Origin: an uncultured Gammaproteobacteria bacterium
GTDB taxonomy: Bacteria > Patescibacteriota > Patescibacteriia > XYB2-FULL-38-15
Assembly: GCA_965231095.1 (NCBI GenBank)
Contig: OZ246416.1
Location: 50,938-114,937, forward strand
DNA: 64,000 nucleotides
Direction of reading: 5' to 3'
In this document: positions 1 through 64,000 of the stretch, one piece after another
Layout: every line of letters begins with the position of its first letter
How positions within the stretch are numbered: position 1 is the first letter of the stretch
Notes under the pieces: generated by a model
Seen by the model: only the letters and a program-made list of their open reading frames with translations
What the model was told of the DNA's origin: nothing
The model's database searches: none
Program-made: the position numbers and the translations under genes

Positions 1-35
1 GCGCCGAGGAGCCTCGAATCTCACCCTCTCCGCCA
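1..35 (+). tRNA. 3' fragment of a tRNA (T-arm, acceptor 3' strand, CCA), probably a second tRNA-Ser; the 5' part lies upstream of the window
   Basis: Window starts inside ...ggagcctcgaatctcaccctctccgCCA. The acceptor 3' strand CCTCTCC plus G plus CCA is identical to that of the complete tRNA-Ser just downstream. Confidence 0.5.
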
Positions 36-46
36 TGCCGAAAAGT

Positions 47-137
47 GGAGAGGTGGCCGAGCGGCTGAAGGCAGCGGTTTGCTAAACCGTTATACGGTCG
101 AAAGTCCGTATCGCGAGTTCGAATCTCGCCCTCTCCG
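47..137 (+). tRNA. tRNA-Ser (anticodon GCU), class II tRNA with long variable arm
   Basis: Acceptor GGAGAGG pairs with CCTCTCC at 130-136 (discriminator G137). D-arm GGCCGAGCGG; anticodon loop uuGCUaa closed by a 5-bp stem; long variable arm; T-arm GAGTTCGAATCTC. ~91 nt. Confidence 0.8.
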
Positions 138-172
138 TTTTAATAAAACAATATTCATTAGCCCATAAAAAT

Positions 173-667
173 ATGTCTCCAGAAACAAAAGACATAGAAC
201 GCGGCGCGCTTTTGGCCGGGTGGAAAATTCCCGAATACACAAAACATGAGCGAGGCCGTTATTGGTACCTTTGGGCGGGAATAATTTTTGCGTTGCTTTT
301 GACGTACGCAATTTACACGCTGGATTTTCTTTTTGCGGTTATTTTAGTTTTAGCGGCGGTAATTATTTTTATTCGTTCGCGCGAGGAGCCGGCGGAAATT
401 GATTTTAATATTTTTGAAAGGGGAATTGGCGTGGGGGGAAAATTTCATACATGGAAAGAGATGGTTTGTTTTTACATAATTTATGAACCGCCGGAAGTTA
501 AAAATTTATATTTTGATTTAAAGGGTTTGAGGTCAAGATTATCTATTCCGCTCGGAAGTCAAAATCCAGTTAAAGTAAGGGAGGCATTGTTAAAATATCT
601 GACAGAAAATTTGAATGAGGAGAAGGAACCCCTATCCGAAGAGTATGAAAGATTTTTGAAAATTTAG
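173..667 (+). CDS. hypothetical small membrane protein (two predicted TM helices)
   Basis: 164-aa ORF with hydrophobic segments (WYLWAGIIFALLLTYAIY..LVLAAVIIFI); no recognisable domain. Confidence 0.5.
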   Translation: MSPETKDIERGALLAGWKIPEYTKHERGRYWYLWAGIIFALLLTYAIYTLDFLFAVILVLAAVIIFIRSREEPAEIDFNIFERGIGVGGKFHTWKEMVCFYIIYEPPEVKNLYFDLKGLRSRLSIPLGSQNPVKVREALLKYLTENLNEEKEPLSEEYERFLKI

Positions 668-679
668 TTTAAGATAATA

Positions 680-726
680 AAAATATTTTTTCCCGCGCCC
701 AGCCAGTAAAAAGCGTGGGTTTTTTA
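680..726 (+). terminator. putative intrinsic terminator after ORF 173..667 (imperfect GC stem then T-run gggttttttatt)
   Basis: cccgcgcccagccagtaaaaagcgtgggtttttt. Confidence 0.35.
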
Positions 727-806
727 TTGGATTTAGATATTTTGACGAGGAGTAGACAAAAATTTGATTTTTTGGTTAAATAGTAGAATATTCAGTTTAT
801 TTCCTT

Positions 807-878
807 GCGCCCGTAGCTCAACGGATAGAGTACGAGCTTGCGGAGCTTGTGATCGAGGTTCGATTCCTCGCGGGCGCA
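807..878 (+). tRNA. tRNA-Arg (anticodon loop uuGCGga; anticodon read as GCG/ICG-type)
   Basis: gcgcccg acceptor pairs with cgggcgc at 871-877; D-arm tagctcaacggatagagta is typical of tRNA-Arg; anticodon stem cgagc/gcttg; T-arm gaggttcgattcctc. Upstream TAGTAGAAT extended -10. Confidence 0.75.
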
Positions 879-907
879 GAGAATTAATCTGAATTAAAAA
901 TTTAAAA

Positions 908-2956
908 ATGGTTACCCGAGAAACACCGATAGAAAATCTTCTGCGGGTTGGAAAAGCAACGTCAAAAAAATTACAAAATTTAGGTCTCCGAACTGCCGAA
1001 GACCTTCTTTTTTATTTTCCCTTTAGATACGAAGATTGGAGTAAAATTTTGCCAATCGGCCAGATGACTTATGGATCAGTCGGAACTTGCCGCGGGCGAG
1101 TGGAATTGATTAAAAATACAAGAAGTTTTCATAGAAGAAAAAATATTACTGAAGCGTTAATTTCCGATAATTCCGGATCCATTAAGGCGGTATGGTTTAA
1201 TCAGCCGTTTTTGGTAAAAATTTTAAAAGTCGGCGATGAAATATTTTTATCGGGTAAGGTTGATTTTGACCGGTATGGCATACACCTTACATCTCCGTCT
1301 TATGAAAAAATCGGAGAGGAAGCGGAGACAACTCATACGGCGAGAATTGTTCCGGTTTACCGCACGACGGAGAATTTAACCAACAAACAAATAAGATTTT
1401 TAGTTAAGTTGGCCGCGCCATTGGCTCTGAAAATTTCCGAGTGGTTACCCCCGGGAATTAAAAAAGAGTTTGGTTTAATTGATTTAAATAAGGCCTTGGG
1501 GCAAATTCACTTTCCGGGGAATATTAATTTGCTTAAGGCGGCGCGCCATCGTTTGAAATTTGATGAATTATTTTTAGTTCAGCTGCGGAATTTATTGTTA
1601 AAAAATAATTTACAAAAAAGCGTCGCGCCCAAAATTATTTTCCGCGAAGAGGAAACAAAAAAATTTACCGCCGCGCTCCCTTTTAAATTAACCGACGGTC
1701 AGCGCCAGGCGGCTTGGGAAATTTTAAAGGATTTGGGGGCGGGCGTGCCAACAAATAGGCTCCTCGAGGGAGATGTCGGCTCGGGCAAAACAATTGTGGC
1801 GGCGATCGCGATTTTGAATATTTTTTTAAATGGCTACAAAACAATTTTAATGGCTCCGACAGAAATTTTGGCGCATCAACATTATGACACGTTTTGTAGG
1901 TTATTTCATAGCCTGGACGTGAAAGTTGGATTGGTCACGCGCAGCGAAAAAAAGATGAATGGAGAAAAAGATAAAAATGCGGAATTTGTTATTAGTAATT
2001 CAGATTTAGTTATCGGCACGCACGCCTTGATTCAAGATGGAATTATTTTTGATAAATTAGGGATGGCGATTGTTGACGAGCAACATCGTTTCGGCGTGAA
2101 ACAGCGGCAAGCCCTGAAAGGCAATAGGGAAAATCCGCATTTTCTTTCCATGACCGCGACGCCGATTCCGCGGACAATGTCTTTGGCTTTTTATGGCGAT
2201 TTAGACATTTCCGTCATAAAAGAATTACCAATCGGACGAAAGAAAATTTTGACTAAAGTTGTGCCGCCGGAAAAAAGAGACGCGGCTTATGAATTTGTAA
2301 AAAAGGAAATAAAGGACGGCCGGCAAGTTTTTGTGATTTGTCCGTTGATTGATCAATCAGACAAGCTCGGCGTTAAGTCGGCGAAAGAGGAATATAAAAA
2401 ATTAAGCCAAGAAATTTTTCCCGAATTAAAAATCGGACTTTTGCATGGAAAAATGAAATCGGAAGAAAAGGAAAAGGTGATGGGGGAGTTTTTGGAAAAT
2501 AAAATAAATATTTTAGTTTCTACTTCTGTTGTAGAAGTCGGCGTTGACGTGCCCAACGCGACAGTCATGATAATTGAGGGTGCGGAGCGGTTTGGTTTGG
2601 CGCAGCTGCATCAGTTCCGGGGGAGAGTGGGGCGCTCTGATTTCCAATCGTATTGTTTTTTGTTTTCCGATAGCGACAGCGAGGAAGCGGCGAAAAGGTT
2701 GTTTGTGCTGACAACTTGTAACGACGGATTTGCATTGGCGGAAAAAGATTTGGAATTCCGCGGGCCGGGGGAAATTTGGGGAGTGCGGCAGTCGGGAATG
2801 CCAGACTTACAAATCGCGACCCTTGCGGATTATGCGATTATTAAAGAAGCAAAAACAGCAGCGGAAAATTTAATAAGAAAAGACCCGGAACTTTTATCGT
2901 GGCCGGATCTCAAGGAGAGGTTGGGTGATCTTGAGAAAAAAGTACACCTGGAATAG
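908..2956 (+). CDS. recG: ATP-dependent DNA helicase RecG
   Basis: 682 aa; wedge domain then SF2 helicase motifs GDVGSGKT, DEQHRFG, TATPIPRT, QLHQFRGRVGR. Confidence 0.9.
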   Translation: MVTRETPIENLLRVGKATSKKLQNLGLRTAEDLLFYFPFRYEDWSKILPIGQMTYGSVGTCRGRVELIKNTRSFHRRKNITEALISDNSGSIKAVWFNQPFLVKILKVGDEIFLSGKVDFDRYGIHLTSPSYEKIGEEAETTHTARIVPVYRTTENLTNKQIRFLVKLAAPLALKISEWLPPGIKKEFGLIDLNKALGQIHFPGNINLLKAARHRLKFDELFLVQLRNLLLKNNLQKSVAPKIIFREEETKKFTAALPFKLTDGQRQAAWEILKDLGAGVPTNRLLEGDVGSGKTIVAAIAILNIFLNGYKTILMAPTEILAHQHYDTFCRLFHSLDVKVGLVTRSEKKMNGEKDKNAEFVISNSDLVIGTHALIQDGIIFDKLGMAIVDEQHRFGVKQRQALKGNRENPHFLSMTATPIPRTMSLAFYGDLDISVIKELPIGRKKILTKVVPPEKRDAAYEFVKKEIKDGRQVFVICPLIDQSDKLGVKSAKEEYKKLSQEIFPELKIGLLHGKMKSEEKEKVMGEFLENKINILVSTSVVEVGVDVPNATVMIIEGAERFGLAQLHQFRGRVGRSDFQSYCFLFSDSDSEEAAKRLFVLTTCNDGFALAEKDLEFRGPGEIWGVRQSGMPDLQIATLADYAIIKEAKTAAENLIRKDPELLSWPDLKERLGDLEKKVHLE

Positions 2957-2968
2957 TGGGTCAGAACT

Positions 2969-3592
2969 TTATTTTTTTGATATGAATTTATTTCCCTTAA
3001 TATAAAACCTCCAGGGTTTATTTTTGTATCGGCCGGCGTAATCCACCCCGACTCTTTTCGCGGCAACAATTTCCGACGATTTTATTTTTACGCCGCGATC
3101 TTCAACCCATAAAATATCAGAGGTGAGGTCGGTGGTATTTAAAGATTTATCTATTTTTAACGCCTGACAAAGTTTGCCCGGGCCGTTTGTGAGACTTCGT
3201 TCATCTTTCGGCGCGTGGCGTTCGTGGCGCATTAAGTCAGCTCCCTCGGCTGGTTCTAACGCGCGGATTAAAATTGCCGCCGGATAATTTTCTTTTTCCG
3301 TGACAATATTAAAACAATAATTCAGGCCGTAAATTAAATAAATATAAGCGTGGCCTGGAGGGCCAAACATCGGCGCGGTGCGGGCGGTTTTTCCGCGGGA
3401 GGCATGGCTAGCCTTGTCGCTCGGTCCGACATAGGCTTCAGTTTCTACAATTTTTCCAGCAAGAATTTTTTTACCAATTTTTTTGACTAAAAATTTACCC
3501 AGGATCTCCTGGGCAACTTTCAATGTTTCTCTATTATAAAATTTTTTTTTAATTTTCTTCTTCATTTTTTTCTTCGGTATGGCGTATGTCAA
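2969..3592 (-). CDS. DNA-3-methyladenine glycosylase (Mpg/AAG family); true start probably internal (overlaps radA 3' end)
   Basis: Motifs ETEAYVGPSDKASHA, GPPGHAYIYLIYGLNYCFNIV, LTNGPGKLCQALKI characteristic of PF02245. Confidence 0.8.
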   Translation of the reverse strand: MTYAIPKKKMKKKIKKKFYNRETLKVAQEILGKFLVKKIGKKILAGKIVETEAYVGPSDKASHASRGKTARTAPMFGPPGHAYIYLIYGLNYCFNIVTEKENYPAAILIRALEPAEGADLMRHERHAPKDERSLTNGPGKLCQALKIDKSLNTTDLTSDILWVEDRGVKIKSSEIVAAKRVGVDYAGRYKNKPWRFYIKGNKFISKK

Positions 3593-4937
3593 GTTGGAGA
3601 TATTTTATCGCTTCGGCGATATTTTTTATTTTTGTAATTTTTATATTTCCCTTAACTTGTTGTTTAAAGTTTGGCGCCAAAATTTCTTTGAATCCCATTT
3701 TTTCCGCCTCATTAATTCTTTTTTCAATTTGTCCCGCCGCGCGCACTTCGCCGCCCAAGCCGACTTCGCCAAAAGCGAGCATGGTCCGCGGCAGAGGTTT
3801 ATTTTTAAAAGCGGAGGCTACAGCCAAAACGACGGCAAGGTCGCAGGCCGGTTCTTGAATTTTATAACCGCCGGCGACGTTTAAATGGACATCGTGCGTT
3901 CCCAAATTTATTCCCGCCCTTTTTCCCAAAACCGCGAGAAGGAGCTGCAAGCGATTTAAATCAAAACCGCCGGAACGCCGTTGGGGATAGCCAAAATAAG
4001 TTCGGGAAACAAGCGATTGAATTTCAACGAGTAGCGGCCGGGAACCTTCAATCACGCAAGTCGTAGCCGAGCCGGCGATATCGCTATCGCGTTCTTCAAG
4101 AAAAATCGCCGAAGGATTTTTAACTTCTTCTAGGCCACTTGATTTCATTTCAAAAATTCCCACTTCATCGGTTCCGCCAAATCTATTTTTAACGGTGCGC
4201 AGCAGCCGGTAGGCGTGGAAGCGATCGCCTTCAAGATATAAAACCGTGTCCACTAAATGTTCCAGAGTTTTTGGTCCGGCGACTTGGCCTTCTTTTGTGA
4301 CATGGCCGATTATGAAAATCGGAATATTGTTTTTTTTGGCGACTTCCAAGAGTTTTACGGTGCAGGCGCGGACTTGGTTTACGCTGCCGGCTTCGGAGGG
4401 GAGTTCGGGCGTGGCCATGGTTTGGATTGAATCAATAATCGCCATGGCCGGTTTTAATTTTTCTATTGTCGAACAAATTATATTAATATTTGTTTCGCCC
4501 AAAAATTGAAGGGCGGTGGTTTTAAGCCCCAAGCGGTCCAGCCGCATTTTTATCTGTTCGGCGGATTCTTCTCCGGAAACGTAAAGAGTATTTCCGTTTT
4601 TTCCCGACGCGGCCATTTGCGCCACAAGAGTTGATTTTCCAATTCCCGGTTCGCCGCCCAAAAGTACAAGCGAGCCCGGAACAATTCCGCCGCCTAAAAC
4701 CTGATCAAGCTCATTAATGCCGGTTTTTATCCGCGCGAAATCTTTTCCTGTGACCTCATTAAAATTTACGACTTTACCCATGGGCATTTTTCCCGATTCT
4801 TGCATTTTTTGACTTTCAGATTTCATTACTTCCGAAAGTGTTCCCCACGCGCCGCATTCCAAGCACCGCCCCGCCCACTTGGTGGATTGAGCCCCGCACT
4901 TGGAACATTCATAAATTGTTTGTGGTGAATTGGGCAT
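3549..4937 (-). CDS. radA: DNA repair protein RadA/Sms
   Basis: N-terminal zinc ribbon CSKCGAQSTKWAGRCLECGAWGTL, Walker A GGEPGIGKSTL, KNRFG motif, C-terminal Lon-protease-like domain. Confidence 0.9.
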   Translation of the reverse strand: MPNSPQTIYECSKCGAQSTKWAGRCLECGAWGTLSEVMKSESQKMQESGKMPMGKVVNFNEVTGKDFARIKTGINELDQVLGGGIVPGSLVLLGGEPGIGKSTLVAQMAASGKNGNTLYVSGEESAEQIKMRLDRLGLKTTALQFLGETNINIICSTIEKLKPAMAIIDSIQTMATPELPSEAGSVNQVRACTVKLLEVAKKNNIPIFIIGHVTKEGQVAGPKTLEHLVDTVLYLEGDRFHAYRLLRTVKNRFGGTDEVGIFEMKSSGLEEVKNPSAIFLEERDSDIAGSATTCVIEGSRPLLVEIQSLVSRTYFGYPQRRSGGFDLNRLQLLLAVLGKRAGINLGTHDVHLNVAGGYKIQEPACDLAVVLAVASAFKNKPLPRTMLAFGEVGLGGEVRAAGQIEKRINEAEKMGFKEILAPNFKQQVKGNIKITKIKNIAEAIKYLQLDIRHTEEKNEEEN

Positions 4938-4942
4938 ATTTT

Positions 4943-6673
4943 TTACGGTTCTGGTTTATAGGTTGATGTGAGTGGGAAGGGGAGACCACAGGTGCTTTTT
5001 AGGCAAACAGTCCCTCTTTTGACAACTTTTCCCGGAGAACCCTGAACTACACTGGCTACTCCTGCTCGTGAGGTCCAGCCCATAAAAATCACGGCATGGC
5101 CACCTCGCGTAGACGAGTTGGCATTAAAAATCACAATGGAATCACCGGCCTGCAATTCGTCTGCCCAAGAATCCGGATAACCATCACCGATTCCGCTCCT
5201 TAATTTTTCATAAACCTTTCTTATTTGTTCTGCGGATTTGCAATCGGGTATACTTCCGTCGCAATTCATTGTATCTAAATATGCCCAAAGATCACTGTAT
5301 GAATAGACGGAGTGTCTCACTATGCCGCGGGTTGAGACTCCTAAACCATTTTTTAATGCCTCCTCAACGTTTCGTCCTCTTTGGCCAGCCGTAGCTTGCG
5401 GAACTCCGGCTAAGTAGTTAATTCTCAAATTTGATTCTCCGCAACTTCCCAGGATAACACAACAATTGGCAGCCGCATTTGCGACAGCTGTAACTTTAGC
5501 CCTTGTGCTTCCGCTACTAGGAATTAGTTTTTTCATAAATTCTAACGCACGAGTATTCCCCGGGCCAGTCCCAGTGTCCGCTTGTGCTTCTGCCGAAAAA
5601 GTCACAAAGCATCTTGACAAGCTCTCATCACATTTTTCAGAGGTCGCAATCGGTCTACTCCCTTCTGGAACCGAAGTATCCGATGCCGCGGCTTCACTGG
5701 CCGCAGCAGTATCAACGTTATTCCACGTTGCCTCCTCAATATACTTTACTTTTAATGAATCAAACTCCGTCAATTTGGGATTTATGGCAAAAAGAAGCAA
5801 ATATGAAGTTAAAGCAATAACCAAACCCACGAGTGACGATTCAATAAAACTTTTTGCCGTGGAAACTTTTCCTGCGTCTCCGCCGGCTGTGAGCCAGAGA
5901 AGTCCACCAATGACAATCATAATTCCCGCCAAGATTCCGACGACGCCGATGGCATATTTATAAATTGCCGCAATGTATTGCCCAAGCCAGGGGATTAAGA
6001 GATAACGGTTTGGTGCGTCGCCCTGGAGTGTCAAATCGGCAAATTGAGAAAGACTTGGGAGAGTGGGTAGAGGAATTTCAAGGGTAGGGGTGACAGATTC
6101 AAATTGATGCGGCGCCGGAGGTTCGGCAACGGGGCTCAGTTTTTCGCAAGTCGTTTTTGTTTCATCGCAGAGAAGAGATGATAATGAGGCACCTAAACAT
6201 TGCGCTTTGGCAAGACCGCAAAGATAATTGCAGGCGTCCTCGGTGGCAGTCAGAACTTCGAATCCTCCTACGATAACTTCCGACCCATCACTTTTTCTCG
6301 GAGTAAATTTACATTTTATCGTTAAAGTCGGAGTAGTTGTCTCGCCGCAAGTTGTGTAAGTCGCGTCGCAGTTTTCCGGATCGTGGGGGATGGCGTCAAG
6401 AATGCCGCCGCCTGAAGCGCATTGGGCCATCAGTCCGCCAGAAAATTCTCGGCTGCATTTTAGCAAACATTCTGCTTTTTCCAGTTCTCTGCTCCAAGGC
6501 CGGTGATCGGCGTCAGAGCCGGTATATATGATATTCCGGCTGCTATCGCGCGGGACGTATTCGCACTGAATTTTTTCCGCCAAAACCGGGCCGCCCATAA
6601 ATAAAAATAACACCGGTGATAAAAAAAATACTGACATCGCGGCGAAAAAATTTCGGCGGTTTGTTTTTTTCAT
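4943..6673 (-). CDS. secreted Cys-rich surface protein with a TrbC/VirB2-like two-helix membrane hairpin and a C-terminal CHAP/NlpC-P60-like putative hydrolase domain
   Basis: Signal peptide MKKTNRRNFFAAMSVFFLSPVLFLF; many Cys in the N-terminal region; hydrophobic hairpin IGGLLWLTAGGDAGKVSTAKSFIESSLVGLVIALTSYLLLF resembling conjugative pilins; C-terminal GDSIVIFNANSSTRGGHAVIF resembling the His motif of CHAP/NlpC-P60 hydrolases. Confidence 0.45.
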   Translation of the reverse strand: MKKTNRRNFFAAMSVFFLSPVLFLFMGGPVLAEKIQCEYVPRDSSRNIIYTGSDADHRPWSRELEKAECLLKCSREFSGGLMAQCASGGGILDAIPHDPENCDATYTTCGETTTPTLTIKCKFTPRKSDGSEVIVGGFEVLTATEDACNYLCGLAKAQCLGASLSSLLCDETKTTCEKLSPVAEPPAPHQFESVTPTLEIPLPTLPSLSQFADLTLQGDAPNRYLLIPWLGQYIAAIYKYAIGVVGILAGIMIVIGGLLWLTAGGDAGKVSTAKSFIESSLVGLVIALTSYLLLFAINPKLTEFDSLKVKYIEEATWNNVDTAAASEAAASDTSVPEGSRPIATSEKCDESLSRCFVTFSAEAQADTGTGPGNTRALEFMKKLIPSSGSTRAKVTAVANAAANCCVILGSCGESNLRINYLAGVPQATAGQRGRNVEEALKNGLGVSTRGIVRHSVYSYSDLWAYLDTMNCDGSIPDCKSAEQIRKVYEKLRSGIGDGYPDSWADELQAGDSIVIFNANSSTRGGHAVIFMGWTSRAGVASVVQGSPGKVVKRGTVCLKSTCGLPFPLTSTYKPEP

Positions 6674-6691
6674 AATATTTTAAAAATTTAT

Positions 6692-7939
6692 TTACTGCAA
6701 TCGCACTCGCTCTATCCGGCCCGTCTGGCTATTGGTAAAAGTTAAATATTGGCCGTCGGAAGTGATCGCGACATTTTCCGCGCTAAAAGATCCGTAAGGA
6801 ACGGCGACAAGACTTCTAAGTCCGGTTGTTAAATCAATTCTGTAAAATGAATCCGGGGTGGATCTGAAAAGTTCAGGTTGGAATCCGGCGCCGGTTTCCA
6901 TGGATTGAGGCACGGCGCAGTAAACGGTGTCATCGTCGGCAAAAGTGCATTTGTCGGCCCAAGTATTTACCGAGAGGCTTCTTCTTCCGGTTCCAATACT
7001 GTCTCCTTGCGCGCCCACAATCCAAAGGGTGGGTTTATATTCGGAAGCAGAGTTATAAACAGAATAAAGCAAGCGATCGCCGGTTTCCGACCATTCGGAT
7101 TGGAATCCTTGCCCTTCAACAGTTAACCCCGGAAAATTTTCATGATTTTTCCCGACGAAAAGAATTTGTTGGCGTTCAAAACCCATGGCCTGGCCGGTGC
7201 GCGAGGTGGCAATCACTTGATTGTTTGGCGACCAATTTACATCTACTTTATCCGCGTTATCGCCAAGGGGTTCAATGGCTTTTACTCCCGTGCCGTCGGG
7301 ATTGGAAGTAAAAAGCCAACGGTTATTTGGATCAATGCCAATGCTTTTACCGGCGATTTGGGCGCCGTCAGGAGAAAAACTAAAACCCTCCCAGTGTTTT
7401 GGCAGAGTGAATTGCTTGTCTGACGCGAAATCGTAGAGAACATTCGCCCCGTCGGGAAATTCCAAAATTGCCTTGTCGGTCGTGGGCGCCCAATTTACTT
7501 TTTCCACATTTTGAAAAGTTTTGTCGGAGAGTTTTAAAATATTTCCGTTTTCATCAACGCGATAGAATTTTCCATCGGTTGTGTCATAATAGGCAACATC
7601 TTTTCCGCTTGATGACATTAAAGCGTTAGCTACGGGTTTATCAACAAGCGTCCCCACCCAAGTTACGCCGCCCTTGGCAACAGTTGAAATTTCTTTAGGC
7701 AATTGTGGTGGAGGAGTAAGCGATGGCGCGAGAATTTGTGTCGGGGTCGCGGAAACTTCAACCGGCGTGGGCGGGCCCTCTAACGCTCGGCCAAGGCCGC
7801 CCGGCGTTACGGCTTCATTTGTGATTGGGGCGTTTACAATCGGAGCGGTGGGCCGGAAAAAAACATAATACATTAAATATCCGATGCCAAGCGTGACACC
7901 GATAAAAGCTGCAACAATTAATATTTTTTTCCAATCCAT
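6692..7939 (-). CDS. membrane-anchored TolB-like beta-propeller (PD40/WD40-like repeat) protein
   Basis: N-terminal TM anchor, Pro-rich linker, then repeated beta-propeller-like blades (NWAPTTD, FSFSPDGAQIAGKS, NWSPNNQVIATS, SPDGQYLTFT). Confidence 0.55.
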   Translation of the reverse strand: MDWKKILIVAAFIGVTLGIGYLMYYVFFRPTAPIVNAPITNEAVTPGGLGRALEGPPTPVEVSATPTQILAPSLTPPPQLPKEISTVAKGGVTWVGTLVDKPVANALMSSSGKDVAYYDTTDGKFYRVDENGNILKLSDKTFQNVEKVNWAPTTDKAILEFPDGANVLYDFASDKQFTLPKHWEGFSFSPDGAQIAGKSIGIDPNNRWLFTSNPDGTGVKAIEPLGDNADKVDVNWSPNNQVIATSRTGQAMGFERQQILFVGKNHENFPGLTVEGQGFQSEWSETGDRLLYSVYNSASEYKPTLWIVGAQGDSIGTGRRSLSVNTWADKCTFADDDTVYCAVPQSMETGAGFQPELFRSTPDSFYRIDLTTGLRSLVAVPYGSFSAENVAITSDGQYLTFTNSQTGRIERVRLQ

Positions 7940-7981
7940 ATTTTTAGTTATTAGTTAATAGTTATCAGTTAGCAGTTTTTA

Positions 7982-8878
7982 TTACGTCATACTGCGAAGA
8001 GATTTGATCCTTTCTTCCGCCGGGGGATGAGTCGAAAATAATTTATGAAAAAATTTTCCGGTTTTTGCGCCGAAAGGATTTGAAATATAAAGATGAGCCG
8101 TGGCGTCGTTGGCGCGTTTCATTGGTTCCCTATAAGCGGTAATTTTTTCGAGCGCTCGCGCCAATCCTTCGGGGTAGCGAGTTAAAAGCGCTCCGTCGGC
8201 GTCAGCTAAAAATTCTCGTTTTCGGGAAACCGCGAGTTGGATAAGTTTACCGATAAGCGGCGAGATTATTGCCAAAACAATGCCGGCTATAAGTAAAATC
8301 GCGCCAAGCTGTCCGCCGCCGTCGCGGTCATCGCGCCTTCCTCCAAAAAAACGAAAGCGTAAGAGCCAATCGGAAAGAAGCGCCACAACGCCGACTAAAA
8401 CAATCACCACCATCATTAACCGGATGTCATAATTTTTAATATGAGAAAGTTCGTGGGCAATAACTCCTTCCAGTTCCTCATTTTCCAGCCGTTCAATCAA
8501 GCCGGTAGTTATGGCGATTGAAGCGTGCTTCGGATCGCGGCCGGTGGCAAAGGCATTGGGCGCCGGATCAGTAATGATATAAACTTTAGGCGTGGGAAGG
8601 CCAGAGGTGATGCAGAGATTTTCCACCATTCGGTAGACGTAAGGATTATCATTTTTTTGGATCGGCCCTTTCGCGCCGGCAGTCCAAAGGGCGATTTTAT
8701 CTCCGCTATAAAAACTAAAGAGCGCCATCACAAGAGAAATAATAATGGCGAAAAAAAGCGAGCCGTATCCAAAATCCGAGATTTGGCTGAAAATCCAGCC
8801 GACAAAAATTACGAAAATAACAAAAATCGCGATTAACAAAAATGATTTTCGCTTATTAGAAGTGATTTGTTTATACAT
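7982..8878 (-). CDS. htpX: M48 family zinc metalloprotease HtpX
   Basis: HELSHIKNYD HExxH motif, two N-terminal TM segments, typical HtpX size; ATG at 8876-8878 preferred over the TTG at 8920. Confidence 0.85.
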   Translation of the reverse strand: MYKQITSNKRKSFLLIAIFVIFVIFVGWIFSQISDFGYGSLFFAIIISLVMALFSFYSGDKIALWTAGAKGPIQKNDNPYVYRMVENLCITSGLPTPKVYIITDPAPNAFATGRDPKHASIAITTGLIERLENEELEGVIAHELSHIKNYDIRLMMVVIVLVGVVALLSDWLLRFRFFGGRRDDRDGGGQLGAILLIAGIVLAIISPLIGKLIQLAVSRKREFLADADGALLTRYPEGLARALEKITAYREPMKRANDATAHLYISNPFGAKTGKFFHKLFSTHPPAEERIKSLRSMT

Positions 8879-8941
8879 AAACAGGTTTGAGACTTGAGAA
8901 TTGAGAAATTTTAATCTCAATTCTCATTTTCCAAATCCGTT

Positions 8942-9505
8942 TTAGAATTTCACGGCCGGGGCTTCTCTTTGTGCCGCTTCTTCTATTTCAAAAAATTCTT
9001 TTGACTTGAAGCCAAACATTCCGGCAATAGTGTTCGTCGGGAATTGTTCCGTTTTAGTGTTGAAGTCGCGGACGTTGCCGTTATAAAAGCGGCGGGCGGC
9101 TTGAACTTTATTTTCTGTGTCGGATAATTCATCTTGCAACTGCAAAAAATTTTGCGAAGCCTTGAGGTCGGGATAATTTTCCGCTACGGCAAAAAGGGAT
9201 TTTAGGGTTCCGGCGAGCATATTTTCCGTTTTGGCAATTTCGGCCGGATTTCCGCCTTTTTCCGCGTTAATAGCCGCGGCGCGGGCCAAAGTTACTTTTT
9301 CAAAAACTTCCTTTTCGTGGCCGGCGTAGCCTTTGACTGTTTCCACAAGATTTGGGATCAAGTCGTAGCGGCGTTTTAGTTGGACATCAATGTCAGACCA
9401 GGCTTCGTCCGTGCGGTTTCGGAGAGTAATTAATCCGTTGTAGGTGGCGATGAGCCAGATTACAATCAGGCCGACGGCACCTAAGAGTACCCAGAGAATA
9501 ATCAT
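8942..9505 (-). CDS. lemA: LemA family protein
   Basis: N-terminal TM then [51 protein letters not shown], characteristic LemA; conserved htpX-lemA pairing. Confidence 0.85.
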
Positions 9506-9647
9506 AAATTTAGACAGACGACTGACGACAAACGACTGACGACGCGGAGGTTGTTAGTTGTAAGTCGTTAGTTGTAAGTTGTAAGAATTCTTTTATTATT
9601 ATATAATGAAAAAATACAAAAGTCAAAGTTATCTTTGAAGTTGTTTT

Positions 9648-10997
9648 ATGTCCATAAATTCATCAATTTTTAAGGCTTACGATATCCGCGGGATTTACCC
9701 CGAAGATTTGAATGAAGAGGTAGTATACCGTATTGGCCGGGCGGCGGTTGTTATTACCGGCGCGAAAACCGTGGTGATTGGACGTGATGTCCGCGCTTCG
9801 TCGGACGCCCTTTTTGAATCATTGGCAAAAGGCGTAATGGAACAGGGGGCAAATGTGGTTGATATTGGAGTTGTGACCACTCCAATGTTGAATTTTGCGG
9901 TGGGTGAATATAAGGAGCATGAGGCGGGGATTATGGTGACCGCTTCGCATAATCCGAAAGAATATAATGGTTTAAAATTGTGTTATGAAAATACTTTGCC
10001 AATCGGTGAAAATACGGGCATGGCCGAGCTTGCACGGGCGGCCACGGAAGAGAATTTTCCCGCTGCGCCGACTGTTGGTAAATTGGTAAAAAAAGAAATC
10101 TTGAATGCTTATATAGAAAAAGTTTTAAGTTTGGTGGATGTTAAAAAAATCAAACCGTTAAAAGTTGTGGTGGATACGGCGAACGCGGTGGGGGCGGTTC
10201 CATTGCCCGAAATTTTTAAAAAAATTCCGTGTAAATTAATCCCGCTATATTTTGAACTTGACGGAAATTTTCCAAATCATGAAGCCAATCCGCTGAAAGA
10301 AGAAACTTTGGAAGATTTAAAAAAGAAAGTTTTAGAAGAAGGGGCGGATCTTGGCGTGGCAATTGACGGCGACGCCGACCGGATTGGTTTTGTTGATGAA
10401 AAAGGGAACACTGTGCGCGCTGATTTGATTTCAACTTTGATTGCCAAAGAGTTATTACGGGAAAAACCGGGAGAATTAATTTTATATGATGTGCGTTCAA
10501 GTCTGGTAGTTCGTGAAGAAGTTGAAAACGCTGGCGGCCGGGCGGAAATGTGCCGCGTCGGCCACGCCCCAATAAAAAAACAAATGTGGGATCATGGCGC
10601 GCTTTTTGCCGGGGAATTTTCTTCGCATTTTTATTATCGGGATTTTTATAACGTGGAATCCGGAGATCTGACCATGTTGAAATTATTGGAAATTATTAGC
10701 GAGTCCGGGAAAAATTTTAGAGATATTGTCGCGCCGCTTAATCGGTATTTTCATTCCGGAGAAATAAATTTTAAAGTGAGTGATAAGACGGGAAAAATGA
10801 AAGAATTAGAAAAAAAATATGGCGCCGCGGCAAAAGAAGTTTCTCATCTTGACGGAATTCGTTTGGATTTTTCTGATTGGTGGTTTAATGTCCGGCCGTC
10901 AAATACTGAACCGCTTTTAAGATTAAATTTGGAAGCAAAAACAAAAGAAATGATGGAGGAAAAGAAAAAAGAATTAACAGAGTTTATCAACAAATAA
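9648..10997 (+). CDS. phosphomannomutase/phosphoglucomutase family (alpha-D-phosphohexomutase)
   Basis: FKAYDIRG and TASHNPKEYNGLK active-site serine loop; GVAIDGDADR metal-binding loop. Confidence 0.85.
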   Translation: MSINSSIFKAYDIRGIYPEDLNEEVVYRIGRAAVVITGAKTVVIGRDVRASSDALFESLAKGVMEQGANVVDIGVVTTPMLNFAVGEYKEHEAGIMVTASHNPKEYNGLKLCYENTLPIGENTGMAELARAATEENFPAAPTVGKLVKKEILNAYIEKVLSLVDVKKIKPLKVVVDTANAVGAVPLPEIFKKIPCKLIPLYFELDGNFPNHEANPLKEETLEDLKKKVLEEGADLGVAIDGDADRIGFVDEKGNTVRADLISTLIAKELLREKPGELILYDVRSSLVVREEVENAGGRAEMCRVGHAPIKKQMWDHGALFAGEFSSHFYYRDFYNVESGDLTMLKLLEIISESGKNFRDIVAPLNRYFHSGEINFKVSDKTGKMKELEKKYGAAAKEVSHLDGIRLDFSDWWFNVRPSNTEPLLRLNLEAKTKEMMEEKKKELTEFINK

Positions 10998-10999
10998 TT

Positions 11000-11785
11000 A
11001 TGATTGGAGTTTTTGATTCGGGTGTTGGCGGCCTGACGGTGGTGCGCGAGATAATTAAAAAATTACCGGATTACAAAATTATTTATTTCGGCGACACGGC
11101 GCGAACTCCGTATGGCACTAAAAGCAAAGAGACAATTATAAAATACGCCCGCGAAGACGCTAAATTTTTATTGGATCACGGCGCGAAAATAATTGTTATC
11201 GCTTGTAATACCGCCTCGGCCGTGGCGGCGGAGGTTTTGCAGGAAGAATTAAATGTTCCAGTTTTTGAAGTGATTATCCCGGCCGTTTCGGCGGCAGTTT
11301 CCGCGACGCGCGGGAAAATCGGGGTGATTGGGACGCGAGCCACGATTAGAAGCGGCGTTTACGAGGAAATGATAAAAAAAGAAAATAAAAATATAGAGGT
11401 GGAAAGCCAAGCCTGTCCGCTTCTTGTGCCGCTCGTGGAAGAAGCTTGGTTAAACCAGCCGGAAACGAAAAAAATTGTTAGAAAATATCTTCAGCCGTTA
11501 AAAAATAAGCAGATTGATACGTTAATTTTGGGCTGTACGCATTATCCGGTTTTAAAAAATATTATTAAAACGCGGATCGGCCGGAAGGTTAAATTGGTGG
11601 ATTCGGCCGAAGAGGTGGTGGGTAATTTAGAAAAATTTTTGGCGAAAAATAGCGAGGTAGAAAAAAGTTTGGAGAAAGATGGTGAACATAAATTTTTTGT
11701 TTCCGACTTGACGGAGCAGGTGCCGAAAATCGCGGAGAAGTTACTTGGCAGAGCGGTAAAATTTGAAAAAGCGGAAGTGGGGTAA
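11000..11785 (+). CDS. murI: glutamate racemase
   Basis: VFDSGVGGLTV, IACNTAS, LGCTHYP motifs. Confidence 0.9.
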   Translation: MIGVFDSGVGGLTVVREIIKKLPDYKIIYFGDTARTPYGTKSKETIIKYAREDAKFLLDHGAKIIVIACNTASAVAAEVLQEELNVPVFEVIIPAVSAAVSATRGKIGVIGTRATIRSGVYEEMIKKENKNIEVESQACPLLVPLVEEAWLNQPETKKIVRKYLQPLKNKQIDTLILGCTHYPVLKNIIKTRIGRKVKLVDSAEEVVGNLEKFLAKNSEVEKSLEKDGEHKFFVSDLTEQVPKIAEKLLGRAVKFEKAEVG

Positions 11786-11832
11786 ATAATTTAAAGATGA
11801 TCATAAATCATAATTTTTAATAAAATAAAAAA

Positions 11833-12942
11833 ATGTTTCTTACTATAATCGTTTTTATCCTAATCCTCGGCCTTCTCGTTTTTGTCCACGAGCTTGGTCA
11901 TTTTGTCGCCGCGAGAAAAAACGGCGTAAAGGTTGAGGAATTTGGTTTTGGTTTTCCTCCGAGAATTTTTGGGATAAAAAGGGGAGACACAATTTATTCC
12001 TTAAATTGGATACCGCTCGGAGGTTTTGTAAAAATTAAAGGTGAAGGAGGAGAAAACAGGGAAGATGAGGACAGTTTTTCTCATAAAAAAATTTGGCGGC
12101 GCGCGGTAATTTTGGCGGCGGGAGTTTTGATGAATTTTATTTTGGCGGCCGTTCTTTTGTCCATCGGTTTTATGGTCGGCTTGCCTCAAGTGGTTGACGG
12201 AGAAAATGGTTATGCCAAAGTTAAAGACGCTAAAGTTCAAGTTGTCCAGATTTTAGAGGGGACGCCGGCCTCAGAGGCGGGGGTGGCGGTGGGAGATGCG
12301 ATTTTAGAAATTGATGGGCAAACCTTGGAAGAAGTTGAAACCATGCAAAATTATCTCGCGGGAAAAATTGACGCGCCGGTGAAATTTGTTTTGGAAAGAG
12401 ACGGGCAAAAAATTGAAAAGGAAATCAGTCCGACGTTTTTGATTGAAACCGGCCGCGGGGGAATTGGCGTGGGGCTTATAAAAACCGGAATAGTTTCTTA
12501 TCCTTGGTATTTATCTTTATGGAAAGGGGCGGAGAGCGCGGTTTTGTTCACCGGAGAAGTGGTGGTCGCTTTTTATGAATTAATTAAAAATTTAATTGTC
12601 ACGCAAAAAGTTTCCGTTGATCTCTCGGGTCCGGTCGGTATCGCGGTTTTGACCGGACAAGTGGCGAGAATGGGAATAATTTATCTTTTGCAATTTACAG
12701 CGCTGCTCTCTATAAATTTAGCAGTGATAAATTTTTTGCCGTTTCCGGCGTTGGATGGCGGAAGAATTTTATTTTTGATAATTGAAAAAATTCGCCGCAA
12801 GCCGGTCAGCCAAAAAATTGAAAATTTAGTTCATAATATTGGTTTTGGCCTTCTGATGCTTTTAGTGCTGCTCGTCACTTATCGCGATGTTATAAAATTT
12901 AGCGATAAATTTGTGGGATTGTGGGATAAAATCGTAAAATAA
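11833..12942 (+). CDS. rseP: RIP site-2 metalloprotease (M50, RseP family) with PDZ domain
   Basis: HELGHF HExxH in TM1, PDZ domain, LAVINFLPFPALDGG motif. Confidence 0.85.
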   Translation: MFLTIIVFILILGLLVFVHELGHFVAARKNGVKVEEFGFGFPPRIFGIKRGDTIYSLNWIPLGGFVKIKGEGGENREDEDSFSHKKIWRRAVILAAGVLMNFILAAVLLSIGFMVGLPQVVDGENGYAKVKDAKVQVVQILEGTPASEAGVAVGDAILEIDGQTLEEVETMQNYLAGKIDAPVKFVLERDGQKIEKEISPTFLIETGRGGIGVGLIKTGIVSYPWYLSLWKGAESAVLFTGEVVVAFYELIKNLIVTQKVSVDLSGPVGIAVLTGQVARMGIIYLLQFTALLSINLAVINFLPFPALDGGRILFLIIEKIRRKPVSQKIENLVHNIGFGLLMLLVLLVTYRDVIKFSDKFVGLWDKIVK

Positions 12943-12946
12943 TTAT

Positions 12947-13972
12947 ATGATGCAAGAAAACCTTCAACAATTAAAGGCGCGGGCATTGGATGAAATTAAA
13001 AAAATCGGCGACCAAAATCAGCTGCAAAGTTTGGAAATTAAGTATCTCGGCCGAAAAGGGGAGCTGACAAAAATTTTGCGGACGGTCGGCGAATTGCCGG
13101 CGGAAGAACGCGGAAAAATGGGAGATCTTGCAAATCAGGTGAAGCAAGTTTTGGCGAGCGAAATTGGGCGAGTAAAAAAATCTCTCGGCGAAAAAAGTGG
13201 CGGGGTGACAGATGAAAAAGAATGGATTGATGTGACTGCTTCAAAAACGAGCGACGGTTTTGGCCATTTAAATCCGGTTTCTAAAATTCAGTATGAATTA
13301 GAAGATATTTTTTCTTCTATGGGTTTTATGGTTTTGGACGGCCCGGAACTGGAATCGGAATATTATAATTTTGAGGCGCTGAATATTCCCTCCTGGCATC
13401 CGGCGCGGGAAATGCAAGATACTTTTTACGTTGAAGGTGATGGACTCCTGATGCGCACACAGACTTCGGCGATGCAAGTGCGGGCCATGGAAAAATATGG
13501 AGCGCCACTTCGGGCGATTGTGCCCGGCCGCTGTTTTAGAAATGAGGCGACTGATGCCCGTCATGAACATACATTTTATCAATTTGAAGGCTTTATGGTT
13601 GATAAAAATATTTCTTTTGCCAACTTAAAAGCAGTTTTGGAAGTGGTGGCAAGAAAATTATATGGTCCGGAAACAAAAATGCGCTTGCGGCCAAAATATT
13701 TTCCTTTTGTTGAGCCAGGAGTAAATGGTGAAGTGACCTGTTTTTTGTGCCACGGAAAAGGTTGCCGGCTTTGTAAAAATACCGGATGGTTGGAAATTTT
13801 TGGCGCGGGCTTAATTCATCCAAATGTTTTGAAAGCGGGCGGAATCAATCCGGAAAAATGGAGTGGGTTTGCTTTTGGTTTTGGGCTGACGCGGCTCGCA
13901 ATGCTAAAATATGGTATTGATGACGTTAGATTATTTTGTAGCGGAGATATTAGGTTTTTAAATCAATTTTAA
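12947..13972 (+). CDS. pheS: phenylalanine--tRNA ligase alpha subunit
   Basis: FRNEATDARHEHTFYQFEG and GAGLIHPNVL class II aaRS motifs. Confidence 0.9.
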   Translation: MMQENLQQLKARALDEIKKIGDQNQLQSLEIKYLGRKGELTKILRTVGELPAEERGKMGDLANQVKQVLASEIGRVKKSLGEKSGGVTDEKEWIDVTASKTSDGFGHLNPVSKIQYELEDIFSSMGFMVLDGPELESEYYNFEALNIPSWHPAREMQDTFYVEGDGLLMRTQTSAMQVRAMEKYGAPLRAIVPGRCFRNEATDARHEHTFYQFEGFMVDKNISFANLKAVLEVVARKLYGPETKMRLRPKYFPFVEPGVNGEVTCFLCHGKGCRLCKNTGWLEIFGAGLIHPNVLKAGGINPEKWSGFAFGFGLTRLAMLKYGIDDVRLFCSGDIRFLNQF

Positions 13973-13975
13973 TAT

Positions 13976-16408
13976 ATGAAAATATCTTTAAATTGGCTGA
14001 AAGATTTTGTAAGCGTTTCCAAAAATGTTACGCCGGAAATTTTGGCGTCAAAATTAATGCTCGTGACAACGGAAATTGAAGGAATGGAAAAACGCGGTGA
14101 GGTTTTGGATAAATTAATTGTGGGATATGTCGAAAGCCGAGAGAAACATCCGAATGCCGACCGGCTTTCCGTGACAAAAGTTGATGTTGGTGGCGGGAAA
14201 ATTTTGACGATTGTTTGCGGCGCACCAAACGTCGCGGCCGGACAAAAAGTAGTCGTGGCCTTGCCGGGAGTAACTTTGCCGAATGGTCTCACATTGGAAC
14301 GGCGGGAAGTTCGAGGAATCGTGTCAGAGGGTATGATCTGCTCAGCAGACGAAGTGGGCCTTGGCCCGTCGTCGCACTCCGGGATTTTGGTTTTAAATCC
14401 TTCGGCAAAAGTCGGGACAAAAGTGAGCGAAGTAATGCCCTCGAAAGATGTAATTTATGAAATTGACAATAAATCACTTTCTCATCGAAGCGATCTTTGG
14501 GGACATTATGGTTTGGCGCGGGAAGTGGCGGCGATTCTTGGGCAGAAATTTAAAGAATATAAAATTAAGAAAGCAAAAACGGCGGCGAAGTCCTCAATAA
14601 AATTTGATGTTAAAGTTCAAAATAAAAAATTGTGTCCAAGGTATCTCGGCGTTGTCGTGGAAAATATTAGCGTCGGTCCGTCGCCCGCGTGGCTTGCCGC
14701 GAGATTGGAGGCGGTTGGGGTTCGTTCTATTAATAATATTGTGGATATTACAAATTATGTAATGTTGGAATTTGGCCAGCCGATGCATGCATTTGATTTT
14801 GATAAAATTGGTGACGCGAAACAAAGAACAATTGTGGTTCGGGAAGCAAAAGAGGGAGAAAATTTGACCACGCTTGACGGCGCGCAAAGAAAATTAGATA
14901 AATCCATGCTCGTGATCGCCGATAATAAAAAGGCAGTGGCGATTGCCGGAGTGATGGGCGGGGCAAACAGTGAGGTTGATGAAAAAACCACGGCCATTAT
15001 TTTGGAAGCGGCAAATTTTGATTTTGTCAGTGTCAGAAAAGCTTCAATGAAATTGGGTTTGCGGTCCGAGGCTTCGATCCGTTTTGAAAAAGGACTGGAC
15101 CCGGATCTGGCGGAAATGGGAATGGCGCGGGCGATTGAGCTTATTTTGAAAGTTATGCCCGGAGCAAAACTCGGCGGAAAAATTATTGACGTGAAAAATT
15201 TTAAATTAAATCAGGGTCCGATAAAATTGAGCTTGGATTATTTGGATAAAAAAATCGGCGAAACAATTCCGCCGGCAAAAGTGGTAAGTATTTTAAAATC
15301 TCTAGGTTTTGGAGTGACAAAAGTTGGAAAAAATTTAAATGTTAAAATTCCGAGCTGGCGGGCGACGGGTGATATTAAAATTACCGAAGATTTGATTGAA
15401 GAAGTGGCGCGGGTTTATGGGTACGATAATATCCCGGGAAAAATGCCGGAAGTATCAATGTCGGCGCCGGAAGAAAATCGCGCGCGAAAAGCGGAACGGA
15501 TGGTAAAAAATATTTTGGCCGCTGGGCTCGGGATGACCGAAGTTTATAATTATTCTTTTACCGAGGAAAAGGTTGTAAGAAAATTTGGGCTTAATCCGGC
15601 CGAACATATTAAATTAAAAAATTCCATCAATAAAAATTTAACTCATCTGCGGCAGAGTTTGATTCCCGGGCTGGTGGAAAATATCTCTACCAACCAATAT
15701 TTTGCCGACGAAGTTAGAATTTTTGAAATGGGAAAAATTTTCTTCCGCGAATTGGGAGAATTAAAAAAAGACGGAAAAGGCGCCGAACGTCTGAGCCGGC
15801 AGGATGAATCTTTAGCCGGGATGATTTTGGCAAAAAATAATGAGACCCCGTTTTATGAAGCAAAAGCCGCAGCCGAAGAGATTTTAAACGCCTTGCACAT
15901 CGCGCATAAATTTGAAATTTGGCAAAAAGATTTGCCGACTTGGGCGAACGGGGCGAGAACCGCGAAGATTGTGGCCGGCGGAAGGACGCTGGGAGTTGTG
16001 AGCGAACTTGCGACGGGAGTGCAACAGAGCTCGGGCATCCGGCATCGGGTTGGAATTTTTGGCATGAATTGGTTGAATCTGGTAGAATTACATAAAGAGG
16101 CCGTGGTCTATAAGCCGATTCCTAAATATCCGGGCGTCGAGCTTGATTTGGCGATTTTAGTGCCAAGAAAAACGGTTTGGAATGATGTTTTGAAAAATAT
16201 TTTTGAAACGGAAAATAAATTAGTAAAAGAAGTTAAACTTTTTGATGTTTATGAGGGCAGGGGAATGGAGCCGGGGAAAAAGAGTTTGGCTTTCAGGGTT
16301 GTTTATCTCTCGGACGAGAGGACATTGAAACTTGAAGAGGTAAAAAATGTGGAACAAAAAATCATTAAAAAGTTGGAGCAGAAATTTGGCGCAAAGTTGA
16401 GAAGTTAA
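13976..16408 (+). CDS. pheT: phenylalanine--tRNA ligase beta subunit
   Basis: MKISLNWLKDFV N-terminus, tRNA-binding domain, B3/4, B5, FDX-ACB domains; 810 aa. Confidence 0.9.
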   Translation: MKISLNWLKDFVSVSKNVTPEILASKLMLVTTEIEGMEKRGEVLDKLIVGYVESREKHPNADRLSVTKVDVGGGKILTIVCGAPNVAAGQKVVVALPGVTLPNGLTLERREVRGIVSEGMICSADEVGLGPSSHSGILVLNPSAKVGTKVSEVMPSKDVIYEIDNKSLSHRSDLWGHYGLAREVAAILGQKFKEYKIKKAKTAAKSSIKFDVKVQNKKLCPRYLGVVVENISVGPSPAWLAARLEAVGVRSINNIVDITNYVMLEFGQPMHAFDFDKIGDAKQRTIVVREAKEGENLTTLDGAQRKLDKSMLVIADNKKAVAIAGVMGGANSEVDEKTTAIILEAANFDFVSVRKASMKLGLRSEASIRFEKGLDPDLAEMGMARAIELILKVMPGAKLGGKIIDVKNFKLNQGPIKLSLDYLDKKIGETIPPAKVVSILKSLGFGVTKVGKNLNVKIPSWRATGDIKITEDLIEEVARVYGYDNIPGKMPEVSMSAPEENRARKAERMVKNILAAGLGMTEVYNYSFTEEKVVRKFGLNPAEHIKLKNSINKNLTHLRQSLIPGLVENISTNQYFADEVRIFEMGKIFFRELGELKKDGKGAERLSRQDESLAGMILAKNNETPFYEAKAAAEEILNALHIAHKFEIWQKDLPTWANGARTAKIVAGGRTLGVVSELATGVQQSSGIRHRVGIFGMNWLNLVELHKEAVVYKPIPKYPGVELDLAILVPRKTVWNDVLKNIFETENKLVKEVKLFDVYEGRGMEPGKKSLAFRVVYLSDERTLKLEEVKNVEQKIIKKLEQKFGAKLRS

Positions 16409-16444
16409 TTATATAATTTAAATAATTAATTTGTAGGGGGAAAT

Positions 16445-16726
16445 ATGATTGAGACAAGTAAAGATTTACTTTACGTAGTTTTGGCTTTTTCGGTTTTGTG
16501 GCTGACGATTTTTCTTTCCTGGATGCTTTACTATGTTATAATGATGCTACGTCAGACAAACCAGGCGGTAAAACATTTCCGCGAAAAAATGGAAAAAGTT
16601 AGCCAGGCCGTGGAGAAAATCAAGGAGAAATTTGAAAACACCTCGGCGTATTTGGGGCTTATCGGCAAGGCCGTGGAGAAAATGGTTGAGTTTATTGGGG
16701 AGAGGAAGAAAAAATCCAGAAAGTAG
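16445..16726 (+). CDS. small membrane protein with coiled-coil tail (hypothetical)
   Basis: 93 aa, one TM helix, KE-rich C-terminus; AGGGGG Shine-Dalgarno-like upstream. Confidence 0.45.
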   Translation: MIETSKDLLYVVLAFSVLWLTIFLSWMLYYVIMMLRQTNQAVKHFREKMEKVSQAVEKIKEKFENTSAYLGLIGKAVEKMVEFIGERKKKSRK

Positions 16727-16819
16727 AAAGAGAATAAGAAGTAAGGGTTTTTAAAGTCAAAATTCCTATTTTAGTTTTTTATAATGTAAGGGGGATTTTG
16801 ACTTTTGAGTTTTATAAAT

Positions 16820-19800
16820 ATGTTTGTCCATCTCCACACCCACAGCCACTACTCTCTGCTTGACGGCTTGGCAAAACTTGATGATTTGATTGCCAAAGCC
16901 AAAGCAGAAAAGATGCCGGCGCTGGCCTTAACCGATCACGGCGTGATGTATGGTGTGGTTGAATTTTATCAAAAATGTCGGGCGGCCGGCGTAAAACCGA
17001 TTTTGGGAGTGGAGGCGTATCTCGCGAGAAACGGGCGGCAGAATAAACGGGCAAGAATTGACGAACGGCCATATCACCTCGTACTCCTCGCGAAAAATAA
17101 AACCGGTTATCAAAATCTTATCAAACTGACTTCCATTGCTCATTTGGAAGGTTTTTATTATAAACCAAGAATTGATTGGGAAATTTTGGAAAAATATCAC
17201 GAAGGATTGATTGCTCTCTCGGCTTGTCTTCAGGGGGAAATTCCCGCGTCGGTTTTAAACGGTGATTTAGAAAAAACTAAAGAATTAATTTTAAAATATC
17301 AAAATCTTTTTGGTCCGGAAAATTTTTATTTGGAAATACAGCACCATCCCTCAAGCGAAGAACAAAAAGTTGTAAATCGTGAGTTAATAAATTTTTCTAA
17401 AACCTTGGGCGTGCCGCTTGTCGCGACCAATGATATTCATTATTTAAACTCAGAAGACGCCGAAGCGCAGGATGTTTTGCTTTGCCTTCAGACTAAAAGA
17501 AAAATTAATGAAAAGGATAGAATGTGCATGTTGGGTGAAGATTATTCAATGCGACCGACAGAGCAGATGGAGAGAGATTTTAGCGCGACACCGGAGGCAA
17601 TCGCGAACACCGCAAAAGTTGCCGAGATGTGCAACGTGGAATTGGAGCTTGGGAAAATAATGTTGCCGCACTTTGAAGTGCCGGACGGGAAAACGGCGAA
17701 TGTTTACCTCCGTGAATTATGCGAGAAGGGTTTGGAAAAAAGATATGGGATTGTCCGTGATGGCGAAGAATTTATGGTGAAAGATGGCGCGGGAGAAGTG
17801 GATGTGAATAAAGTTATTGAAAGATTAAATTATGAATTGGGAGTAATTGATAAAACCGGATTTGCATCTTACTTTTTAATTGTTCAGGATTTTGTTAATT
17901 GGGCGAAAAATAATGGAATTGTTGTCGGGCCGGGACGTGGGTCGGCTGCCGGATCAATCGTGTCCTATTTAACAAACATTACAAACATTGATCCGTTGCT
18001 TTACAATTTGCTTTTTGAAAGATTTTTGAATCCGGAAAGAATCAGCATGCCTGATATTGATTTGGATTTTACCGACACCAGGCGCGACGAAGTTATCCGT
18101 TATGTGGAAGGAAAATACGGCCGTGATCATGTGGCGCAGATTATTACTTTTGGAACAATGGCCGCGCGCGCCGCGATCCGCGATGTCGGGCGCGTATTGG
18201 ATTTTCCGTATGGTTTTTGCGATCAGTTAGCAAAATTAATCCCCATGATGTTTACGCTTGATGAAGCTCTAAAAAATATTTTGGAATTTAAGGAAGTATA
18301 CGACAAAGATGTCGGCGCGAAAAAATTAATTGATACGGCGCGAAAATTGGAAGGAGTGGCACGCCACGCTTCAACTCATGCTTGTGGGGTTGTAATTACA
18401 AAAAATCCGCTGGATCACCACACGCCGCTGCAGTTCGCGAGTAGCGGCGACCAGACTATTGTTTCCCAATATTCTCTGCATCCGATTGAAGATTTGGGAC
18501 TTTTGAAAATGGACTTTTTGGGATTGAAAAATTTAACCATTTTGGAAAATACGCTGGGAATTATTGAAAAAATTCATGGTGAAAAAATTCACACGGAAAC
18601 AATTCCGCTGCAAGATGAAAAAACATTTGCGCTTTTGCGAAAAGGGGACACGACGGGTGTGTTCCAATTAGAATCCTCGGGCATGAAAAGATATTTGCGC
18701 GAGTTGAAACCGACAATTTTTGAAGACATCATTGCCATGGTTGCGCTCTATCGGCCGGGACCGATGGACTGGATACCGAGTTTTATTGCCGGGAAAAATT
18801 CAAATAAAAAAATAAAATATCTTCATCCAAAATTGGAGCCGATTTTGGCGACGACGCATGGCATCGCTGTTTATCAAGAACAAGTTTTGCAAATCGCCCG
18901 CGATCTCGCCGGCTTCACTCTTGGCGAAGCGGATATTTTGCGTAAAGCTGTCGGTAAAAAAATCGCCAAACTCCTGGCCGAACAAAAAGAAAAATTTATT
19001 AATGGTTGTATAAAAAATGGCATCAGTAAAGAAACGGCGGAAAATGTTTTTGCTTTTATTGAACCCTTCGCCGGTTATGGTTTTAATCGGTCGCACGCCG
19101 CCTGCTACGCGCGAATTGCTTATGAAACGGCATATTTCAAGGCAAATTATCCGGCCGAATTTATGGCCTCGCTTTTGACTTCAGACCAAGGGGACATTGA
19201 GCGCATCGCTGTTTTGGTTGAAGAATGCAAGCAGATGAAGTTGGAAGTTTTGCCGCCGGATATTAATGAAAGTTTTTCCACTTTTACGGTTGTGGCTGCA
19301 TCCCTCGCCGAAGGCCGGCCGCGCATCAGGTTTGGACTTTTGGCCGTGAAAAATGTTGGAGAAAATATTGTTAAAACGATAATTCATGAAAGAAAAGCAA
19401 ATGGGCCGTATAAAAATTTGGAAGATTTTCTGACGAGAGTCCAGACAAAAGATTTAAATAAAAAATCTTTGGAAAGTTTGATAAAATGCGGGGCGTTGGA
19501 TTTTTTTGGTGAGAGAAATCAGATGCTTCATAATTCGGACAGGCTACTTGATTTTACAAAAGATTTGGGGCGCGAAGCGGCGAGCCAGCAGACAAGTTTA
19601 TTTGGAATGATGGCGACGTCGTCGGGCGTTCCGACGCTACGGCTTGACCCCGCACCTGAGGCGACGAAAGAAGAAAAACTTTCTTGGGAAAAAGAACATC
19701 TTGGATTATACATCAGTGAGCATCCTTTAACCGAGTTTGCGCCCAGTCTCCGGGAAATTGTTGTGGCGTGTTCGGCGCTAAACCAATGTCCGCCCAATAC

Positions 19801-20413
19801 AAAAATAAAAATTGCCGGAGTGATCAATGATGTTAAAAAAGTAATTACGCGAAGCGGTGAGCCGATGATGTTTGCCAAAGTGGAAGATCTGGGCGGTTCC
19901 ACAGAACTTTTAATTTTTCCTAAAACGTTAAAAAATTTAAGCGACGTTTTTCATGTTGGAAAAATGATTCTGGCGGGCGGCCGGCTATCGGATAAAGACG
20001 GGGAGATGAAATTGATTTGTGAAGACGCGAAAGAAATAAATAAAAATAATATCACGGAAGTCGTAAGAAACGCAGGAAAAACAAACGGAAATTTTTATCA
20101 TACGGCTCGATCGGCCGAAGAAAACGGCGCGGCAAAAATTCAAAATGGCCTCGGCGCCCCGCCGGCTTCCGAAATTTTAAATTGTCCCAAGGCCGTGTGT
20201 ATTCGGATAAATTCTTTGGGCGCGGAAACAACGCAAAAATTAAAAGAGATATTTTTTCAATACAAGGGAGAACATAGGGTAGTGCTCTCGGTTTTAAGCC
20301 CTGACGGCAGAAAAAAAATTCAGACAGATTATGCCGTTTCTCCAAACGACGAATGCCGCGCGGCTCTTGAAGCGATAATCGGCAAGGGGAATTTACAGGT
20401 TTTGACAAGTTAG
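16820..20413 (+). CDS. dnaE: DNA polymerase III alpha subunit
   Basis: PHP domain MFVHLHTHSHYSLLDG, polymerase core, OB fold; start moved to the ATG at 16820 rather than the TTG at 16805. Confidence 0.9.
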   Translation: MFVHLHTHSHYSLLDGLAKLDDLIAKAKAEKMPALALTDHGVMYGVVEFYQKCRAAGVKPILGVEAYLARNGRQNKRARIDERPYHLVLLAKNKTGYQNLIKLTSIAHLEGFYYKPRIDWEILEKYHEGLIALSACLQGEIPASVLNGDLEKTKELILKYQNLFGPENFYLEIQHHPSSEEQKVVNRELINFSKTLGVPLVATNDIHYLNSEDAEAQDVLLCLQTKRKINEKDRMCMLGEDYSMRPTEQMERDFSATPEAIANTAKVAEMCNVELELGKIMLPHFEVPDGKTANVYLRELCEKGLEKRYGIVRDGEEFMVKDGAGEVDVNKVIERLNYELGVIDKTGFASYFLIVQDFVNWAKNNGIVVGPGRGSAAGSIVSYLTNITNIDPLLYNLLFERFLNPERISMPDIDLDFTDTRRDEVIRYVEGKYGRDHVAQIITFGTMAARAAIRDVGRVLDFPYGFCDQLAKLIPMMFTLDEALKNILEFKEVYDKDVGAKKLIDTARKLEGVARHASTHACGVVITKNPLDHHTPLQFASSGDQTIVSQYSLHPIEDLGLLKMDFLGLKNLTILENTLGIIEKIHGEKIHTETIPLQDEKTFALLRKGDTTGVFQLESSGMKRYLRELKPTIFEDIIAMVALYRPGPMDWIPSFIAGKNSNKKIKYLHPKLEPILATTHGIAVYQEQVLQIARDLAGFTLGEADILRKAVGKKIAKLLAEQKEKFINGCIKNGISKETAENVFAFIEPFAGYGFNRSHAACYARIAYETAYFKANYPAEFMASLLTSDQGDIERIAVLVEECKQMKLEVLPPDINESFSTFTVVAASLAEGRPRIRFGLLAVKNVGENIVKTIIHERKANGPYKNLEDFLTRVQTKDLNKKSLESLIKCGALDFFGERNQMLHNSDRLLDFTKDLGREAASQQTSLFGMMATSSGVPTLRLDPAPEATKEEKLSWEKEHLGLYISEHPLTEFAPSLREIVVACSALNQCPPNTKIKIAGVINDVKKVITRSGEPMMFAKVEDLGGSTELLIFPKTLKNLSDVFHVGKMILAGGRLSDKDGEMKLICEDAKEINKNNITEVVRNAGKTNGNFYHTARSAEENGAAKIQNGLGAPPASEILNCPKAVCIRINSLGAETTQKLKEIFFQYKGEHRVVLSVLSPDGRKKIQTDYAVSPNDECRAALEAIIGKGNLQVLTS

Positions 20414-20517
20414 TTTTGTTAGTGGAGTTTTACTAAAACCCCATTTTCGTGTATAATTGAATAATGTGTTTTGTTAATATTAGCTCCAAGCGGGGCTGTA
20501 ATATATTTTTTAAAAAT

Positions 20518-21969
20518 ATGAAAAAACTCATCGCGAAAAAAGTATTTTTTGGGGTGGCGATTTTTGTTGTCACCTTTTTGCCATTTGGCCTCGGCGCCCA
20601 ATCTTTAGAATACGATTTGGGCATAAGCGCGGGTGATATTTTCTTTTCAGAGGCAACTTTAATCGCGGGCAAGCCAATGAGGCTTTATGCCTCCATAAGA
20701 AATTATGGCACGAGAGATGTTTCGGGTTATGCCACTTTTTATTCGGGTCCAACCATTATTGGTTCATCGCAAGTCGTTTCAGTGCGCGCCGGCGGTTATA
20801 GCGACGAAGTTTTTGTTGACTGGACCATTCCCGAAGGAAGTTTCAATGTGAAAGTTGATATAAATGGCCAATTGCCTCAAGATCAAAATCCATCCAACGA
20901 TTCGGCCCTGACTGGAATGTTTTTTCCGGAAAAAGATACCGATGGCGATGGAGTGATTGATAAAAATGACAATTGCCCCAGCATGGCGAATTCCAACCAA
21001 ACAGATACCGACGGCGATGGAATAGGAAATGTTTGCGATGCCGACGATGATAATGACGGATTGACTGATGTAAAAGAACAAGAAATCGGGACAGATCAAC
21101 TTGATTCAGATACTGACAATGACGGAGTTTTAGACGGCCAAGATAATTGCCCAAAAGTTTCCAACGCGAACCAAGCCGATAAAGACAAAGATGGCGCGGG
21201 TGATGCTTGCGATTCAGTTGATAATAGCGGTCCGCCGCCAAGTTCTGGCGGTGGCTCCTCCTCTCCGGTTGATACAGATGGAGACGGAGTGGCCGACGGC
21301 CGTGATAATTGTAAAACAGTGGCTAACGCTTCCCAGGCAGACAACGATAAAGACGGGATCGGAGATGTTTGCGATTCTGATGATGATAATGACGGAGTGA
21401 GCGACGTCGACGAAGGAAAAACCGGGACTGATCCAAAAAATTCAGATACTGATAATGATGGGACAAAAGACGGCGATGATGCCGCGCCATTGAATCAAGA
21501 TGAAAGTGGTGTCTTAGGCGAAGAGGGTGGAGAGGGTGAGGATGTTTTAGTAGGCGGAGGAACTCTCAGGGGCGACGATTTTTCCGGACAAACCACGGGA
21601 CTAGAAAATATATTTATTGATTCATCCCAACTAAGTTGGAATACTTTTATTTTTAAAGTCAGAGATAATTCCGGAATGGAAAATTTAAGTTATGACTGGG
21701 ATTTAGGGGATAATACGGCCGCCTCCGGAAGCGAAGCCCAGCATTCCTACGGAAAGTCGGGGACGTACCTTGTAATTTTAAGCATTAATGACGGAGCGGG
21801 CGTTGTGAAAAAAGTTCCGACCACCGTGCGAGTAAGTTTCTTGTCAGTAAAAAATCCATACCTCTCTTTCCCGCTCGGAATTTTGTTTGGCTTGACAATT
21901 CTTTTCGGAACCAGAAAATGGTTAAAGAAGAAAAATGAATTGAACGAGATAGACGGAGAAATTAAATAG
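20518..21969 (+). CDS. secreted calcium-binding surface protein with thrombospondin type-3 repeats and a PKD-like domain, C-terminal TM anchor
   Basis: Signal peptide MKKLIAKKVFFGVAIFVVTFL; repeated DTDGDGVxDxxDNCPxxxNxxQxDxDxDGxGDxCD units; YDWDLGDNTAASGSEAQHSYGKSGTYLVILSINDGAG PKD signature; C-terminal hydrophobic helix. Confidence 0.7.
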   Translation: MKKLIAKKVFFGVAIFVVTFLPFGLGAQSLEYDLGISAGDIFFSEATLIAGKPMRLYASIRNYGTRDVSGYATFYSGPTIIGSSQVVSVRAGGYSDEVFVDWTIPEGSFNVKVDINGQLPQDQNPSNDSALTGMFFPEKDTDGDGVIDKNDNCPSMANSNQTDTDGDGIGNVCDADDDNDGLTDVKEQEIGTDQLDSDTDNDGVLDGQDNCPKVSNANQADKDKDGAGDACDSVDNSGPPPSSGGGSSSPVDTDGDGVADGRDNCKTVANASQADNDKDGIGDVCDSDDDNDGVSDVDEGKTGTDPKNSDTDNDGTKDGDDAAPLNQDESGVLGEEGGEGEDVLVGGGTLRGDDFSGQTTGLENIFIDSSQLSWNTFIFKVRDNSGMENLSYDWDLGDNTAASGSEAQHSYGKSGTYLVILSINDGAGVVKKVPTTVRVSFLSVKNPYLSFPLGILFGLTILFGTRKWLKKKNELNEIDGEIK

Positions 21970-21996
21970 ATTTAAAAATATTTTTAAGGAGGTACT

Positions 21997-23178
21997 ATGG
22001 CAAAAAACAAAACATCGCGAAAACATGAGGCGCCGGTCAGTTTTTATAGAAAAATCGCTTTTGTTTTCGTGGCGCTGACGAGTGTTTTAATAATTTTCGC
22101 GGCGTACTTTGTTTTGAGTAGGGCCGAGATAACCGTGACTATTGCCAAGGAATCGGTCAGTACGGATTTTATTGCCGACTTGAAGGAAGTGGCTGTGCAA
22201 AATCCGGCCGAGCCGTCGGTTGCCGTGCCCGGCGCGGCGACAATTTCGGGAAAAGTTACGGAAGCGACTGTTTCGGGAAGCGAAGAGTATCCGACTACCG
22301 GGAAGAAAACCGCGGAAGGGGAGGTGGGCGGGACGGTTACAATTTTTAACAATTACAGCAAAGACCAGCCGCTTGTGGCGACCACGCGATTGCTTTCTTC
22401 AGAAGGTATTTTATATCGTCTAAAAAACAGAGTTAACGTCCCAGCCGGCGGCAAAGTGGAAAATGTGGAAGTCTACGCCGACACGCCCTCGGAGGCGGCA
22501 TCAAAACTCGGGCCGACAAAATTTACCATTCCCGGACTTTGGGAAGGATTACAAGATAAAATTTATGCCCAGAGTTTTGGGGCGATGCACGGCGGAGAGC
22601 AAGAAGTTAAATTTGCCACACAAGCTGATCTGGATAATGCTTACGCCGATTTAACAAAAACTCTTTCGGAACAACTATTGAATGATTTAAAAAAGGAAAT
22701 GCCCTCGGCCGGAGAGATTTTTGGAAAAGTTGTAATAAAAGAAATTTCTGAAAAACGCAGTAGTCTTAAGGCAGACGCCGTGGGAGATAAATTTACCATC
22801 AACTTGAAAATGAAAGTTATTGGCATCGCTTTTTACAAGCGAGATTTGGAAAGTTTGGCATGGCAAGAATTGAGCGCGAAAATTCCGGCGGATAAAGAGT
22901 TAAAGAGCGTTGATTATGAAGGCATGACTTTCCTGGTGGAAAAATATGATGTGGAAAGCGGCGAGGCAAATATTTTAGTTCATCTTGCCGGAGAGATGGC
23001 TCTGAAAGTTGACAGCTCCATTTTTGACAAAGATAAATTTATCGGACTCTCCAAGGAAAAAATAATCCAGTATCTGTCTATTTATCCGGAGATTGAACGC
23101 ATCACCATAAAATTTTCTCCTTTCTGGGTGAAAAAAGTTCCGCAGATAAAAAATAATATCAGCATCATTGTTAAATAA
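21997..23178 (+). CDS. hypothetical membrane-anchored protein
   Basis: 393 aa, N-terminal TM (IAFVFVALTSVLIIFAAYFVL), no recognised domain. Confidence 0.5.
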   Translation: MAKNKTSRKHEAPVSFYRKIAFVFVALTSVLIIFAAYFVLSRAEITVTIAKESVSTDFIADLKEVAVQNPAEPSVAVPGAATISGKVTEATVSGSEEYPTTGKKTAEGEVGGTVTIFNNYSKDQPLVATTRLLSSEGILYRLKNRVNVPAGGKVENVEVYADTPSEAASKLGPTKFTIPGLWEGLQDKIYAQSFGAMHGGEQEVKFATQADLDNAYADLTKTLSEQLLNDLKKEMPSAGEIFGKVVIKEISEKRSSLKADAVGDKFTINLKMKVIGIAFYKRDLESLAWQELSAKIPADKELKSVDYEGMTFLVEKYDVESGEANILVHLAGEMALKVDSSIFDKDKFIGLSKEKIIQYLSIYPEIERITIKFSPFWVKKVPQIKNNISIIVK

Positions 23179-23302
23179 AGGGCTTCGCCCTGTGTTATCT
23201 GCACTCGCTCGGAAATGAATAAATTCATTTCTCTTACTCGCTTGATAATAAAAAATTTATATTTATAGAATCTTTGTAAATGGGGGAGACAAAGTTTTAT
23301 TT

Positions 23303-25087
23303 ATGAATAAAGAAAAATTGGAAATGATGAGACATTCCGCGGCACATGTTTTGGCAGCCGCTGTTTTGGAGTTATATCCGACCGCGAAATTCGGAGTGGG
23401 GCCGGTTGTGGAAAATGGATTTTATTATGATTTTGAATTGGGAAAAAATTTGACCGTGGCTGATTTGCCAAAAATTGAAAGTAAAATGCGCGAAATTATA
23501 AAAAGGAATTTGCCCTTTGAAAGACAAGAATTGTCGCGCGAAGAAGCAATCAAACTTTTTGAACAATATAAACAGCCGTATAAATTGGAATTGTTGCGCG
23601 AGGGAACGGTGGGCGTTGAAGGGAAAATGGAATCGCTTGGTGAACGCGTCACAATTTATAAAACCGGAAAATTTACCGATCTTTGCCGGGGGCCGCATAT
23701 CCCGACGACGCGGGGGATCGGCGTTTTTAAATTGACGACCGTGGCCGGCGCGTATTGGCGCGGCGATGAAAATAAGCCGATGCTCCAGCGGATTTATGGT
23801 GTGGCTTTTGAAACGCAGAAAGAATTGGATGAATATTTGAAAATGCGGGAAGAAGCAGAAAAACGAGATCATAGAAAGCTTGGAAAAGATCTGCAGATAT
23901 TTTCCTTCAGTGATTTTGTCGGTCCGGGTTTGCCGCTTTGGCTTCCGAACGGCGCAGTGGTTATTAATGAATTGGAAAAATTAGCGAAAGAAACGGAGCG
24001 CGAAGCCGGGTATCTTGAAGTCAGAACGCCGCATGTTGCCAAGGAAGAAATGTATTTAAAATCCGGGCATCTTCCGTACTATAAAGACAGCATGTTTCCT
24101 CCAATGATTATGATGGAAGAAAATGGCCAAAAGACGACGTATTACCTGAAAGCGATGAATTGTCCGCACCATCATCAAATTTTTGCGGCCGATCCCAAGA
24201 GTTATCGCGATATGCCGCTCCGACTCGCGGAATATGGAACTTGTTATCGTTATGAAAAAAGCGGTGAACTTTTTGGTTTGATGCGCGTTCGGATGCTCTC
24301 CATGAACGATGCCCATATTTATTGCACTGAAGAACAATTTGCTAATGAGTTTATGGGCGTGATAAAACTTTATTTGAAATATTTTAAAATTTTCGGAATC
24401 AAAAAATACGTGATGCGGTTAAGTTTGCACAGCAAAGAGGGTTTGGGCAAAAAATATATTGATAACCCCGAACTTTGGAAAAAAACAGAAGAGATGGTGC
24501 GAGCGGCGATGAAAAAAGGAAAAGTTTCTTTTGTGGAGGTGGCTGACGAGGCGGCATTTTACGGGCCGAAAATTGATGTGCAAATTTGGAGCGCGATCGG
24601 CCGGGAGTTTACGCTCGCCACCAATCAAGTTGATTTTGCCGTGCCGGAAAGATTCGGTCTGGCTTACAAAGATGCTGACGGAAAAGATAAAACGCCGATT
24701 TGCATTCATCGCGCGCCCCTCTCCACTCATGAACGAATGATCGGATTTTTGCTTGAGCATTATGCTGGGGCTTTTCCGACGTGGCTCGCGCCCGTGCAGG
24801 TAGCCGTGATTCCGGTTGGCAAGCGCCACGTTAAGGCATCGCAGAAGTTGGGAAAAGAATTACGTGCAGAGGGGATTAGAGTTCAGGTCGAAGACGCCAA
24901 CGAAACAGTTGGTTACAAGATCAGAAAAGCGGAAAAACAAAAAGCGCCGTATATGCTCGTGATCGGAGATAAGGAAATGGGTGGGAAGAAGTTAAACGTC
25001 CGCGTCCGCGGTAAACAAAAGACCGTAGCGATGACCGTGAAGAAATTTATTGAAAAAGTTAAGACGGAAATTGATAAGAGAAAATAA
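23303..25087 (+). CDS. thrS: threonine--tRNA ligase (lacks N-terminal TGS domain)
   Basis: Begins at second additional domain (HSAAHVLAAAV...GFYYDFEL), class II core, anticodon-binding domain; 594 aa. Confidence 0.9.
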   Translation: MNKEKLEMMRHSAAHVLAAAVLELYPTAKFGVGPVVENGFYYDFELGKNLTVADLPKIESKMREIIKRNLPFERQELSREEAIKLFEQYKQPYKLELLREGTVGVEGKMESLGERVTIYKTGKFTDLCRGPHIPTTRGIGVFKLTTVAGAYWRGDENKPMLQRIYGVAFETQKELDEYLKMREEAEKRDHRKLGKDLQIFSFSDFVGPGLPLWLPNGAVVINELEKLAKETEREAGYLEVRTPHVAKEEMYLKSGHLPYYKDSMFPPMIMMEENGQKTTYYLKAMNCPHHHQIFAADPKSYRDMPLRLAEYGTCYRYEKSGELFGLMRVRMLSMNDAHIYCTEEQFANEFMGVIKLYLKYFKIFGIKKYVMRLSLHSKEGLGKKYIDNPELWKKTEEMVRAAMKKGKVSFVEVADEAAFYGPKIDVQIWSAIGREFTLATNQVDFAVPERFGLAYKDADGKDKTPICIHRAPLSTHERMIGFLLEHYAGAFPTWLAPVQVAVIPVGKRHVKASQKLGKELRAEGIRVQVEDANETVGYKIRKAEKQKAPYMLVIGDKEMGGKKLNVRVRGKQKTVAMTVKKFIEKVKTEIDKRK

Positions 25088-25115
25088 TGGATCTAAATCT
25101 ACAAAATAACAAAAA

Positions 25116-25138
25116 CCCGCCGGCGAGGCGGGTTTTTT
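25116..25138 (+). terminator. bidirectional intrinsic terminator between thrS and the convergent PP2C gene
   Basis: aaaaacCCGCCggcgaGGCGGGtttttt. Confidence 0.7.
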
Positions 25139-25145
25139 AACATAT

Positions 25146-26522
25146 TTAAGCTACTTTGGATTTTATTCTATCAATGGTTTCTTGATCTCGCGCCTTAAGA
25201 TGTTTTTCTCTGGTTTCCCGGAGTTCGCGAAGCTGCTCAGTTATTTTTTGCATGTCCGCGATATTTCCTTGATGTTCCGCAAGGTTACGTTCCATTTGGA
25301 GAATTTCCGTTTGAGTTGTGTAAAGCGTGTCTTCCACACCGCGCGCTCCGCCCAATACCATAATTTCTTCCAATCTTTTTTTACTGGTCAGCGGCTTTAA
25401 TCCTTTTTCCATGGTTTTAGCCATAGGTAAAAGTTTTCCAAGATACTCGGACATTTCCCGGAGTTTTTGGAGATCAACCTCTATTTTAGCGGCTTGCTCG
25501 GGAGTGATAGTTGGTTCCTCGGCCGCTTCCATGGCTTCAATCTTTTCTGGAACCTCAATAACAAGCGCAGTTTTATCATCTTCTTTAGATCTTAAAACTT
25601 TTTTAGCAACACGTTTTCCTGCCGCCTCAACAAGCCGCGCGGAAATTTCCGCTGGCGTTCCGCCTTTTATCATTTCTAACTGAATTTCCTCATCGGTTAG
25701 ATTATCGTGGATACCATCAGAAGTAACAACTGTTAGGTCGCCCGGCTCAAGGTGTTCAATGCCTGTTTGAAATTCACATCCGTTAAGTCCAAGGGCGCTC
25801 TTTACGCCTCGTCGTAAATCTTTGTAAAGAAGGGCTACGGTTTTACCTCTTTCCGGTCCGAATTTTTGAATTATTTCCTCTTTGCTGGTCGCTTGGTCAA
25901 TAAAATCGGCCTCTTCTTTTGTAATGTATTTGTTTTGAACAGCTTCTTCTAGGGCGCCTTGATCTTTCGTTAGTCTTTTAAATTCCTTACCTCCCTTTAA
26001 AACATAAATTCTACTGTCGCCAGTGTGACCGAATACCAAGTCGGCGCCGCCGTCTGGTTGTTCAAGCATTTTTATGATAGAAGCTGTTGTTCCTGCAGGG
26101 GACATTCCCTTTTCCATAATTAATTCTTGGATTTTATCTTGGGGTTGGTCTTTATAGGCGGCTTCAGTAAAGGGGTCGTCTAATTGTTCAAAAAAAAGAT
26201 GGTTGCCTAATTTTATAACTTCTTCTTGAGTTTTTTCTAGGGCTCGTCTAATAGCAGTCTCCCATTTTTTGGCATCGACCCCCTCGGGGACTCGAGCTAG
26301 CTCTTCAGAAGAAATTTTGGCAGCTAATTCACTAGTTTGTTTTCCAGCCAAACCACCGCCCATGCCATCAAAAAGACCAGATAATTCTTTTTGGGCGTCT
26401 ACAAAAGTAGAGTCTTCATTGTCGGGATGGTTTTTTGATTTTTCAGAAGTTTTTGCGATATGGGCCGCAATTTTTTCTATTTCTGGCGCCGCAATTTTTT
26501 CTGCCCTTGAAGTTTGTGGCAT
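25146..26522 (-). CDS. PPM/PP2C-family Ser/Thr protein phosphatase with long C-terminal coiled-coil extension
   Basis: PP2C motifs LFDGMGG, TGDSRIYVL, VVTSDGIHDNL; C-terminal ~200 aa Glu/Lys-rich predicted coiled coil. Confidence 0.65.
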   Translation of the reverse strand: MPQTSRAEKIAAPEIEKIAAHIAKTSEKSKNHPDNEDSTFVDAQKELSGLFDGMGGGLAGKQTSELAAKISSEELARVPEGVDAKKWETAIRRALEKTQEEVIKLGNHLFFEQLDDPFTEAAYKDQPQDKIQELIMEKGMSPAGTTASIIKMLEQPDGGADLVFGHTGDSRIYVLKGGKEFKRLTKDQGALEEAVQNKYITKEEADFIDQATSKEEIIQKFGPERGKTVALLYKDLRRGVKSALGLNGCEFQTGIEHLEPGDLTVVTSDGIHDNLTDEEIQLEMIKGGTPAEISARLVEAAGKRVAKKVLRSKEDDKTALVIEVPEKIEAMEAAEEPTITPEQAAKIEVDLQKLREMSEYLGKLLPMAKTMEKGLKPLTSKKRLEEIMVLGGARGVEDTLYTTQTEILQMERNLAEHQGNIADMQKITEQLRELRETREKHLKARDQETIDRIKSKVA

Positions 26523-26650
26523 ATAAATTAATCAAGAATTATTCTTTTATTTTAACATAAAATCATAGCTTATTTAAGAGAAAAAGTCAACCCTACGTAA
26601 AAAATAAAAAAAAGGGGACCGAAGCGCTTTTTCGCGTCGATCCCATGCGG

Positions 26651-27055
26651 TCACGAGGTTTCCTTGACCTCGTGTATTTTGTCCTCCTTGGTGGCGACAA
26701 ACGACTTTTCTTGTTCACCAGCCACAAAGACGATTTCTAGCGTTTTCCACTCCCCGAGGGGTTCTTCGCGGCCCGTTTTCGGGTCGCGGAACTCAATCCT
26801 CGCATAATGGATGTTCTCTTCGTTCGAAAAATGATGGAGCCCCTGACAGCGTCCTCCATCAAGAGTCCGCTCGCCGCCGTTCACAATGAAGCGGAAAATC
26901 ACGTGGCTGGTGATCCAGTGGTAATTCACATCACCGGTTGCAGCCAAGCGAAGGTAAAGGCAGCCGTTCATGTAGTCGAGGTCAAGCCTCGTGATTCGGT
27001 CCAAGAGTTGCCGATGGAGTCTGCCATCGGCGAAGATACTTTTTACTTCACCCAT
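26651..27055 (-). CDS. GC-rich island A: hypothetical 134-aa protein, no recognisable domain
   Basis: ~58% GC versus ~38% for flanks; strong SD aaaGGAGtacgATG; upstream TTGACA-N17-TAAGAT promoter (27101-27129, minus); hairpin overlapping stop. Confidence 0.55.
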   Translation of the reverse strand: MGEVKSIFADGRLHRQLLDRITRLDLDYMNGCLYLRLAATGDVNYHWITSHVIFRFIVNGGERTLDGGRCQGLHHFSNEENIHYARIEFRDPKTGREEPLGEWKTLEIVFVAGEQEKSFVATKEDKIHEVKETS

Positions 27056-27100
27056 GGCGTACTCCTTTCTTTTGCCACGCGCTCCTTGTGGAGACCTCTT

Positions 27101-27129
27101 ATCTTATAATGATATCATAAATTTGTCAA
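27101..27129 (-). promoter_or_regulatory. sigma70-type promoter of island A (TTGACA-N17-TAAGAT, minus strand)
   Basis: Minus-strand reading cTTGACAaatttatgatatcattaTAAGATaag; contrasts with native extended -10 promoters. Confidence 0.5.
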
Positions 27130-27173
27130 GCCTTGAAGAAAGTAAGGTTTTTTGATAGAATAATTTTACGAGT

Positions 27174-28460
27174 ATGAAAAAATATTTTATTATTTCCTAC
27201 GGCTGCCAAATGAATAAGAGCGATTCCGAGCGAGTGGCGGCGGCGCTGGAAAAAATCGGTTATAAGCCCGCTCGGAGCGAAGCGCAGGCTGATTTGGTTG
27301 TGCTCGTAGCGTGCTCCGTGCGGCAGGCGGCGGTGGATCGGCTTTTTGGGAAAGCAAGAGAGTTGGCCAAACTTAAAACTCATAACTTAAAACTTAAAAC
27401 AGTTTTAACCGGTTGCGTTTTGCCGCAGGACAAGAAAAAATTTATAGGCAAATTTGATTTTATTTTAAATTTAGAAGATATCTCAAAATTAAAAAATCCA
27501 AAATCCAAGATACAAGATACTAAATACAAAATACTAAACACGGGCTATTTGCACCTTCAGCCGCGGCGTACGGAAAAATTTCGCGCTTACGTGCCGATTA
27601 TGACCGGCTGTAATAATTTTTGTTCATACTGCGCCGTGCCTTATGTCCGGGGAAGGGAAGCAAGCCGCCCAGCCGCCGAAGTCCTGGCCGAAATAAAAAA
27701 TTTAGCAAAAAATGGCTGCCTTGAGGTGACACTTCTTGGACAAAATGTAAATGCTTATCGGCCGAGTGACGTGAAAATTTTTTCCAAAAAAAATCCATAT
27801 AAGCATCCTTTTGCCGCGCTCTTATGGGAAGCAAATCAAACCCCGGGTATAGAGCGAATATTTTTTACCGCGCCGCATCCGCGCGATATGACGGACGATG
27901 TAATTCGCGCTCTGACTTTACCCAAAATGGTAAATTATTTGCATCTGCCGGTGCAGGCGGGCGATGATGAAGTTTTAAAACGGATGAATCGCCGTTATAC
28001 CGTGGCAGATTATTTAAAATTGGTGGCGAAAATAAAAAAGAAAAAACCGGGCATCGCGCTCGGCACGGATATTATTGTTGGATTTCCCGGCGAAACCAAA
28101 AAGGCGTTTCAAAATACTGTGGAACTTTATAAAAAAGCGGATTTTGATATCGCGTATCTGGCAATATACTCGCCACGGCAGGGGACAGCGGCAGCGAAAT
28201 TAGTTGATGATGTTCCGCGGCAAGAGAAAAAACGTCGGCGGGATATTTTGCAAAAGTTAATGGAGAAAATAGTTTTAGAAAAAAATCAAAAGTATGTCGG
28301 AAAGACAGTGTCAGTTTTGGTTGATAAATTTAAAAACGGCCAGTGTGTCGGTAATTCGCGGGAAATGAAAGTAGTACGATTTTCCGGAAAGAAAAATATG
28401 GTTGGGAAAATTTTTGAGGTTAAAGTTAAAAAAGCGTTGGAGTGGATTTTGGAAGGATAA
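27174..28460 (+). CDS. miaB: radical-SAM methylthiotransferase, MiaB/RimO family, with in-frame low-complexity insert
   Basis: MTTase N-domain YGCQMNKSDSE, radical SAM CNNFCSYC, C-terminal TRAM domain; tandem DNA repeats at 27375-27410 and 27490-27545 encode KLKTHNLKLKT and KSKIQDTKYKILNTG. Confidence 0.8.
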   Translation: MKKYFIISYGCQMNKSDSERVAAALEKIGYKPARSEAQADLVVLVACSVRQAAVDRLFGKARELAKLKTHNLKLKTVLTGCVLPQDKKKFIGKFDFILNLEDISKLKNPKSKIQDTKYKILNTGYLHLQPRRTEKFRAYVPIMTGCNNFCSYCAVPYVRGREASRPAAEVLAEIKNLAKNGCLEVTLLGQNVNAYRPSDVKIFSKKNPYKHPFAALLWEANQTPGIERIFFTAPHPRDMTDDVIRALTLPKMVNYLHLPVQAGDDEVLKRMNRRYTVADYLKLVAKIKKKKPGIALGTDIIVGFPGETKKAFQNTVELYKKADFDIAYLAIYSPRQGTAAAKLVDDVPRQEKKRRRDILQKLMEKIVLEKNQKYVGKTVSVLVDKFKNGQCVGNSREMKVVRFSGKKNMVGKIFEVKVKKALEWILEG

Positions 28461-28495
28461 AAAAAGGGCTCGCTTTGAGGTGGAGCCCGTACCAT
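28461..28495 (-). terminator. intrinsic terminator of island B operon (also downstream of miaB)
   Basis: Minus strand GGGCTCcacctcaaagcGAGCCCttttttt. Confidence 0.6.
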
Positions 28496-28505
28496 TTGCT
28501 GTCCG

Positions 28506-28754
28506 CTAGCCGATCCTTTGGACGACTTTGACATCGTGGATCTTCTGGACGTCGAACCAGTGAGTTGCTTCGCAGAGCGGTTTGTGGGGTTGATCGTACC
28601 CGCAGGGCAAGAGTTGGAAGATGTGACCATGGACCGTGATCACCTCGCCGATAAAAGCGTCCCATGGGTCGACCCACAATTGTTTTCCCTCTTTAGCCGT
28701 CTTCACAAAAGAGATCAACTTGCCGAGGTACCTTTCGGCCGATGCTTCAGCCAT
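28506..28754 (-). CDS. GC-rich island B gene 3: 83-aa soluble His/Cys-containing protein (hypothetical)
   Basis: MAEASAERYLGK...ITVHGHIFQLLPCGYDQPHKPLCEATHW; SD GAGGAGGAGG; start overlaps stop of upstream gene (gATGgcTGA). Confidence 0.55.
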   Translation of the reverse strand: MAEASAERYLGKLISFVKTAKEGKQLWVDPWDAFIGEVITVHGHIFQLLPCGYDQPHKPLCEATHWFDVQKIHDVKVVQRIG

Positions 28755-28980
28755 CGTCTTCCTCCTCCTCTTCTTCGCAGTTTTTCTTGCGGGCGCGGCG
28801 GAGAGATTCAGCCACGCAAATGACAAGGACGACGGTCATGCCGACAAGCACGGCGATCATGTAGGCCTTTCGCCAGAAGGTCAGTCCCTCGGCGGGAAGA
28901 ACCACAATGACGCCGATCACGCAGAGAATCGCGAGTAGGGCGAAGAACAGAGCGCGTAGCACGCTCCAGAGTTGTTTCAT
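28747..28980 (-). CDS. GC-rich island B gene 2: 77-aa two-TM membrane protein with poly-Glu/Asp C-terminal tail (holin-like topology)
   Basis: MKQLWSVLRALFFALLAILCVIGVIVVLPAEGLTFWRKAYMIAVLVGMTVVLVICVAESLRRARKKNCEEEEEEDDG; SD GGGGGGAG; ATGA start/stop overlap with gene 1. Confidence 0.55.
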   Translation of the reverse strand: MKQLWSVLRALFFALLAILCVIGVIVVLPAEGLTFWRKAYMIAVLVGMTVVLVICVAESLRRARKKNCEEEEEEDDG

Positions 28981-29210
28981 GGGCGTGACTCCCCCCAACG
29001 CCGCCGGGCGAAAAGCGATGCCACCGAGGTGCCGACAACCGAAAGAGCAATCCCGACGAAGCATCCAAGGATCACTTCCGTCTTCAGCTCTCCGAAGAGG
29101 TTGGTATGCGCCGCCAGGGGAATCGCCGCGGCCAGGGTGCATCCGATCAGGGCGAAGACGAGCAGACAACGGCCCGTCCTATCCTCACGTCGCGATTCTT
29201 CAAGAGTCAT
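28977..29210 (-). CDS. GC-rich island B gene 1: 77-aa two-TM membrane protein (holin/antiholin-like topology)
   Basis: MTLEESRREDRTGRCLLVFALIGCTLAAAIPLAAHTNLFGELKTEVILGCFVGIALSVVGTSVASLFARRRWGESRP; SD GGAGGAAG 2 nt before ATG. Confidence 0.55.
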   Translation of the reverse strand: MTLEESRREDRTGRCLLVFALIGCTLAAAIPLAAHTNLFGELKTEVILGCFVGIALSVVGTSVASLFARRRWGESRP

Positions 29211-29248
29211 GGCTTCCTCCTTTGCCACTTATAAGTTAATATAAAAAG

Positions 29249-30232
29249 ATGAAAGTGTCAAGAATTAAACCCCGCCTAAAGGCGGGACTCCGATCGGAGT
29301 ATAAATTGCCAAAACTAATTGTTATTTTAGGTCCGACGGCGTCGGGAAAGACGGGCTTGTCTTTGAAATTGGCAAAAAAATTTGGTGGAGAAATCGTGAA
29401 TGCCGACTCGCGGCAAGTTTATAAAAAAATGGATATTGGAACTGGAAAAGTTGAAAATAAAAAAGGAGTAAGGCATTATTTGTTGGACGTGGTCAATCCC
29501 GACGAAGAGTTTACTTTGGCAGGTTATAAAAAAAAAGCCGTGGCGGCGATTGACCATATTTTGAAACGTGGGAAAACCCCGTTTTTAGTCGGTGGCACTG
29601 GGTTATATATTCAAGCCATCGTGGACAACTTAACTATTCCCAGTGTTCCGCCGAATAAGAAACTTCGCACTGAATTCGAGCATGAACTGGCTAAAGCAAA
29701 AGAATTAGGAATTAAGAAGTATGAATTAAGAGTTTTGGAGAAGTGGTTTAAGAAATTATTAAAACTTGATCCTTGCGTAAAAGATGTAGTGGACGCTAAA
29801 AATCCGCGGAGAATAATTCGGGCGCTGGAAATTTGTCTTGCAACCGGCCGGCCGTTTTCAAAAATGCGGGGAAAGGGCGAGCCGTTGTTTCACGCGCTAC
29901 AACTTGGCATCACCATGCCGCGAGAAAAACTTTATAAAAATATTGATGATCGCGTAGACGAAATGATTAAAGACGGGTTAATAGAGGAGACAAAAAAATT
30001 ATTAAAAAAATATAATCCGAATATCCCATCAATGAGCGGGATTGGATATAAAGAAATAGGGGACTATCTGGGTGGAAGCTATGATTTAGATGAGGCGGCA
30101 GAGAAAATTAAATTTCGAACGCACGCGTACGCTCGGCGGCAGATGACGTGGTTCCGCCGTGGTAAAAGAATTAAGTGGATAAAAAATTATAAAGAAGCGG
30201 AACGAAAAATTGGTAAATGGCTAAATGGTTAA
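29249..30232 (+). CDS. miaA: tRNA dimethylallyltransferase; real start probably the SD-preceded TTG near 29309 (the first ~60 nt as tracked look like island B promoter/operator sequence)
   Basis: P-loop ILGPTASGKT, DSRQVYK motif; annotated N-terminal 20 aa are GC-rich and contain hairpins and the palindrome ACTCCGATCGGAGT. Confidence 0.8.
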   Translation: MKVSRIKPRLKAGLRSEYKLPKLIVILGPTASGKTGLSLKLAKKFGGEIVNADSRQVYKKMDIGTGKVENKKGVRHYLLDVVNPDEEFTLAGYKKKAVAAIDHILKRGKTPFLVGGTGLYIQAIVDNLTIPSVPPNKKLRTEFEHELAKAKELGIKKYELRVLEKWFKKLLKLDPCVKDVVDAKNPRRIIRALEICLATGRPFSKMRGKGEPLFHALQLGITMPREKLYKNIDDRVDEMIKDGLIEETKKLLKKYNPNIPSMSGIGYKEIGDYLGGSYDLDEAAEKIKFRTHAYARRQMTWFRRGKRIKWIKNYKEAERKIGKWLNG

Positions 30233-30284
30233 ATTGTTAAAACAAAAACGCCCCGGGATATAACCGAGGTGTTTTTTTATTTTT

Positions 30285-31850
30285 TTATGACAACTTCTTT
30301 TTAATAATTTCTTCGGCGACTTTTGGATTGGCCTTTCCTTGAGTTTTTTTCATTGTCTGGCCGATGAAGAATTGGAGAAGCGCTAGTTTACCTTGTTTAT
30401 ATTCCGCTACTTCCTCGGGATGTTCAGCGATCAGCGCGTCAATTATTTTTTCAAGTTCCCCGGTATCGCTAATTTGGCCAAGATTTTTACTTTCCATAAT
30501 CTGCGAAGGATCGCCGCCGGTCATCATCATTTCTTCAAGAATTTTTAAGGCCGTCGGACCGGAAATTTTATTTTGATAAATCATGGTGATAAATTCGGCA
30601 AAATTTTCCGGAGTGATTTTCAAGCGGCGAATATCAATTTTATTGTCCGCCATCAAACCGCCGAGTTTATTGATAAGCCATCCGGCGAGGAGGCGAACTA
30701 ATTTATGTTTATGCTTTTCCCAAATTTCTTTTTCCGTGCCTTCTACTTCTTCCAGCGACAAAAGCCATGACTGAAGTTCGGAAATAACGTTTTCCGCGTA
30801 GCTAGCTAATTTTTTATCTTCAACTAAAATTCGCGTTTCTTCTTCGGTAAATTCGTATTGAGTTATAAATCGGATTTTTTTGGCGCGCGGCAATTCGGGC
30901 AGATGGCCGATAACTTTATCGCGTAATTTACTTAAATCAAGTGGCGGCAAATCCGGTTCGGGAAAATAGCGATAATCATTTTCCGCTTCTTTGGTGCGCT
31001 GCGGAACGGTTTTCTGCCCCGCATCATCCCAGCCGCGAGTCGTCGTGACGGCCGGCGGTTTTCCGGCTTCCCAAAGTTCGGTTTGTCTTTTTATTTCATA
31101 CTCAAGCGCTCGCTCAACCGCCCGGAAAGAATTTAAATTTTTAATTTCCGTTTTCGCATTAAGTTTAAGAAGATTTTTTTCTTTAGCAGGATTATCCAAA
31201 GCTTCTCGAAGAGAAATATTGGCGTCGCAGCGGAGATGCCCCTTTTCCATATCGGCATCGGAAATTTCAAGATAGCGGGCAATGAGCCGCAATTCTTGCA
31301 TAAAAATTTTTGCTTCAAGTGGTGAATGCAAATCCGGTTCAGTGACAATCTCCAAAAGCGGCGTGCCGGAACGGTTGTAATCAATCAGGCTGTATTTTCC
31401 GTCTTCGCTATGGAAATTTTTAGCCGCGTCTTCTTCAAGATGGACGCGGTTGATTTTTATTTTTGCCCAAGGGCGTTGTTTTTTTTCATCCTTGGTCGGA
31501 ATATCAATTTCCAGAAATCCGCCCAGACAGACAGGTTTGTCGTATTGAGAAATTTGATAACCCTTTGGCAGATCAGGATAAAAATATTGTTTGCGGTCAA
31601 ATTTTGATTCATCTTGGATTTTACAATTCAAAGCCATGGCCAGAAGTCCCGCCCATTCGAGCGCCTGCTCATTTATGACTGGCAATGTGCCGGGATGGCC
31701 CATGCAGATCGGGCAGACGGTAGAGTTCGGCGGTTGGTCTTCGCCGGTATTGTCGCAACCGCAGAACATTTTTGATTTTGTTTTCAATTGGACATGGATT
31801 TCAAGCCCAATGACCGGGACGAGATGCATAAAAAATAATTCAAAAATCAA
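30285..31850 (-). CDS. gatB: aspartyl/glutamyl-tRNA amidotransferase subunit B
   Basis: VIGLEIHVQLKTKSKMFCGCDN...CPICMGHPGTLPV, GatB/YqeY C-terminal domain; start may be the internal Met (MHLVPVIGLE) at 31829. Confidence 0.9.
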   Translation of the reverse strand: MIFELFFMHLVPVIGLEIHVQLKTKSKMFCGCDNTGEDQPPNSTVCPICMGHPGTLPVINEQALEWAGLLAMALNCKIQDESKFDRKQYFYPDLPKGYQISQYDKPVCLGGFLEIDIPTKDEKKQRPWAKIKINRVHLEEDAAKNFHSEDGKYSLIDYNRSGTPLLEIVTEPDLHSPLEAKIFMQELRLIARYLEISDADMEKGHLRCDANISLREALDNPAKEKNLLKLNAKTEIKNLNSFRAVERALEYEIKRQTELWEAGKPPAVTTTRGWDDAGQKTVPQRTKEAENDYRYFPEPDLPPLDLSKLRDKVIGHLPELPRAKKIRFITQYEFTEEETRILVEDKKLASYAENVISELQSWLLSLEEVEGTEKEIWEKHKHKLVRLLAGWLINKLGGLMADNKIDIRRLKITPENFAEFITMIYQNKISGPTALKILEEMMMTGGDPSQIMESKNLGQISDTGELEKIIDALIAEHPEEVAEYKQGKLALLQFFIGQTMKKTQGKANPKVAEEIIKKKLS

Positions 31851-31885
31851 AAGTCAAAATGCAAAATTAATTTTGTAATAAAAAT

Positions 31886-32656
31886 TTATTGTTTAGCCGG
31901 CGTGGGCGCAATTTCTTTTTTAACGGAGTTGTAGAGGATTAAACCTAACGCGTAGAAAAGCGGAGCGGCTAAAACAGGAATGATGTTGGCGATAATCATT
32001 GACCACCAGGTTGAGGCGGCGGTAAAGCTTGCGCCGGGTCGGCCCGCGGCAAAATCAATTATGTAAATAGGAACCAAGATGATAATTAAAAGAATTATGC
32101 CGTAAACAAAATTTGGGGCAATCCACCGCCAGAGAAGCGGCCAAAATTTTCCCTTTACCAATTCGCGGCTCGCGGAAAGCGCCTCGGTTCCTTTTTTATT
32201 TTCCAGAACAAGAACATAAAGGCTGAAGGAAAACCAGACAGAAAAAATTATGCCGGGGATAATCAAAAGCAGCGTGCCAAAACCAACCGCAAGGGAAACC
32301 AAAATGGAAAGGATTATTCCGGAAAAAGTTTTTGAATAACTCAAATTATAAATATTTTTAAAATTGACTGGTTCTTTCTTAATTGTGGCGTCCATTACTA
32401 AAATCAAAGCGATTGTGACCAAAACGCTCAACACCCACGAGGCGAGGGAAAGGATGAAGTTCGTCGCCAAAAAGGCCACGGGACTTGAGATAAAGTAGGG
32501 GAGTAAAGACAAGATGACGGACGGAATAAGGAGCCAGGCAATAATTTTGGCGAAGAGGGCAAAATTATTTTTGTAAAGCGTCCAGCTCTCGCGCATTAGG
32601 GCGCCGACTTGAATAAGCATAAGATTACGAATTAAAGCGAATAAAAGCGAATACAA
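31886..32656 (-). CDS. polytopic integral membrane protein (hypothetical)
   Basis: 256 aa, ~6 predicted TM helices, no recognised motif. Confidence 0.5.
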   Translation of the reverse strand: MYSLLFALIRNLMLIQVGALMRESWTLYKNNFALFAKIIAWLLIPSVILSLLPYFISSPVAFLATNFILSLASWVLSVLVTIALILVMDATIKKEPVNFKNIYNLSYSKTFSGIILSILVSLAVGFGTLLLIIPGIIFSVWFSFSLYVLVLENKKGTEALSASRELVKGKFWPLLWRWIAPNFVYGIILLIIILVPIYIIDFAAGRPGASFTAASTWWSMIIANIIPVLAAPLFYALGLILYNSVKKEIAPTPAKQ

Positions 32657-32686
32657 ATAAATTTGTATTGATTCGCTATGATTTGC

Positions 32687-33418
32687 TTAAGATTCGCATT
32701 TATTTATTATAAAATTTTTCCAAATATTAACCGCTTCTTCCATTGTATCATAAACGGTTTTGTCTGTCTTTAAATAAACAAATTCACTGCCGCGCGATTC
32801 CATGAGTTTCCGAAACCACGGCGCGTCGTATCTTTTGGCTATTTTTTCCAAGAATGGCAATTTTTCAAAAATAGAATTATCTTTTTTATCACGTTCGGCA
32901 AGGCGCGCCATTGCTTCTTTGGGATCAACTTGGGCAATGATCAATAAATCCGGCCGGTACTCCAGCGCAAGTTTATTGCCGGGCAATTCCATAATTTTTT
33001 CAAGAGGCAACGCCTCCTCCTGAATCGGCTGATAAATTATTGAAGTTGTGACGCCGCGTTCTTGAAAAATAATTTTTCCTTGGGCAAGCGCCGGAATAAT
33101 TACGCGGCGGTATAAAATTTCCCGGTCGAGAGAAAAAGCTTGAGAGGTAGTCCAGGCAGAATAATGGCGATTATTTTCGCGGACAATTTCTTCGCGAATC
33201 GCCTGGCCAACCATGGCAAAAGTCGGTTCATTGGAAATGATAACGTCAAACTCGGCAATTTCTTCCGGCTCCGGGAAGGTGTGTTTTTCTTTCCAATAAT
33301 TTCTTATATCAAAAATCTTCATCTTTTCCGCCGCCGCCCAGTCGGCGAAAGTTTTCAAAATTACGCCTTTGCCGCTGCCGTCAATTCCATCAATCATGAC
33401 AAGGATACCCTTTTTCAT
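32687..33418 (-). CDS. deoxynucleoside / thymidylate kinase-like P-loop kinase
   Basis: VMIDGIDGSGKG P-loop resembling dNK/Tmk families; embedded in dTMP-synthesis gene block. Confidence 0.55.
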   Translation of the reverse strand: MKKGILVMIDGIDGSGKGVILKTFADWAAAEKMKIFDIRNYWKEKHTFPEPEEIAEFDVIISNEPTFAMVGQAIREEIVRENNRHYSAWTTSQAFSLDREILYRRVIIPALAQGKIIFQERGVTTSIIYQPIQEEALPLEKIMELPGNKLALEYRPDLLIIAQVDPKEAMARLAERDKKDNSIFEKLPFLEKIAKRYDAPWFRKLMESRGSEFVYLKTDKTVYDTMEEAVNIWKNFIINKCES

Positions 33419-33987
33419 ATTTTATTTAAAATATTTTCTATTTGGGTGTAAGCATTTTCCAGCGTGCTGGTATTTAAAATTGTATAATCAGCCATGGCGA
33501 TTGGCCCACCCTTTTCTATATTTTCAATTTCCGCATAATCACGATCCCTCGCCGCTTCGGGGGTAGAAGAGCGATATTTTAATTTTGAATCGTCTCCATG
33601 GCGCGCGGCGCGGCCGGACAATCTTTTGTATCTTAATTTCGGCGGGGCGTAAACCGCGATAACAATTAAATTTTCTCCGTATTTATCTTTTAAAATTTTA
33701 TATTCCGACCAACTGTAAAGTCCGTCGCCAACCACATCGCCGTTTTTCAAAGCCTCATCAAATTTTGGGATATTTAAAGTAGCAAAAGCGCCAGGGCCAT
33801 ATTGTTTTCGGAGTTCTTCGCGGATTGGCCGCTCGTTTTCTTCGGTCGGCGCGAGCCCTCGTTTTTTAACTTCGTCCAGGGTGATCTGGCCAAAACGAAT
33901 ATATTGATAACCTTGTTTTTTTAAAAAATCGGCCACCTCGGTTTTTCCCGCACCAGGCATCCCGACTAGGGCGACAAAGTTATTCAT
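33415..33987 (-). CDS. P-loop nucleotide kinase (adenylate/dNMP kinase-like)
   Basis: VALVGMPGAGKTEVADFL Walker A; 190 aa. Confidence 0.5.
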   Translation of the reverse strand: MNNFVALVGMPGAGKTEVADFLKKQGYQYIRFGQITLDEVKKRGLAPTEENERPIREELRKQYGPGAFATLNIPKFDEALKNGDVVGDGLYSWSEYKILKDKYGENLIVIAVYAPPKLRYKRLSGRAARHGDDSKLKYRSSTPEAARDRDYAEIENIEKGGPIAMADYTILNTSTLENAYTQIENILNKI

Positions 33988-33994
33988 AAATGTT

Positions 33995-34492
33995 TTATTT
34001 TACCAATTCAATAAATTTAAATTTCAATCCGTTGTGTTCCTGTGTTTCAGATTCATTTATAATTTTAAATTTAGAATAATCTGGGAAAAAAGTGTCAACT
34101 TCTGCGGGCTCATCATCAACAATTGTTAAATAAAGTTTTTCCACGCGCGGGAGAAGCTGCGTATAAATTGACGCGCCGCCGATGACAAAAATTTCTTTGT
34201 GATCGTTTGCCAATTTTTCTTCTTCAATTTTTGCGCGCTCCAAGGCTTCGTCCGGAGAAGAAACAATAATGCAACCTGGCGCGGTAAAATCTTTGTTTTT
34301 GGTGATAACAATATTTGTGCGGTTCGGAAGCGGGCGGCCGAGCGATATAAAAGTATTGCCACCCATAATAACCGTATGGCCGGAAGTAATTTTTTTGAAA
34401 TGTTCCAAATCAGGCGGAAGATTCCAAAGTAATTTATTTTTAAAACCGATGGCGCGGTTTTTGTTTGTAACCGCGATGGCTGAAATTGTCAT
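33995..34492 (-). CDS. folA: dihydrofolate reductase
   Basis: ISAIAVTNKNRAIGFKNKLLWNLPPDLEHFKKITSGHTVIMG, GGASIY motif. Confidence 0.85.
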   Translation of the reverse strand: MTISAIAVTNKNRAIGFKNKLLWNLPPDLEHFKKITSGHTVIMGGNTFISLGRPLPNRTNIVITKNKDFTAPGCIIVSSPDEALERAKIEEEKLANDHKEIFVIGGASIYTQLLPRVEKLYLTIVDDEPAEVDTFFPDYSKFKIINESETQEHNGLKFKFIELVK

Positions 34493-34495
34493 AAA

Positions 34496-35494
34496 TTAAA
34501 ATCCTCCGATGTTTGCGATTTCGGCTTTGATCGCCGGATGAGATTCGTAATTTTGTAATTCAAAATCTTCAAATTTAAAATCATCAATATTTTTTATCTC
34601 TGGATTTAATTTTAGAGCAGGGAAGGGGAATGGCTTGCGTGAGAATTGTTCTTTAACCGCGTCAAAATGATTTGAGTAAATATGAACGTCGCCAAAAGTA
34701 TGAACAAATTCTCCGGGTTTAAGCCCGGTGATTTGCGCGACCATAAGTAAAAGCATGGCGTAACTTGCGATATTAAACGGAACACCCAAAAATAAATCGG
34801 CGCTTCGCTGATAAAGTCCAAGATTTAATCGGCCGTCGGAGGTGGTTTGAAATTGAAAAGTCGTGTGGCAAAACGGGGGAACTTCGTTAGCGTTTCCCTT
34901 GCTCGCCATGGCGTAAATAAAATCCGGATTCCAGGCGGAAACAACATAAGATTTTCTGTAAGGTTTTTCTTTTAAACCTTGGATGCACCAACCGAGTTGA
35001 TCAATCTCGCGACCGTCGGAGGCCGGCCAGCGCCGCCACATTTTTCCATAAACCATAATCAAATCGCCCCATTTTTTTACGAATTCATCCGTCGCTGGCA
35101 GCGATTCCAGTTTCGCGATAAATTGTTCTTGGGTCAAATCTTCTGTCGGGGCGGAGGCGAGGCAATATTTATGATAACGTTTCCACGCCCATTCATCCCA
35201 AATATGGATTTTTTGATCAAGTAGAGGTTTGATGTTCGTGTCGCCGGATAAGAACCAAAGAAGTTCAACTAAAATTCCCCGGAAAAAAGTTTTTTTCGTG
35301 GTGAGGAGCGGAAAACCTTGCGACAAATCAAACCTAATCTGCCGGCCAAAAACCGAACGGATAAACGGCGGTTCTTCGCCTTTCTTTTTATATTCTTCCA
35401 AAACTTCGGGAGTAAAAAAAAGTTTTTTATCCGAGCCGTGATCTAAAATATCTTGCGCGAGGTCAAGATATTGGTATTCGGGATGTTTGTCCAT
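34496..35494 (-). CDS. thyA: thymidylate synthase ThyA
   Basis: LVELLWFLSGDTNIKPL, catalytic Cys region PFCHTTFQF; start set at MDKHPEYQYL. Confidence 0.85.
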   Translation of the reverse strand: MDKHPEYQYLDLAQDILDHGSDKKLFFTPEVLEEYKKKGEEPPFIRSVFGRQIRFDLSQGFPLLTTKKTFFRGILVELLWFLSGDTNIKPLLDQKIHIWDEWAWKRYHKYCLASAPTEDLTQEQFIAKLESLPATDEFVKKWGDLIMVYGKMWRRWPASDGREIDQLGWCIQGLKEKPYRKSYVVSAWNPDFIYAMASKGNANEVPPFCHTTFQFQTTSDGRLNLGLYQRSADLFLGVPFNIASYAMLLLMVAQITGLKPGEFVHTFGDVHIYSNHFDAVKEQFSRKPFPFPALKLNPEIKNIDDFKFEDFELQNYESHPAIKAEIANIGGF

Positions 35495-35498
35495 AAAA

Positions 35499-35996
35499 TT
35501 ATTTATTAAAAATTGCCATGGATAAAAAATCGTGATACTTACCTTTATAAAAAACTTCATCTTTCATTCTTCCTTCGATGACAAAACCCAGAGATTGATA
35601 TACTTTAATCGCATGGTTGTTGTCTTTGACGACACCAAGGTTGATTTTGTGGAGTTTCAGTTTTTTAAATCCGTAATTGATGAGCCATATTATGGCGATT
35701 TTTCCAATTCCCTTGCCACGATAATCATCTTCGCCGATAGCAATAAATAAATCAGCGTTTTTATTGGACTTGCTAATATTCGATAATCCCATAAAACCTA
35801 TTGGTTTGGAATTATCACAGATAGTAAAAAATTTCTTGTTTTTCGCTTTTTGATAATTAAAAAACCATTCTTTTTCTTTTTTTAGATTTGTCTTTTGTCC
35901 CATCTCGTCACCAATAAATTTGTTTACCTCGGGATTGTTTAACCATTTTACACGGTAGGGAATGTCTTTTTGTAAGTGTTTTCTAATTTTTATCAT
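35499..35996 (-). CDS. GNAT family N-acetyltransferase
   Basis: Acetyl-CoA binding motif IAIGEDDYRGKGIGKIAI; N-terminal Arg-rich extension in the track is out-of-frame overlap with dcd. Confidence 0.65.
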   Translation of the reverse strand: MIKIRKHLQKDIPYRVKWLNNPEVNKFIGDEMGQKTNLKKEKEWFFNYQKAKNKKFFTICDNSKPIGFMGLSNISKSNKNADLFIAIGEDDYRGKGIGKIAIIWLINYGFKKLKLHKINLGVVKDNNHAIKVYQSLGFVIEGRMKDEVFYKGKYHDFLSMAIFNK

Positions 35997-36541
35997 ATTT
36001 GCGTTTCTTTGCCGCCAGTCGCGACTCGGCCGCCTTGCCACTGGCCGCGGTATTGGTTGCCTTCGCCCAGCACTTCGTGAAAAGTGATATGGACAACCCG
36101 CGCGCCGAAAGAAATTTTGATATTTGATTTTCCAAGATTGCAAAGTCCAAAAGTCAGTTCGCCTTGATATCCCGGCTGGACAACGCCGTTAAAAAGGCCC
36201 AAGCCGGAGCGGAATAGCGTTGTGCGGGGGAAAATAATTCCGGAGACAGTGACCGGCAGATTTACTTTTTCCATTGTCTTTACCAAATAATATTTTCCCG
36301 GTTCAAAAATGAAAAAGTTTTCGCTTTCTGGTTTGCCTTCCTCATTTTTTGCCACGAGTTTGATGGTCGGCGTGTTTCGCTCTTCAACTCCCAAAAATCC
36401 GTCGCCTTCCAATTCATAAATTTCTCCCAGTCGCAAATCAAAACCCGCGCCTTCGGGATTATTTTTTTCCCGGTCACAGAGATTTTCCACTAAATTCATT
36501 TCCTTAACTAATTCGTGTAATTTTTTTATTCCAAGGATCAT
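35993..36541 (-). CDS. dcd: dCTP deaminase
   Basis: dUTPase-like fold motifs VTVSGIIFPRTTLFRSGL, GYQGELTFGLCN. Confidence 0.75.
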   Translation of the reverse strand: MILGIKKLHELVKEMNLVENLCDREKNNPEGAGFDLRLGEIYELEGDGFLGVEERNTPTIKLVAKNEEGKPESENFFIFEPGKYYLVKTMEKVNLPVTVSGIIFPRTTLFRSGLGLFNGVVQPGYQGELTFGLCNLGKSNIKISFGARVVHITFHEVLGEGNQYRGQWQGGRVATGGKETQI

Positions 36542-36662
36542 ATGATAATAGTGTCATTGCGAGCGGAACGTAGTGGAGCGAAGCAATCTCATGGGGTTTA
36601 GAAACAAGGGGATTGCCGCGTCGCTTCCTTCGGTCGCTCCTCGCAATGACATGTTGAGTGTG

Positions 36663-37193
36663 TTATTTAGTAAAATCAATATCGCAATAAACTTTGCCGT
36701 CGTATTTTCTGATAACAATACCTCGTTTGTCGGCCAACTCTTGCGCCTCGTTTTCTTCTTCTTTCCCTTCGCCGCCGGTTTTTATCCGTTCGTATTTTTC
36801 AAAATAAACAATTTCTTTCACTCCAACATTATTAAAAGCTTTCATGCAGTCGTAGCAGGGATAAAGGGCGGTGTAGACCGTCGCGCCGTTTAGGCGTCTT
36901 GTGTCCTGGGCGTTGATAATGCTGTTTATCTCGGCGTGCGCCCCGCGGCAGCGTTTTAATTTTCCCGTCACCGGATCGCCGTCAACTTTGGCGCAACCGA
37001 CTTCAAGGCAATGGTCGTCTCCGGCGGTCGGGCCGTTGTAACCGACAGAGACAATTCTCTTGTTTGCATCAACTACGACGACGCCGGCGGTATGAAATTT
37101 GCAGGCGGTGCGTTGCGCCGCTATCAGCGCCATGTTCATAAATGTCTCGTCCCAAGAGAGGCGGTTTTTTCTAGGATTTTGCAAATTACTCAT
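36663..37193 (-). CDS. dCMP deaminase (ComEB/cytidine-deoxycytidylate deaminase family)
   Basis: Zinc-binding HAEINSIINA...PCYDC motifs. Confidence 0.85.
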   Translation of the reverse strand: MSNLQNPRKNRLSWDETFMNMALIAAQRTACKFHTAGVVVVDANKRIVSVGYNGPTAGDDHCLEVGCAKVDGDPVTGKLKRCRGAHAEINSIINAQDTRRLNGATVYTALYPCYDCMKAFNNVGVKEIVYFEKYERIKTGGEGKEEENEAQELADKRGIVIRKYDGKVYCDIDFTK

Positions 37194-37296
37194 ATAAGTT
37201 TAGATCAAATTATTTATTAGTCAGTCTTTATATTTTAGCAAAATGAAAAAGAATAGGCAATTAAAAATCAAGGGGGATAAATGGCGCCAAAATAAG

Positions 37297-37329
37297 CAAA
37301 AAAACACCCCGATTAGAGGGTGTTTTTTA
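37297..37329 (-). terminator. intrinsic terminator downstream of rplA
   Basis: aaaaaaACACCCcgattagaGGGTGTtttttat. Confidence 0.65.
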
Positions 37330-37342
37330 TGTAAAATTTTAA

Positions 37343-38020
37343 TTATACGCTAAGTTTTATTCCCGGGCCCATGGTGGTGCAAAGTACCGCGGTTTGGATG
37401 TAGACACCCTTGGATGCCGCCGGTTTGGCTTTTTTCACCACTTCAATAAACATGGTCAAATTTTCCAAAAGCTTTTCTTTATCGTAGGAAACTTTGCCGA
37501 GTAATTGATGAATATTCCCGCCATCATCATTTTTGAAATTGATTTTTCCTTTTTTTAATTCACCAATTATTTTTTTGATGTTTGGGTTAACAGTTTCTGT
37601 TTTTGGATTTGGCATCAAACCCTTTGGACCCAAAATTTTCGCGATCTGGGCCAATTTAGGCATCATGGAGGGCGTTGCCACGGCGATTTCAAAGTTTGCT
37701 CTTTCTGTGGATTTGATTTCTTTAATCAAGTCCTCACCGCCGACAATTTCCGCTCCGGCTTCTTTCGCTTCTTTTTCCAAGGCCGGTTCAACGAAAGCGG
37801 CAATTTTTTTGGTCTTGCCGATTCCGTGCGGTAAAACTAAAGTGCCGCGCACGAGCTGGTCGCCTTTTTTAGGATCAATACCAAGTTTGATGTGGACTTC
37901 CACGCCGGCATCAAATTTTTCTTTTGGTCCGTTTTTTATTAAGTCCAAAGCCTCGGCGAGCGAATAGCTCTTTTTCGGGTCAATGGATTTTTTTGTTTCT
38001 TCGTAGCGTTTTCCGCGCAT
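37343..38020 (-). CDS. rplA: 50S ribosomal protein L1
   Basis: 225 aa; GKTKKIAAFV, L1 fold motifs. Confidence 0.9.
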   Translation of the reverse strand: MRGKRYEETKKSIDPKKSYSLAEALDLIKNGPKEKFDAGVEVHIKLGIDPKKGDQLVRGTLVLPHGIGKTKKIAAFVEPALEKEAKEAGAEIVGGEDLIKEIKSTERANFEIAVATPSMMPKLAQIAKILGPKGLMPNPKTETVNPNIKKIIGELKKGKINFKNDDGGNIHQLLGKVSYDKEKLLENLTMFIEVVKKAKPAASKGVYIQTAVLCTTMGPGIKLSV

Positions 38021-38044
38021 AAGTTTTTGGTGGTAATAACGTCC

Positions 38045-38190
38045 CCCACTAATTTTGCCATCGATAGATAAAAGTAATTTTGAGTGATTAATTTATTTTC
38101 TAAATTTGTGGCGCCGCTTGCCCGAATAGGGCAGGGCTATTCGCCCTCGCGGCGCCCCCGGGATCGGGAGCAAAATTAGTGGGGGACTCC
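38045..38190 (-). promoter_or_regulatory. large structured leader upstream of rplA: 17-bp outer inverted repeat enclosing GC-rich hairpins (possible L1-binding autoregulatory mRNA mimic or inserted GC-rich element)
   Basis: tcccccactaattttgc (38046-38062) pairs with gcaaaattagtggggga (38166-38184); inner ggcgccgc...gcggcgcc and cgaatag..ctattcg stems. Confidence 0.45.
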
Positions 38191-38203
38191 CACAAATTAT
38201 TTT

Positions 38204-38641
38204 TTAAACTTCTTTATTGTTTTCTTTCGACTCTTTTGTTTCTTTGCTAATCATTTTCCAGTGCCACAAGAACAGGGGAATAGCAACAACGAGCATGGAA
38301 ATATCGCGAACAGCGTTTTTCTGTTTTCTCGCAACTTTCATAATTCCTTGCTGATCCTGCCAATTTTTATAATCAACCAACCAATTTTGAATCTGCAATT
38401 TTTCGTCGGCAGTCAGGTCGCATTTTTCCGCGCAACGCTCGGCCGTTTCACCCTGCGCCCGCTCATTAATCATGTAAGGAACCGGCGGCGCCCATTCATC
38501 GGCGCGATCAGCGTTTTTAAAGACCCAAGTTTTGAGGCCGAGATTTGCGAGATCAACCGTTCCCCAAACAATCATCATTAAAGCAATCAAGGCAATCAGG
38601 TAGAAATAAACCGTTCGGATTGAGTTTAGTTTGATGGCCAT
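38204..38641 (-). CDS. hypothetical membrane protein inserted between rplK and rplA
   Basis: Start set at MAIKLNSIRTVYFYLIALIALMMIVW (TM helix); upstream track extension is GC-rich overlap with island G. Confidence 0.5.
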   Translation of the reverse strand: MAIKLNSIRTVYFYLIALIALMMIVWGTVDLANLGLKTWVFKNADRADEWAPPVPYMINERAQGETAERCAEKCDLTADEKLQIQNWLVDYKNWQDQQGIMKVARKQKNAVRDISMLVVAIPLFLWHWKMISKETKESKENNKEV

Positions 38642-38724
38642 ACATTGTAAATTAAGAGAAATAATTTTTTGTTCGCATAAAATTAGGTGGGGGAGTACTT
38701 GCGGAAGCACGCCCCCAACCTGGT

Positions 38725-38940
38725 CTACTTGGTCGCTGGTGGTGTTACGGCGTCGCCGTGATGGACGGGACAATTGGGGTCGTCTCGCTTAATCACATTC
38801 AGCTTTATCCCCATGCCAGTGCGCAAATGTCCGCAGGTGCATCTTGGGTCTACTCTGCCCAATCCGAAGCACGAGCAAACGGCAAAGTTGCAGTCGTCAT
38901 AGAATACGGCGCCGCACTTGTCACACCGGAATTCATGCAT
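38725..38940 (-). CDS. GC-rich island G: 71-aa Cys-rich putative metal-binding protein
   Basis: MHEFRCDKCGAVFYDDCNFAVCSCFGLGRVDPRCTCGHLRTG...NCPVHHGD (8 Cys, 4 His); SD GGAGG 7 nt before ATG; hairpin tgggggagtacttgcggaagcacgccccca at 38691-38722. Confidence 0.5.
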   Translation of the reverse strand: MHEFRCDKCGAVFYDDCNFAVCSCFGLGRVDPRCTCGHLRTGMGIKLNVIKRDDPNCPVHHGDAVTPPATK

Positions 38941-39008
38941 CTCTTTCCTCCTTCTCTTTACGGGAACAAAAAATTATTTCTCAAAATTTTTAATGAACTT
39001 TTATTATT

Positions 39009-39434
39009 TTATCCAACGACTTCCAAACCCATCTGCCGCGCCGTGCCTTCAATAGTTCTCATCGCCGCGTCAATATCATGAGCATTCAAGTCCGGCATTT
39101 TTTTCTCGGCGATTTCCCGGATTTGCGCTTTTGTCACTTTGCCAACTTTTTCCTGAAGCGGTTTTCCTGAACCCTTGGCGATTCCCGCTGCTTTTTTCAA
39201 AAGTTCAGCCGCCGGAGGAGTTTTTAAAATGAAAGTATAGGTGCGGTCTTCGTAAACCGTGATTTCCGCCGGAATAACATCGCCGGCCATTTTTGCAGTC
39301 GCGGCATTGAACTTCGTGCAGAACTCAGCGATATTCAAACCATGCTGACCCAAGGCCGGGCCGATTGGCGGCGCGGGGTTTGCTTTAGCAGCCTCAATTT
39401 GTAATTTTATTACTGTCTTAATTTTTTTTGCCAT
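39009..39434 (-). CDS. rplK: 50S ribosomal protein L11
   Basis: [35 protein letters not shown]. Confidence 0.9.
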
Positions 39435-39501
39435 AATTCTTATGTTACATAGTTAAGAGCTAAACTAGAAGCCTTTAGCGCTTAATAATGTAATTTTTAT
39501 T

Positions 39502-40047
39502 TTATATTTTTTTAACTTGTAAAAAATCCAGTTCTACCGGAGTTTCGCGGCCAAACATACTCACTAATACTTTAACTTTTCCGCGAGCTTCGTCAATCGC
39601 CGAAATTTTTCCTTCAAAGCCCTTAAACGGCCCGTCATTAATTTTAACCGGCGCGCCGACCGTGACATCAATTTTATATTGCGGTTCTTCTTCACCCATT
39701 CTTTTTTGTAAAACTTTTATTTCCGCTTCGGAAAGGGGAGTCGGGATTGTGCCCGTGCCGATAAAACCGGTGACATTCGGCGTATTTCGGACAACATACC
39801 ACGAATCATCAGTGACAAGCATTTCCACTAAAACATATCCCGGAAAAATTTTTTCAATGACTGTCCGGCGTTTGCCGTTTTTTATTTTTATCTTTTTTTC
39901 GGTGGGAATCAAGACATTGAAAATTTTGTCCTGCATTGCCATTGATTCAATTCTTTGTTTTAAATTGTGGGCGACATTTTCTTCATAACCGGAATAAGTG
40001 TGAATCGCGTACCAGAGCCGGCCTCTTTGGGCTATTTGTTTAGGCAT
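39502..40047 (-). CDS. nusG: transcription termination/antitermination factor NusG
   Basis: WYAIHTYSGYEENV NGN domain, KOW domain GPFKGFEG. Confidence 0.9.
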   Translation of the reverse strand: MPKQIAQRGRLWYAIHTYSGYEENVAHNLKQRIESMAMQDKIFNVLIPTEKKIKIKNGKRRTVIEKIFPGYVLVEMLVTDDSWYVVRNTPNVTGFIGTGTIPTPLSEAEIKVLQKRMGEEEPQYKIDVTVGAPVKINDGPFKGFEGKISAIDEARGKVKVLVSMFGRETPVELDFLQVKKI

Positions 40048-40094
40048 AAATAAAATTCAAAAGTCAAAATTCAAAAGTCAAAAGTTTTGTAAAA

Positions 40095-40295
40095 TTACTT
40101 TATATATTTTTCCAAGAGCCAAGTAAAAAGAAAATCAAGCGCTCCAAGAAAAACAGCCACGCCCAAACTTATGCCGATCACGGCCAGAGTGTGGTTTGTG
40201 GTTTCGCGTCTTGTCGGCCAGACAACTTTCTTTAATTCCCGATAAGAATCGCGAAAGTAGTTTGTTAATTTGTTGTTGGGAATGGATAGTTGCAT
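40095..40295 (-). CDS. secE: preprotein translocase subunit SecE
   Basis: 66 aa, single C-terminal TM; conserved position upstream of nusG. Confidence 0.8.
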   Translation of the reverse strand: MQLSIPNNKLTNYFRDSYRELKKVVWPTRRETTNHTLAVIGISLGVAVFLGALDFLFTWLLEKYIK

Positions 40296-40448
40296 GTTTT
40301 TATGTATTTTAAGCGGTTTTTAGCAAAATTTATGGTATTTAAAACAGCCCTGGGGGCTATTTAAATAAAGTATAGCACAGGGTGGAAAAAGCGCAAGGGC
40401 TGGGGGGTGATATAAATAAAAATGCGCCAAATTTGATAACAATTTTAG

Positions 40449-42506
<2,058 letters not shown>

Positions 42507-42717
42507 TTAAACCTCTCCGCCCACGGCGGAAAATGAGGTGAAATTGGCTAATATTTATTAAGTTATTATAGCATAGATTATTTTGTAAAACAAGGGTTTA
42601 ATGTTTGACTTTTTATAATAAAAAAAGATAGGATAAAAGCGCTTCTCATGGCGAGAAGACCCGGGCCACGGGCAGTGGCAAATTACCTTCGGGCTTACAG
42701 TCCGGAAGGAGACAGAA

Positions 42718-43632
42718 ATGGCGAAGTATGAAAAGCTGAACCTGGGTCAGATTGAAGCGCTCGTGAACATCTTGGGTGGCATGGAGGTCGTGAAGAAGAT
42801 TCTTCGCGGGACGAAGAAGCCTCTTCCCCCGGACAAAGGCTTTCGGTCCCTTTTTGACAACTACGGCCGCCGCGTTGCGCCTCCTACGATGAGCGACAAG
42901 GGAGGAGCCGATCCGGAGGTGTGTTTGGCTCAGCCGGCGATGCATCTTCCACCGGGACCGGGAACAAGGTTCAAGGGTTTGTGCGAACGCCTTGGCTGGC
43001 AGAACCAGATGACTCCGGAAGAATTTCGCGCGCGGGTGGACAAGGCGGTAGAGAAGATCAACTTCGGCAGCATCAGAGAAGAGGTGAGGGGAATTTTGGG
43101 TGGTGTGTATCTGCCCTTTGGTCTTCCGCAGGTGACCTCCAGCGATTGCGGGGAGATCCTTGACGAACTCGGCTTGATCAATGCGGTTGAGCGTGTTTTC
43201 AAGGAAAGATTTCCCGAGGGGCAGTTTTTCGGACAAGAAAAATCCCTGAAGGGAGGCTTCCGCTTGATCGAAGGAAGTCGCCACGAGCGATTTTTGGAGG
43301 CCTTGACAAAGGAGCCGGTCGTTGCCATCTACTTCCCATTGGCGCTCCAAGGGTATTTGCCCGATAAGGCCGTCGAGCAGATGGAGAGCCTGCCGGAAGA
43401 GTTTCTGCTTTCCGGTGTGGTTGATACAGCGGCGGCGATCATGATGTATCCGGAAGTTCTACTTCGGGACACCTGCGTGCCGCAGCTCGGATGTTCGGCA
43501 GTGAAGCGCTGGGTGACCGGAGTTTCCTCATTCGATGTCAGTGACGGCAGCGACAAGATCACGCTCGCCTTCGGGGGGTGCCAGATCTTTGGGCGCGGCA
43601 AGTTTACTTCCGGCCTCACCGTCATCGCGTAG
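42718..43632 (+). CDS. GC-rich island C: hypothetical 304-aa protein, no recognisable domain
   Basis: ~60% GC; SD GGAAGGAGA 6 nt before ATG; TTGACT promoter-like element at 42605; downstream terminator 43695-43728. Confidence 0.6.
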   Translation: MAKYEKLNLGQIEALVNILGGMEVVKKILRGTKKPLPPDKGFRSLFDNYGRRVAPPTMSDKGGADPEVCLAQPAMHLPPGPGTRFKGLCERLGWQNQMTPEEFRARVDKAVEKINFGSIREEVRGILGGVYLPFGLPQVTSSDCGEILDELGLINAVERVFKERFPEGQFFGQEKSLKGGFRLIEGSRHERFLEALTKEPVVAIYFPLALQGYLPDKAVEQMESLPEEFLLSGVVDTAAAIMMYPEVLLRDTCVPQLGCSAVKRWVTGVSSFDVSDGSDKITLAFGGCQIFGRGKFTSGLTVIA

Positions 43633-43694
43633 TGCAGAGTCGTTGTGCCTTGAGTTAAACCCGATAAGGGTTTGATTCTTGGACGCTAGTCGTC

Positions 43695-43728
43695 TGAGCG
43701 GATCCCGTGCGGTCCGCTCTTTTTTATA
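43695..43728 (+). terminator. intrinsic terminator of island C
   Basis: GAGCGGAtcccgtgcggTCCGCTCtttttt. Confidence 0.65.
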
Positions 43729-43783
43729 TTCGCCCAGATTTCATTTTTTTGGTATAATATAAATGTAATTAAAATTATTTTTT

Positions 43784-44653
43784 ATGGCAGTAGGAGTTGA
43801 GGGCCGAATGGCCGCACAATTGGACCGTGAACGGGTTTGGGGCTTTACTGATGATGAGAAATTTAACCGTGAGATTGCGCGGCCATGGAAAGACTCCGCT
43901 TTTAATCCGGAAGATTTTGTCGGCCGGCCGTACGCGCGCGCGGAAATTGCCGCGGATTTAGAGAGAGTTTCGGAAATAAAAAAATCTCCGGAGTTTGTGC
44001 ACGAACGAAGGAGCGAGGCGGTTGCTCTGGAATATGTTTTGATGGAAGGAATAAAAGTTCATGGTTGGTTTGGGGACAACGTGGAGTCGGTTCAAAAAAC
44101 TTCAGAATACGACGATGTGATGAATGGCGCGGATTTTGTCGTGACATTTCACGATGAGGATACGGATAGATTTATCCATTTGGCAGTTGATGCTACGACT
44201 TCTTCGGACGAAATGGTTCTTTGGCGTAAGGCGGAAAAAAATTTTGAAAAATTGGCCGGAGGGAAAATGGCAAAAATAAAATATTTTGAAGATCCGGATG
44301 AAACAGCGGGCGAGGTTCAAATGCCGCGAGTTGTTTTGGCCTTAAGCCCGGAAAAAACCGTGGCGTTACAAAAATTAATGTCCAATCCCAAAAACGCGGT
44401 AGGGGACGCGGCGGAAAAATATGAGTTTCTCGCTTCAGTGGAAAATCAATTATTAAAATTTATAAATTATATTTTGATTCGCGGAAAATTTCTCGGTGAA
44501 GGAAGAGACCTTAAAAGTTACGGCGAAGTTTTGGAGTTTATGTCGCGCCATGATGGAGATTTGGATGAAAAAACAAAAAATTTAATTTCAGCGCACATGG
44601 ATGTCTTGCAGTTTGTGTATGCCTCCGCGCCAAGACCGAAATCCTTGCATTAA
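43784..44653 (+). CDS. hypothetical protein (intermediate GC ~48%)
   Basis: 289 aa, no recognised motif; TATAAT -10 upstream. Confidence 0.45.
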   Translation: MAVGVEGRMAAQLDRERVWGFTDDEKFNREIARPWKDSAFNPEDFVGRPYARAEIAADLERVSEIKKSPEFVHERRSEAVALEYVLMEGIKVHGWFGDNVESVQKTSEYDDVMNGADFVVTFHDEDTDRFIHLAVDATTSSDEMVLWRKAEKNFEKLAGGKMAKIKYFEDPDETAGEVQMPRVVLALSPEKTVALQKLMSNPKNAVGDAAEKYEFLASVENQLLKFINYILIRGKFLGEGRDLKSYGEVLEFMSRHDGDLDEKTKNLISAHMDVLQFVYASAPRPKSLH

Positions 44654-44670
44654 ATTAATCATACAAAAAT

Positions 44671-45537
44671 ATGGACAACCAAAATCAGCCGGCGGATTTT
44701 ACCGAAAGCCAATTAAAAGTCGCTTCATGGTATGTCTCCCATAAAATTTTGTTGAAGAAAATTTTTATAGGTTTTTTGATTTTTTTGTGCGCGATTTTTT
44801 GGGGATTTGGGCTTTATGGTTTGATAAATTATTATTTTATTGAAGGTCCGAGTTTTAATTTGGCGATCAGAGAATTGAGCCGCGGAACGGATTATTCCAT
44901 TATCAATCAAAAAATTCAGCCAAAAGGCTTAGATATTGGAACAACGACAATTTTTTCTTCGGGAAAGGGGAGATATGATTTTGTGGGAAAGATTTTTAAT
45001 TCCTCCGCCGATTGGCGCGCGGAATTTACTTATGATTTTTTAGTGGATGGGGTGGCGCGAGCGGGGAAGAGCGGATTTATTTTGCCCGGCGAGGAAAAAT
45101 ATATTTTTGAACTTGGCGTGGAGGCGCCGGCAAAACCGCGTTCCGCGACTTTAGAAATTAAAGAGATAAAATGGCAGAGAATTGACGCCCACGAAATTTC
45201 CGATTACGCCGCCTGGCAGGACGAGCGCTTGAATTTTCCCGTGGCCGACGTGAAATTTACTCCGGCGGCGGTCGGAGAAAATATTCCGATAAGCCGAGCG
45301 TCTTTTACGGCGCGAAACGCGACAGCTTTCAGTTTTTGGGATGTGGGTTTTGCTATTTTTCTTTATCGCGGAAGTTCGGTTGCCAGCGTAAATTACGTGA
45401 CACTTGAGGAATTTCGTTCTGGACAAACCCGCCCGGTTGAAGTAAGTTGGTTTGAAACATTGCCAAGCATTACGCAAGTAAAAGTCGTACCGGAAGTGAA
45501 TATTTTTGATCCAAAAGTTTTCATGCCGGTGAATTAA
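44671..45537 (+). CDS. hypothetical membrane-anchored protein
   Basis: 288 aa, N-terminal TM region ILLKKIFIGFLIFLCAIFWGFGLYGLINYYF. Confidence 0.45.
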   Translation: MDNQNQPADFTESQLKVASWYVSHKILLKKIFIGFLIFLCAIFWGFGLYGLINYYFIEGPSFNLAIRELSRGTDYSIINQKIQPKGLDIGTTTIFSSGKGRYDFVGKIFNSSADWRAEFTYDFLVDGVARAGKSGFILPGEEKYIFELGVEAPAKPRSATLEIKEIKWQRIDAHEISDYAAWQDERLNFPVADVKFTPAAVGENIPISRASFTARNATAFSFWDVGFAIFLYRGSSVASVNYVTLEEFRSGQTRPVEVSWFETLPSITQVKVVPEVNIFDPKVFMPVN

Positions 45538-45621
45538 TTTAAAAGTCAAAGGTCAAAAATCAAAGGTCAAAAATTAAAGTCGAAATCCGAAATTTTGTCT
45601 TTTGAATTTTGACTTTTTGTT

Positions 45622-46716
45622 ATGCTCTCAAAATATTTTTCATTTTTAAAACGTTTTGACTGGGTGCTCGTCGTTGCAGTTTTTTTGCTTTTGGTTTTAA
45701 GTTTGGTCGCGCTCTACAGCGTTTCTTTAAGCAAAACAAATCCTGATTTTTTAAATTTGAAAAAGCAGATGATTTTCATTTTGGTCGGGTTGGTCGGATT
45801 TTTCGCCTTGTGCGCCATTGATTACAAGTGGTTGAAGTTTTACAGCATTCCCATTTATGGTTTGGCCGCCGCGCTCCTCCTCGCCGTTTTGATTTTTGGC
45901 CGGGTTATTCGCGGAACTCAAGGATGGTTTGGATTTGGGTGGTTTAATTTTCAGCCGGTGGAATTTGCCAAGCTCGCGATGATTATTTTTTTGGCAAAAT
46001 ATTTTTCCCGCGGGGCGCATGAAATTTTTCGCTTTCGGCATATTATGGTTAGCGGAATTTTTTCGGCAATTTTAATTGGCCTTGTTTTACTTCAACCCGA
46101 TTTTGGTTCCGCGCTTGTGCTCTTTTTTTTGTGGCTTCTGATGTTATTTTTAATTGGAATAAAGCGATCGCATTTGGTTGTTCTTTTACTTTTAGTTGCG
46201 ACGTTTTTGGCCGGTTCGTGGCTTTTTATTTTCCAAGATTATCAGAAAGAAAGAATTTTGGGATTTTTTGATCCTTCGCGCGATCCACTCGGCCGCGGTT
46301 ACAACATTACTCAAGCGCAAATCGCCGTTGGTTCCGGCCAAATACTCGGCCGCGGAATCGGTTTTGGGCCGCAAAGCCAATTGCGTTTTGTGCCGGAAAA
46401 TCAGACGGATTTTATTTTCGCCGTTTTGGCCGAAGAACTCGGATTTTTGGGAGCGGCGTTGATTCTTGCGCTTTGGGGAATTATTTTTTGGCGGATTCTT
46501 CGGATTGCCCGGCGGGCGCGAGATGATTTCAGTTTATTTTTTGCGGCCGGGTCGGCGATTGTTTTTTTGATTCAGATTTTTATTAATATCGGAATGACGG
46601 TCGGTGTGGCGCCGGTGACGGGCATTTCTCTGCCCTTTGTAAGTTATGGGGGAAGCGCGCTAGTTGTAAATTTGGCCATGGTCGGGATTTTGGAAAGTAT
46701 CGCGGCGAGAAGTTAA
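45622..46716 (+). CDS. SEDS family peptidoglycan glycosyltransferase (FtsW/RodA)
   Basis: 10 TM helices, NFQPVEFAKL, GISLPFVSYGGSALV motifs. Confidence 0.85.
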   Translation: MLSKYFSFLKRFDWVLVVAVFLLLVLSLVALYSVSLSKTNPDFLNLKKQMIFILVGLVGFFALCAIDYKWLKFYSIPIYGLAAALLLAVLIFGRVIRGTQGWFGFGWFNFQPVEFAKLAMIIFLAKYFSRGAHEIFRFRHIMVSGIFSAILIGLVLLQPDFGSALVLFFLWLLMLFLIGIKRSHLVVLLLLVATFLAGSWLFIFQDYQKERILGFFDPSRDPLGRGYNITQAQIAVGSGQILGRGIGFGPQSQLRFVPENQTDFIFAVLAEELGFLGAALILALWGIIFWRILRIARRARDDFSLFFAAGSAIVFLIQIFINIGMTVGVAPVTGISLPFVSYGGSALVVNLAMVGILESIAARS

Positions 46717-46812
46717 ATTGTTAGCCATTTAGCCATGGTTCATCTTGACTATTTTTATCTTTACTGCTAACATCTAATTATCGTATTTTAATTTAATTAA
46801 GCAGAGAATCTT

Positions 46813-47514
46813 ATGACCTTGAGTCTAAATGTCAAAAAACGAGAAGTGACTGGGAAGGGAGTAAAGAATCTCCGTAAGCAAAATTTGATTCCGGCCGTTA
46901 TCTATGGAAAAGACGTGCCGTCCCAAAATTTGGCTGTGGAGTATCTTCCCTTCAATAAACTTTACAGGGAAGCCGGAGAAAGTACGCTCATTGATTTAAA
47001 AGTTGATGACGCCGCGCCGGTAAAAGTTTTGGTGCAGGAAGTGCAATCGGATCCACTGACGGGAAAATTCGCGCACGTTGATTTTCGCCAAATTAAGATG
47101 ACGGAGAAACTCAAGGTGGACGCGCTCTTGAAATTTATTAATGAATCGCCGGCGGTTAAAGAACTTGGCGGAACTTTTGTCCACAGCATGGATAAAGTGG
47201 AAATTGAATGTTTACCGAGCGATTTGGTTCACGAAATTGAAGTTGATATTTCCGGGCTTAAAACTTTTGAAGACAGGATTCATATTAGAGATTTGAAAGT
47301 TTCTTCCGGTGTTAAAATTTTATCTGATATGAACGCGACGATTGCCGCGGTTGAAGCGCCTTTGACTGAAGAAGAATTGAAGGCAGAACTTGAAACGCCG
47401 GTCGTCGAGAAAGTTGAAGAAGTTGGCGTGGTGGAAAAAGAAAAGAAAGAAGGCGAAGAAGAGGCTGCTGCCGCTCCGGAAGCTCAAGGCGAGAAAAAGG
47501 AAGAGAAAAAATAA
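46813..47514 (+). CDS. rplY: 50S ribosomal protein L25 / general stress protein Ctc with Lys/Glu-rich C-terminal tail
   Basis: MTLSLNVKKREVTGKGVKNLRKQNLIPAVIYGK; two-domain Ctc form. Confidence 0.85.
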   Translation: MTLSLNVKKREVTGKGVKNLRKQNLIPAVIYGKDVPSQNLAVEYLPFNKLYREAGESTLIDLKVDDAAPVKVLVQEVQSDPLTGKFAHVDFRQIKMTEKLKVDALLKFINESPAVKELGGTFVHSMDKVEIECLPSDLVHEIEVDISGLKTFEDRIHIRDLKVSSGVKILSDMNATIAAVEAPLTEEELKAELETPVVEKVEEVGVVEKEKKEGEEEAAAAPEAQGEKKEEKK

Positions 47515-47536
47515 AAAAATTATCAGAATTATTTTG

Positions 47537-48628
47537 ATGGAGAAATTATTCAAAAAAATAATTGCTTTTGTAAAGAAACAACCGTCGATCTGGCTGGTTG
47601 TTTCTTTGTTATTAATTTCAGTTTTTGTTGTGGCCGGCGGAGGTTATCTACTTTTATCCCGAACTTCTTTTTTGGATTTTTTTTCACGGGCGGGAGCCGA
47701 GCAGAGAAATGAAGAAAACGAAACAGCGCCAGCCGCGGAATTTCGCCGGTTGATTGACGGGGTGAAAGTTGACGACGAAGCAAAAATAAATCCCGCGCTT
47801 TTTGCCGTGCAGATTGAAAATATGGTCGACGCTCGTCCGCTCTCGGGGGTGTCTCGCGCAAATTTAGTTTATGAAACTTTGGCCGAGGCCGGGATCACAA
47901 GATTTCTCGCGATTTATGCCGCAGACAGCGATGTTTCGGAAATCGGACCGGTTCGAAGCGCCCGGCCGTATTTTCTGGATTGGGTTTCTGAATTTGGCGC
48001 GCTCTACGCCCATTCCGGCGGCAGTCCGGAAGCGCTGCGCTTGATTCCCCAGTACGATATTTTGGATTTGAACGAATTTGCTTACGGAAGATTTTTTTGG
48101 CGAGCAAAGTCAAGATATATGCCGCATAATCTTTACACTTCAACTGAATTGCTGAACGAAGCTTTTGCGGCAAAAGAAGGCGAGATAAAAAATTTTCGCG
48201 GCTGGCAGTTTAAAGATGAAGCCTTATTGGAGGCGCGCCCGGAAGAAGAGAAAAGAATTAAAATTTATTTTTCCACAAAAACCTACGAAGCTGGATGGCA
48301 GTATAGTCGCGAGACAAATGATTATTTGAGATATCAAGCTGGATTGATCCAGCAAGACAGAGATGGCGGCGAAGTTCGGGCAAAAAATATTGTAGTGCAG
48401 TTTACGCGCGTGGTGGTTTTGGATGAAATTGGGAGAAAAGATATTGATACAGTTGGAGGGGGCGAGGCAATTGTTTTTCAGGATGGAGTCCGGATTGAAG
48501 GAACTTGGAAAAAAGAGGCGCGCGGGGAGCGGACAAGTTTTTATGATACAGTCGGAGTAGAAATAAAATTCAACCCAGGAGTGACTTGGGTTGAAGTGGT
48601 GCCAAACGGAACGGAAATTGAATTTTAA
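47537..48628 (+). CDS. DUF3048-like secreted/membrane-anchored protein
   Basis: N-terminal TM then conserved GVSRANLVYETLAEAGITRFLAIYAADS...SARPYFLDW; track start 47390 is out-of-frame readthrough of rplY tail. Confidence 0.55.
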   Translation: MEKLFKKIIAFVKKQPSIWLVVSLLLISVFVVAGGGYLLLSRTSFLDFFSRAGAEQRNEENETAPAAEFRRLIDGVKVDDEAKINPALFAVQIENMVDARPLSGVSRANLVYETLAEAGITRFLAIYAADSDVSEIGPVRSARPYFLDWVSEFGALYAHSGGSPEALRLIPQYDILDLNEFAYGRFFWRAKSRYMPHNLYTSTELLNEAFAAKEGEIKNFRGWQFKDEALLEARPEEEKRIKIYFSTKTYEAGWQYSRETNDYLRYQAGLIQQDRDGGEVRAKNIVVQFTRVVVLDEIGRKDIDTVGGGEAIVFQDGVRIEGTWKKEARGERTSFYDTVGVEIKFNPGVTWVEVVPNGTEIEF

Positions 48629-48738
48629 TTTTATATTTTAAAAATAACCAAACGATCTCGGCCGGCGAGGTCTTTTTTTACCCTCACACCAATGCATTGG
48701 TGTGAGGGTTTATTTCTCTTTGGGCTGGGGGTATAATT

Positions 48739-49623
48739 TTAAATTTCAAAAATAGCAATTCTATTTCTTCCCGAAAGATCTTGTTTAATCTTAATTTTTG
48801 CGGAAGGGAAGCGGCGTTTGATTAATTTTGTGATGGATTTTTTTTGAGAAGGGTCGATTTCAAAGATTGAAGTAATGGGTGACGAGTAATGGGTAACGAG
48901 GAATTCTATTTGTTGGAGGAGCTCGCGGTAATAATTTAAGCCATCGGTACCGCCGTCAAGCGCCGTTCGTGGTTCGTATTTTTTTATTTCCGGCTGGGTT
49001 TTTTGCCATTGGCGGGTTGTGAGATACGGAAGGTTGGCGACAATTAATAAATTTTCAATTTTCAATTTACAATTTTCAATTTTGCGAATTACAGGTTTTA
49101 GTAAGTCGCCATGGATTAGGGTGACGGCCGCCTCGTGGTGTTTAATATTTTTTCTTGCCACCTCCATGGCGCCGGAGGAAATTTCCGTGGCGAAGATTTT
49201 GGCATTGGGCAGACGGCGGGCAAGTGCGATGGCGATGGCCCCGCTTCCGGTTCCGACATCGACGATTGATGTATCTTGTATCTTGTATTTTGTATTTTGT
49301 ATTTTTCTCAAAACTTCCTCCACTAAAATTTCCGTTTCGGGGCGGGGGATTAAAACATTTTTGTTTACAAAAAAATCCAGGCCAAAAAATTCTTTGAGGC
49401 CAGTGATGTAGGCGATTGGTTCATGTTTGGCGCGGCGGGCGATAAGTTTTTTAAATTTTAACAATTGTGCCGCCGTCAATTTTTTTTCAGAATGCGCGTA
49501 TAAAAATTCTCGCGGTTTTTTTATGACAAAAGATAAAAGAATCTCGGCGTCCAAAGACGGGGAGAGAGTTTTTGATTTTTTTAAAATTTTTATCGCCCAG
49601 ACGATGGATTGTTTGATGGTCAT
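48739..49623 (-). CDS. prmC: release factor glutamine N5-methyltransferase PrmC/HemK with several in-frame tandem-repeat inserts
   Basis: SAM motif VDVGTGSGAIAIALA, NLPY substrate motif; in-frame repeats at 48860-48895, 49040-49090, 49265-49300. Confidence 0.85.
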   Translation of the reverse strand: MTIKQSIVWAIKILKKSKTLSPSLDAEILLSFVIKKPREFLYAHSEKKLTAAQLLKFKKLIARRAKHEPIAYITGLKEFFGLDFFVNKNVLIPRPETEILVEEVLRKIQNTKYKIQDTSIVDVGTGSGAIAIALARRLPNAKIFATEISSGAMEVARKNIKHHEAAVTLIHGDLLKPVIRKIENCKLKIENLLIVANLPYLTTRQWQKTQPEIKKYEPRTALDGGTDGLNYYRELLQQIEFLVTHYSSPITSIFEIDPSQKKSITKLIKRRFPSAKIKIKQDLSGRNRIAIFEI

Positions 49624-49650
49624 ATAAATATTTAAATATTATAACATAAA

Positions 49651-49692
49651 AAATCACCCGAGCGTTGCGTGCGATTGGGCGCGCAAAACTCG
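49651..49692 (-). terminator. intrinsic terminator of island D 197-aa gene
   Basis: Minus strand CACCCGAGttttgcgcgcccaatcgcacgcaacgCTCGGGTGattttttat. Confidence 0.6.
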
Positions 49693-49706
49693 GGTGTGAC
49701 GGTCGG

Positions 49707-50297
49707 TTACGGGGAAGTGATGTCCTTCGTCCCGTCGTAGGGATCGCCGGAGTCGGCGGAATCGTCGGCGGGCGGCGCAGCGGGCGAGACGACCTCGACT
49801 TCCTCCTCGATGTCCTCGGCCACCACGACCGTGGTTTCCGGCGCGTCTTCGAGGATCTCGACCATCTTCATCGCCTGGCGCACACAGGCCGACAGCTCGG
49901 CGGTGGAGAAGGCGTAGGAGAGTTGTTCGAAGGTAACCCGGCGTCCTGGTTCCGTGTCCTTCGACATCCAGTGTTCGATCAGCTTGGCGAGATCATCGTC
50001 GGAGACGCGTTTCAGGATCTCCTCGATCGCGGATTTTGCGCCGTTCTCGATACCGCCGAGCATCGCCTGGCGCATGATGGGCACGGTGTCTTTCTTGTCA
50101 CCGGGCCAGATCCCGAGTAGATCGCCAACGATCTTCTCGAAGGTGTGCACTTGGGCAATGTGAGCCAGGCCGCTGGCCCGGCTCAAATTGATGTGGTGCA
50201 AGATGATCCAGATGTTCAGGACGCCGAGATCCACGAAGTGCTGGAGCATCGCCGCTAGCGTCAACTTCTTGTCTCTTTCCTTCTTGGATTCCGCCAT
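49707..50297 (-). CDS. GC-rich island D gene 2: hypothetical ~197-aa protein (helical, acidic C-terminal tail)
   Basis: MAESKKERDKKLTLAAMLQHFVDLGVLNIWIILHH...; ~62% GC; minus-strand promoter cTTGACAa-N17-TAAGGT at 50342-50370; 5' UTR palindrome CTCCGATTAATCGGAG. Confidence 0.55.
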   Translation of the reverse strand: MAESKKERDKKLTLAAMLQHFVDLGVLNIWIILHHINLSRASGLAHIAQVHTFEKIVGDLLGIWPGDKKDTVPIMRQAMLGGIENGAKSAIEEILKRVSDDDLAKLIEHWMSKDTEPGRRVTFEQLSYAFSTAELSACVRQAMKMVEILEDAPETTVVVAEDIEEEVEVVSPAAPPADDSADSGDPYDGTKDITSP

Positions 50298-50382
50298 TGT
50301 CTTCCACTCGCTCCGATTAATCGGAGTCCTTTCTATCCGCACCTTAGTTTAAAAAATAAAATTTGTCAAGATAAAAAAAGAG

Positions 50383-50445
50383 CCCGTGGATTGCTTGGAG
50401 TTGGGGCACGGGACGTGTCTCCAAAGCAATCCACGGGCTGGGTGA
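50383..50445 (-). terminator. long-stem intrinsic terminator after island D zinc-ribbon gene
   Basis: agcccgtggattgcttggag...ctccaaagcaatccacgggct ~20-bp stem followed on minus strand by ctcttttttt. Confidence 0.6.
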
Positions 50446-50608
50446 TGCCCAGCGGGTGCCGTGAGGCTGGCCGGCTGGGCTCAGTCGCGTGACCCGCCCG
50501 GGGGGTAGGAGGGCACCGGGGAGCCGACGCGAGCTTGGGGAACGGAGAGTTCTCGAGCGAACTCGCAAACTCTCACGTTATTGGTGGGTAAGTTACAGGC
50601 GGGTCTTG

Positions 50609-50881
50609 TCAGGGTCGGGGGCAGTTCCGGACGACATGCATTCGCTTGCGCCTGGCGCGGGCGACGCCGTCCGTGTACTTCTTGCCCTTGCGTTCGGCGA
50701 AAGTGTGCATCGAGCAGTAGTGCCCGGTATTCCCGCTACGGAGAATCGTTCCACAGTCGGGTTCCTGGCATCGCCGCGGCTTGCCATCGTCGGTGCTCCG
50801 ACCGCTGTCGTGCACGTCGCCGAGCGAATTGGCGCCGACCGTGCCGGTACCCTGATCCATTCCGAGCGCGCTCCAGTCCAT
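50609..50881 (-). CDS. GC-rich island D gene 1: 90-aa Cys/His-cluster (zinc-ribbon-like) protein, possibly nucleic-acid binding
   Basis: ...RRCQEPDCGTILRSGNTGHYCSMHTF...; SD GGAGGAGGAAGG before ATG; 5' UTR hairpin ccttgcgt..acgcaagg. Confidence 0.55.
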   Translation of the reverse strand: MDWSALGMDQGTGTVGANSLGDVHDSGRSTDDGKPRRCQEPDCGTILRSGNTGHYCSMHTFAERKGKKYTDGVARARRKRMHVVRNCPRP

Positions 50882-51004
50882 CCTTCCTCCTCCTCAACCT
50901 TCCCTATTATCAACTCGTCCTGTCCACCAGGCCGAGGCTTAGGGCCACCTTCCTTGCGTTTTGACGCGTGCCAATAACGCAAGGCCACCCTGTTTGTTGA
51001 TTTT

Positions 51005-51065
51005 AGAATATAATAAAAAGCTTAATTTGTCAACCCCTTGACAAATTTTAAGATTGTGGTAGAGT
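51005..51065. promoter_or_regulatory. divergent sigma70-type promoter pair with palindromic overlapping -35 boxes (TTGTCAAccccTTGACAA)
   Basis: Plus: TTGACA(51038-43)-N16-TAGAGT(51060-65). Minus: TTGACA-N16-TATTCT (plus agaata 51005-10). Perfect inverted repeat ttgtcaa/ttgacaa around cccc. Confidence 0.55.
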
Positions 51066-51071
51066 GTTCTG

Positions 51072-51388
51072 TAGGGTAATGGGGAGTCCTGTTTGGTTGA
51101 TGCCGGCAGCGCACCGGCGTCGTGGGCAGTCATTTTTTGCTTCACTCTGAATCCGGAACCCTTGGCTGGTGAACAGCGCGTTGTAGCGCGGCTGGCCTTG
51201 TGGCGAAGGACCCACGGAGTGGCCCGACAGGAACCCGGTTCGCGAGCTGCCCGTTAAGCAGACGTGGGCTGAAATCTCCCCAGCGCATCTGATCCTCCAA
51301 GTCCGCTTCGGCGGGCACGGAGGTCACCATTCTTTGCACACCGCTGCATTTCGCGTTGTGCCCGTCGGTCGAACACCCTGTTCGACCG
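51072..51388 (+). ncRNA. candidate ~320-nt GC-rich structured non-coding RNA of unknown class, driven by the island D plus-strand promoter and ending in a strong intrinsic terminator
   Basis: No plus-strand ORF with SD; CCGCuucgGCGG UUCG tetraloop hairpin, several GC stems; terminator GTCGGTCGAACaccctGTTCGACCGACtctttttt at 51354-51388. Confidence 0.45.
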
Positions 51389-51394
51389 ACTCTT

Positions 51395-51418
51395 TTTTAT
51401 ATAAAAAACCGGCCTTGC
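51395..51418 (-). terminator. intrinsic terminator of prfA
   Basis: Minus strand CCGGCCgcaaGGCCGGtttttt, preceded by cccgactaaagtcggg hairpin. Confidence 0.6.
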
Positions 51419-51489
51419 GGCCGGAGGGAACGGAGTCCCGACTTTAGTCGGGTTATACATTGCCCACCCTGAAGAGTGGACTCCAAAAT

Positions 51490-52530
51490 TTAGTTTATAT
51501 CTTTTTTCAATACCTCAATAATTCCGTCCAATTCGCCGTCCATTACGTTATTAATATTGTGCCAACTTTCTTTTACCCGATGATCGGAAACGCGGTCTTG
51601 GGGAAAATTGTAAGTTCTGATTTTTTCCGCGCGCATGGCCGAACCGATTTGCGAACGCCGCGACGCAACTTCTGCCGCCTGGCGTTTTTCTTGTTCCATG
51701 GCAAAAAGACGGGCGCGCAAAACCTGCATGGCTTTTTCCCGGTTTTGCTGCTGCGATCGTTCGTCTTGGCAGGCGACAACAAGCCCGGTTGGAAGATGCG
51801 TAATTCTTACGGCCGAATATGTTGTTTGCACGCTTTGTCCGCCGTGGCCGCCGGATAAAAATGTATCAATGCGCAAATCCTTTGGTTCAATTTTTATATC
51901 AATTTCTTCGGCTTCGGGAAGTACGGCGACCGAGGCGGTTGAGGTATGAACCCGTCCGCTTTTTTCCGTGTCCGGAACGCGCTGAACGCGGTGCACGCCG
52001 CTTTCAAATTTTAAATTTCCCCAGGCGCCTTTTCCAATGACGGAAAAAATAATTTCTTTAAAACCGCCGAGGTCAGTGCGGCTTGAGGATATTAATCTTG
52101 TCTGCCAACCTTTCCATTCGGCAAACATGGAATACATTCTGAATAATTGCGCGGCAAAAAGCGCGGCCTCGTCTCCGCCCGCGCCGGCCCGGATTTCCAC
52201 AATAATATTTCTTTTGTCCAGCGGATCTTTTGGCGTCAGCTCTTCTTTGATTTCTATTTCAAGCGCTGCCTTATCTTGCCGAATTTTTTCCAACTCATCT
52301 TTCGCGATGGCGACCAGTTCCGGAACATTTTGTTTTGCGACTGTTTCTGTGTCGGCTTCTTCTTTTTCCCATTTATGAAATTTTTTTATTTTTTCCATCA
52401 CGTCTTTTATCTCGCTGTATTCACGGGAAACGGTTTTTAATTTTTCCGGATTAGAAACCACCTCGGGGCGGGCAAGTTCCGCTTCGAGTTCGGCAAAACG
52501 TTTTTCAGCTTTTTGGATTTCCGGGAGCAT
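51490..52530 (-). CDS. prfA: peptide chain release factor 1
   Basis: GGQ motif [12 protein letters not shown], PxT-type recognition motif RVPDTE, RF-1 size 346 aa; normally directly upstream of prmC. Confidence 0.85.
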
Positions 52531-52605
52531 AATTTAAATATTAGTTTATTCTAACATAAAAACATGATAACAAAAACGTCACCATGTTTTTTATGATTGG
52601 AATAG

Positions 52606-52863
52606 CTACTTTGTTTTTTTCGCTCTCGGTTTCTTTTCTTTTTTTGTTGCCGCCATAGACGCCTTCTTTTCCATTTTTTCTTTGAATTTTTCCACGCGTC
52701 TGGCCGAATCAACTAATTTCTGTTTGCCGGTGTAGAACGGATGGCAGGCAGAACACAACTCAACCTTTATTTCTTTTAAGGTTGAGCCGACGGTAAAAGC
52801 GTTGCCGCAGGCGCAAGTCACTTTTGCTTTTGGATAATATTCTGGGTGAATTTCTTTTTTCAT
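52606..52863 (-). CDS. rpmE: 50S ribosomal protein L31
   Basis: [23 protein letters not shown]...[10 protein letters not shown]. Confidence 0.9.
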
Positions 52864-52925
52864 AAAATAGATTATTTATTTACATTAATCTTAATTTAAC
52901 ATAAGGCCGTGAGTTTGGCAAGGGG

Positions 52926-52956
52926 TTGACAAAATTACGGGGTGGAGTAATAAGAT
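52926..52956 (+). promoter_or_regulatory. sigma70-type promoter of island E (TTGACA ... TAAGAT)
   Basis: ggggTTGACAaaattacggggtggagtaaTAAGATgag. Confidence 0.5.
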
Positions 52957-52987
52957 GAGTAGGGGTTGCCACAAAAGGAGGTGTTCT

Positions 52988-53224
52988 ATGGCAAGAAGAA
53001 GTTGGAGTTTCGAGCATCGGGGTACGGAAGGCGTCATCAAGACGCCTGACGGGGAGCACGTCGTCCATTCCAAAGAGGAGGCCAAGCGGCACTTGCAAGA
53101 GGGTGCACACCTGAAATATATCAGCTCTTCGATTGCCGGCCCTACCCTCGCGGAGCGGGACGAGGCCAGGGAATGGAGAGAGGCGGTGAGGCAGGTCAAT
53201 GAGTCCAGCCTTCCCGACAAGTAG
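52988..53224 (+). CDS. GC-rich island E: hypothetical 78-aa protein
   Basis: MARRSWSFEHRGTEGVIKTPDGEHVVHSKEEAKRHLQEG...; SD aaaGGAGGtgttctATG; terminator 53233-53285 with nested tccga-gaaa-tcgga hairpin. Confidence 0.55.
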   Translation: MARRSWSFEHRGTEGVIKTPDGEHVVHSKEEAKRHLQEGAHLKYISSSIAGPTLAERDEAREWREAVRQVNESSLPDK

Positions 53225-53232
53225 TCGGACAT

Positions 53233-53285
53233 CGGTTGTGTTGGTCGGCAGGAAATCCGAGAAATCGGAGAGTACTGCCGGCCGT
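53233..53285 (+). terminator. intrinsic terminator of island E with nested GAAA-tetraloop hairpin
   Basis: GTCGGCAGgaaaTCCGAgaaaTCGGAgagtaCTGCCGGCcgttttttt. Confidence 0.6.
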
Positions 53286-53621
53286 TTTTTTATTTTCAAA
53301 AATCTCTCCCCCTCCTTTCGAAGGAGGGGTTAGGGGTGGTTTTTAAAAACTCCCACCCCACCTAACCTCCCCTCGGGCAGGGGAGGAATATTGAGCATTT
53401 GCCCTTGCCCCCACACCAATTTCAGCGAGGCCATTTTTATCCGAGTTTAAAATAAAAAAATTGGTGTGGGGGCTTGCATTATTTTTGCTTTTGTGTAAAA
53501 ATAGATGAAAGTCATTTATTAATAGTAATCCCACATGTTTTGCCTTTAAAACTTGTTCCTGATCCCCGCCACTGCGGGGACCCGCAAGTTTTGGCAAAAC
53601 AGAGGTTAAAAAGGAAAATTT

Positions 53622-54407
53622 ATGCCAGAGATCCCAACAATGTTGGAAATGCTCCAGGCCGGTGTTCATTTTGGACACAAGGCCTCAAAGTGGCATCCGA
53701 AAATGAAGCCGTTTATTTTTGGAGAACGGAGCGAGGTCCACATCATCAACTTAGAAGAAACGGCGAAAAAATTAAAAGAAGCGTTAGAATTTGTCAGAAA
53801 AACAACAGCCGCGGGCGGAGTTGTTCTTTTTGTCGGTTCAAAAGAGCAAGCCAAAGAAATTGTGAAGCGCCACGCAAAAGACGCCGGCATGCCTTATGTT
53901 ACGACTCGTTGGCTCGGCGGAACTTTTACAAATTTTAAAACTATCAAGAGTGTGACTGATCGGTTTACTGATTTAAAAAACAAAACAGCGACCGGCGGAC
54001 TCGCGAAGTACACCAAAAAAGAGCAGTTGAATTTCCAAAAAGAAATTGTGAAATTGGAAGAATTGGTTGGCGGCATTGAAACTTTAAAGAAATTGCCGGA
54101 AGCGATTTTTGTCGTTGACGTCAGGGCGGAAAAAACCGCGGTGGCCGAAGCGAGAAATAGAAAAGTTCCGGTGGTCGCTCTTTGCGATACAAATATTAAT
54201 CCGGAAGATGTTGATTATCCGGTTCCTTCAAACGATGACGCGGTAAAAGCGATTGAAATGATGGTGGGACTTTTCGCCGCGGTCGCGAAAGAGGGAAAAG
54301 CGGAGTTTGAATCAAAAAGAGGCGCGGCTCCGGCTGCGGAAAAACCGGCGGCTCCAACTCCAACTCCGGCTCCGGTTACGGAGGTGAAAGAGGAAGAGAA
54401 AAAATAA
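53622..54407 (+). CDS. rpsB: 30S ribosomal protein S2
   Basis: MLEMLQAGVHFGHKASKWHPKM...; Pro/Ala-rich C-terminal tail. Confidence 0.9.
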   Translation: MPEIPTMLEMLQAGVHFGHKASKWHPKMKPFIFGERSEVHIINLEETAKKLKEALEFVRKTTAAGGVVLFVGSKEQAKEIVKRHAKDAGMPYVTTRWLGGTFTNFKTIKSVTDRFTDLKNKTATGGLAKYTKKEQLNFQKEIVKLEELVGGIETLKKLPEAIFVVDVRAEKTAVAEARNRKVPVVALCDTNINPEDVDYPVPSNDDAVKAIEMMVGLFAAVAKEGKAEFESKRGAAPAAEKPAAPTPTPAPVTEVKEEEKK

Positions 54408-54536
54408 TTCAATTGAAGTAATTAGTAATTGGTAATTAGTGCAGAACCACCCCCAACCCCCTCCTTCTAAAGGAGGGGAAAATGGTGGTTGAAATTACTC
54501 GTTGCCCGTTACGCGTTACTCGTTACTTATAAACAT

Positions 54537-55127
54537 ATGGGGGTAGATTCAAAATTAGTCATGCAACTTCGAGAACAAACCGGCGCGGGAATTGTTGAAT
54601 GTAAAAATGCCTTAGATGAGGCGGGCGGAGATATTCTAAAAGCGATTGAAGTTTTAAGAAAAAAAGGTGAAATAAAAGCGGCGAAAAAATCGGCGGAACG
54701 GACAGCCAAGGAAGGTTTAATCCATGCTTACGTCCACGCCAATGGAAAAGTCGGAGCAATGGTTGAAATAAGTTGTGAAACAGATTTTGTGGCGCGCACC
54801 GAAGAATTCCAAGCGTTGGTTCATGATATTGCCATGCAAGTCGCGGCGACGAATCCATTGTATGTAAAACCGGAAGACGTGCCGGAAGAAGTGGTTGCCA
54901 AAGAAAAAGAAATGTATCTTGAAGAAGTGCAGGGACAGGAAAAACCGCCAGCGGTCATAGAAAAAATTTTAGAGGGAAAATTGGAAAAATATTTTGAAGA
55001 CATTTGTCTTACCAAACAGCCGTTCGTGAAAGACGAAGATACTACGATTGAAGAATTGGTAAATCAAAAAATCGCCAAGATCGGAGAGAAGATTGAAATA
55101 AAAAGATTTGTAAGATTCCAAATATAA
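54537..55127 (+). CDS. tsf: elongation factor Ts (start at internal Met; track ORF begins earlier in a GC-rich repeat)
   Basis: LVMQLREQTGAGIVECKNAL UBA-like N-terminus typical of EF-Ts. Confidence 0.85.
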   Translation: MGVDSKLVMQLREQTGAGIVECKNALDEAGGDILKAIEVLRKKGEIKAAKKSAERTAKEGLIHAYVHANGKVGAMVEISCETDFVARTEEFQALVHDIAMQVAATNPLYVKPEDVPEEVVAKEKEMYLEEVQGQEKPPAVIEKILEGKLEKYFEDICLTKQPFVKDEDTTIEELVNQKIAKIGEKIEIKRFVRFQI

Positions 55128-55133
55128 GCCGCT

Positions 55134-55925
55134 ATGAAAATTGTTGAAGTCCAATTCACGCCCTGGGGGAGAATTTACGATTTTGACGCCGGGGAGATTA
55201 ATTTCTCAGTGGGTGATTTTGTGGTGGTGAAAACCGATTTGGGAGTGGAGATAGGAAAGGTGGTTGGCACGAAAGAATTTAACGCGAAAGAAATTGAAGC
55301 GGCGAAAATTGAAATCAAACCGATTTTCAGAAAAGCCAGCACGGCCGACATGATAAAATTTAAAGAAAAAGAAGATCAGAAAAAAGAGGCGCTCGCGGTT
55401 TGCAAACAATTAGTTAAAAAATATAATTTGCCGATAAAATTAATTGACGCTCACTTTTCTTTTGACGGTGGGCGTCTTACTTTTGCTTTTGTGGCCGACG
55501 GGCGAGTTGATTTCCGCGACTTGGTAAAAGATTTAACCAAAAATTTTCAAAAATCAATCAGGCTTCAGCAATTGGGAATTCGTGATGAAGCGAAAATTTC
55601 CGGCGACGTCGGAGCTTGCGGCAGAAATCTTTGCTGCCAAAAATTTAAAAAAGATTTGGGAAATATTTCTTCGGATTTGGCCGATCTCCAGCAAATCGCC
55701 CATCGCGGGAGCGATCGGCTGACCGGAGTTTGTGGCCGGCTGATGTGCTGTTTGGCCTACGAGCAAAAAAATTATGAAGAAGCGGTGAAAAAACTTCCGC
55801 CGATTGGCACAAGTGTCCGGACCGACCGCGGCCGGGGAAAAATAATCGGCTGGCATACCCTAAAACAGTCAGTTGTAGTAAAATTAGATGAAGGGACGAT
55901 AATTGAGGTGCAGATAAAAAAATAA
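55134..55925 (+). CDS. PSP1 C-terminal domain protein (RicT/YaaT-like)
   Basis: MKIVEVQFTPWGRIYDFDAGEINFSVGDFVVVKTDLGVEIGKVVG; Cys cluster CGRNLCCQ...CGRLMCC. Confidence 0.7.
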   Translation: MKIVEVQFTPWGRIYDFDAGEINFSVGDFVVVKTDLGVEIGKVVGTKEFNAKEIEAAKIEIKPIFRKASTADMIKFKEKEDQKKEALAVCKQLVKKYNLPIKLIDAHFSFDGGRLTFAFVADGRVDFRDLVKDLTKNFQKSIRLQQLGIRDEAKISGDVGACGRNLCCQKFKKDLGNISSDLADLQQIAHRGSDRLTGVCGRLMCCLAYEQKNYEEAVKKLPPIGTSVRTDRGRGKIIGWHTLKQSVVVKLDEGTIIEVQIKK

Positions 55926-56000
55926 GAGAATAGTTTCGTTTCGTGATTTTAATAGATTTTAATATTATATTTTGAAGACATAACCTGTTTTCAAAAATAG

Positions 56001-57020
<1,020 letters not shown>

Positions 57021-57042
57021 GATTTTTGATTTAAGATTTTAG

Positions 57043-57078
57043 ATTAAAATATAGAGCCAGCCCCGCCATGGCGGGGCT
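57043..57078 (+). terminator. intrinsic terminator after gap
   Basis: GCCAGCCCCGCCatgGCGGGGCTGGCttttattt. Confidence 0.7.
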
Positions 57079-57139
57079 GGCTTTTATTTATAATGCCTTC
57101 ATGTTAAAATGTTATAATGATTAAATGTTTTAATAGGGT

Positions 57140-57754
57140 ATGTTTTATCGCGCGATGAGAATTATTTTTTGGTTGGCCTTTTGCGTGGCTTTGGCGGCGG
57201 CGGCGTTTTATGGCTGGCAAGGAAATATTTTTTTGTTAAATAGTTTTGTTCTGGGAGCCTTGGCCTTACTTTTCCTTTATTTTTTACAAAAATCGGCGTT
57301 CGTTAGAAAATATTATAATGATAATTTTGGGGATACTTTGCTCGGGCTTGGCGGTTTGATTTTTTTAACAACCTCGCTTGGCACTTTTTATTTTTATCAT
57401 TACATAAAATTTTTTGAATACGATTTAATCGCCCACACGGTTATTCCGGCTTCTTTTGTAATTATGGGGGCGATGGCGTACGAAATCTTAAAAATAAAAA
57501 ATGGCGCGCCGAAAAAAATTGAAGCAATTTTGATCAGCGGAATTTTGGTTTTGTTGTTATCATTTTTTTGGGAACTTTTTCAGGAGCAGGGGGATATTTG
57601 GTGGGGGACGCGGATGTTTTTTGATTCCAACCAGCCGATCGCCGTTGACGTGGCAAATGATTTAGCGGCTGATACCTTTGGAGTTTTTGTCGGTTGTGTT
57701 TTGATTTTTAAAAATTGGGAGGGGTGGAATAAAAAGTGGCTCAAAAATAGTTAG
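57140..57754 (+). CDS. hypothetical integral membrane protein
   Basis: 204 aa, ~6 TM helices. Confidence 0.5.
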   Translation: MFYRAMRIIFWLAFCVALAAAAFYGWQGNIFLLNSFVLGALALLFLYFLQKSAFVRKYYNDNFGDTLLGLGGLIFLTTSLGTFYFYHYIKFFEYDLIAHTVIPASFVIMGAMAYEILKIKNGAPKKIEAILISGILVLLLSFFWELFQEQGDIWWGTRMFFDSNQPIAVDVANDLAADTFGVFVGCVLIFKNWEGWNKKWLKNS

Positions 57755-57847
57755 CGGGCGACGGTCAACAGTTAACAGTAATAAATATAGAGCGGGTTTT
57801 ATGCCCGCCTTTTTTGTGTTATAATGTTTTAATGTTAAAACGATTTT

Positions 57848-58813
57848 ATGACTCATAGCGAGTTGCAAAAATTTGTCGGATTTTTGATGAAGCGCGGTTA
57901 TATTGTGTGGGCGCCGGAAAAACGGCCGGAGGAAGTGGTCTACGCGAAAGTGGAAGACGCTACAAAAGTGAAATTGATTTCCGAGCCGCCGCTGCATTCG
58001 TTCAAGAGATTTTTAGTTCCGCCCGAGGAAACGCTTTTTGAATATAAAAAAGATAAAATGAGTGAAGCGCGGGAGAAGGGAGGGCAGGTAATTTTTGGTA
58101 TTAATCCGGTGGATTTAAAAGCGGTGGTAATGCTGAATCAAATTTTTGAGCGCGATCCGTGGTACCAAGAAAGAATGCGGCGGACGTTAATTATCGGCCA
58201 GAGTTTGATTCCGGAAGATGCCGAGCAAAATCTTTTCCAAATTAAATACGAAGAAGATATTTTGGAACATTTGCAATTTGATATTTTTTTGGAGGTGCAG
58301 AAAAATAAATATTTTGTTTTTACCGGTTCGGAAGAAGGGCAGAAAATTTTGGAAAAATTCGGGTACAAAGATTATGAGCATGTTGCCTACGCCGGCCCGA
58401 TTAAAGAAAGTGGGTTGGATCCCATGATGGTGAAATATCGCGACGCACTCCGGAAAAATTATAAAAAAGAAATTTGGGAGGAAGATGTTGGCGCGCGTTG
58501 CATTGAATGCGGGAAATGTACTTTAATTTGTCCGACTTGTTTTTGTTTTGATATGAAAGATCAGCCGGATCTCGTGGGCGACGGGGGAACGAGAAAACGG
58601 ACGTGGGGCGCCTGTTTTTATAATGATTTCTCAGAAGTCGCTGGCGGACATAAATTTTTGAAGACGACGGCGGAGAGAATTCATTTTTGGTATTATCATA
58701 AATTTGTTCGGATTCCCGACCAGATTCAGATTATGGGTTGCGTCGGCTGCGGGCGATGCGCGAAAGTTTGCCCCGTGAATATTAATATTTTTAAAGTGCT
58801 GGCGGCGTTATGA
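57848..58813 (+). CDS. sulfhydrogenase (group 3b [NiFe]-hydrogenase) beta subunit-like 4Fe-4S protein
   Basis: CIECGKCTLICPTCFC and CVGCGRCAKVCPVNI ferredoxin-type cluster motifs; operon context with gamma, delta, alpha subunits. Confidence 0.7.
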   Translation: MTHSELQKFVGFLMKRGYIVWAPEKRPEEVVYAKVEDATKVKLISEPPLHSFKRFLVPPEETLFEYKKDKMSEAREKGGQVIFGINPVDLKAVVMLNQIFERDPWYQERMRRTLIIGQSLIPEDAEQNLFQIKYEEDILEHLQFDIFLEVQKNKYFVFTGSEEGQKILEKFGYKDYEHVAYAGPIKESGLDPMMVKYRDALRKNYKKEIWEEDVGARCIECGKCTLICPTCFCFDMKDQPDLVGDGGTRKRTWGACFYNDFSEVAGGHKFLKTTAERIHFWYYHKFVRIPDQIQIMGCVGCGRCAKVCPVNINIFKVLAAL

Positions 58814-59622
58814 AAAATCCATATCAAACAGAGTCCGTAAAAATTTTAAAGATTGAGGACGAAGGTTCGCGTTCTCGGCTTTTTACGCTCGCCGCGCCGC
58901 GCGGATTTAAGGTTAAAAGTGGACAGTTCGTGGAAATTTCTTTGCCGGGATTTGGCGAGGCGCCGATTTCACTTTGTTCTGATCCGTTGGAAAAAAATAA
59001 ATTTGAATTGTGCGTCCGAAAAGCGGGAATGGTGACGGGCGCTCTGCACAAAATGAAAGTTGGCGACAAAGTCGGAGTGCGCGGCCCGTACGGCCGGCCG
59101 TTTCCGGTGGAACTTGGAAAAAAAAGAAATTTACTTTTGGTGGCCGGCGGATTGGGTTTGGAACCATTACGTCCAGCGATTTGGGAAATTATGAAAAACC
59201 GCGAGCAGTTTCAAAAAGTCCAAATTTTTTACGGCGCTTGCGACGAGAATGATTTGCTTTTTGCGAAAAATTACGACGAGTGGAAGAAAAAAATTGATTT
59301 ACATATTACCCTTGATAAACCAAGGGGCGGCAAAACTCCGGTGGCTTGCGGCACGGGCGTTGTCACCACACTTTTTGATCACGTAAAACTTTATAAAAAA
59401 CCGGTGGCGTTTTTGTGCGGTCCGCCCGTGATGTATAGATTTGTCATTAAAAAATTAAAAGAATTAAATTTTGAAGATAGCGATATATATTTATCGCTCG
59501 AGCGGCGGATGCATTGCGGCATCGGCGTTTGTAATCACTGCGCCGTCGGGAGTTTTTTTGTCTGCCAGGACGGTCCGGTTTTTTCTTGGGCGGAATTGAA
59601 AGATATTCGCGGCGCGATATAA
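58810..59622 (+). CDS. sulfhydrogenase gamma subunit-like FAD/NAD(P)-binding oxidoreductase with C-terminal 2Fe-2S motif
   Basis: Ferredoxin-NADP reductase-like fold, C-terminal CGIGVCNHCAV. Confidence 0.7.
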   Translation: MKNPYQTESVKILKIEDEGSRSRLFTLAAPRGFKVKSGQFVEISLPGFGEAPISLCSDPLEKNKFELCVRKAGMVTGALHKMKVGDKVGVRGPYGRPFPVELGKKRNLLLVAGGLGLEPLRPAIWEIMKNREQFQKVQIFYGACDENDLLFAKNYDEWKKKIDLHITLDKPRGGKTPVACGTGVVTTLFDHVKLYKKPVAFLCGPPVMYRFVIKKLKELNFEDSDIYLSLERRMHCGIGVCNHCAVGSFFVCQDGPVFSWAELKDIRGAI

Positions 59623-59659
59623 ACCTGACAATTAACAGTTGACAATTAACAATTAACAG

Positions 59660-60565
59660 TTGACTATGAAAAATAAAGGATATTTTTTGGTTTTAGGAAC
59701 GGCGATAATTTCCGGCGTTTCTATTTTTGTAAATCAGTTTGGCGTTAAAGTTATCAATTCGGATATTTTTACCGGTTTGAAAAATATAGTGGTGGCCGTA
59801 ATTTTGTTGTGTCTTATTTTTTGGTTTAAAGAATGGAAGTTATTGGCAAAATTAAAAATCAAGGAATGGCTGACTTTGGTTTTAATCGGTTTGGTCGGCG
59901 GCAGCATTCCGTTTTTACTTTTCTTCAAGGGCCTGGCCGCGACAAGCGGAGCGAGCACGTCTTTTATTCATAAAACTTTATTTATTTATGTAATAATTTT
60001 GGCGGCGCTGTTTTTGAAAGAAAAAATAAGTAAAAATTTAGCGATCGGCGCGGCCTTGCTTTTGCTCGGCAATGTGGCGCTCTTGAAAATTTTTAATGGA
60101 TTTCAATTCGGTTATGGCGAGTTATTGGTTTTGTTTGCTACGCTGTTTTGGGCGGCGGAACAAATTATTTCTAAGCGGGCGCTTCAAGATATTTCTCCGA
60201 AAATTGTCGCTTGGGGCAGAATGTTTTTCGGATTTTTATTTATTTTTATTTTTTGGGCGGCGACGGGTCAGTTGAAATTGCTGGGCGGGGTGGGAGCGGC
60301 GGAATTAAGTTGGGTTTGGATTACAGCCGTTTTTCTTTTAGGCTATGTTTTAACTTGGTATTCTGGCTTGAAATATATAAAAGTTTCAACCGCGGCGTGT
60401 ATTTTATCTTTAGGCGCGCCAATTACCAGCTTGCTTGAAATGGCGCAAAAAGGAATTTTTGATTGGCAGATTTTTCTCGGGAGTTTGTTGATGTTTGCGG
60501 GAGTAATTTTAGCGGTAGATTTATTTTCACGGATTAAAATGGCGGCAACAAACGCGATCCGTTAA
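59660..60565 (+). CDS. EamA/DMT superfamily transporter, flanked by ~35-bp inverted repeats
   Basis: 10 TM helices in two EamA-like halves; flanking caattaacagttgacaattaac (59629-59663) and its reverse complement (60561-60597). Confidence 0.65.
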   Translation: MTMKNKGYFLVLGTAIISGVSIFVNQFGVKVINSDIFTGLKNIVVAVILLCLIFWFKEWKLLAKLKIKEWLTLVLIGLVGGSIPFLLFFKGLAATSGASTSFIHKTLFIYVIILAALFLKEKISKNLAIGAALLLLGNVALLKIFNGFQFGYGELLVLFATLFWAAEQIISKRALQDISPKIVAWGRMFFGFLFIFIFWAATGQLKLLGGVGAAELSWVWITAVFLLGYVLTWYSGLKYIKVSTAACILSLGAPITSLLEMAQKGIFDWQIFLGSLLMFAGVILAVDLFSRIKMAATNAIR

Positions 60566-60599
60566 CTGTCAACTGTTAATTGTTAACTGTTTATTTACC

Positions 60600-60833
60600 A
60601 TGTGTTTTGGTGTCCCTTGTAAAATTGAAAAAGTAAATAAAAATAAAGCCACCATAAAAAATGGCGGCAAAGTTTTTGATATAGACACCTCGCTCTTGCC
60701 AAAAATAAAAAAAAATGATTGGATATTGGTGCAGGGCAATATTGGAATGAAGCAAATATCGGAGGATGAAGCAAAAAGTTGCCTTGCCGTTTTGGACGAA
60801 TTCCAAAGTAAAGAGGGGAAGGGAGGACTGTGA
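60600..60833 (+). CDS. hypC: [NiFe]-hydrogenase maturation chaperone HypC/HupF family
   Basis: N-terminal MCFGVPCKI (MCxxxP signature), ~77 aa. Confidence 0.75.
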   Translation: MCFGVPCKIEKVNKNKATIKNGGKVFDIDTSLLPKIKKNDWILVQGNIGMKQISEDEAKSCLAVLDEFQSKEGKGGL

Positions 60834-61567
60834 TGGAGAGAACATACGCAAGAGCGGCGCGCTACGCGCTCTATCCGAACATGCTCGGGCTTTGCGGGCC
60901 GCGCGGAAGGGGCAAGGAAAAACTCTACGAGTATTTGACTCTCAAGACCAAGGTGGACGACCAAGAGGCGAGGGAATTACTCGAGCAATTCACCGCGGCC
61001 ACGGCCTACATGAAACTGATTGCCGCGGCAAACGAGATTCCGGACTGGCTGGATCCGAGGGTGGTTGACGCCTACTGGATTGGAAACGACCTTTTGAACC
61101 TTGTCCGCGCCGAGGATCTGAAGGAATTGATCCATGGTCTCGTTCTAGCAGGAAAGCTTGCCGAGTCCGCGGCGGAAGAAGCGATTGCCCGTGTCCACCG
61201 CGATCATCGTCCGCACCATAGCTTCCATGTTTTTGTGATCGGCGGACTTTCCGGCCAAGTGGAGCGCGGGTCAATCGGCTGGGAACTTTGCCGTATCGGC
61301 TGGGGGACGGTCGCCCGCGTCAAGCATGACGGCAACCTCACAGTTTTGGCAGAGTCTTTGTTGCAAAAGGGCGGCAAGATTTTTCCTGAACTTGAGGGAG
61401 TGGAAAGAGAGCGGCTCATCAGGCGCGACCGGGAACTTTTCCCACGCGTTTCCTCTGGTGACCTCGTTGCTTTCCACTGGGGCAGAGTGGTTGAAATTAT
61501 TGACCACGACGCAGCACGGCGGCTGGACTATTGGACCGAACGGACGCTCCGGCACTGCAGACTGTAG
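60833..61567 (+). CDS. GC-rich island F: hypothetical 244-aa protein inserted in the hydrogenase cluster directly after hypC
   Basis: ~60% GC; SD AAGGGAGG; start overlaps hypC stop (gtgATGg); terminator 61593-61625 AGACTAGCttttaggGGCTAGTCttttttt. Confidence 0.55.
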   Translation: MERTYARAARYALYPNMLGLCGPRGRGKEKLYEYLTLKTKVDDQEARELLEQFTAATAYMKLIAAANEIPDWLDPRVVDAYWIGNDLLNLVRAEDLKELIHGLVLAGKLAESAAEEAIARVHRDHRPHHSFHVFVIGGLSGQVERGSIGWELCRIGWGTVARVKHDGNLTVLAESLLQKGGKIFPELEGVERERLIRRDRELFPRVSSGDLVAFHWGRVVEIIDHDAARRLDYWTERTLRHCRL

Positions 61568-61592
61568 AAAAAATCCATCGCAAACGTTTTCG

Positions 61593-61625
61593 GAGACTAG
61601 CTTTTAGGGGCTAGTCTTTTTTTGT
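61593..61625 (+). terminator. intrinsic terminator of island F
   Basis: GAGACTAGCttttagggGCTAGTCTttttttgtg. Confidence 0.65.
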
Positions 61626-61676
61626 GAATAAAAAATTCCGCCGAAGCGGATTTTTATTTTTGATATTTAATTTTTT

Positions 61677-62309
61677 TTAAAGTTTTTTTATAAGATTAAT
61701 TACTTCATCGTCGGTCGTCTGGCCAAATTCTTCGTAAAAAGATCCGACGGCGCCGAAAAAGGCCGGAGCTTCAAGATAAATTATTTCGTGAACTTCTTTT
61801 TTTATCAATTCCGCCGCTTCCGGCGAAGTGATAGGAGTGGCGACAATAATTTTTGCCGCGCCCATTTTTTCCACAGATTTTATTGCCGCGCGCATCGTAA
61901 GCCCGGTTGCCAGGCCGTCGTCAACAATAATGGCGGTTTTATTTTTCAGATCAAACGGCGAACGCGAACCTCGGTATAATTTTAACCGTCGCCCTGCTTC
62001 GACTTTTTCTTTTTCAATTTCATTTTGTAAATAAGATTCAGTTATTCCGTAAGCGCCGACTGTCATTTCGTCAAAAACTCCTTCGCCAGTCTCGGTAATG
62101 GCGCCGATCGCAAATTCGGGATTTCCCGGCGCGCCGATTTTTCGGGGGACAACAATATCCATCGGCAAGTTCAATTTTTTTGCCACTTCATACCCGACAA
62201 CAACTCCGCCTCTTGGCAAGGCCATGATTACGGTATTTGCCGCGTTTTTAAATTTTTCCAGCGCTTCAGCCAATTTTTGGCCTGCTTCCACGCGATTTTT
62301 GAATAACAT
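61677..62309 (-). CDS. type I phosphoribosyltransferase domain protein
   Basis: PRPP-binding motif TAIIVDDGLATGLTMRAA; start set at MLFKNRVEAG. Confidence 0.7.
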   Translation of the reverse strand: MLFKNRVEAGQKLAEALEKFKNAANTVIMALPRGGVVVGYEVAKKLNLPMDIVVPRKIGAPGNPEFAIGAITETGEGVFDEMTVGAYGITESYLQNEIEKEKVEAGRRLKLYRGSRSPFDLKNKTAIIVDDGLATGLTMRAAIKSVEKMGAAKIIVATPITSPEAAELIKKEVHEIIYLEAPAFFGAVGSFYEEFGQTTDDEVINLIKKL

Positions 62310-62357
62310 ATTAATAAATAATAGCAGTTTTAAACATTCCGTAAAAGTGCTATAATA

Positions 62358-63125
62358 ATGAAACATATGCCGAAGCCAACATTAGCCATTGCCAGCATGA
62401 CTTGTTGTGAAGGTTGTCAGGTGGAAATTTTGAATTTAGGGAAAAGGTTATTGGACATTTTCCAGGTTTTTGATTTAGGAAATTTTTCCTGGGCAGAAGA
62501 AAAGCGCGAACGGCCAAGTTATGACATCGCTGTGGTTGAGGGCACGCCGCTTACGGAAGAGGATATAAAATATTTAAAAGAATTAAGAAAAAAATCAAAA
62601 ATTTTGGTGGCGATTGGGAGTTGCGCCCATTTGGGCGGAGTTCAGGAAATAAAAAATTACGCCGAAAAAAATAAAGATGAAAAAGTAAAATACGTTTATC
62701 CAAAATATCAGCGGATACAAAATCCGACGGTCGTGCCGGTTTGGAAAGTGGTGAAAGTTGATTATACCGTGCCGTGCTGTCCGATTGATAAAGATGAATT
62801 TTTTCGGGTGATTTCAGATATTGCTTTTGGGCGCGCGCCGCGGATTCCTCTTCGACCGGTGTGTTTTGAGTGCCAGACACAAGGATATGAGTGTCTTTTG
62901 CAAAAAGGGGAGCCGTGTCTTGGGCCAATTACGATCGGCGGTTGCAAAGCGATTTGTTTACGCAGTAAAAGATTTTGCTACGGTTGCCGCGGACCGCTCG
63001 CTGGAGCCGGATCGCAAATTAAAAAACATCTGCGGAATTTAGAAAAATTAGTTGGGAAAAAATATCTCGCCGAAATTATGGAAACCTACGGCGCGGAAGA
63101 CGATTTTTTACGAATTGAAAAATAA
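62358..63125 (+). CDS. [NiFe]-hydrogenase small subunit (sulfhydrogenase delta-like)
   Basis: TCCEGCQV proximal cluster motif, GSCAHLGG, CPIDKDEF, C-terminal Cys cluster. Confidence 0.75.
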   Translation: MKHMPKPTLAIASMTCCEGCQVEILNLGKRLLDIFQVFDLGNFSWAEEKRERPSYDIAVVEGTPLTEEDIKYLKELRKKSKILVAIGSCAHLGGVQEIKNYAEKNKDEKVKYVYPKYQRIQNPTVVPVWKVVKVDYTVPCCPIDKDEFFRVISDIAFGRAPRIPLRPVCFECQTQGYECLLQKGEPCLGPITIGGCKAICLRSKRFCYGCRGPLAGAGSQIKKHLRNLEKLVGKKYLAEIMETYGAEDDFLRIEK

Positions 63126-63126
63126 T

Positions 63127-64000
63127 ATGAAAATCAAAATAAGCCATCTTGCCAAAATTGAAGGGCACGCCAGTTTTTTTGCTGATATGCTCGCCGGTGA
63201 TATTCGTAACGCCAAATTAAAAATTACGATTGGTGCGCGGTTGATTGAGTCAATAATTTTAAATCGGAATTATATTGAAACGCCGATTGTGACGTCGCGA
63301 ATTTGCGGCATATGTTCCGTGGCGCACAATATCACGAGTATCAAGGCGATTGAAAACGCCCTTGGCGTGAAAATTAATCCGCAAATTGAACGGCTCCGAA
63401 AAGTTTTGGTCCTCGCCGAGCCGATTCAAAGTCATGCGGCTCATCTTTTCTTTTTGTCCTTGTCTGATTTTTTTAAATATGAAAGCGACGTTGATTTGAT
63501 AAAAAAATATCCTGACCTCGCCAAAAAAATAATTTTAATTCGTGATTTTGGGAATAAAATAAAAGATGTGGTCGGCGGGCGGGATATGCACATGATTGTG
63601 ACGGAAATTGGGGGATTTAGAAGAGTGCTCGATGATAAAATTATTCAAGGATTAATTAATGAAACTGAAGGCGTGCTTGAAGCAGCGATTGGTGCGGCGA
63701 AATTTTTTCGGGCGCTTAATTATCCAAAATATGAAAGAAAAGTTGAATTTGCCGGATTGGTTGCGTCGCGGGAGTACGCGTTTTATGATGGCATGGTTGG
63801 ATCAAATATGGGATCAGCTCGCCCCGTGAAGAAATTTTATAAAGAACTTGCGGAAAAACAAACGACCAATGATCCGACCAAGCGCGCGAGCCATCTTGGA
63901 AAAAGTTTTATGCCCGGGGCGATTGCGCGGCTGAATTTGAGCCATAAATTTTTAAATCCCGAGGCAAAAAAGTTTTTGTCATTTTTTGAAAAACCAAACG
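63127..64000 (+). CDS. [NiFe]-hydrogenase large subunit (sulfhydrogenase alpha-like), 3' truncated by window end
   Basis: N-terminal Ni-binding RICGICSVAH (RxCGxCxxxH) motif. Confidence 0.8.
   Translation, partial: MKIKISHLAKIEGHASFFADMLAGDIRNAKLKITIGARLIESIILNRNYIETPIVTSRICGICSVAHNITSIKAIENALGVKINPQIERLRKVLVLAEPIQSHAAHLFFLSLSDFFKYESDVDLIKKYPDLAKKIILIRDFGNKIKDVVGGRDMHMIVTEIGGFRRVLDDKIIQGLINETEGVLEAAIGAAKFFRALNYPKYERKVEFAGLVASREYAFYDGMVGSNMGSARPVKKFYKELAEKQTTNDPTKRASHLGKSFMPGAIARLNLSHKFLNPEAKKFLSFFEKPN

What the first reader, a model, noticed from the sequence alone, without database searches (positions are those of the whole stretch)
26630..27130. Island A: single GC-rich 134-aa ORF between a PP2C phosphatase and miaB
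Minus-strand TTGACA-N17-TAAGAT promoter, GGAG SD, hairpin over the stop codon. Protein of unknown fold (contains NYHWITSHVIFRFIVNGGERTLDGGRCQGLHHF). Same -10 flavour (TAAGAT/TAAGGT) as islands D and E, suggesting a common sigma or donor.
Basis: seen in the sequence. Interest (0 to 1): 0.5.

Follow-up and report, generated by a model that had tools for sequence, protein, structure and literature searches.

The report
Conserved orphan gene with structured mRNA
The GC-rich 134-codon ORF is a real protein-coding gene, but it is an old, vertically inherited gene found only in one small group of Patescibacteria (CPR bacteria), not a recently imported island; it encodes a small β-sandwich protein of unknown function from an unusually structured mRNA.

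The parts
27101..27129 (-). Sigma-70-type promoter: -35 TTGACA (27129-27124), 17-nt spacer containing the palindrome ATGATATCAT, -10 TAAGAT (27106-27101)
   Evidence: Exact motif found twice in the window against 0.01 expected. Independent scan gives 10/12. TTGACAAAT and TAAnrT are conserved in 13 distinct orthologs, including members at 31-42% protein identity.
27056..27100 (-). 5' UTR with SD AAAGGAG (27062-27068); the window copy carries an insertion of about 20 nt relative to the orthologs, with a second GGAG
   Evidence: Alignments of the upstream regions: GTTCCC.GAAAGGAG-N6-8-ATG is conserved.
26651..27055 (-). CDS, 134 aa, 15.5 kDa, pI about 6, no hydrophobic segment. Predicted two-helix, seven-strand beta-sandwich with a disordered but invariant N-terminal motif (IFADGRLHRQxLDRI) and a disordered Lys/Glu-rich tail
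   Evidence: ORF. dN/dS 0.10-0.37. AF2 pLDDT 84.8, pTM 0.77. Alignments A1 and A2. Hydropathy maximum 0.49.
27008..27033 (-). Tentative CDS-internal RNA hairpin GCCGAUGG-N6-CCAUCGGC over codons 9-16 (the invariant FADGRLHRQ motif)
   Evidence: RNAalifold and the scan. Synonymous sites in the stem arms are frozen (GCC 9/9, CAT 9/9, CGG 10/12) while loop codons vary. No covariation, and not in register in the three most distant orthologs.
26761..26792 (-). Tentative CDS-internal hairpin GUUCCGCGACCCG-AAAA-CGGGCCGCGAAGAAC over codons 88-99 (the EFRDPxTGRE motif)
   Evidence: MFE fold. The six-fold Arg codons 90 and 96 are always CGC (11/11 and 6/6). 72% of cells are paired and only 2 of 11 pairs are compensatory.
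26652..26674 (-). Conserved RNA hairpin over the last 7 codons and the stop codon (stop TGA = 26651-26653)
   Evidence: 87% of cells paired and 4 of 7 pairs with compensatory changes, against 31-50% paired in the slid controls. Kept in L020 although the reading frame over the 3' arm differs, and in L019 with a different tail peptide. Tail residues follow the pairing rule: Val..Thr 12, Ile..Ile 8, Val..Ile 1, Ile..Thr 0.
26600..26644 (-). Intrinsic terminator: stem-loop GGGAUCGACGCG-AAAAAG-CGCUUCGGUCCC (26615-26644) followed by a U-run, starting 6 nt after the stop
   Evidence: Present in all orthologs, 1-10 nt after the stop. 87.6% of cells paired and 6 of 11 pairs compensatory.
26562..26590 (-). 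Separate promoter of the downstream PP2C gene (TTGACT-17-TATGAT)
   Evidence: Scan gives 10/12. TTGACT directly after the terminator is conserved in all orthologs.
25146..26522 (-). Co-distributed neighbour: PPM/PP2C Ser/Thr phosphatase (458 aa) with intact NEDS, DGMGG, GDSR and SDG..D motifs and a C-terminal extension of about 130 aa
   Evidence: Pfam above the gathering score. Alignment to PstP. The ortholog set lies on the same contigs as orf134.

Best explanation
orf134 is a vertically inherited orphan gene restricted to one narrow Patescibacteria lineage (some relatives are labelled Candidatus Falkowbacteria). It is transcribed on its own from a strongly conserved sigma-70-type promoter. 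The transcript is a roughly 480-nt monocistronic, GC-rich and unusually structured mRNA that ends in two tandem hairpins: one embedded in the last codons and stop codon, then an intrinsic terminator. The product is a soluble cytoplasmic 15-kDa beta-sandwich protein. It has no conserved catalytic residues and carries an invariant, disordered N-terminal peptide. It most likely acts as a non-enzymatic binding or adaptor module. Its most plausible partner is the PPM/PP2C phosphatase encoded immediately downstream, as a regulator, targeting subunit or substrate. The elevated GC content is a maintained, gene-specific property, at least partly explained by selection for mRNA secondary structure, and not a trace of a foreign donor. 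Shown: the gene is real and coding, it is native and syntenic, the promoter, SD and terminator are conserved, the 3' hairpins covary, and the CDS has excess folding stability. Inferred: the binding-module role (about 0.5), RNA-structure selection as the cause of the GC bias (about 0.5), and the PP2C partnership (about 0.25).
Against: There are no expression or protein data. The PP2C link rests on synteny in a region where everything (gatB, miaA, miaB, thrS) is collinear, so adjacency is weak evidence. The two genes are separated by a conserved terminator, and PP2C has its own promoter. Pairwise divergences of the two proteins are poorly matched. The N-terminal and middle hairpins lack covariation and are not in register in distant orthologs. 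One ortholog (L019) shows no excess folding. Four other GC-rich ORFs in the window show no excess folding (z from -1.3 to +0.2), so RNA structure cannot be the general cause of the GC-rich codon dialect. The orthologs are not phylogenetically independent. The AF2 model rests on only 16 sequences.
Confidence: 0.6

Rival explanations
1. Recently acquired genomic island: a foreign GC-rich gene from a higher-GC donor, possibly sharing a donor or an alternative sigma factor with the other GC-rich islands.
For: GC 0.52 and GC3 0.63 against about 0.42 in the background. The codon dialect is shared with the other GC-rich ORFs. The same promoter motif occurs at island D.
Against: Orthologs sit at the same locus in every relative examined, down to 31% identity. 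Synonymous divergence equals that of the neighbours. GC3 is held at 0.57-0.66 in all lineages despite near-saturated pS. No homologue exists outside the clade, so there is no candidate donor. There are no tRNAs, integrases or flanking repeats. Island B is likewise conserved. The promoter is of the ordinary sigma-70 type.
Confidence: 0.03
2. Ancient insertion or de novo birth at the base of the clade: the gene arose or was inserted once in the miaB-PP2C spacer of the common ancestor and has been vertical since. The GC-rich dialect reflects its origin or a local mutational bias rather than RNA-level selection.
For: The family is confined to one lineage. The nearest PP2C homologues outside the clade have no orf134-like neighbour. 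Several other GC-rich ORFs share the dialect without excess folding.
Against: With pS of 0.5-0.7, an inherited composition should have relaxed to the local equilibrium seen in the neighbours. Frozen synonymous sites fall in the stem arms, and z-scores are negative in 11 of 12 orthologs. This rival is compatible with the best explanation as to origin and differs only on the cause of the GC bias.
Confidence: 0.2
3. The main functional product is the RNA, a structured riboregulator or dual-function RNA, and the ORF is secondary.
For: Transcript z = -4.7. A covarying hairpin is kept even where the reading frame shifts. The most conserved peptide motifs coincide with hairpins. The promoter and 5' UTR are more conserved than the protein.
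Against: There is clear purifying selection on the protein. Indels are in multiples of three. The SD and ATG are conserved. A confident fold is predicted. There is no Rfam hit. Only the C-terminal hairpin has covariation support.
Confidence: 0.1
4. A binding protein unrelated to PP2C, for example a stress-, ribosome- or envelope-associated small protein, whose position next to PP2C is only inherited gene order.
For: It has its own promoter and terminator and PP2C has a separate promoter. The whole neighbourhood is collinear in the clade. The divergences of the two proteins are poorly matched.
Against: Nothing specific. The only positive pointer to any partner is the co-distribution and adjacency with PP2C.
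Confidence: 0.4
5. A toxin-antitoxin, anti-phage defence or phage-derived small protein.
For: It is a small orphan gene with its own promoter and atypical composition.
Against: No PADLOC or PHROGs hit. No BFVD structural match. It is a single gene without a cognate partner ORF. It holds a fixed chromosomal slot across the clade.
Confidence: 0.03

Closest known systems
Generic Ig-like / FnIII-type beta-sandwich domains (e.g. pullulanase accessory domain 3wdh, S-layer SbsC 2ra1, Atg34 cargo-binding domain 2kzk)
   Different: The scores are at the level of any sandwich compared with any other sandwich. Foldseek TM <= 0.40 and no E <= 1e-3. Sequence identity is 1-13%. orf134 is a stand-alone cytoplasmic protein with two helices and an invariant N-terminal peptide, whereas the hits are mostly extracellular domains of large proteins.
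FHA-domain proteins encoded next to PPM phosphatases (e.g. FhaA/FhaB beside PstP in Mycobacterium; recalled from general knowledge)
   Same: A small beta-sandwich protein adjacent to a PPM/PP2C phosphatase that aligns to PstP. The analogy motivates the partner hypothesis.
Intrinsic (Rho-independent) terminators lying close to the stop codon
   Same: A GC-rich stem followed by a U-run 1-10 nt after the stop, with covariation.
   Different: It is preceded by a second covarying hairpin that lies inside the coding sequence and includes the stop codon. That is not part of the canonical terminator, and its role is unknown.
Lineage-specific hypothetical small proteins of CPR/Patescibacteria genomes
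   Same: No annotation, narrow distribution, small size. Database names are 'hypothetical protein'.
   Different: Here the gene additionally shows a highly conserved promoter and 5' UTR, a maintained GC-rich codon dialect and excess mRNA structure.

Membership tests
Recently acquired genomic island | Atypical base composition relative to the host | tested here: met
   GC 0.523 and GC3 0.63 against 0.438 for the window and a background GC3 of 0.33-0.47.
Recently acquired genomic island | Absent from, or differently placed in, related genomes | tested here: not met
   Same slot in all looked-up relatives at 31-100% identity. pS equals that of the neighbours.
Recently acquired genomic island | Mobility hallmarks: tRNA or att target, integrase or transposase, flanking repeats | tested here: not met
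   The only tRNAs lie at 46-879. The neighbours are thrS, PP2C, miaB and miaA. Only short imperfect chance repeats were found.
Protein-coding gene | Purifying selection on the amino-acid sequence, with a conserved frame, start and SD | tested here: met
   dN/dS 0.10-0.37. The ATG and AAAGGAG are conserved. The ORF is intact in about 25 clusters.
Sigma-70-type promoter | -35 and -10 hexamers at 17 +/- 1 nt, conserved across orthologs | tested here: met
   TTGACA-17-TAAGAT scores 10/12 and is conserved in 13 loci. The transcription start site cannot be tested with these tools.
Intrinsic terminator | GC-rich stem-loop plus U-tract, with the stem maintained by compensatory changes | tested here: met
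   87.6% of cells paired and 6 of 11 pairs with changes on both sides, against 31-50% in the slid controls.
FHA domain | Match to the FHA profile, and an 11-strand sandwich with conserved G-R, S-x-x-H and N-G loops | tested here: not met
Small heat-shock protein / alpha-crystallin domain | HSP20 profile match and a C-terminal I-x-I motif | tested here: not met
PilZ c-di-GMP receptor | PilZ profile match, RxxxR and D/NxSxxG motifs, and a beta-barrel | tested here: not met
Ig-like / FnIII beta-sandwich fold class | Significant structural superposition on members of the class | tested here: inconclusive
Known RNA family (Rfam) | Covariance-model match at the gathering score | tested here: not met
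   No hit at the gathering score. The best hit in a permissive search has E = 0.53.
Anti-phage defence or phage protein | Match to PADLOC or PHROGs profiles, or to viral structures | tested here: not met
PPM/PP2C phosphatase (the neighbour gene, not orf134) | Pfam PP2C match above the gathering score and conserved metal-binding motifs | tested here: met
   PP2C_2 28.8 against 24 and PP2C 24.1 against 20.3. NEDS, DGMGG, GDSR and SDG..D align to PstP.
Operon or functional pair with PP2C | Co-transcription or physical interaction | not testable with these tools
   Adjacency and co-distribution hold, but a terminator and a separate promoter lie between the genes.

The most novel reading that the evidence does not exclude
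orf134 is one member of a lineage-specific set of GC-rich, monocistronic units driven by TTGACAAAT...TAAGRT promoters (islands A and D and the back-to-back pair at about 51 kb). Their transcripts are selected for stable secondary structure and act at the RNA level as well as, or instead of, through their small proteins. That would be a small regulon of dual-function structured RNAs in a reduced CPR genome. The covarying hairpin over the stop codon would couple translation termination to transcription termination, and hence to read-through into the PP2C phosphatase gene.
Probability: 0.1. Interest if true: 0.6.

Novelty: new member of a known kind. Interest (0 to 1): 0.3.

Why it matters
As it stands, this is one more uncharacterised lineage-specific small protein in a CPR genome, which is a common situation. 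Three points give it some value. First, it is a clean example of how a compositional "island" can be an old native gene whose GC-rich codon dialect is actively maintained, which is a caution for composition-based HGT calls in AT-rich genomes. Second, it defines a tiny orphan family with a confident predicted fold that has no close structural relative, co-distributed with an atypical long PPM phosphatase, which gives a testable partner hypothesis. Third, it contains an RNA hairpin inside the coding sequence, across the stop codon, that covaries and leaves a visible Val/Thr against Ile/Ile signature in the protein tail. This is a compact case of RNA-level selection shaping a peptide sequence.

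Tried and rejected
1. Sequence homology: Pfam, NCBIfam, PHROGs, PADLOC, PDB phmmer and profile searches, and a per-member Pfam scan gave nothing beyond noise.
2. P0023, a 1182-aa repeat protein (E = 5.5e-4), was judged a chance match to repeats resembling "VVFIANGGEG". P0022 is a fragment or chimera.
4. The small fn3 protein upstream of a distant PP2C homologue (L022) was tested as a possible analogue or homologue and rejected: hhalign probability 1.8%, and it is membrane-anchored.
5. The antisense ORF 26807-27109(+) as a second gene was rejected. That frame is open in some orthologs but broken in L003, L007, L013 and L018, which is a by-product of avoiding TTA, CTA and TCA codons.
6. Expression-linked codon bias as the cause of the high GC3 was rejected. 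Ribosomal and translation genes have an NNC fraction of 0.36, against 0.61 here.
7. The RNAalifold long-range 5'UTR-3'end pairing was not adopted, because it competes with the covariation-supported terminator.
9. A genome scan with the wide alignment A2 failed for lack of a conserved block. It was repeated with A1.
10. Literature searches for GC-rich orphan genes in Patescibacteria or Falkowbacteria phosphatases found nothing relevant.

Full report
OBSERVATION. Its GC content is 0.523 (GC3 0.63), against 0.438 for the window and about 0.42 in the flanks. It lies between a PPM/PP2C-like gene (25146-26522, minus strand; Pfam PP2C_2 and PP2C above their gathering scores; aligned to M. tuberculosis PstP through the NEDS, DGMGG, GDSR and SDG..D motifs) and miaB (27174-28460, plus strand). 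The promoter TTGACA-N17-TAAGAT is at 27129->27101. The exact motif TTGACA-N17-TAAGRT occurs only twice in 64 kb, against 0.01 expected, and an independent consensus scan scores it 10/12. The SD AAAGGAG sits six nt before the ATG. The hairpin CACGAGGT-N7-ACCTCGTG (26652-26674) spans the last codons and the stop.

IS IT A REAL GENE? Yes. A word-indexed search of 5.8 billion proteins found 16 clusters, and 25 with an alignment query. An exhaustive HMM search of 1.84 billion representatives found only 9. All named members are Patescibacteria, and one is labelled Candidatus Falkowbacteria. Codon-aligned orthologs give dN/dS of 0.10-0.37 with third-position changes dominating. Indels are in frame, and the ATG and SD are conserved. 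AlphaFold2 on the 16-sequence alignment gives pLDDT 84.8 and pTM 0.77: helix 12-20, two strands, helix 45-51, five more strands, with disordered residues 1-10 and 123-134. The protein has no hydrophobic segment (maximum Kyte-Doolittle hydropathy 0.49), is 15.5 kDa and has a pI of about 6, so it is cytoplasmic.

IS IT AN ISLAND? No, not in the sense of a recent acquisition. Every relative whose contig could be read has the gene in the same slot: miaB (divergent), then the ORF, then the PP2C-like gene (same direction), then thrS (convergent), with miaA, gatB, UPF0259 and tmk beyond. This holds for the closer members and for members at only 31-42% identity. Synonymous divergence of the ORF (pS 0.53-0.73) equals that of thrS, miaB, miaA, gatB and PP2C in the same genome pairs (0.46-0.81), so it has been inherited together with them. 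There is no tRNA, integrase or meaningful flanking repeat. The family is extremely narrow: 3 loci among about 185,000 species-representative genomes and 5 among 241 million metagenome records. No donor candidate exists. The neighbouring island B (the miaB-miaA spacer) is likewise GC-elevated and holds conserved small genes in the relatives.

REGULATORY ANATOMY. In 13 distinct orthologous DNAs the upstream region reads cTTGACAAAT-(14 nt)-TAAGAT/TAAGGT/TAATAT/TAAAAT-...GTTCCC.GAAAGGAG-N6-8-ATG. It is better conserved than the protein itself. The -10 element is consistently non-consensus (TAAnrT), and in the closer members the spacer contains a palindrome (A/G)TGATATCAT, which could be an operator (untested). 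Downstream, every ortholog has the terminator stem GGGACCGA...TCGGTCCC plus a U-run, 1-10 nt after the stop. A separate TTGACT-17-TAT(A/G)AT promoter for the PP2C gene follows immediately. The gene is therefore its own transcription unit. The promoter is an ordinary sigma-70 type, like its neighbours, so no special sigma factor is implied. The TTGACAAAT...TAAGRT flavour is shared with island D (50341-50369), and TTGACAAAT also occurs back-to-back at about 51.03 kb. I could not find it in front of island E.

RNA STRUCTURE. On a 12-sequence alignment of the 3' region, the stop-codon hairpin is paired in 87% of cells and 4 of its 7 pairs show compensatory changes. The terminator is paired in 88% and 6 of its 11 pairs are compensatory. 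Sliding the partners by 1-3 columns drops pairing to 31-50%, and 0 of 500 shuffles reach the observed values for four of the five measures; 22 of 500 reach it for further pair types (repeated on the full-length alignment). The hairpin is kept in L020 although the reading frame over its 3' arm differs, and in L019, where the tail peptide differs. It leaves a footprint in the protein: across 21 clusters the tail is E-V-x-x-T-S (G-C pair) 12 times, E-I-x-x-I-S (A-U) 8 times, V..I (G.U) once, and I..T (A x C mismatch) never. So the "conserved" disordered C-terminal peptide is at least partly an RNA constraint.

Two further hairpins lie over the two most conserved peptide motifs: GCCGAUGG-N6-CCAUCGGC on codons 9-16, and a 12-bp stem on codons 88-99. 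In the closer orthologs their stem-arm synonymous positions are frozen (GCC 9/9, CAT 9/9, CGG 10/12; Arg codons 90 and 96 are CGC in 11/11 and 6/6), while loop codons and other Arg codons vary. They lack covariation and are out of register in the three most distant orthologs, so I regard them as tentative.

Globally, the CDS folds more stably than synonymous-codon shuffles. The window copy has z = -4.6, and the orthologs have z = -3.0, -2.0, -1.8, -1.7, -2.4, -1.6, -1.4, -3.1, -3.6, +0.15 and -2.9. Twenty background gene segments of the window give -0.33 +/- 0.67 (Mann-Whitney p = 4e-5, with the caveat that orthologs are not independent). The effect persists without the C-terminal hairpin (z = -3.2). 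The whole transcript has z = -4.7 against dinucleotide shuffles. No Rfam family matches.

THE GC PUZZLE. GC3 is 0.57-0.66 in all orthologs, while the neighbours sit at 0.30-0.48. With pS this high, an inherited donor composition should have decayed, so the bias is maintained. It is not ordinary expression-linked codon bias: the NNC/(NNC+NNT) fraction is 0.61 here, against 0.36 in ribosomal and translation genes and 0.27 in housekeeping genes; the NNG/(NNG+NNA) fraction is 0.42 against 0.18-0.20; and TTA is absent. Selection for stable stems is a plausible contributor for this gene and for island D (z = -4.3). However, four other GC-rich ORFs share the dialect without excess folding, so the general cause remains unexplained. 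The long antisense ORF (26807-27109) is a by-product of this codon usage and is broken in four orthologs.

The only pointer to a partner is the adjacent PPM phosphatase. It is always downstream and co-oriented, and its ortholog group has the same narrow distribution on the same contigs. The nearest outside homologues (<= 32% identity) lie in different contexts without an orf134-like gene. The analogy to FHA proteins beside PstP-type phosphatases is functional only, because FHA membership was tested and failed. The whole region is collinear in the clade and the two genes have separate promoters, so I put the partnership at about 0.25.

VERDICT. What is there is a native orphan gene restricted to a narrow Patescibacteria lineage. 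It encodes a small cytoplasmic beta-sandwich protein and is expressed from a strongly conserved promoter as a structured, GC-rich monocistronic mRNA with a covarying hairpin across its stop codon and a covarying terminator. The function is unknown. The best guess is a non-enzymatic adaptor, possibly working with the neighbouring PP2C phosphatase. This is a new member of a familiar category (uncharacterised lineage-specific small proteins of CPR bacteria) with some instructive RNA-level features, and its interest is modest.

Noticed in passing
window 51025-51400: Back-to-back TTGACAAAT boxes at 51025-51033(-) and 51038-51046(+). The plus-strand one heads a GC-rich stretch of about 330 nt (about 51075-51400) with no convincing ORF, ending in a terminator-like hairpin GGTCGAACACCCTGTTCGACC plus a T-run. 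This is a candidate unannotated ncRNA with no Rfam hit at the gathering score. The minus-strand one probably drives the 90-aa Cys/His-containing ORF 50609-50881(-).
   Followed up: partly
window 49707-50369: Island D is built like island A: an upstream terminator, a TTGACAAAT...TAAGGT promoter, an ORF (likely start ATG at about 50296, MAESKKERDKK...) and its own terminator. GC3 is 0.80, the NNC fraction is 0.81, the CDS folding z is -4.3, and there is no Pfam hit.
   Followed up: partly
window 28461-29248; L001 4064-4303; L005 4001-4511; L004 4264-4539: The GC-rich miaB-miaA spacer (island B; GC 0.56 here and 0.48-0.53 in relatives) holds small genes conserved across the clade. One is an ~80-aa protein 'MAE(A/T)SAE(R/K)YL...HWFD...' (window about 28506-28748, minus strand). 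Another is a two-TM protein with an acidic EEEEEDD tail (about 28747-28975, minus strand). A third is a membrane ORF at 28977-29228(-). Presence varies between genomes.
   Followed up: partly
L005 6001-6495 (P0007; also P0003): Two clusters carry a tandem duplication of the first ~30 residues, so the IFADGxLHRxxLxRI motif occurs twice. At the DNA level the N-terminal hairpin region is duplicated with it.
   Followed up: no
L007 and L010, 3' end of the ortholog: In this sub-lineage the C-terminal tail is frameshifted (…RSLETWKI* instead of …PEVKETS*) although the nucleotides remain similar, and the stop-codon hairpin is largely lost. This is a natural knockout of the hairpin that could be exploited.
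   Followed up: no
window 27107-27123 (promoter spacer): The perfect 10-bp palindrome ATGATATCAT lies between the -35 and -10 elements. It is conserved as (A/G)TGATATCAT in the closer orthologs but not in the distant ones, and could be a repressor operator.
   Followed up: no
window 26710-26725 with 26903-26918: An 11-bp perfect long-range helix inside the CDS (codons 48-51 pairing with codons 111-114). It accounts for part of the excess folding energy in the window copy and is only partly kept in close relatives.
   Followed up: partly
L001 4360-5636: In the Falkowbacteria relative, miaB is called as two abutting ORFs (243 and 181 aa). This is a frameshift or an assembly error.
   Followed up: no
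L003 7990-9756: ThrRS of this genome is only 65-67% identical to those of the other clade members, which are 87-93% identical to each other, although its neighbours are not unusually divergent. This may be a replacement of thrS.
   Followed up: no
window 38725-38940 (-), 42718-43632 (+), 60833-61567 (+): Three further ORFs use the same GC-rich codon dialect: a 71-aa Cys-rich protein, a 304-aa orphan, and a DUF6390 protein (E = 1.8e-40). None shows excess mRNA folding (z from -1.2 to +0.2).
   Followed up: partly

Follow-up and report, generated by a model that had tools for sequence, protein, structure and literature searches.

Introduction

Tandem repeats with a heptanucleotide unit, known as STRR, were reportedly described in cyanobacteria by Mazel in 1990. 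Repeats within the genes of Borgs, which are archaeal extrachromosomal elements, are said to have been characterized by Schoelmerich in 2023 as near-perfect and recent, with unit lengths divisible by 3. In addition, simple-sequence repeats lie in surface or virulence genes at the phase-variable contingency loci of Haemophilus, Neisseria, and other bacteria.

Summaries of Mrazek (2007) in PMC4679880 and PMC4692102 state that, in many bacteria, no long simple-sequence repeats are commoner than those of heptanucleotides, that polymerase slippage was proposed as their cause, and that the repeats of coding regions had unit lengths mostly divisible by 3. TAACTGA direct repeats were found in marine Beggiatoaceae, some cyanobacteria, and Bacteroidetes (MacGregor 2015, PMC4679880). 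In the Beggiatoaceae, each set comprises 2-6 head-to-tail copies. Most precede, by a few nucleotides, start codons without a canonical ribosome-binding site, and a minority lies inside ORFs, at protein ends or in hypothetical proteins (PMC4679880). Furthermore, Nostoc PCC 7120 carries (TTTTGAA)3-4 and GAC(C/T)AAT x8 near start codons or promoters (bioRxiv 10.1101/2022.06.06.494920), the cyanobacterial STRR are heptanucleotide repeats as cited in PMC4692102, and GGGAATC / GGGGAYT heptameric repeats occur in Xanthomonas and Nostoc (Rehm 2015, PMC4692102). Tandem repeats also add disordered regions to Borg proteins (Schoelmerich 2023, PMC9879509).

Here, we analyzed a stretch of 64,000 nt (the window) from a CPR/Patescibacteria bacterium with a tiny genome. 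A sequence-only reading had reported the same AT-rich repeat word, inserted in frame, in miaB and prmC of this window. We think it probable that the five repeat segments in these two genes belong to a genome-wide, seemingly CPR-wide population of heptanucleotide arrays, made by a DNA process in a 7-nt register and then subjected to selection.

Heptanucleotide arrays in the window

Using Tandem Repeats Finder and a separate scan of our own for tandem repeats, we found about 19 heptanucleotide arrays of 4-5 units each scattered over the window (Table 1), where shuffles predicted about 0.4. At a score of at least 10, there were 13 tracts of period 7 (0.4 expected) and 16 tracts of period 14 (0.35 expected), and periods 2-6, 8-13, and 15-20 showed no comparable excess in the window. 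Six of the roughly 19 arrays form in-frame parts of miaB, miaA, and prmC, and 13 are non-coding. The repeats of MiaB and PrmC make up only five of the arrays, and many different units occur across the window.

All five segments reported earlier are present, with coordinates that were off by at most about 10 nt and translations that match those of the ORFs. The gene identities were also confirmed. The miaB ORF (27174-28460, +, 428 aa) scored 401.7 bits against TIGR01574 (cut-off 355.3) and contains the UPF0004, Radical_SAM, and TRAM domains; the prmC ORF (48739-49623, −, 294 aa) scored 256.5 bits against TIGR03534 (cut-off 199.1).

Table 1. Heptanucleotide arrays, and spacers or leaders containing them, by position in the window
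Feature	Position	Strand	Description
TAACTGA-type intergenic array	7944..7977	-	Fills spacer; ends 5 nt upstream of ATG 7939-7941 (-)
Sense (TTCTCAA)x3	8887..8907	-	Ends 8 nt upstream of likely start of unannotated ORF, ~8876-8878 (-)
Array pair (GACNGAC)n + (GTTGTWA)n	9513..9585	.	Hairpin in divergent intergenic region
miaB array 1	27369..27400	+	(AAACTTA)x4.6, translated KLKTHNLKLKT; end of N-terminal domain
miaB array 2	27493..27538	+	AAAATCC x2, AAGATAC x2, TAAATAC, AAAATAC; translated KNPKSKIQDTKYKILN
miaA array	29700..29731	+	AAGAATT, AGGAATT, AAGAAGT, ATGAATT; translated KELGIKKYELR
gatB leader array	31840..31867	-	U-rich in mRNA sense; ~10 nt upstream of gatB ATG
nusG leader array	40052..40085	-	(GACTTTT GAATTTT)n; ends 4 nt upstream of nusG ATG
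ftsW leader, two inverted arrays	45541..45617	+	Fill spacer; right arm ends 4 nt before ATG
prmC array 3	48871..48904	-	14-nt period (two 7-mers), translated VTHYSSPITS
prmC array 2	49050..49083	-	Sense (AAAATTG)x4.9, translated KIENCKLKIEN
prmC array 1	49270..49305	-	Sense AAAATAC x3, AAGATAC x2, translated KIQNTKYKIQDT; abuts GTGSG SAM-binding motif
rpsB-tsf spacer	54417..54527	+	Arrays 54417-54440 and 54495-54527 form outer stem around inner GC hairpin
GAPDH-gene stop-codon array	57015..57045	+	Overlaps stop; followed by GC-rich inverted repeat and T run
(ACAATTA/ACAGTTG)n	59626..59665	+	Abuts ATG of 299-aa hydrophobic (membrane-like) ORF
Reverse-complement array (TTAACTG/TTAATTG)n	60561..60595	+	From stop of 299-aa ORF; ends ~9 nt before ATG 60600

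Arrays within miaB, miaA, and prmC

Three units make 21 nt, or seven codons, so the same heptapeptide is read from every frame of an array; for instance, (AARATAC)n translates to KIQ(N/D)TKY. Coding arrays have an A-rich sense strand, and their units either lack stop codons or are altered by a point change at what would be a stop. In prmC array 2, for example, one unit is altered to TGT at the place of an in-frame TGA.

The segments had been described as microsatellite-like inserts tolerated as linkers. They are indeed microsatellite-like tandem repeats read in frame, placed at helix ends and loops of a PrmC model and, at MiaB site 2, in a linker, but the word insert holds only partly: MiaB site 1 and PrmC site 3 are overwrites of unchanged length, whereas the remaining sites add 3-10 residues, at positions where the length of homologues already varies. 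At MiaB site 1, the array peptide stands in place of KIKNVNPNFKT of close relatives and writes over an N-P motif that more distant MiaB proteins conserve. This array matches at 31 of 32 nt in a relative with 79% MiaB identity, and 10 of 11 codons are identical in the relative L081 (6.7 expected); L083 has no array there and the same length. MiaB site 2, where the ORF reads ...KNPKSKIQDTKYKILNTG..., is the linker between the N-terminal (UPF0004) and radical-SAM domains. It is 6 aa shorter than the linker of Bacteroides MiaB / 7MJZ, and relatives carry (AAGTTCC)x3.7 (L081) or no array (L083). At a third MiaB site, homologues fall into length classes of 18, 29-30, and 38-40 aa, or about 10-11 aa per array. 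In addition, the array region of miaA is 10 aa longer than in L083, and L081 has a different insert, HPNPLPRGERG, at the same spot.

In PrmC, the array 1 translation RKIQNTKYKIQDTS stands directly before VDVGTGSG. This site exceeds that of L204 and L206 by 8 codons and that of Thermotoga HemK by only 4 residues, and the array is also present in L205. At array 2, all 11 testable codons are identical in L204 (8.0 expected), and the units in L205 and L206 are of the AAAATCT type. Relatives at about 74-78% identity share sites 1 and 2. Site 3 has equal length in all homologues, and L204 carries (AATTACY)x4.8 there. An AlphaFold model of PrmC (mean pLDDT 92.9) places all three arrays at a helix end and the loop preceding a beta strand: array 1 as a helix extension followed by a lower-confidence loop ahead of strand 1, and array 3 as a helix end, a turn, and the first part of a strand.

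The element was also suggested to be actively spreading, which the data do not support. Several arrays recur with nearly the same bases in relatives at about 70-80% protein identity, so they did not spread recently, and heptamer-encoded segments occur at the same sites in other CPR lineages, usually with different units.

The word common to the two genes, AARATACAARATAC, gave eight matches with up to one mismatch where 0.15 were expected, and all eight lie inside the two arrays. The sharing is thus far above chance, but one element spreading between two genes does not agree with about 19 arrays of many units. The order of unit variants differs between miaB array 2 and prmC array 1 (Table 1), which indicates that neither was copied from the other. 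Furthermore, 106 CPR arrays fell into 61 unit classes, and the probability that two arrays share a class is about 0.017; with 11-19 arrays per window, about 1-3 sharing pairs are therefore expected by chance. The two genes do not hold a single spreading word; AAAATAC/AAGATAC is probably common to both as one of few tolerated units, without gene-to-gene transfer.

The window comes from a metagenome-assembled genome, and the arrays could in principle be collapsed or chimeric low-complexity sequence produced by assembly or sequencing. This explanation is extremely improbable and effectively refuted. All coding arrays keep the reading frame, and comparable arrays occur in dozens of such genomes from different groups. 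The Logan assembly of run SRR8863431 (L207) is 100% identical to window positions 29009-49434, a span that includes the arrays of miaA and prmC and the intergenic ones between them but neither miaB array; miaB array 1 was recovered almost base for base in L081 (JGI assembly) and L082 (Logan assembly). Recovery in these independent assemblies and samples makes an assembler artefact unlikely. We saw no copy-number polymorphism in the thin data at hand (L081 and L082 have the same arrays, and L207 is identical to the window).

Arrays in leaders and spacers

For nine of the 13 non-coding arrays, the end is followed at 0-10 nt by a start codon lacking a Shine-Dalgarno motif. The organism makes little use of such motifs; an SD-like motif was found for 13 of the 55 genes of the window. 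The position of the arrays could mean that they are maintained as functional RNA or DNA. They might be bound by a single-strand binder with several domains, for instance ribosomal protein S1 or a cold-shock protein, or serve as processing hairpins or as translation leaders that work without an SD motif; within genes, they might set the pace of translation where domains meet. Similar ideas have been put forward for the repeats of Beggiatoaceae and Nostoc. Nevertheless, spacers are short, which makes proximity to a start codon partly unavoidable.

Three inverted-array pairs form hairpins in the window, with z scores of -4 to -7, and these also argue for function. In the pair at 9513..9585, the left array stops 7 nt short of the start codon of an ORF on the − strand. 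The fold energy of this pair is -37.9 kcal/mol (z -7.2) for RNA of the + strand and -16.1 kcal/mol for that of the − strand; this strong strand preference arises from G-U pairs. The rpsB-tsf spacer folds at -45.3 kcal/mol (z -5.0), with 9 nt between its right array and the tsf ATG. The ftsW leader folds at -21.1 kcal/mol (z -4.1), and L205 and L206 have an unrelated simple hairpin. However, single arrays have no structure of their own in the fold analysis. The inverted repeat and T run after the GAPDH array look like a terminator.

The nusG leader array keeps its position between secE and nusG in L206, with 87% mean column identity over the aligned spacer, and this conservation again favors function. 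On the other hand, most intergenic arrays are missing at the orthologous position of close relatives (the gatB leader array, for instance, is absent in L081 and L083), the very diverse units make a single sequence-specific binder unlikely, and function leaves the period of 7 without explanation. Maintenance for function is improbable as the general cause of the arrays. The intergenic ones, some pairing into hairpins and some conserved, probably act as leader or processing elements.

Arrays in other CPR loci

In 80 other CPR loci (1.3 Mb), there were 71 arrays of period 7 against 1, 9, and 7 at periods 6, 8, and 9, and 50 kb of AT-rich phage T4 contained no period-7 arrays. The array length in the CPR loci has its mode at 31 nt, and, at period 7 alone, the lengths of perfect runs show two modes, the second at 30-33 nt. 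In 1.48 Mb, 64 of 110 arrays (58%) lie in frame inside long ORFs. On the sense strand, 53 of these 64 are richer in A than in T and 7 are richer in T. Their consensus unit lacks stop codons in 48 cases, and none of the coding arrays with a stop-containing unit is perfect; among the 46 non-coding arrays, just 2 have units without a stop on either strand. Furthermore, (AARATAC)3 occurs in long ORFs of metagenome contigs 36 times in sense and 6 times in antisense. The peptides flanking it differ widely and, judged by eye, appear to resemble assorted housekeeping enzymes. Among CPR non-coding arrays with a downstream ORF, 16 of 34 end within 12 nt of the first ATG.

Pairs of arrays with identical units across distant lineages numbered 94, against 10.8 expected for random 7-mers, and relatives often hold arrays with different units at the same sites. 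Where coding arrays are shared, 31 of 33 codons are identical (22.3 expected from the flanks). This excess synonymous conservation is consistent with functional elements and is unexpected for unstable microsatellites.

Origin of the arrays

These observations lead us to infer that the arrays arise, and are kept uniform, through a process at the DNA level with a 7-nt register. The most likely candidate is slipped-strand or misaligned templated synthesis, at replication or when gaps are filled, which could add units and also overwrite sequence at unchanged length. Selection would then decide where arrays survive. Survival in genes would be possible because three units equal seven codons and keep the frame, and the arrays that persist there would be those with an A-rich sense strand, giving a hydrophilic peptide (K/N/Q/T/I/E), and with a stop-free unit or a stop patched by one point change, sitting in helix ends, loops, and domain linkers. 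In the short spacers between genes, arrays accumulate, and in this organism about half of them stop directly before a start codon.

Several results do not fit slippage well. Stepwise slippage predicts a broad or decaying copy number, but the observed peak is at 4.4 units. Single-unit steps shift the frame in genes, and three-unit steps add 7 aa, but the classes at MiaB site 3 step by about 10-11 aa. In addition, units recur across distant lineages far more often than random 7-mers. These results would suit discrete writing or insertion, in which a single event would write each array as a module of about 24-33 nt from a limited template set. A dedicated polymerase or primase-polymerase that works reiteratively, as telomerase does, could be responsible, as could a very small non-autonomous mobile element. 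The quantised length with its 31-nt mode, the bimodal perfect runs, the steps at MiaB site 3, the gain of exactly 8 codons at PrmC site 1 and of 10 codons in miaA relative to relatives, and the recurrence of units in distant CPR lineages and even cyanobacteria (TTTTGAA, TAACTGA) all point that way, and arrays at a given site are either intact or wholly missing. However, an unsystematic look brought up neither conserved flanks nor terminal repeats nor target-site duplications, and no candidate gene stood out in the window. The order of unit variants differs between arrays with a common unit, several arrays replace sequence at constant length, and coding arrays with a stop-containing unit cannot have entered as perfect modules. 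We therefore regard discrete writing as possible but unlikely, and slipped or misaligned synthesis followed by selection as the better account.

Comparison with known repeat systems

Phase-variable contingency loci resemble the arrays in that a change of one 7-nt unit shifts the frame. However, the CPR arrays lie in housekeeping genes, are short, imperfect, and conserved between relatives, and showed no length variants. The Borg repeats are likewise in-gene tandem repeats at the DNA level that give lineage-specific peptide segments. In the Mrazek survey, as summarized in later papers, coding repeats had units that are mostly multiples of 3, whereas a 7-nt unit is common in coding sequence here.

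The GGGAATC class of Xanthomonas and Nostoc shares with the CPR arrays over-represented heptamers, intergenic enrichment, inverted stem-loop pairs, variation between close relatives, and polymerase slippage as the proposed origin; its units are G-rich and quadruplex-capable, whereas CPR units are A/T-rich. The Nostoc and STRR repeats have a 7-nt unit and several unit families per genome and adjoin start codons, and the Nostoc unit TTTTGAA is the unit in the nusG, gatB, and ftsW leaders of the window. However, they belong to a different phylum and were described as intergenic regulatory candidates, and neither in-frame occupation of housekeeping enzymes nor a peak near 31 nt was reported for them.

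The Beggiatoaceae repeats have counterparts in the TAACTGA-type array at 7944-7977 and the related TTAACTG array at 60561-60595. In Beggiatoaceae, a single unit prevails, with related heptamers seldom repeated, whereas dozens of units occur here. In contrast to the minority of in-ORF repeats in Beggiatoaceae, more than half of the CPR arrays are in frame in long ORFs, conserved enzymes included, and their sites are often common to several lineages. Thus, this type of repeat is already described in cyanobacteria and sulfur bacteria, and here it is found unusually often in frame inside conserved enzymes.

Abundance of the Heptamer Arrays

Period-7 sequence was in clear excess in the window. With a score of at least 10 and dinucleotide-preserving shuffles as background, we found 13 period-7 tracts (0.4 expected), 16 period-14 tracts (0.35 expected), and 7 period-21 tracts (0.25 expected). 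Among periods 2 to 21, this excess was confined to period 7 and its multiples, and the other periods stayed at background. After overlapping tracts were merged, there were about 19 heptamer arrays (short head-to-tail repeats of a 7-nt unit) per 64 kb, and six of them lay within ORFs (two in miaB, one in miaA, and three in prmC). The non-coding arrays were 13 of the 19, although non-coding DNA makes up only about 12% of the window; thus, the arrays are enriched per base outside genes. In absolute counts, 64 of 110 CPR arrays (1.48 Mb) were in frame within long ORFs.

The window genome is not alone in this pattern, which recurs in other CPR lineages. For instance, 80 comparison loci (1.3 Mb), retrieved via their MiaB genes from representative genomes, held 71 period-7 arrays, and periods 6, 8, and 9 gave 1, 9, and 7. 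It should be noted that the representative-genome MiaB scan yielded distant relatives only (at most 54% identity), and close relatives were retrieved one protein at a time. Array length in the CPR loci had a sharp peak at 31 nt (4.4 units). In addition, perfect-run lengths had a second mode at 30-33 nt above the expected decay, for period 7 only. The AT-rich and gene-dense phage T4, a small control of 50 kb, contained no period-7 tract that reached the same threshold. Furthermore, no description of heptamer repeats in CPR/Patescibacteria was found in the non-subscription literature searched.

Host Genes and Repeat Units

The sequence-only reading had suggested that one AT-rich word was actively spreading as in-frame inserts in MiaB and PrmC. 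Both gene identities were confirmed, with scores above the curated cut-offs and with the expected domains or motifs (see the table). The five segments that it quoted were all found, with coordinates right to about 10 nt and correct translations. The closest database proteins belong to Patescibacteria (CPR) genomes, a number of which carry the label Falkowbacteria, and the G+C content of the window was 43.8%. As for the interpretation, the arrays are indeed microsatellite-like, in frame, and tolerated, but they are not one word actively spreading as insertions.

Unit choice is restricted. The 106 CPR arrays examined for units fell into 61 unit classes, and they included 94 identical-unit pairs against 10.8 expected from random 7-mers in the same DNA. 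The probability that two arrays belong to the same class is about 0.017, which gives about 1-3 pairs for the 11-19 arrays of a window. Because that many sharing pairs are expected anyway, the common word of MiaB and PrmC requires no transfer between the genes. Moreover, the unit variants are ordered differently in the two genes, which rules out that the miaB array was copied from the prmC array or vice versa. No single unit dominates the window, where the units are many (TAACTGA-like, GACTTTT/GAATTTT, ACAATTA, GACNGAC, AGTAATT, and others). The possibility of an assembly artefact, which had been named as a refutation, was also rejected, since the arrays reappear in independent assemblies (the relatives L081 and L082, and L207, a separate Logan assembly of the window's own genome).

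Coordinates of the arrays, their host genes and neighbouring features (window positions unless a locus is named; L081, L083, and L204-L206 are syntenic relatives, and L080 is a Moranbacteria-like CPR locus)
Feature	Position	Strand	Observation
MiaB ORF	27174-28460	+	TIGR01574, 401.7 bits (cut-off 355.3); UPF0004, Radical_SAM, and TRAM domains; radical-SAM CxxxCxxC motif present
MiaB site 1	27369-27400	+	L081: 31/32 nt identical; L083: AAAATAAAAAATGTTAATCCCAATTTTAAAAC (KIKNVNPNFKT) across the same 32 positions, ungapped
MiaB site 2	27493-27538	+	Interdomain linker, 6 residues shorter than in solved Bacteroides MiaB; L081: (AAGTTCC)x3.7; L083: no array; other relatives: 1-2 KIQN-type arrays
miaA array			+10 residues vs L083; another repeat-derived insert at that point in L081
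PrmC ORF	48739-49623	-	TIGR03534, 256.5 bits (cut-off 199.1); GTGSG motif present; NLPY where NPPY expected
PrmC site 1	49270-49305	-	+8 codons vs L204 and L206; common to L205; just +4 residues vs Thermotoga HemK
PrmC site 2	49050-49083	-	Array in 4/4 genomes; AAAATTG (window, L204), AAAATCT or AAATCTA (L205, L206); lengths differ by 1-3 codons among the four
PrmC site 3	48871-48904	-	Length constant everywhere; 14-nt period in window; strong (AATTACY)x4.8 in L204; weak period-7 signal in L205 and L206
Array-preceded starts	~7941, 8878, 9505, 31830, 40047	-	
Array-preceded starts	~45622, 54537, 59666, 60600	+	
Inverted array pair	9513-9585		-37.9 kcal/mol (plus strand) vs -16.1 (minus strand)
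nusG leader	40048-40448; L206 19095-19180		GACTTTT/GAATTTT array
SD-like motif and mini-ORF region, rpsB-tsf spacer	54470-54539		
Mini-ORF in the rpsB-tsf spacer	54482-54532		16 codons (MVVEITRCPLRVTRYL*); tsf ATG at 54537
Membrane-like ORF	59666-60565		299 aa
Arrays bracketing that ORF	59626-60595		Reverse-complementary
Inverted TGGAACG pair	L080 11643-11671 and 12040-12061		(TGGAACG)x4 and its reverse complement
Insert of another kind in miaA	L081 ~12080-12140		
21-nt repeat	28822-28861		GACAAGCACGACGATCATGCC x1.9
Locally G+C-rich stretch	~28500-29240		Holds the 21-nt repeat; several ~100-aa ORFs overlap on both strands
14-nt direct repeat	39148-39171		TTTTCCTGAAGCGG x1.7, within the ribosomal protein L11 gene; not of heptamer type
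Its reverse complement	L206 20038-20061		In the relative's L11 gene

Frame, Strand, and Stop Codons of the Coding Arrays

Coding sequence is usually expected to exclude repeat units whose length is not divisible by three, yet over half of the heptamer arrays in the CPR sample were in frame inside long ORFs. Genes can accommodate a 7-nt unit because three units (21 nt) make seven codons, and a run of at least three units encodes an identical cyclic heptapeptide from any entry frame. For example, (AAAATAC)n encodes KIQNTKY, and the unit AAGATAC turns N into D. On the sense strand, A exceeded T in 53 of the 64 coding CPR arrays and T exceeded A in 7. This bias probably has to do with the peptide, since the reverse orientation would give hydrophobic FVFCILY-type peptides, as seen in antisense translations.

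The consensus unit was free of stops in 48 of the 64 coding arrays; among the non-coding arrays, only 2 of 46 had a unit that was stop-free on both strands. All coding arrays with a stop-containing unit were imperfect, and in the cases inspected, the deviating unit coincided with the would-be in-frame stop. For instance, the AAAATTG unit of prmC array 2 shows TGT in place of an in-frame TGA. In addition, a metagenome scan with (AARATAC)3 matched at least 80 loci. Among the matches listed, 36 long ORFs encoded the peptide KIQ(N/D)T(K/R)YKIQ in sense, compared with 6 in antisense, and the flanking peptides were highly varied, with a by-eye resemblance to KsgA, Fmt, RsmI, MurB, and others. The period-7 signal is one of the DNA level, and its survival depends on orientation and stop codons.

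Array Sites in MiaB, MiaA, and PrmC

The syntenic relatives were L081 and L082 (MiaB 79% identical), L083 (78%), and L204, L205, and L206 (PrmC about 68-78%). The comparison showed hot-spot sites common to lineages, overwrites of the same length, and a change of unit at a fixed site. Distant MiaB proteins retain N-P or a similar motif at site 1; therefore, the array there is a derived overwrite of the same length. Arrays recurred at the same three sites in 78 CPR MiaB genes, and site 3 fell into length classes of 18, 29-30, and 38-40 residues. Meanwhile, in most of 31 PrmC relatives, the three sites showed peptides with a 7-residue period, built from many and varied units. The states of PrmC sites 1 and 2 occurred in all four combinations, for which repeated losses, repeated gains, or recombination could be responsible.

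In the ortholog alignments, the proposal of lineage-specific insertions held only in part: the miaA array and PrmC site 1 are longer than in some relatives, whereas MiaB site 1 and PrmC site 3 have the same length. No single fixed insertion size emerged from the orthologue differences, which were 0, +3, +5, +8, +10, and about +10-11 aa. In the AlphaFold model of the window PrmC (mean pLDDT 92.9), the three arrays each span a helix end and the loop before a strand, and the lowest-confidence segment falls within site 1. In conserved enzymes, with MiaB, MiaA, and PrmC as examples, the coding arrays remodel loops and linkers. Should this prove general, such arrays would offer very small genomes a simple way, open to testing, of changing protein loops fast and in a lineage-specific manner. 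In practice, the arrays mimic lineage-specific insertions and can mislead the annotation and alignment of CPR proteins.

In-frame inserts of a second and a third kind were also seen at the same hot spots, in miaA of L081, in three PrmC proteins (P0144, P0147, and P0148), and in two MiaB proteins (P0022 and P0031). These inserts (peptides such as HPNPLPRGERG, PPHLNPLPNGAR..GERVGVRG, and VIARS.ATKQSR..DCHA..SLAMT) resemble translations of other dispersed repeat elements.

Arrays between Genes

Nine window arrays end 0-10 nt 5' of a start codon, and a Shine-Dalgarno (SD) motif was found at none of the nine. An SD-like motif lay within 20 nt of only 13 of the 55 first-ATG starts in the window, most of which were preceded by A/T-rich sequence. 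Judged from these starts, translation initiation in the window appears to be largely SD-independent. Of the 34 non-coding arrays with a nearby downstream ORF in the CPR loci, 16 end at most 12 nt from the first ATG; given the short spacers, this proximity to start codons is no more than suggestive.

Three inverted array pairs form strong hairpins (z -4.1, -7.2, and -5.0). The pair 9513-9585 is far more stable on the plus strand because C-to-T changes between its arms keep G-U pairs, and a likely -10 box lies downstream. The idea that every array forms a hairpin was dropped, since the single arrays at 40052, 31840, 7944, 59626, and 60561 had z values of about 0 and only inverted pairs fold. A search of the whole window against Rfam at gathering thresholds returned two tRNAs only, with no family at any array.

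L206 has the nusG leader array at the corresponding place, after secE, and the aligned spacer has a mean column identity of 87%. Most of the other intergenic arrays have no counterpart at the orthologous site of the relatives. The nusG leader is also far more conserved than the synonymous sites of the neighbouring genes, and the PrmC of this relative is about 68-70% identical.

Some further arrangements were observed. In the rpsB-tsf spacer hairpin, a strong SD-like AAGGAGGGG is followed by a mini-ORF that crosses the heptamer array and stops 4 nt 5' of the tsf ATG; this mini-ORF may encode a leader peptide or serve in translational coupling. The hydrophobic membrane-like ORF is bracketed exactly by its two arrays, one abutting the ATG and the other beginning at the stop codon, and its neighbours resemble, by eye, an Fe-S/FAD oxidoreductase subunit pair and a small HypC-like protein. 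In L080, the two TGGAACG arrays lie about 370 nt apart just 3' of miaB, both in frame in long ORFs, as an inverted pair bracketing a segment.

Age and Conservation of the Arrays

Arrays common to two genomes show higher conservation than the remainder of the gene. At residues conserved between the genome pair, the codon-specific rates of those pairs predict 22.3 identical array codons, and 31 of 33 were identical; the per-array tail probabilities were 0.024, 0.021, and 0.085. When an array is not common to a relative, the site there is wholly different. In addition, two samples of the L081 species had the same arrays, and a second assembly of the window's genome was identical across 20.4 kb. 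In more distant relatives, the arrays differ in unit and length. Because common arrays are conserved beyond the gene average and the sites are otherwise wholly different, the arrays do not appear to be rapidly mutating microsatellites caught in the middle of change.

Possible Mechanism

We infer that misaligned templated synthesis in a 7-nt register probably creates and homogenises the arrays, with a conversion-like correction between neighbouring units added to slippage. The arrays would then pass through selection, which would act on the encoded peptide and the leaders. Conversion-like correction between neighbouring units belongs to models of templated mutagenesis. Polymerase slippage has been proposed as the origin of heptanucleotide repeats generally (Mrazek 2007, as cited in PMC4679880 and PMC4692102). 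Four features go beyond simple slippage, namely, the peak at about 31 nt, the steps of about 10-11 residues at MiaB site 3, the same units across phyla, and the extra synonymous conservation.

Two other explanations are kept alive because simple slippage leaves these four features unexplained. One is that arrays are written in a single step by a dedicated activity or mini-element, which we consider unlikely. The other, direct selection on array RNA or DNA, seems to us quite improbable. A wider proposal is that a directed DNA-level process in CPR bacteria writes or converts stretches of about 31 nt into heptamer arrays with a small unit vocabulary, both between genes (as SD-independent leaders and hairpins) and in essential genes, where loops would be overwritten at the same sites. 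We regard it as rather unlikely. If true, it would add a new source of loop turnover to the proteins of reduced genomes, and the heptamer repeats of Beggiatoaceae and cyanobacteria, themselves unexplained, might have a mechanism in common with it.

Whether arrays arise by misaligned templated synthesis or otherwise, the generating mechanism is the part worth pursuing. Thousands of public genomes could be used to study what sets the 7-nt period and what limits arrays to about 31 nt.

Comparison with Known Repeat Systems

On inspection, the near-identical copies, terminal repeats, or target-site duplications that mark MITEs or small dispersed repeats were not found, in that same-unit arrays differ in variant order and no common flanks were noticed. 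The arrays do not match phase-variable contingency loci either, which lie in surface or virulence genes and switch by on/off length variants: their hosts are tRNA-modification and release-factor-modification enzymes, and all copies seen were in frame.

The closest likeness is to heptanucleotide long SSRs or STRR-type repeats, with which the arrays share head-to-tail 7-nt repeats beyond chance at many dispersed loci that recur in related genomes. In Beggiatoaceae, 2-6 copies of TAACTGA lie just 5' of start codons, with a few in ORFs (PMC4679880). Similarly, (TTTTGAA)3-4 and GACYAAT repeats occur near start codons in Nostoc (bioRxiv 10.1101/2022.06.06.494920), and the heptameric repeats of Xanthomonas and Nostoc include inverted pairs (PMC4692102). 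The window units likewise include TAACTGA-like and TTTTGAA words, and window arrays likewise end near SD-less start codons. Start-codon-adjacent heptamer repeats now extend to a third large group with little SD use. However, the CPR arrays differ from the Beggiatoaceae, Nostoc, and Xanthomonas cases in having many units per genome and a high in-frame share in ORFs, including conserved enzymes. They differ further in their fixed sites with changing units and in their narrow length peak.

Follow-up and report, generated by a model that had tools for sequence, protein, structure and literature searches.

A small promoter-to-terminator cassette, probably horizontally exchanged, lies antisense within the miaB-miaA pair of a Patescibacterium

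What is a block of three very small, GC-rich genes doing between miaB and miaA, on the strand opposite to both, in the 64,000-nucleotide stretch of DNA analysed here (the window)? The host is a Falkowbacteria-like Patescibacterium, and given the tiny genomes of Patescibacteria, whatever is kept or re-acquired in them is likely to matter for survival. We believe that positions 28459-29261 probably form an autonomous three-gene unit that is horizontally exchanged and sits antisense within the miaB-miaA pair, measuring ~0.8 kb from promoter to terminator and encoding two tiny two-transmembrane (two-TM) proteins and one small soluble protein. The features of the locus are as follows.

27174..28460, plus strand: miaB, radical-SAM methylthiotransferase (Pfam UPF0004, Radical_SAM and TRAM)
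28459..28493, minus strand: terminator module, GGTAC followed by the hairpin GGGCTC..GAGCCC (28488..28466) and a T7 run (28465..28459)
28754..28506, minus strand: g3, 82 aa plus stop, soluble
28980..28747, minus strand: g2, 77 aa, two-TM, 'beta' type
29210..28977, minus strand: g1, 77 aa, two-TM, 'alpha' type (variable)
29211..29225, minus strand: leader/Shine-Dalgarno (SD) module GCAAAGGAGGAAGCC, directly before the g1 ATG
29233..29261, minus strand: promoter module, TTGACA (29261..29256), TATTAA (29241..29236) and TAACTT (29238..29233)
29249..30232, plus strand: miaA, IPPT family (Pfam IPPT, E 7e-76)
29262..29305, no strand assigned: stop-free, in-frame insert of 45 nt at the 5' end of the long miaA ORF

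The cassette is evidently an insertion into an otherwise contiguous miaB-miaA pair, because the two genes lie on the same strand and are separated by only 8-102 nt in 15 other Patescibacteria loci, compared with 848 nt here, 1014 nt in the related locus L005 and 592 nt in L006, and because its composition departs from that of the core genes, with a GC3 of 0.67-0.71 in the called frames of g1-g3 (0.67 for g1) against 0.39-0.42 in miaA, miaB and gatB. Total GC is 0.53-0.62 in the cassette versus 0.40-0.43 in the same core genes; a second measurement gave 0.55-0.60, the genome as a whole standing at ~0.42. Pfam scans of the large ORFs from ~20.5 to 37.2 kb identified ThrRS, PP2C, MiaB, MiaA, GatB, Tmk, DHFR and ThyA as neighbours and detected no endolysin, prophage or integrase within ~15 kb, and the cassette has no convincing flanking direct or inverted repeats or target-site duplications. 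A scan of 28300-29450 returned no plus-strand sigma-70-like site, and since no such promoter-like site lies between miaB and miaA, transcription of miaA probably still depends on read-through out of miaB that crosses the cassette in antisense, in which case transcription of the cassette and of miaA would interfere with each other. The locus would illustrate how accessory genes can come to be lodged inside an operon and pass between lineages. As a separate observation, high GC3 (0.67-0.71) is common to several other orphan islands of the window.

GC-rich DNA gives rise to long ORFs on both strands, and several antisense ORFs of 100-110 aa are indeed present, so that the segment could in principle be non-coding, its ORFs being spurious by-products of a GC-rich structural or regulatory DNA or RNA element. 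We regard this as extremely improbable and effectively refuted. The elevation in GC3 is specific to the called frames, in which GC2 is 0.34-0.54, dN/dS lies well below 1 (0.25 for g2, 0.34 for g3 and 0.13-0.33 in other pairs of the family), and the same gene order recurs in ~10 contigs; these features support the coding nature of g1, g2 and g3. Moreover, g3 aligns at the protein level with 43-71% identity, the arrangement of SDs, starts and stops is conserved, and the island has no Rfam match even at E<=1, the sole Rfam matches in the whole window being two tRNAs, which likewise led us to reject an RNA element. The tight coupling described in the earlier note is fully present: the TGA of g1 and the ATG of g2 overlap as ATGA, the g2 stop and the g3 start overlap by 8 nt as ATGgcTGA, and strong SDs precede all three starts, namely AAGGAGG 5 nt upstream of the g1 ATG, GGGGAG 8 nt upstream of g2 and GAGGAGGAGGAA upstream of g3. 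The ATGnCTGA form of the second overlap was found in the window, L002, L001, L087 and L090. As the same note had stated, g1 and g2 are each exactly 77 aa long; its length of 83 aa for the third protein has to be corrected to 82 aa plus stop.

The cassette genes appear to be flanked by their own promoter and their own terminator, and the proposal that they form an operon with its own expression signals is borne out by the conservation of promoter, leader and terminator modules among relatives. Both hexamers of the promoter proposed earlier, TTGACA and TATTAA, are present, but they are separated by 14 nt rather than the 16 nt originally given, with the weaker TAACTT at the canonical 17 nt, and our sigma-70 scan made no call at the TTGACA site (29261..29256). 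The block TTGACAyTTy..TTTTTATATTAA is nevertheless conserved in the window, L002, L005, L006, L085 and L090, and it is repeated inside L085 and L090, where its conservation cannot be explained by overlap with the start of miaA. The leader GCAAAGGAGGAAGCC occurs once in the window, where 0.02 matches are expected, and is found again before the first gene in L002, L005, L006 and L001 and before the second gene in L005 and L090, the conserved strong form being GGCAAAGGAGGAAGCC-ATG. At the other end, the T run of the terminator overlaps the miaB stop codon on the opposite strand. This module received no call in our terminator scan because its loop exceeds 8 nt; it is kept in all loci, its stem shows a compensatory change from T-A to C-G between the window and L085/L090, and L085 and L090 each carry a further copy behind their first gene. 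Promoter and terminator modules thus seem to be reused as cassette boundaries, and the layout of the family can be described, from these alignments, as promoter-leader, between one and three small two-TM proteins that are unrelated to one another, g3 and terminator.

Relatives of g3, which served as our search handle for the family, were found only in the genome of the window and in L001, L002, L005/L089, L006, L085, L086-88 and L090, amounting to ~8 distinct sequences; given this use of g3, its apparent universality is partly a matter of ascertainment. All g3 loci with readable flanks sit between miaA and miaB within one narrow clade, at the same chromosomal site in genomes whose MiaA proteins are 69-78% identical, the one possible exception being the short contig L001, whose flanks are unlike miaB. 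A word-indexed protein search returned three proteins for g3, two for g2 and one for g1, while a HMMER profile search of 1.84e9 representatives gave three true matches together with two spurious repeat proteins. A three-sequence g3 alignment found nothing in GTDB genomes, JGI metagenomes or IMG/VR, and a seven-sequence alignment recovered three JGI loci and no viral ones from IMG/VR, where the DNA patterns of leader and terminator gave chance matches only, in unrelated high-GC contigs. None of g1, g2 and g3 has a significant match in Pfam, PHROGs, NCBIfam, PADLOC or the PDB sequences, all sub-threshold matches being driven by composition; a fold search of BFVD gave no match with E<=0.001, and our literature searches turned up no description of this miaB/miaA cassette locus. 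Judged by these searches, the cassette family is very rare and clade-restricted.

Is the cassette a resident of its host lineage or does it move? Identical placement in every genome of the clade that was examined, together with purifying selection on g2 and g3, would suit vertically inherited, lineage-specific, membrane-linked housekeeping genes, the GC and mosaicism of which stem from local mutational or selective peculiarities. Synonymous divergence speaks against such a history, which we hold to be quite improbable. Between the window and L002, dS is 0.71 for miaB and 0.14 for g2, but ~2 for the centre of g3, the ends of which are conserved; between L085 and L090, the eta gene has a dS of 0.13 and miaB one of 1.13. 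In two independent pairs, then, cassette dS falls five- to nine-fold below that of the adjacent miaB, with the g3 centre higher. Gene content also varies between close relatives, the GC3 of 0.67-0.71, a value recurring in several orphan islands of the window, occurs in a genome with a GC3 of 0.40, and the small present sample already points to discordant trees for cassette and core genes. Identity matrices of different g3 segments are likewise mutually incongruent. These patterns indicate that the alleles are shuffled by recombination and that some of them are of more recent origin than the surrounding host genes. Hypervariation of the g3 centre by a DGR-type mechanism was considered and rejected, since this centre has a very high dS as well and the trees of different segments disagree, features which point to recombination and not targeted mutagenesis.

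Horizontal exchange of the cassette as a unit has parallels in integron cassette arrays and hypervariable islets, which share with this locus a fixed site, variable exchanged small genes, repeated units and conserved borders. In contrast to integrons, no integrase was found (Pfam, large ORFs of ~20.5-37.2 kb) and no attC-like borders are apparent; here it is a promoter and a terminator that form the borders. The simplest explanation of the exchange would be homologous recombination through the module borders and the conserved miaA/miaB flanks. It is conceivable, albeit rather unlikely in this full form, that miaB/miaA is an integrase-free cassette-exchange locus in which promoter and terminator double as expression signals and recombination handles, with unrelated two-TM proteins swapped around a constant, Sm-like, membrane-associated g3, and which would serve these ultra-small episymbionts as a new type of variable system for envelope defence or host interaction.

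The products themselves point to the membrane. A Kyte-Doolittle scan found two hydrophobic segments of ~20 residues each in g1 and g2 and none in g3, in agreement with the helical-hairpin topology first proposed for g1 and g2, and two such segments are present in every small upstream protein of the cassette family. As also described before, one protein carries a basic and the other a poly-Glu/Asp tail: g1 has a charged N-terminus and ends in RRRWGESRP, and in the C-terminal tail of g2 (RRARKKNCEEEEEEDDG) RRARKK is followed by EEEEEEDDG. Both would be helical hairpins, probably in an N-in/C-in orientation. The notion that the two are paralogues, however, failed, as a direct BLASTP comparison gave E=1.2 and hhalign of their small families a probability of 2%, and all that g1 and g2 share is a juxtamembrane RRxW motif; paralogy among the membrane proteins of the family was equally non-significant by BLASTP and hhalign. 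A homologue of g1 was found only in L002/L096, with 60% identity, and g1 appears to evolve almost neutrally (dN/dS 0.70), with conservation of the loop AHTNLFGEL.TEVILGCFVGI. The g2 gene, on the other hand, is homologous to the gene preceding g3 in L005/L001 (BLASTP E 1e-12), L087 and L090.

For g3 we predict a Sm/SH3-like small beta-barrel; in the model, an N-terminal helix leads into a strongly bent beta-sheet of five strands. Its sequence identity to the proteins with which it was compared, namely the LSm domain of EDC3, the Hfq-like MJ1435, GerQ, bL19 and YaeO, is 6-17%, and it differs from Sm, LSm and Hfq proteins in having no Sm1/Sm2 motifs, no match to Pfam LSM or Hfq (nothing among the LSM/Hfq profiles of Pfam or NCBIfam at E<=1) and in being coupled to membrane proteins; a profile search of the PDB returned no match with E below 0.8. 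The idea of a His/Cys protein with a metal site did not hold up, because invariance is limited to C51 and H57. We suggest that g3 would be a cytosolic barrel made in step with g2 by way of the conserved ATGnCTGA overlap, and we infer that the charged juxtamembrane tail of g2 is probably its docking site, such that the products of g1, g2 and g3 may together constitute a small inner-membrane assembly.

As none of the three proteins has a significant match in the libraries, any functional reading rests on analogy. Tentatively, and as the likeliest of the functional readings, we consider it possible that the cassette is a protective membrane module conferring superinfection exclusion or immunity to membrane-targeting attack, and acting as small moron proteins of the inner membrane do, for instance HK97 gp15, a small inner-membrane superinfection exclusion protein (PMC3594210). 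Like the moron exemplified by HK97 gene 15 (Cumby, Davidson & Maxwell 2012, PMC3594210), the cassette is an independent unit with its own promoter and terminator, placed between two adjacent genes, deviating from its neighbours in GC, present or absent among related genomes and encoding small inner-membrane proteins. Unlike a moron, it lies in a bacterial chromosome among housekeeping neighbours and not in a prophage, comprises three coupled genes instead of one, has promoter and terminator modules that are conserved and reused as borders, and specifies no protein with sequence similarity to any moron product. Its position outside a prophage and the absence of relatives in IMG/VR weaken the analogy, and the housekeeping context and lack of viral relatives lead us to call the cassette moron-like, not a moron. 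Should it indeed shield the membrane from toxins or the entry of phages, it would be among the first defence-like small-protein systems of the phylum.

Small two-TM proteins with charged tails that are tightly coupled in translation to a small soluble protein also recall a membrane toxin with a protein partner, that is, a toxin-antitoxin, abortive-infection or addiction-like system, in which either the two-TM proteins depolarise the membrane when freed from g3 or g3 is toxic and is neutralised by the membrane proteins, and in which the module persists since its loss is penalised. Foreign composition, mosaic alleles and lateral exchange are typical of selfish and defence modules, and there are weak sub-threshold matches to Cpta_toxin (E 0.0028) and to a PADLOC '2TM effector' (E 0.0033). 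Every family match, however, falls under its curated threshold and is explicable by hydrophobic composition. The conserved g3 is accompanied by one to three non-homologous partners, which is hard to square with a specific toxin-antitoxin pair, and in L085 g3 is served by a promoter of its own and a beta-type gene is absent; for a toxin, moreover, it would be risky to have the membrane genes under a strong promoter that looks constitutive and behind a strong SD. We therefore regard a toxin system as unlikely. There is a likeness to membrane-toxin pairs such as CptA/CptB (YgfX/SdhE), in which a small two-TM membrane protein is encoded beside a soluble protein of ~80-90 aa, but g2 scores 18.2 bits against Cpta_toxin (PF07254), for which the cut-off is 27.3, neither the gene order nor the variable number of membrane genes fits, and g3 is unrelated to SdhE, which it does not match in Pfam. 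A CBASS-type 2TM effector was set aside as well, with PDLC00691 reaching only 15.3 bits (E 0.0033) and no nucleotidyltransferase nearby.

The earlier note had likened g1 and g2 to a holin/antiholin pair, and a paralogous pair of this type that times lysis, with g3 as an accessory, has some appeal: a length of 77 aa, two TM segments, a probable N-in/C-in orientation and highly charged C-terminal tails all resemble class II (two-TMD) holins, and g2 has a weak match to Phage_holin_3_6 (E 0.0033). This match, the best in Pfam, reaches 17.9 bits where the cut-off is 28.4, and no PHROGs holin family was matched. Homology between g1 and g2 is not detectable, and there is no dual-start motif: g1 begins with MTLEES and g2 with MKQLWS, neither has a second in-frame Met, and an in-frame GTG upstream of g1 is not preceded by an SD. 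In addition, it is the soluble g3, and not any membrane protein, that stays constant across the family, the neighbours are housekeeping genes with no endolysin, prophage or integrase within ~15 kb, IMG/VR holds no relatives, and the chromosomal site is stable across genomes whose MiaA proteins are only 69-78% identical. Taken together, these results make a lysis-timing pair very improbable. With its ~0.8 kb and three undescribed families of ~80-aa proteins, the unit is compact and experimentally tractable.

Finally, the cassette complicates the start of miaA. The 5' end of the annotated ORF, GC-rich and structured, had been suspected before of not belonging to miaA, and it is supported as foreign to that gene: the insert contains the hairpin CCCGCC-TTTA-GGCGGG (29271-29286) and the palindrome ACTCCGATCGGAGT (29287-29300; one copy in the window, 0.07 matches expected), which together fold at -18.5 to -19.3 kcal/mol (z -2.9 to -3.8), and it is missing from L002, L006 and L085, with a 33-nt version in L005. 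Its 'hairpin-T-rich-ATTC-TTGACATTC' layout matches the terminator-promoter junction inside L085/L090. Candidate miaA starts are ATG 29249, GTG 29255 and TTG 29306, and on the proposal that miaA starts at the TTG, placed near 29309 in the first account but actually at 29306-29308, the evidence is divided. In its favour, the gene caller picked TTG 29306 (308 aa), GGAG lies 6 nt upstream, MiaA relatives have 8-16 residues ahead of the P-loop, and the N-terminal extension is lacking in L002, L006, L085 and L090. On the other side, this GGAG is sequestered in the stem of the palindrome, and the 33-nt insert in L005 is in frame, stop-free and without an alternative start for miaA, so that L005 must translate MRMSRIKPRLKAGL and one orthologue does require the extension, the very observation that the earlier note had named as counting against its TTG start. 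For annotation, it deserves notice that a divergent promoter and an inserted hairpin are bound up with the start of miaA in this clade.

We show that the three GC-rich genes between miaB (27174..28460, plus strand) and miaA (plus strand) form a chromosomal, moron-like and modular cassette, which encodes three undescribed small-protein families and is confined to a narrow clade of Patescibacteria. As judged by sequence comparison, this cassette is shown to be an apparently autonomous, laterally exchanged expression unit, whose products are two helical-hairpin membrane proteins and a predicted soluble beta-barrel. From the miaB stop codon to miaA, it comprises three consecutive ORFs:

29210..28977, minus strand: g1 (alpha type), 77 aa
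28980..28747, minus strand: g2 (beta type), 77 aa
28754..28506, minus strand: g3, 82 aa

The overlapping three-gene operon proposed in an earlier note is borne out, as are the lengths of g1 and g2, while g3 is one residue shorter than the 83 given there. The g1 stop overlaps the g2 start as ATGA, the g2 stop overlaps the g3 start by 8 nt as ATGgcTGA, and all three starts are preceded by Shine-Dalgarno sequences (AAGGAGG for g1, GGGGAG for g2 and GAGGAGGAGGAA for g3). That of g3 (28755..28775, minus strand) coincides with the codons of the g2 poly-Glu/Asp tail, GAA GAA GAG GAG GAG GAA GAC GAT, and this tail is therefore at least partly dual-coded. The coupling of the beta-type gene to g3 is shown to be conserved: an acidic run and an ATGnCTGA overlap end every beta-type gene preceding g3, with the 8-nt overlap present in the window and in comparison loci L002, L001, L087 and L090, and a GGGAGGAA leader replaces the acidic-run Shine-Dalgarno where g3 comes with a promoter of its own (L085) or lies behind a different gene (L006).

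The cassette has a GC content of 0.55-0.60 compared with about 0.42 for the genome, and the called frames of g1 to g3 show a GC3 of 0.67-0.71 and a GC2 of 0.34-0.54, compared with a GC3 of 0.39-0.42 in miaA, miaB and gatB. Between the window and L002, dN/dS is 0.25 for g2, 0.34 for g3 and 0.70 for g1, and further pairs of the g3-cassette family give 0.13-0.33. An Rfam search of the region returned no match even at E<=1. These signatures leave no reasonable doubt that g2 and g3 code for proteins, and g1 is probably a fast-evolving coding gene.

The cassette ends in a hairpin (28488..28466) and a T7 run that overlaps the miaB stop codon. On the promoter side, the minus-strand TTGACA and TATTAA boxes are present as proposed, but spaced by 14 rather than 16 nt, with a TAACTT hexamer at 17 nt. 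The case for both signals rests on conservation; a sigma-70 scan and a terminator scan flagged neither. The promoter-leader module (P) reads TTGACAyTTy...TTTTTATATTAA, followed by the leader GGCAArGGAGGAAGCC, and the terminator module (T) reads GGTACGGGCyCCACC...GCGrGCCC and a T run, with a T-A to C-G compensatory change in the stem. Together with the upstream small two-TM protein types (alpha to theta), they are arranged as follows:

window and L002: P-alpha-beta-g3-T
L005: P-gamma-beta'-g3-T
L001: ...delta-epsilon-beta'-g3-T
L087: ...zeta-beta''-g3-T
L090: P-eta-T-P-beta'''-g3-T
L085: P-eta-T-P-g3-T
L006: P-theta-g3-T

In L085 and L090 both modules also occur internally, away from miaA, so that the overlap with the miaA start does not account for their conservation. 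The terminator-promoter junctions there read GGTACGGGCCCCACC..GCGGGCCC-T7-ATTC-TTGACATTCCCTATTTTTTATATTAA:

L085, 1340..1425: internal junction
L090, 475..570: internal junction

By this comparison the cassette promoter and terminator are repeated cassette borders, and the internal copies are the best available evidence for P and T as putative functional signals. All upstream proteins have two hydrophobic segments, which supports the helical-hairpin topology suggested for g1 and g2. The beta types are homologous among themselves; the other types have no detectable relation to them or to one another save a recurring juxtamembrane RRxW motif. The suggested paralogy of g1 and g2 is not supported.

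The g3 family is extremely rare, with three proteins found among 5.8e9 cluster representatives by word-indexed search and three true matches among 1.84e9 representatives by exhaustive HMMER profile search. Adding loci anchored on MiaA and a second scan of metagenomes brought the collection to about eight distinct sequences. All g3 loci with readable flanks lie between miaA and miaB, and of the MiaA-anchored loci fetched from GTDB species representatives just two contain g3, those in which MiaA shares at least 69% identity with that of the window. No relative was found in IMG/VR, where DNA-pattern matches were chance matches. L001 (1..994, Logan SRR22387961; 55% GC) carries at least three two-TM genes and then a g3 71% identical to ours; beyond its terminator lies a second hairpin, CCCCTCCCCTTAAGGTAAGGGGAGG, unlike the miaB end, and this contig of only 994 bp may hold the cassette in a different setting, or be a donor.

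MiaA relatives place the host, a Patescibacterium whose source contig measures 886 kb, near Candidatus Falkowbacteria/Magasanikbacteria. Elsewhere in Patescibacteria, in 15 loci, miaB and miaA are co-oriented with just 8-102 nt between them, but the gap widens to 848 nt in the window, 1014 nt in L005 and 592 nt in L006; the cassette has therefore been inserted, in antisense orientation, into what was once an uninterrupted gene pair. In two Patescibacteria that are more distant, unrelated inserts of one gene each separate miaB from miaA, which makes the junction a recurrent landing place:

L022, 3259..3903, antisense: 214-aa gene
L031, 3540..3932, same strand: 130-aa gene

In the Falkowbacteria MAG L006, miaB is split into two overlapping ORFs (2135..2680 and 2671..3411), reflecting either a frameshift or an assembly error.

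Divergence varies sharply along the locus. Between the window and L002, dS is 0.71 (dN 0.07) in the adjacent miaB and 0.14 in g2 (93-98% identical DNA), and about 2 in the centre of g3 (residues 18-66; 39% amino-acid identity), the ends of g3 being 92-97% identical in DNA. Similarly, L085 and L090 differ by a dS of 0.13 in the eta gene and 1.13 in miaB. Identity matrices for g3 segments are mutually incongruent: in the central segment the window most resembles L001, and L085 shares 94% identity with L006; the C-terminal third is identical in L090 and L006. Because dS is extreme as well as dN, g3 is a recombination mosaic and not just a product of positive selection, and cassette segments therefore move between lineages. 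No repeats, integrase or transposase were found at or around the cassette, and we infer exchange by homologous recombination via the conserved P and T modules and the miaA and miaB flanks. The locus is a tidy, somewhat unusual case of cassette exchange.

In L002, L006, L085 and L090 miaA starts ATG-TCA-ACG (MSTLPKLIV...), and this ATG overlaps the cassette -35 box on the opposite strand. An in-frame, stop-free insert of 45 nt in the window (29262-29305) and 33 nt in L005 encodes ...SRIKPRLKAGL... at the miaA 5' end. It holds the hairpin CCCGCC/GGCGGG (29271-29286), which, like the palindrome ACTCCGATCGGAGT (29287-29300), is as real as first described, both being significant folds. Its layout of hairpin, T-rich stretch and ATTC-TTGACATTC (ATTC-TTGACA) matches the internal junctions of L085 and L090, and the insert resembles a cassette-border module that has come to lie at the 5' end of miaA. 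The TTG start favoured earlier, at 29306 rather than near 29309, is plausible: the window's 12 extra nucleotides create GGAG-N6-TTG, and a gene caller chose this TTG. However, the GGAG lies in the palindrome stem, the TTG corresponds in relatives to a conserved Leu codon inside miaA, within the LPK motif, and L005 must translate the extension because it has no alternative start between insert and P-loop; for the window, both starts are possible. A scan saw no plus-strand promoter-like site between miaB and miaA, and only one side of the cassette terminator carries a T run; transcription from miaB therefore probably still reaches miaA through the cassette. Such read-through would create convergent, mutually interfering transcription.

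With regard to function, searches of Pfam, PHROGs, NCBIfam, PADLOC, PDB sequence profiles and BFVD gave no significant match for g1 to g3. The predicted g3 fold is a small beta-barrel preceded by a short helix at the N-terminus, of identical topology for the window protein (pLDDT 71.9) and its relative P0004 (84.1). The earlier emphasis on His and Cys is not supported: of these residues only C51 and H57 are invariant, and a metal site is therefore not indicated. We envisage that g3 would be made stoichiometrically with g2 and bind its basic-then-acidic cytoplasmic tail at the membrane, and that the variable upstream hairpin proteins might diversify specificity. On the analogy of small inner-membrane moron products such as HK97 gp15 (PMC3594210), we tentatively favour a protective role, in which the module would either keep phage DNA from entering or confer immunity against an agent that targets the membrane, a reading consistent with the polymorphism and exchange of the locus; its main rival, a toxin/partner module of the TA or Abi type, appears less probable still. 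A lysis holin/antiholin pair, as first proposed, would fit the hairpin topology but is very improbable: besides the lack of library matches, most of the large ORFs scanned within ~15 kb are housekeeping genes (ThrRS, PP2C phosphatase, MiaB, MiaA, GatB, thymidylate kinase, DHFR, ThyA and dCTP/dCMP deaminases), and no integrase, endolysin or phage gene was seen among these ORFs.

Finally, a GC3 of about 0.7 is common to the cassette and several other orphan islands in the window. The GC-rich islands recorded there are:

26651..27055 (signals to ~27135 and ~26600), minus strand: Island A, GC-rich orphan unit, 134 aa, GC3 0.63
42718..43632, plus strand: GC-rich island
49707..50342, minus strand: GC-rich island
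50593..50988, minus strand: GC-rich island
60830..61567, plus strand: GC-rich island

Island A is flanked by the PP2C phosphatase gene and miaB. It carries a TTGACA promoter-like site, a GTGGCAAAAGAAAGGAG leader and a hairpin+T8 terminator of its own, has no match in Pfam, PHROG, NCBIfam or PADLOC, and has a homologue in the same place in L006 (1366..1770). Three of the four further islands are orphans without a Pfam match, and the fourth encodes a DUF6390 protein adjoining a HypC/HupF-like gene (60600..60833); GC3 is 0.66-0.80 in the three measured, compared with 0.40 for the genome. This composition suggests a common GC-rich source of accessory genes for these islands, and a shared gene pool behind them and the cassette. 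The window also encodes, upstream of ThrRS, a probable surface protein of 501 aa (20464..21969, plus strand) that contains thrombospondin type-3 and PKD repeats.
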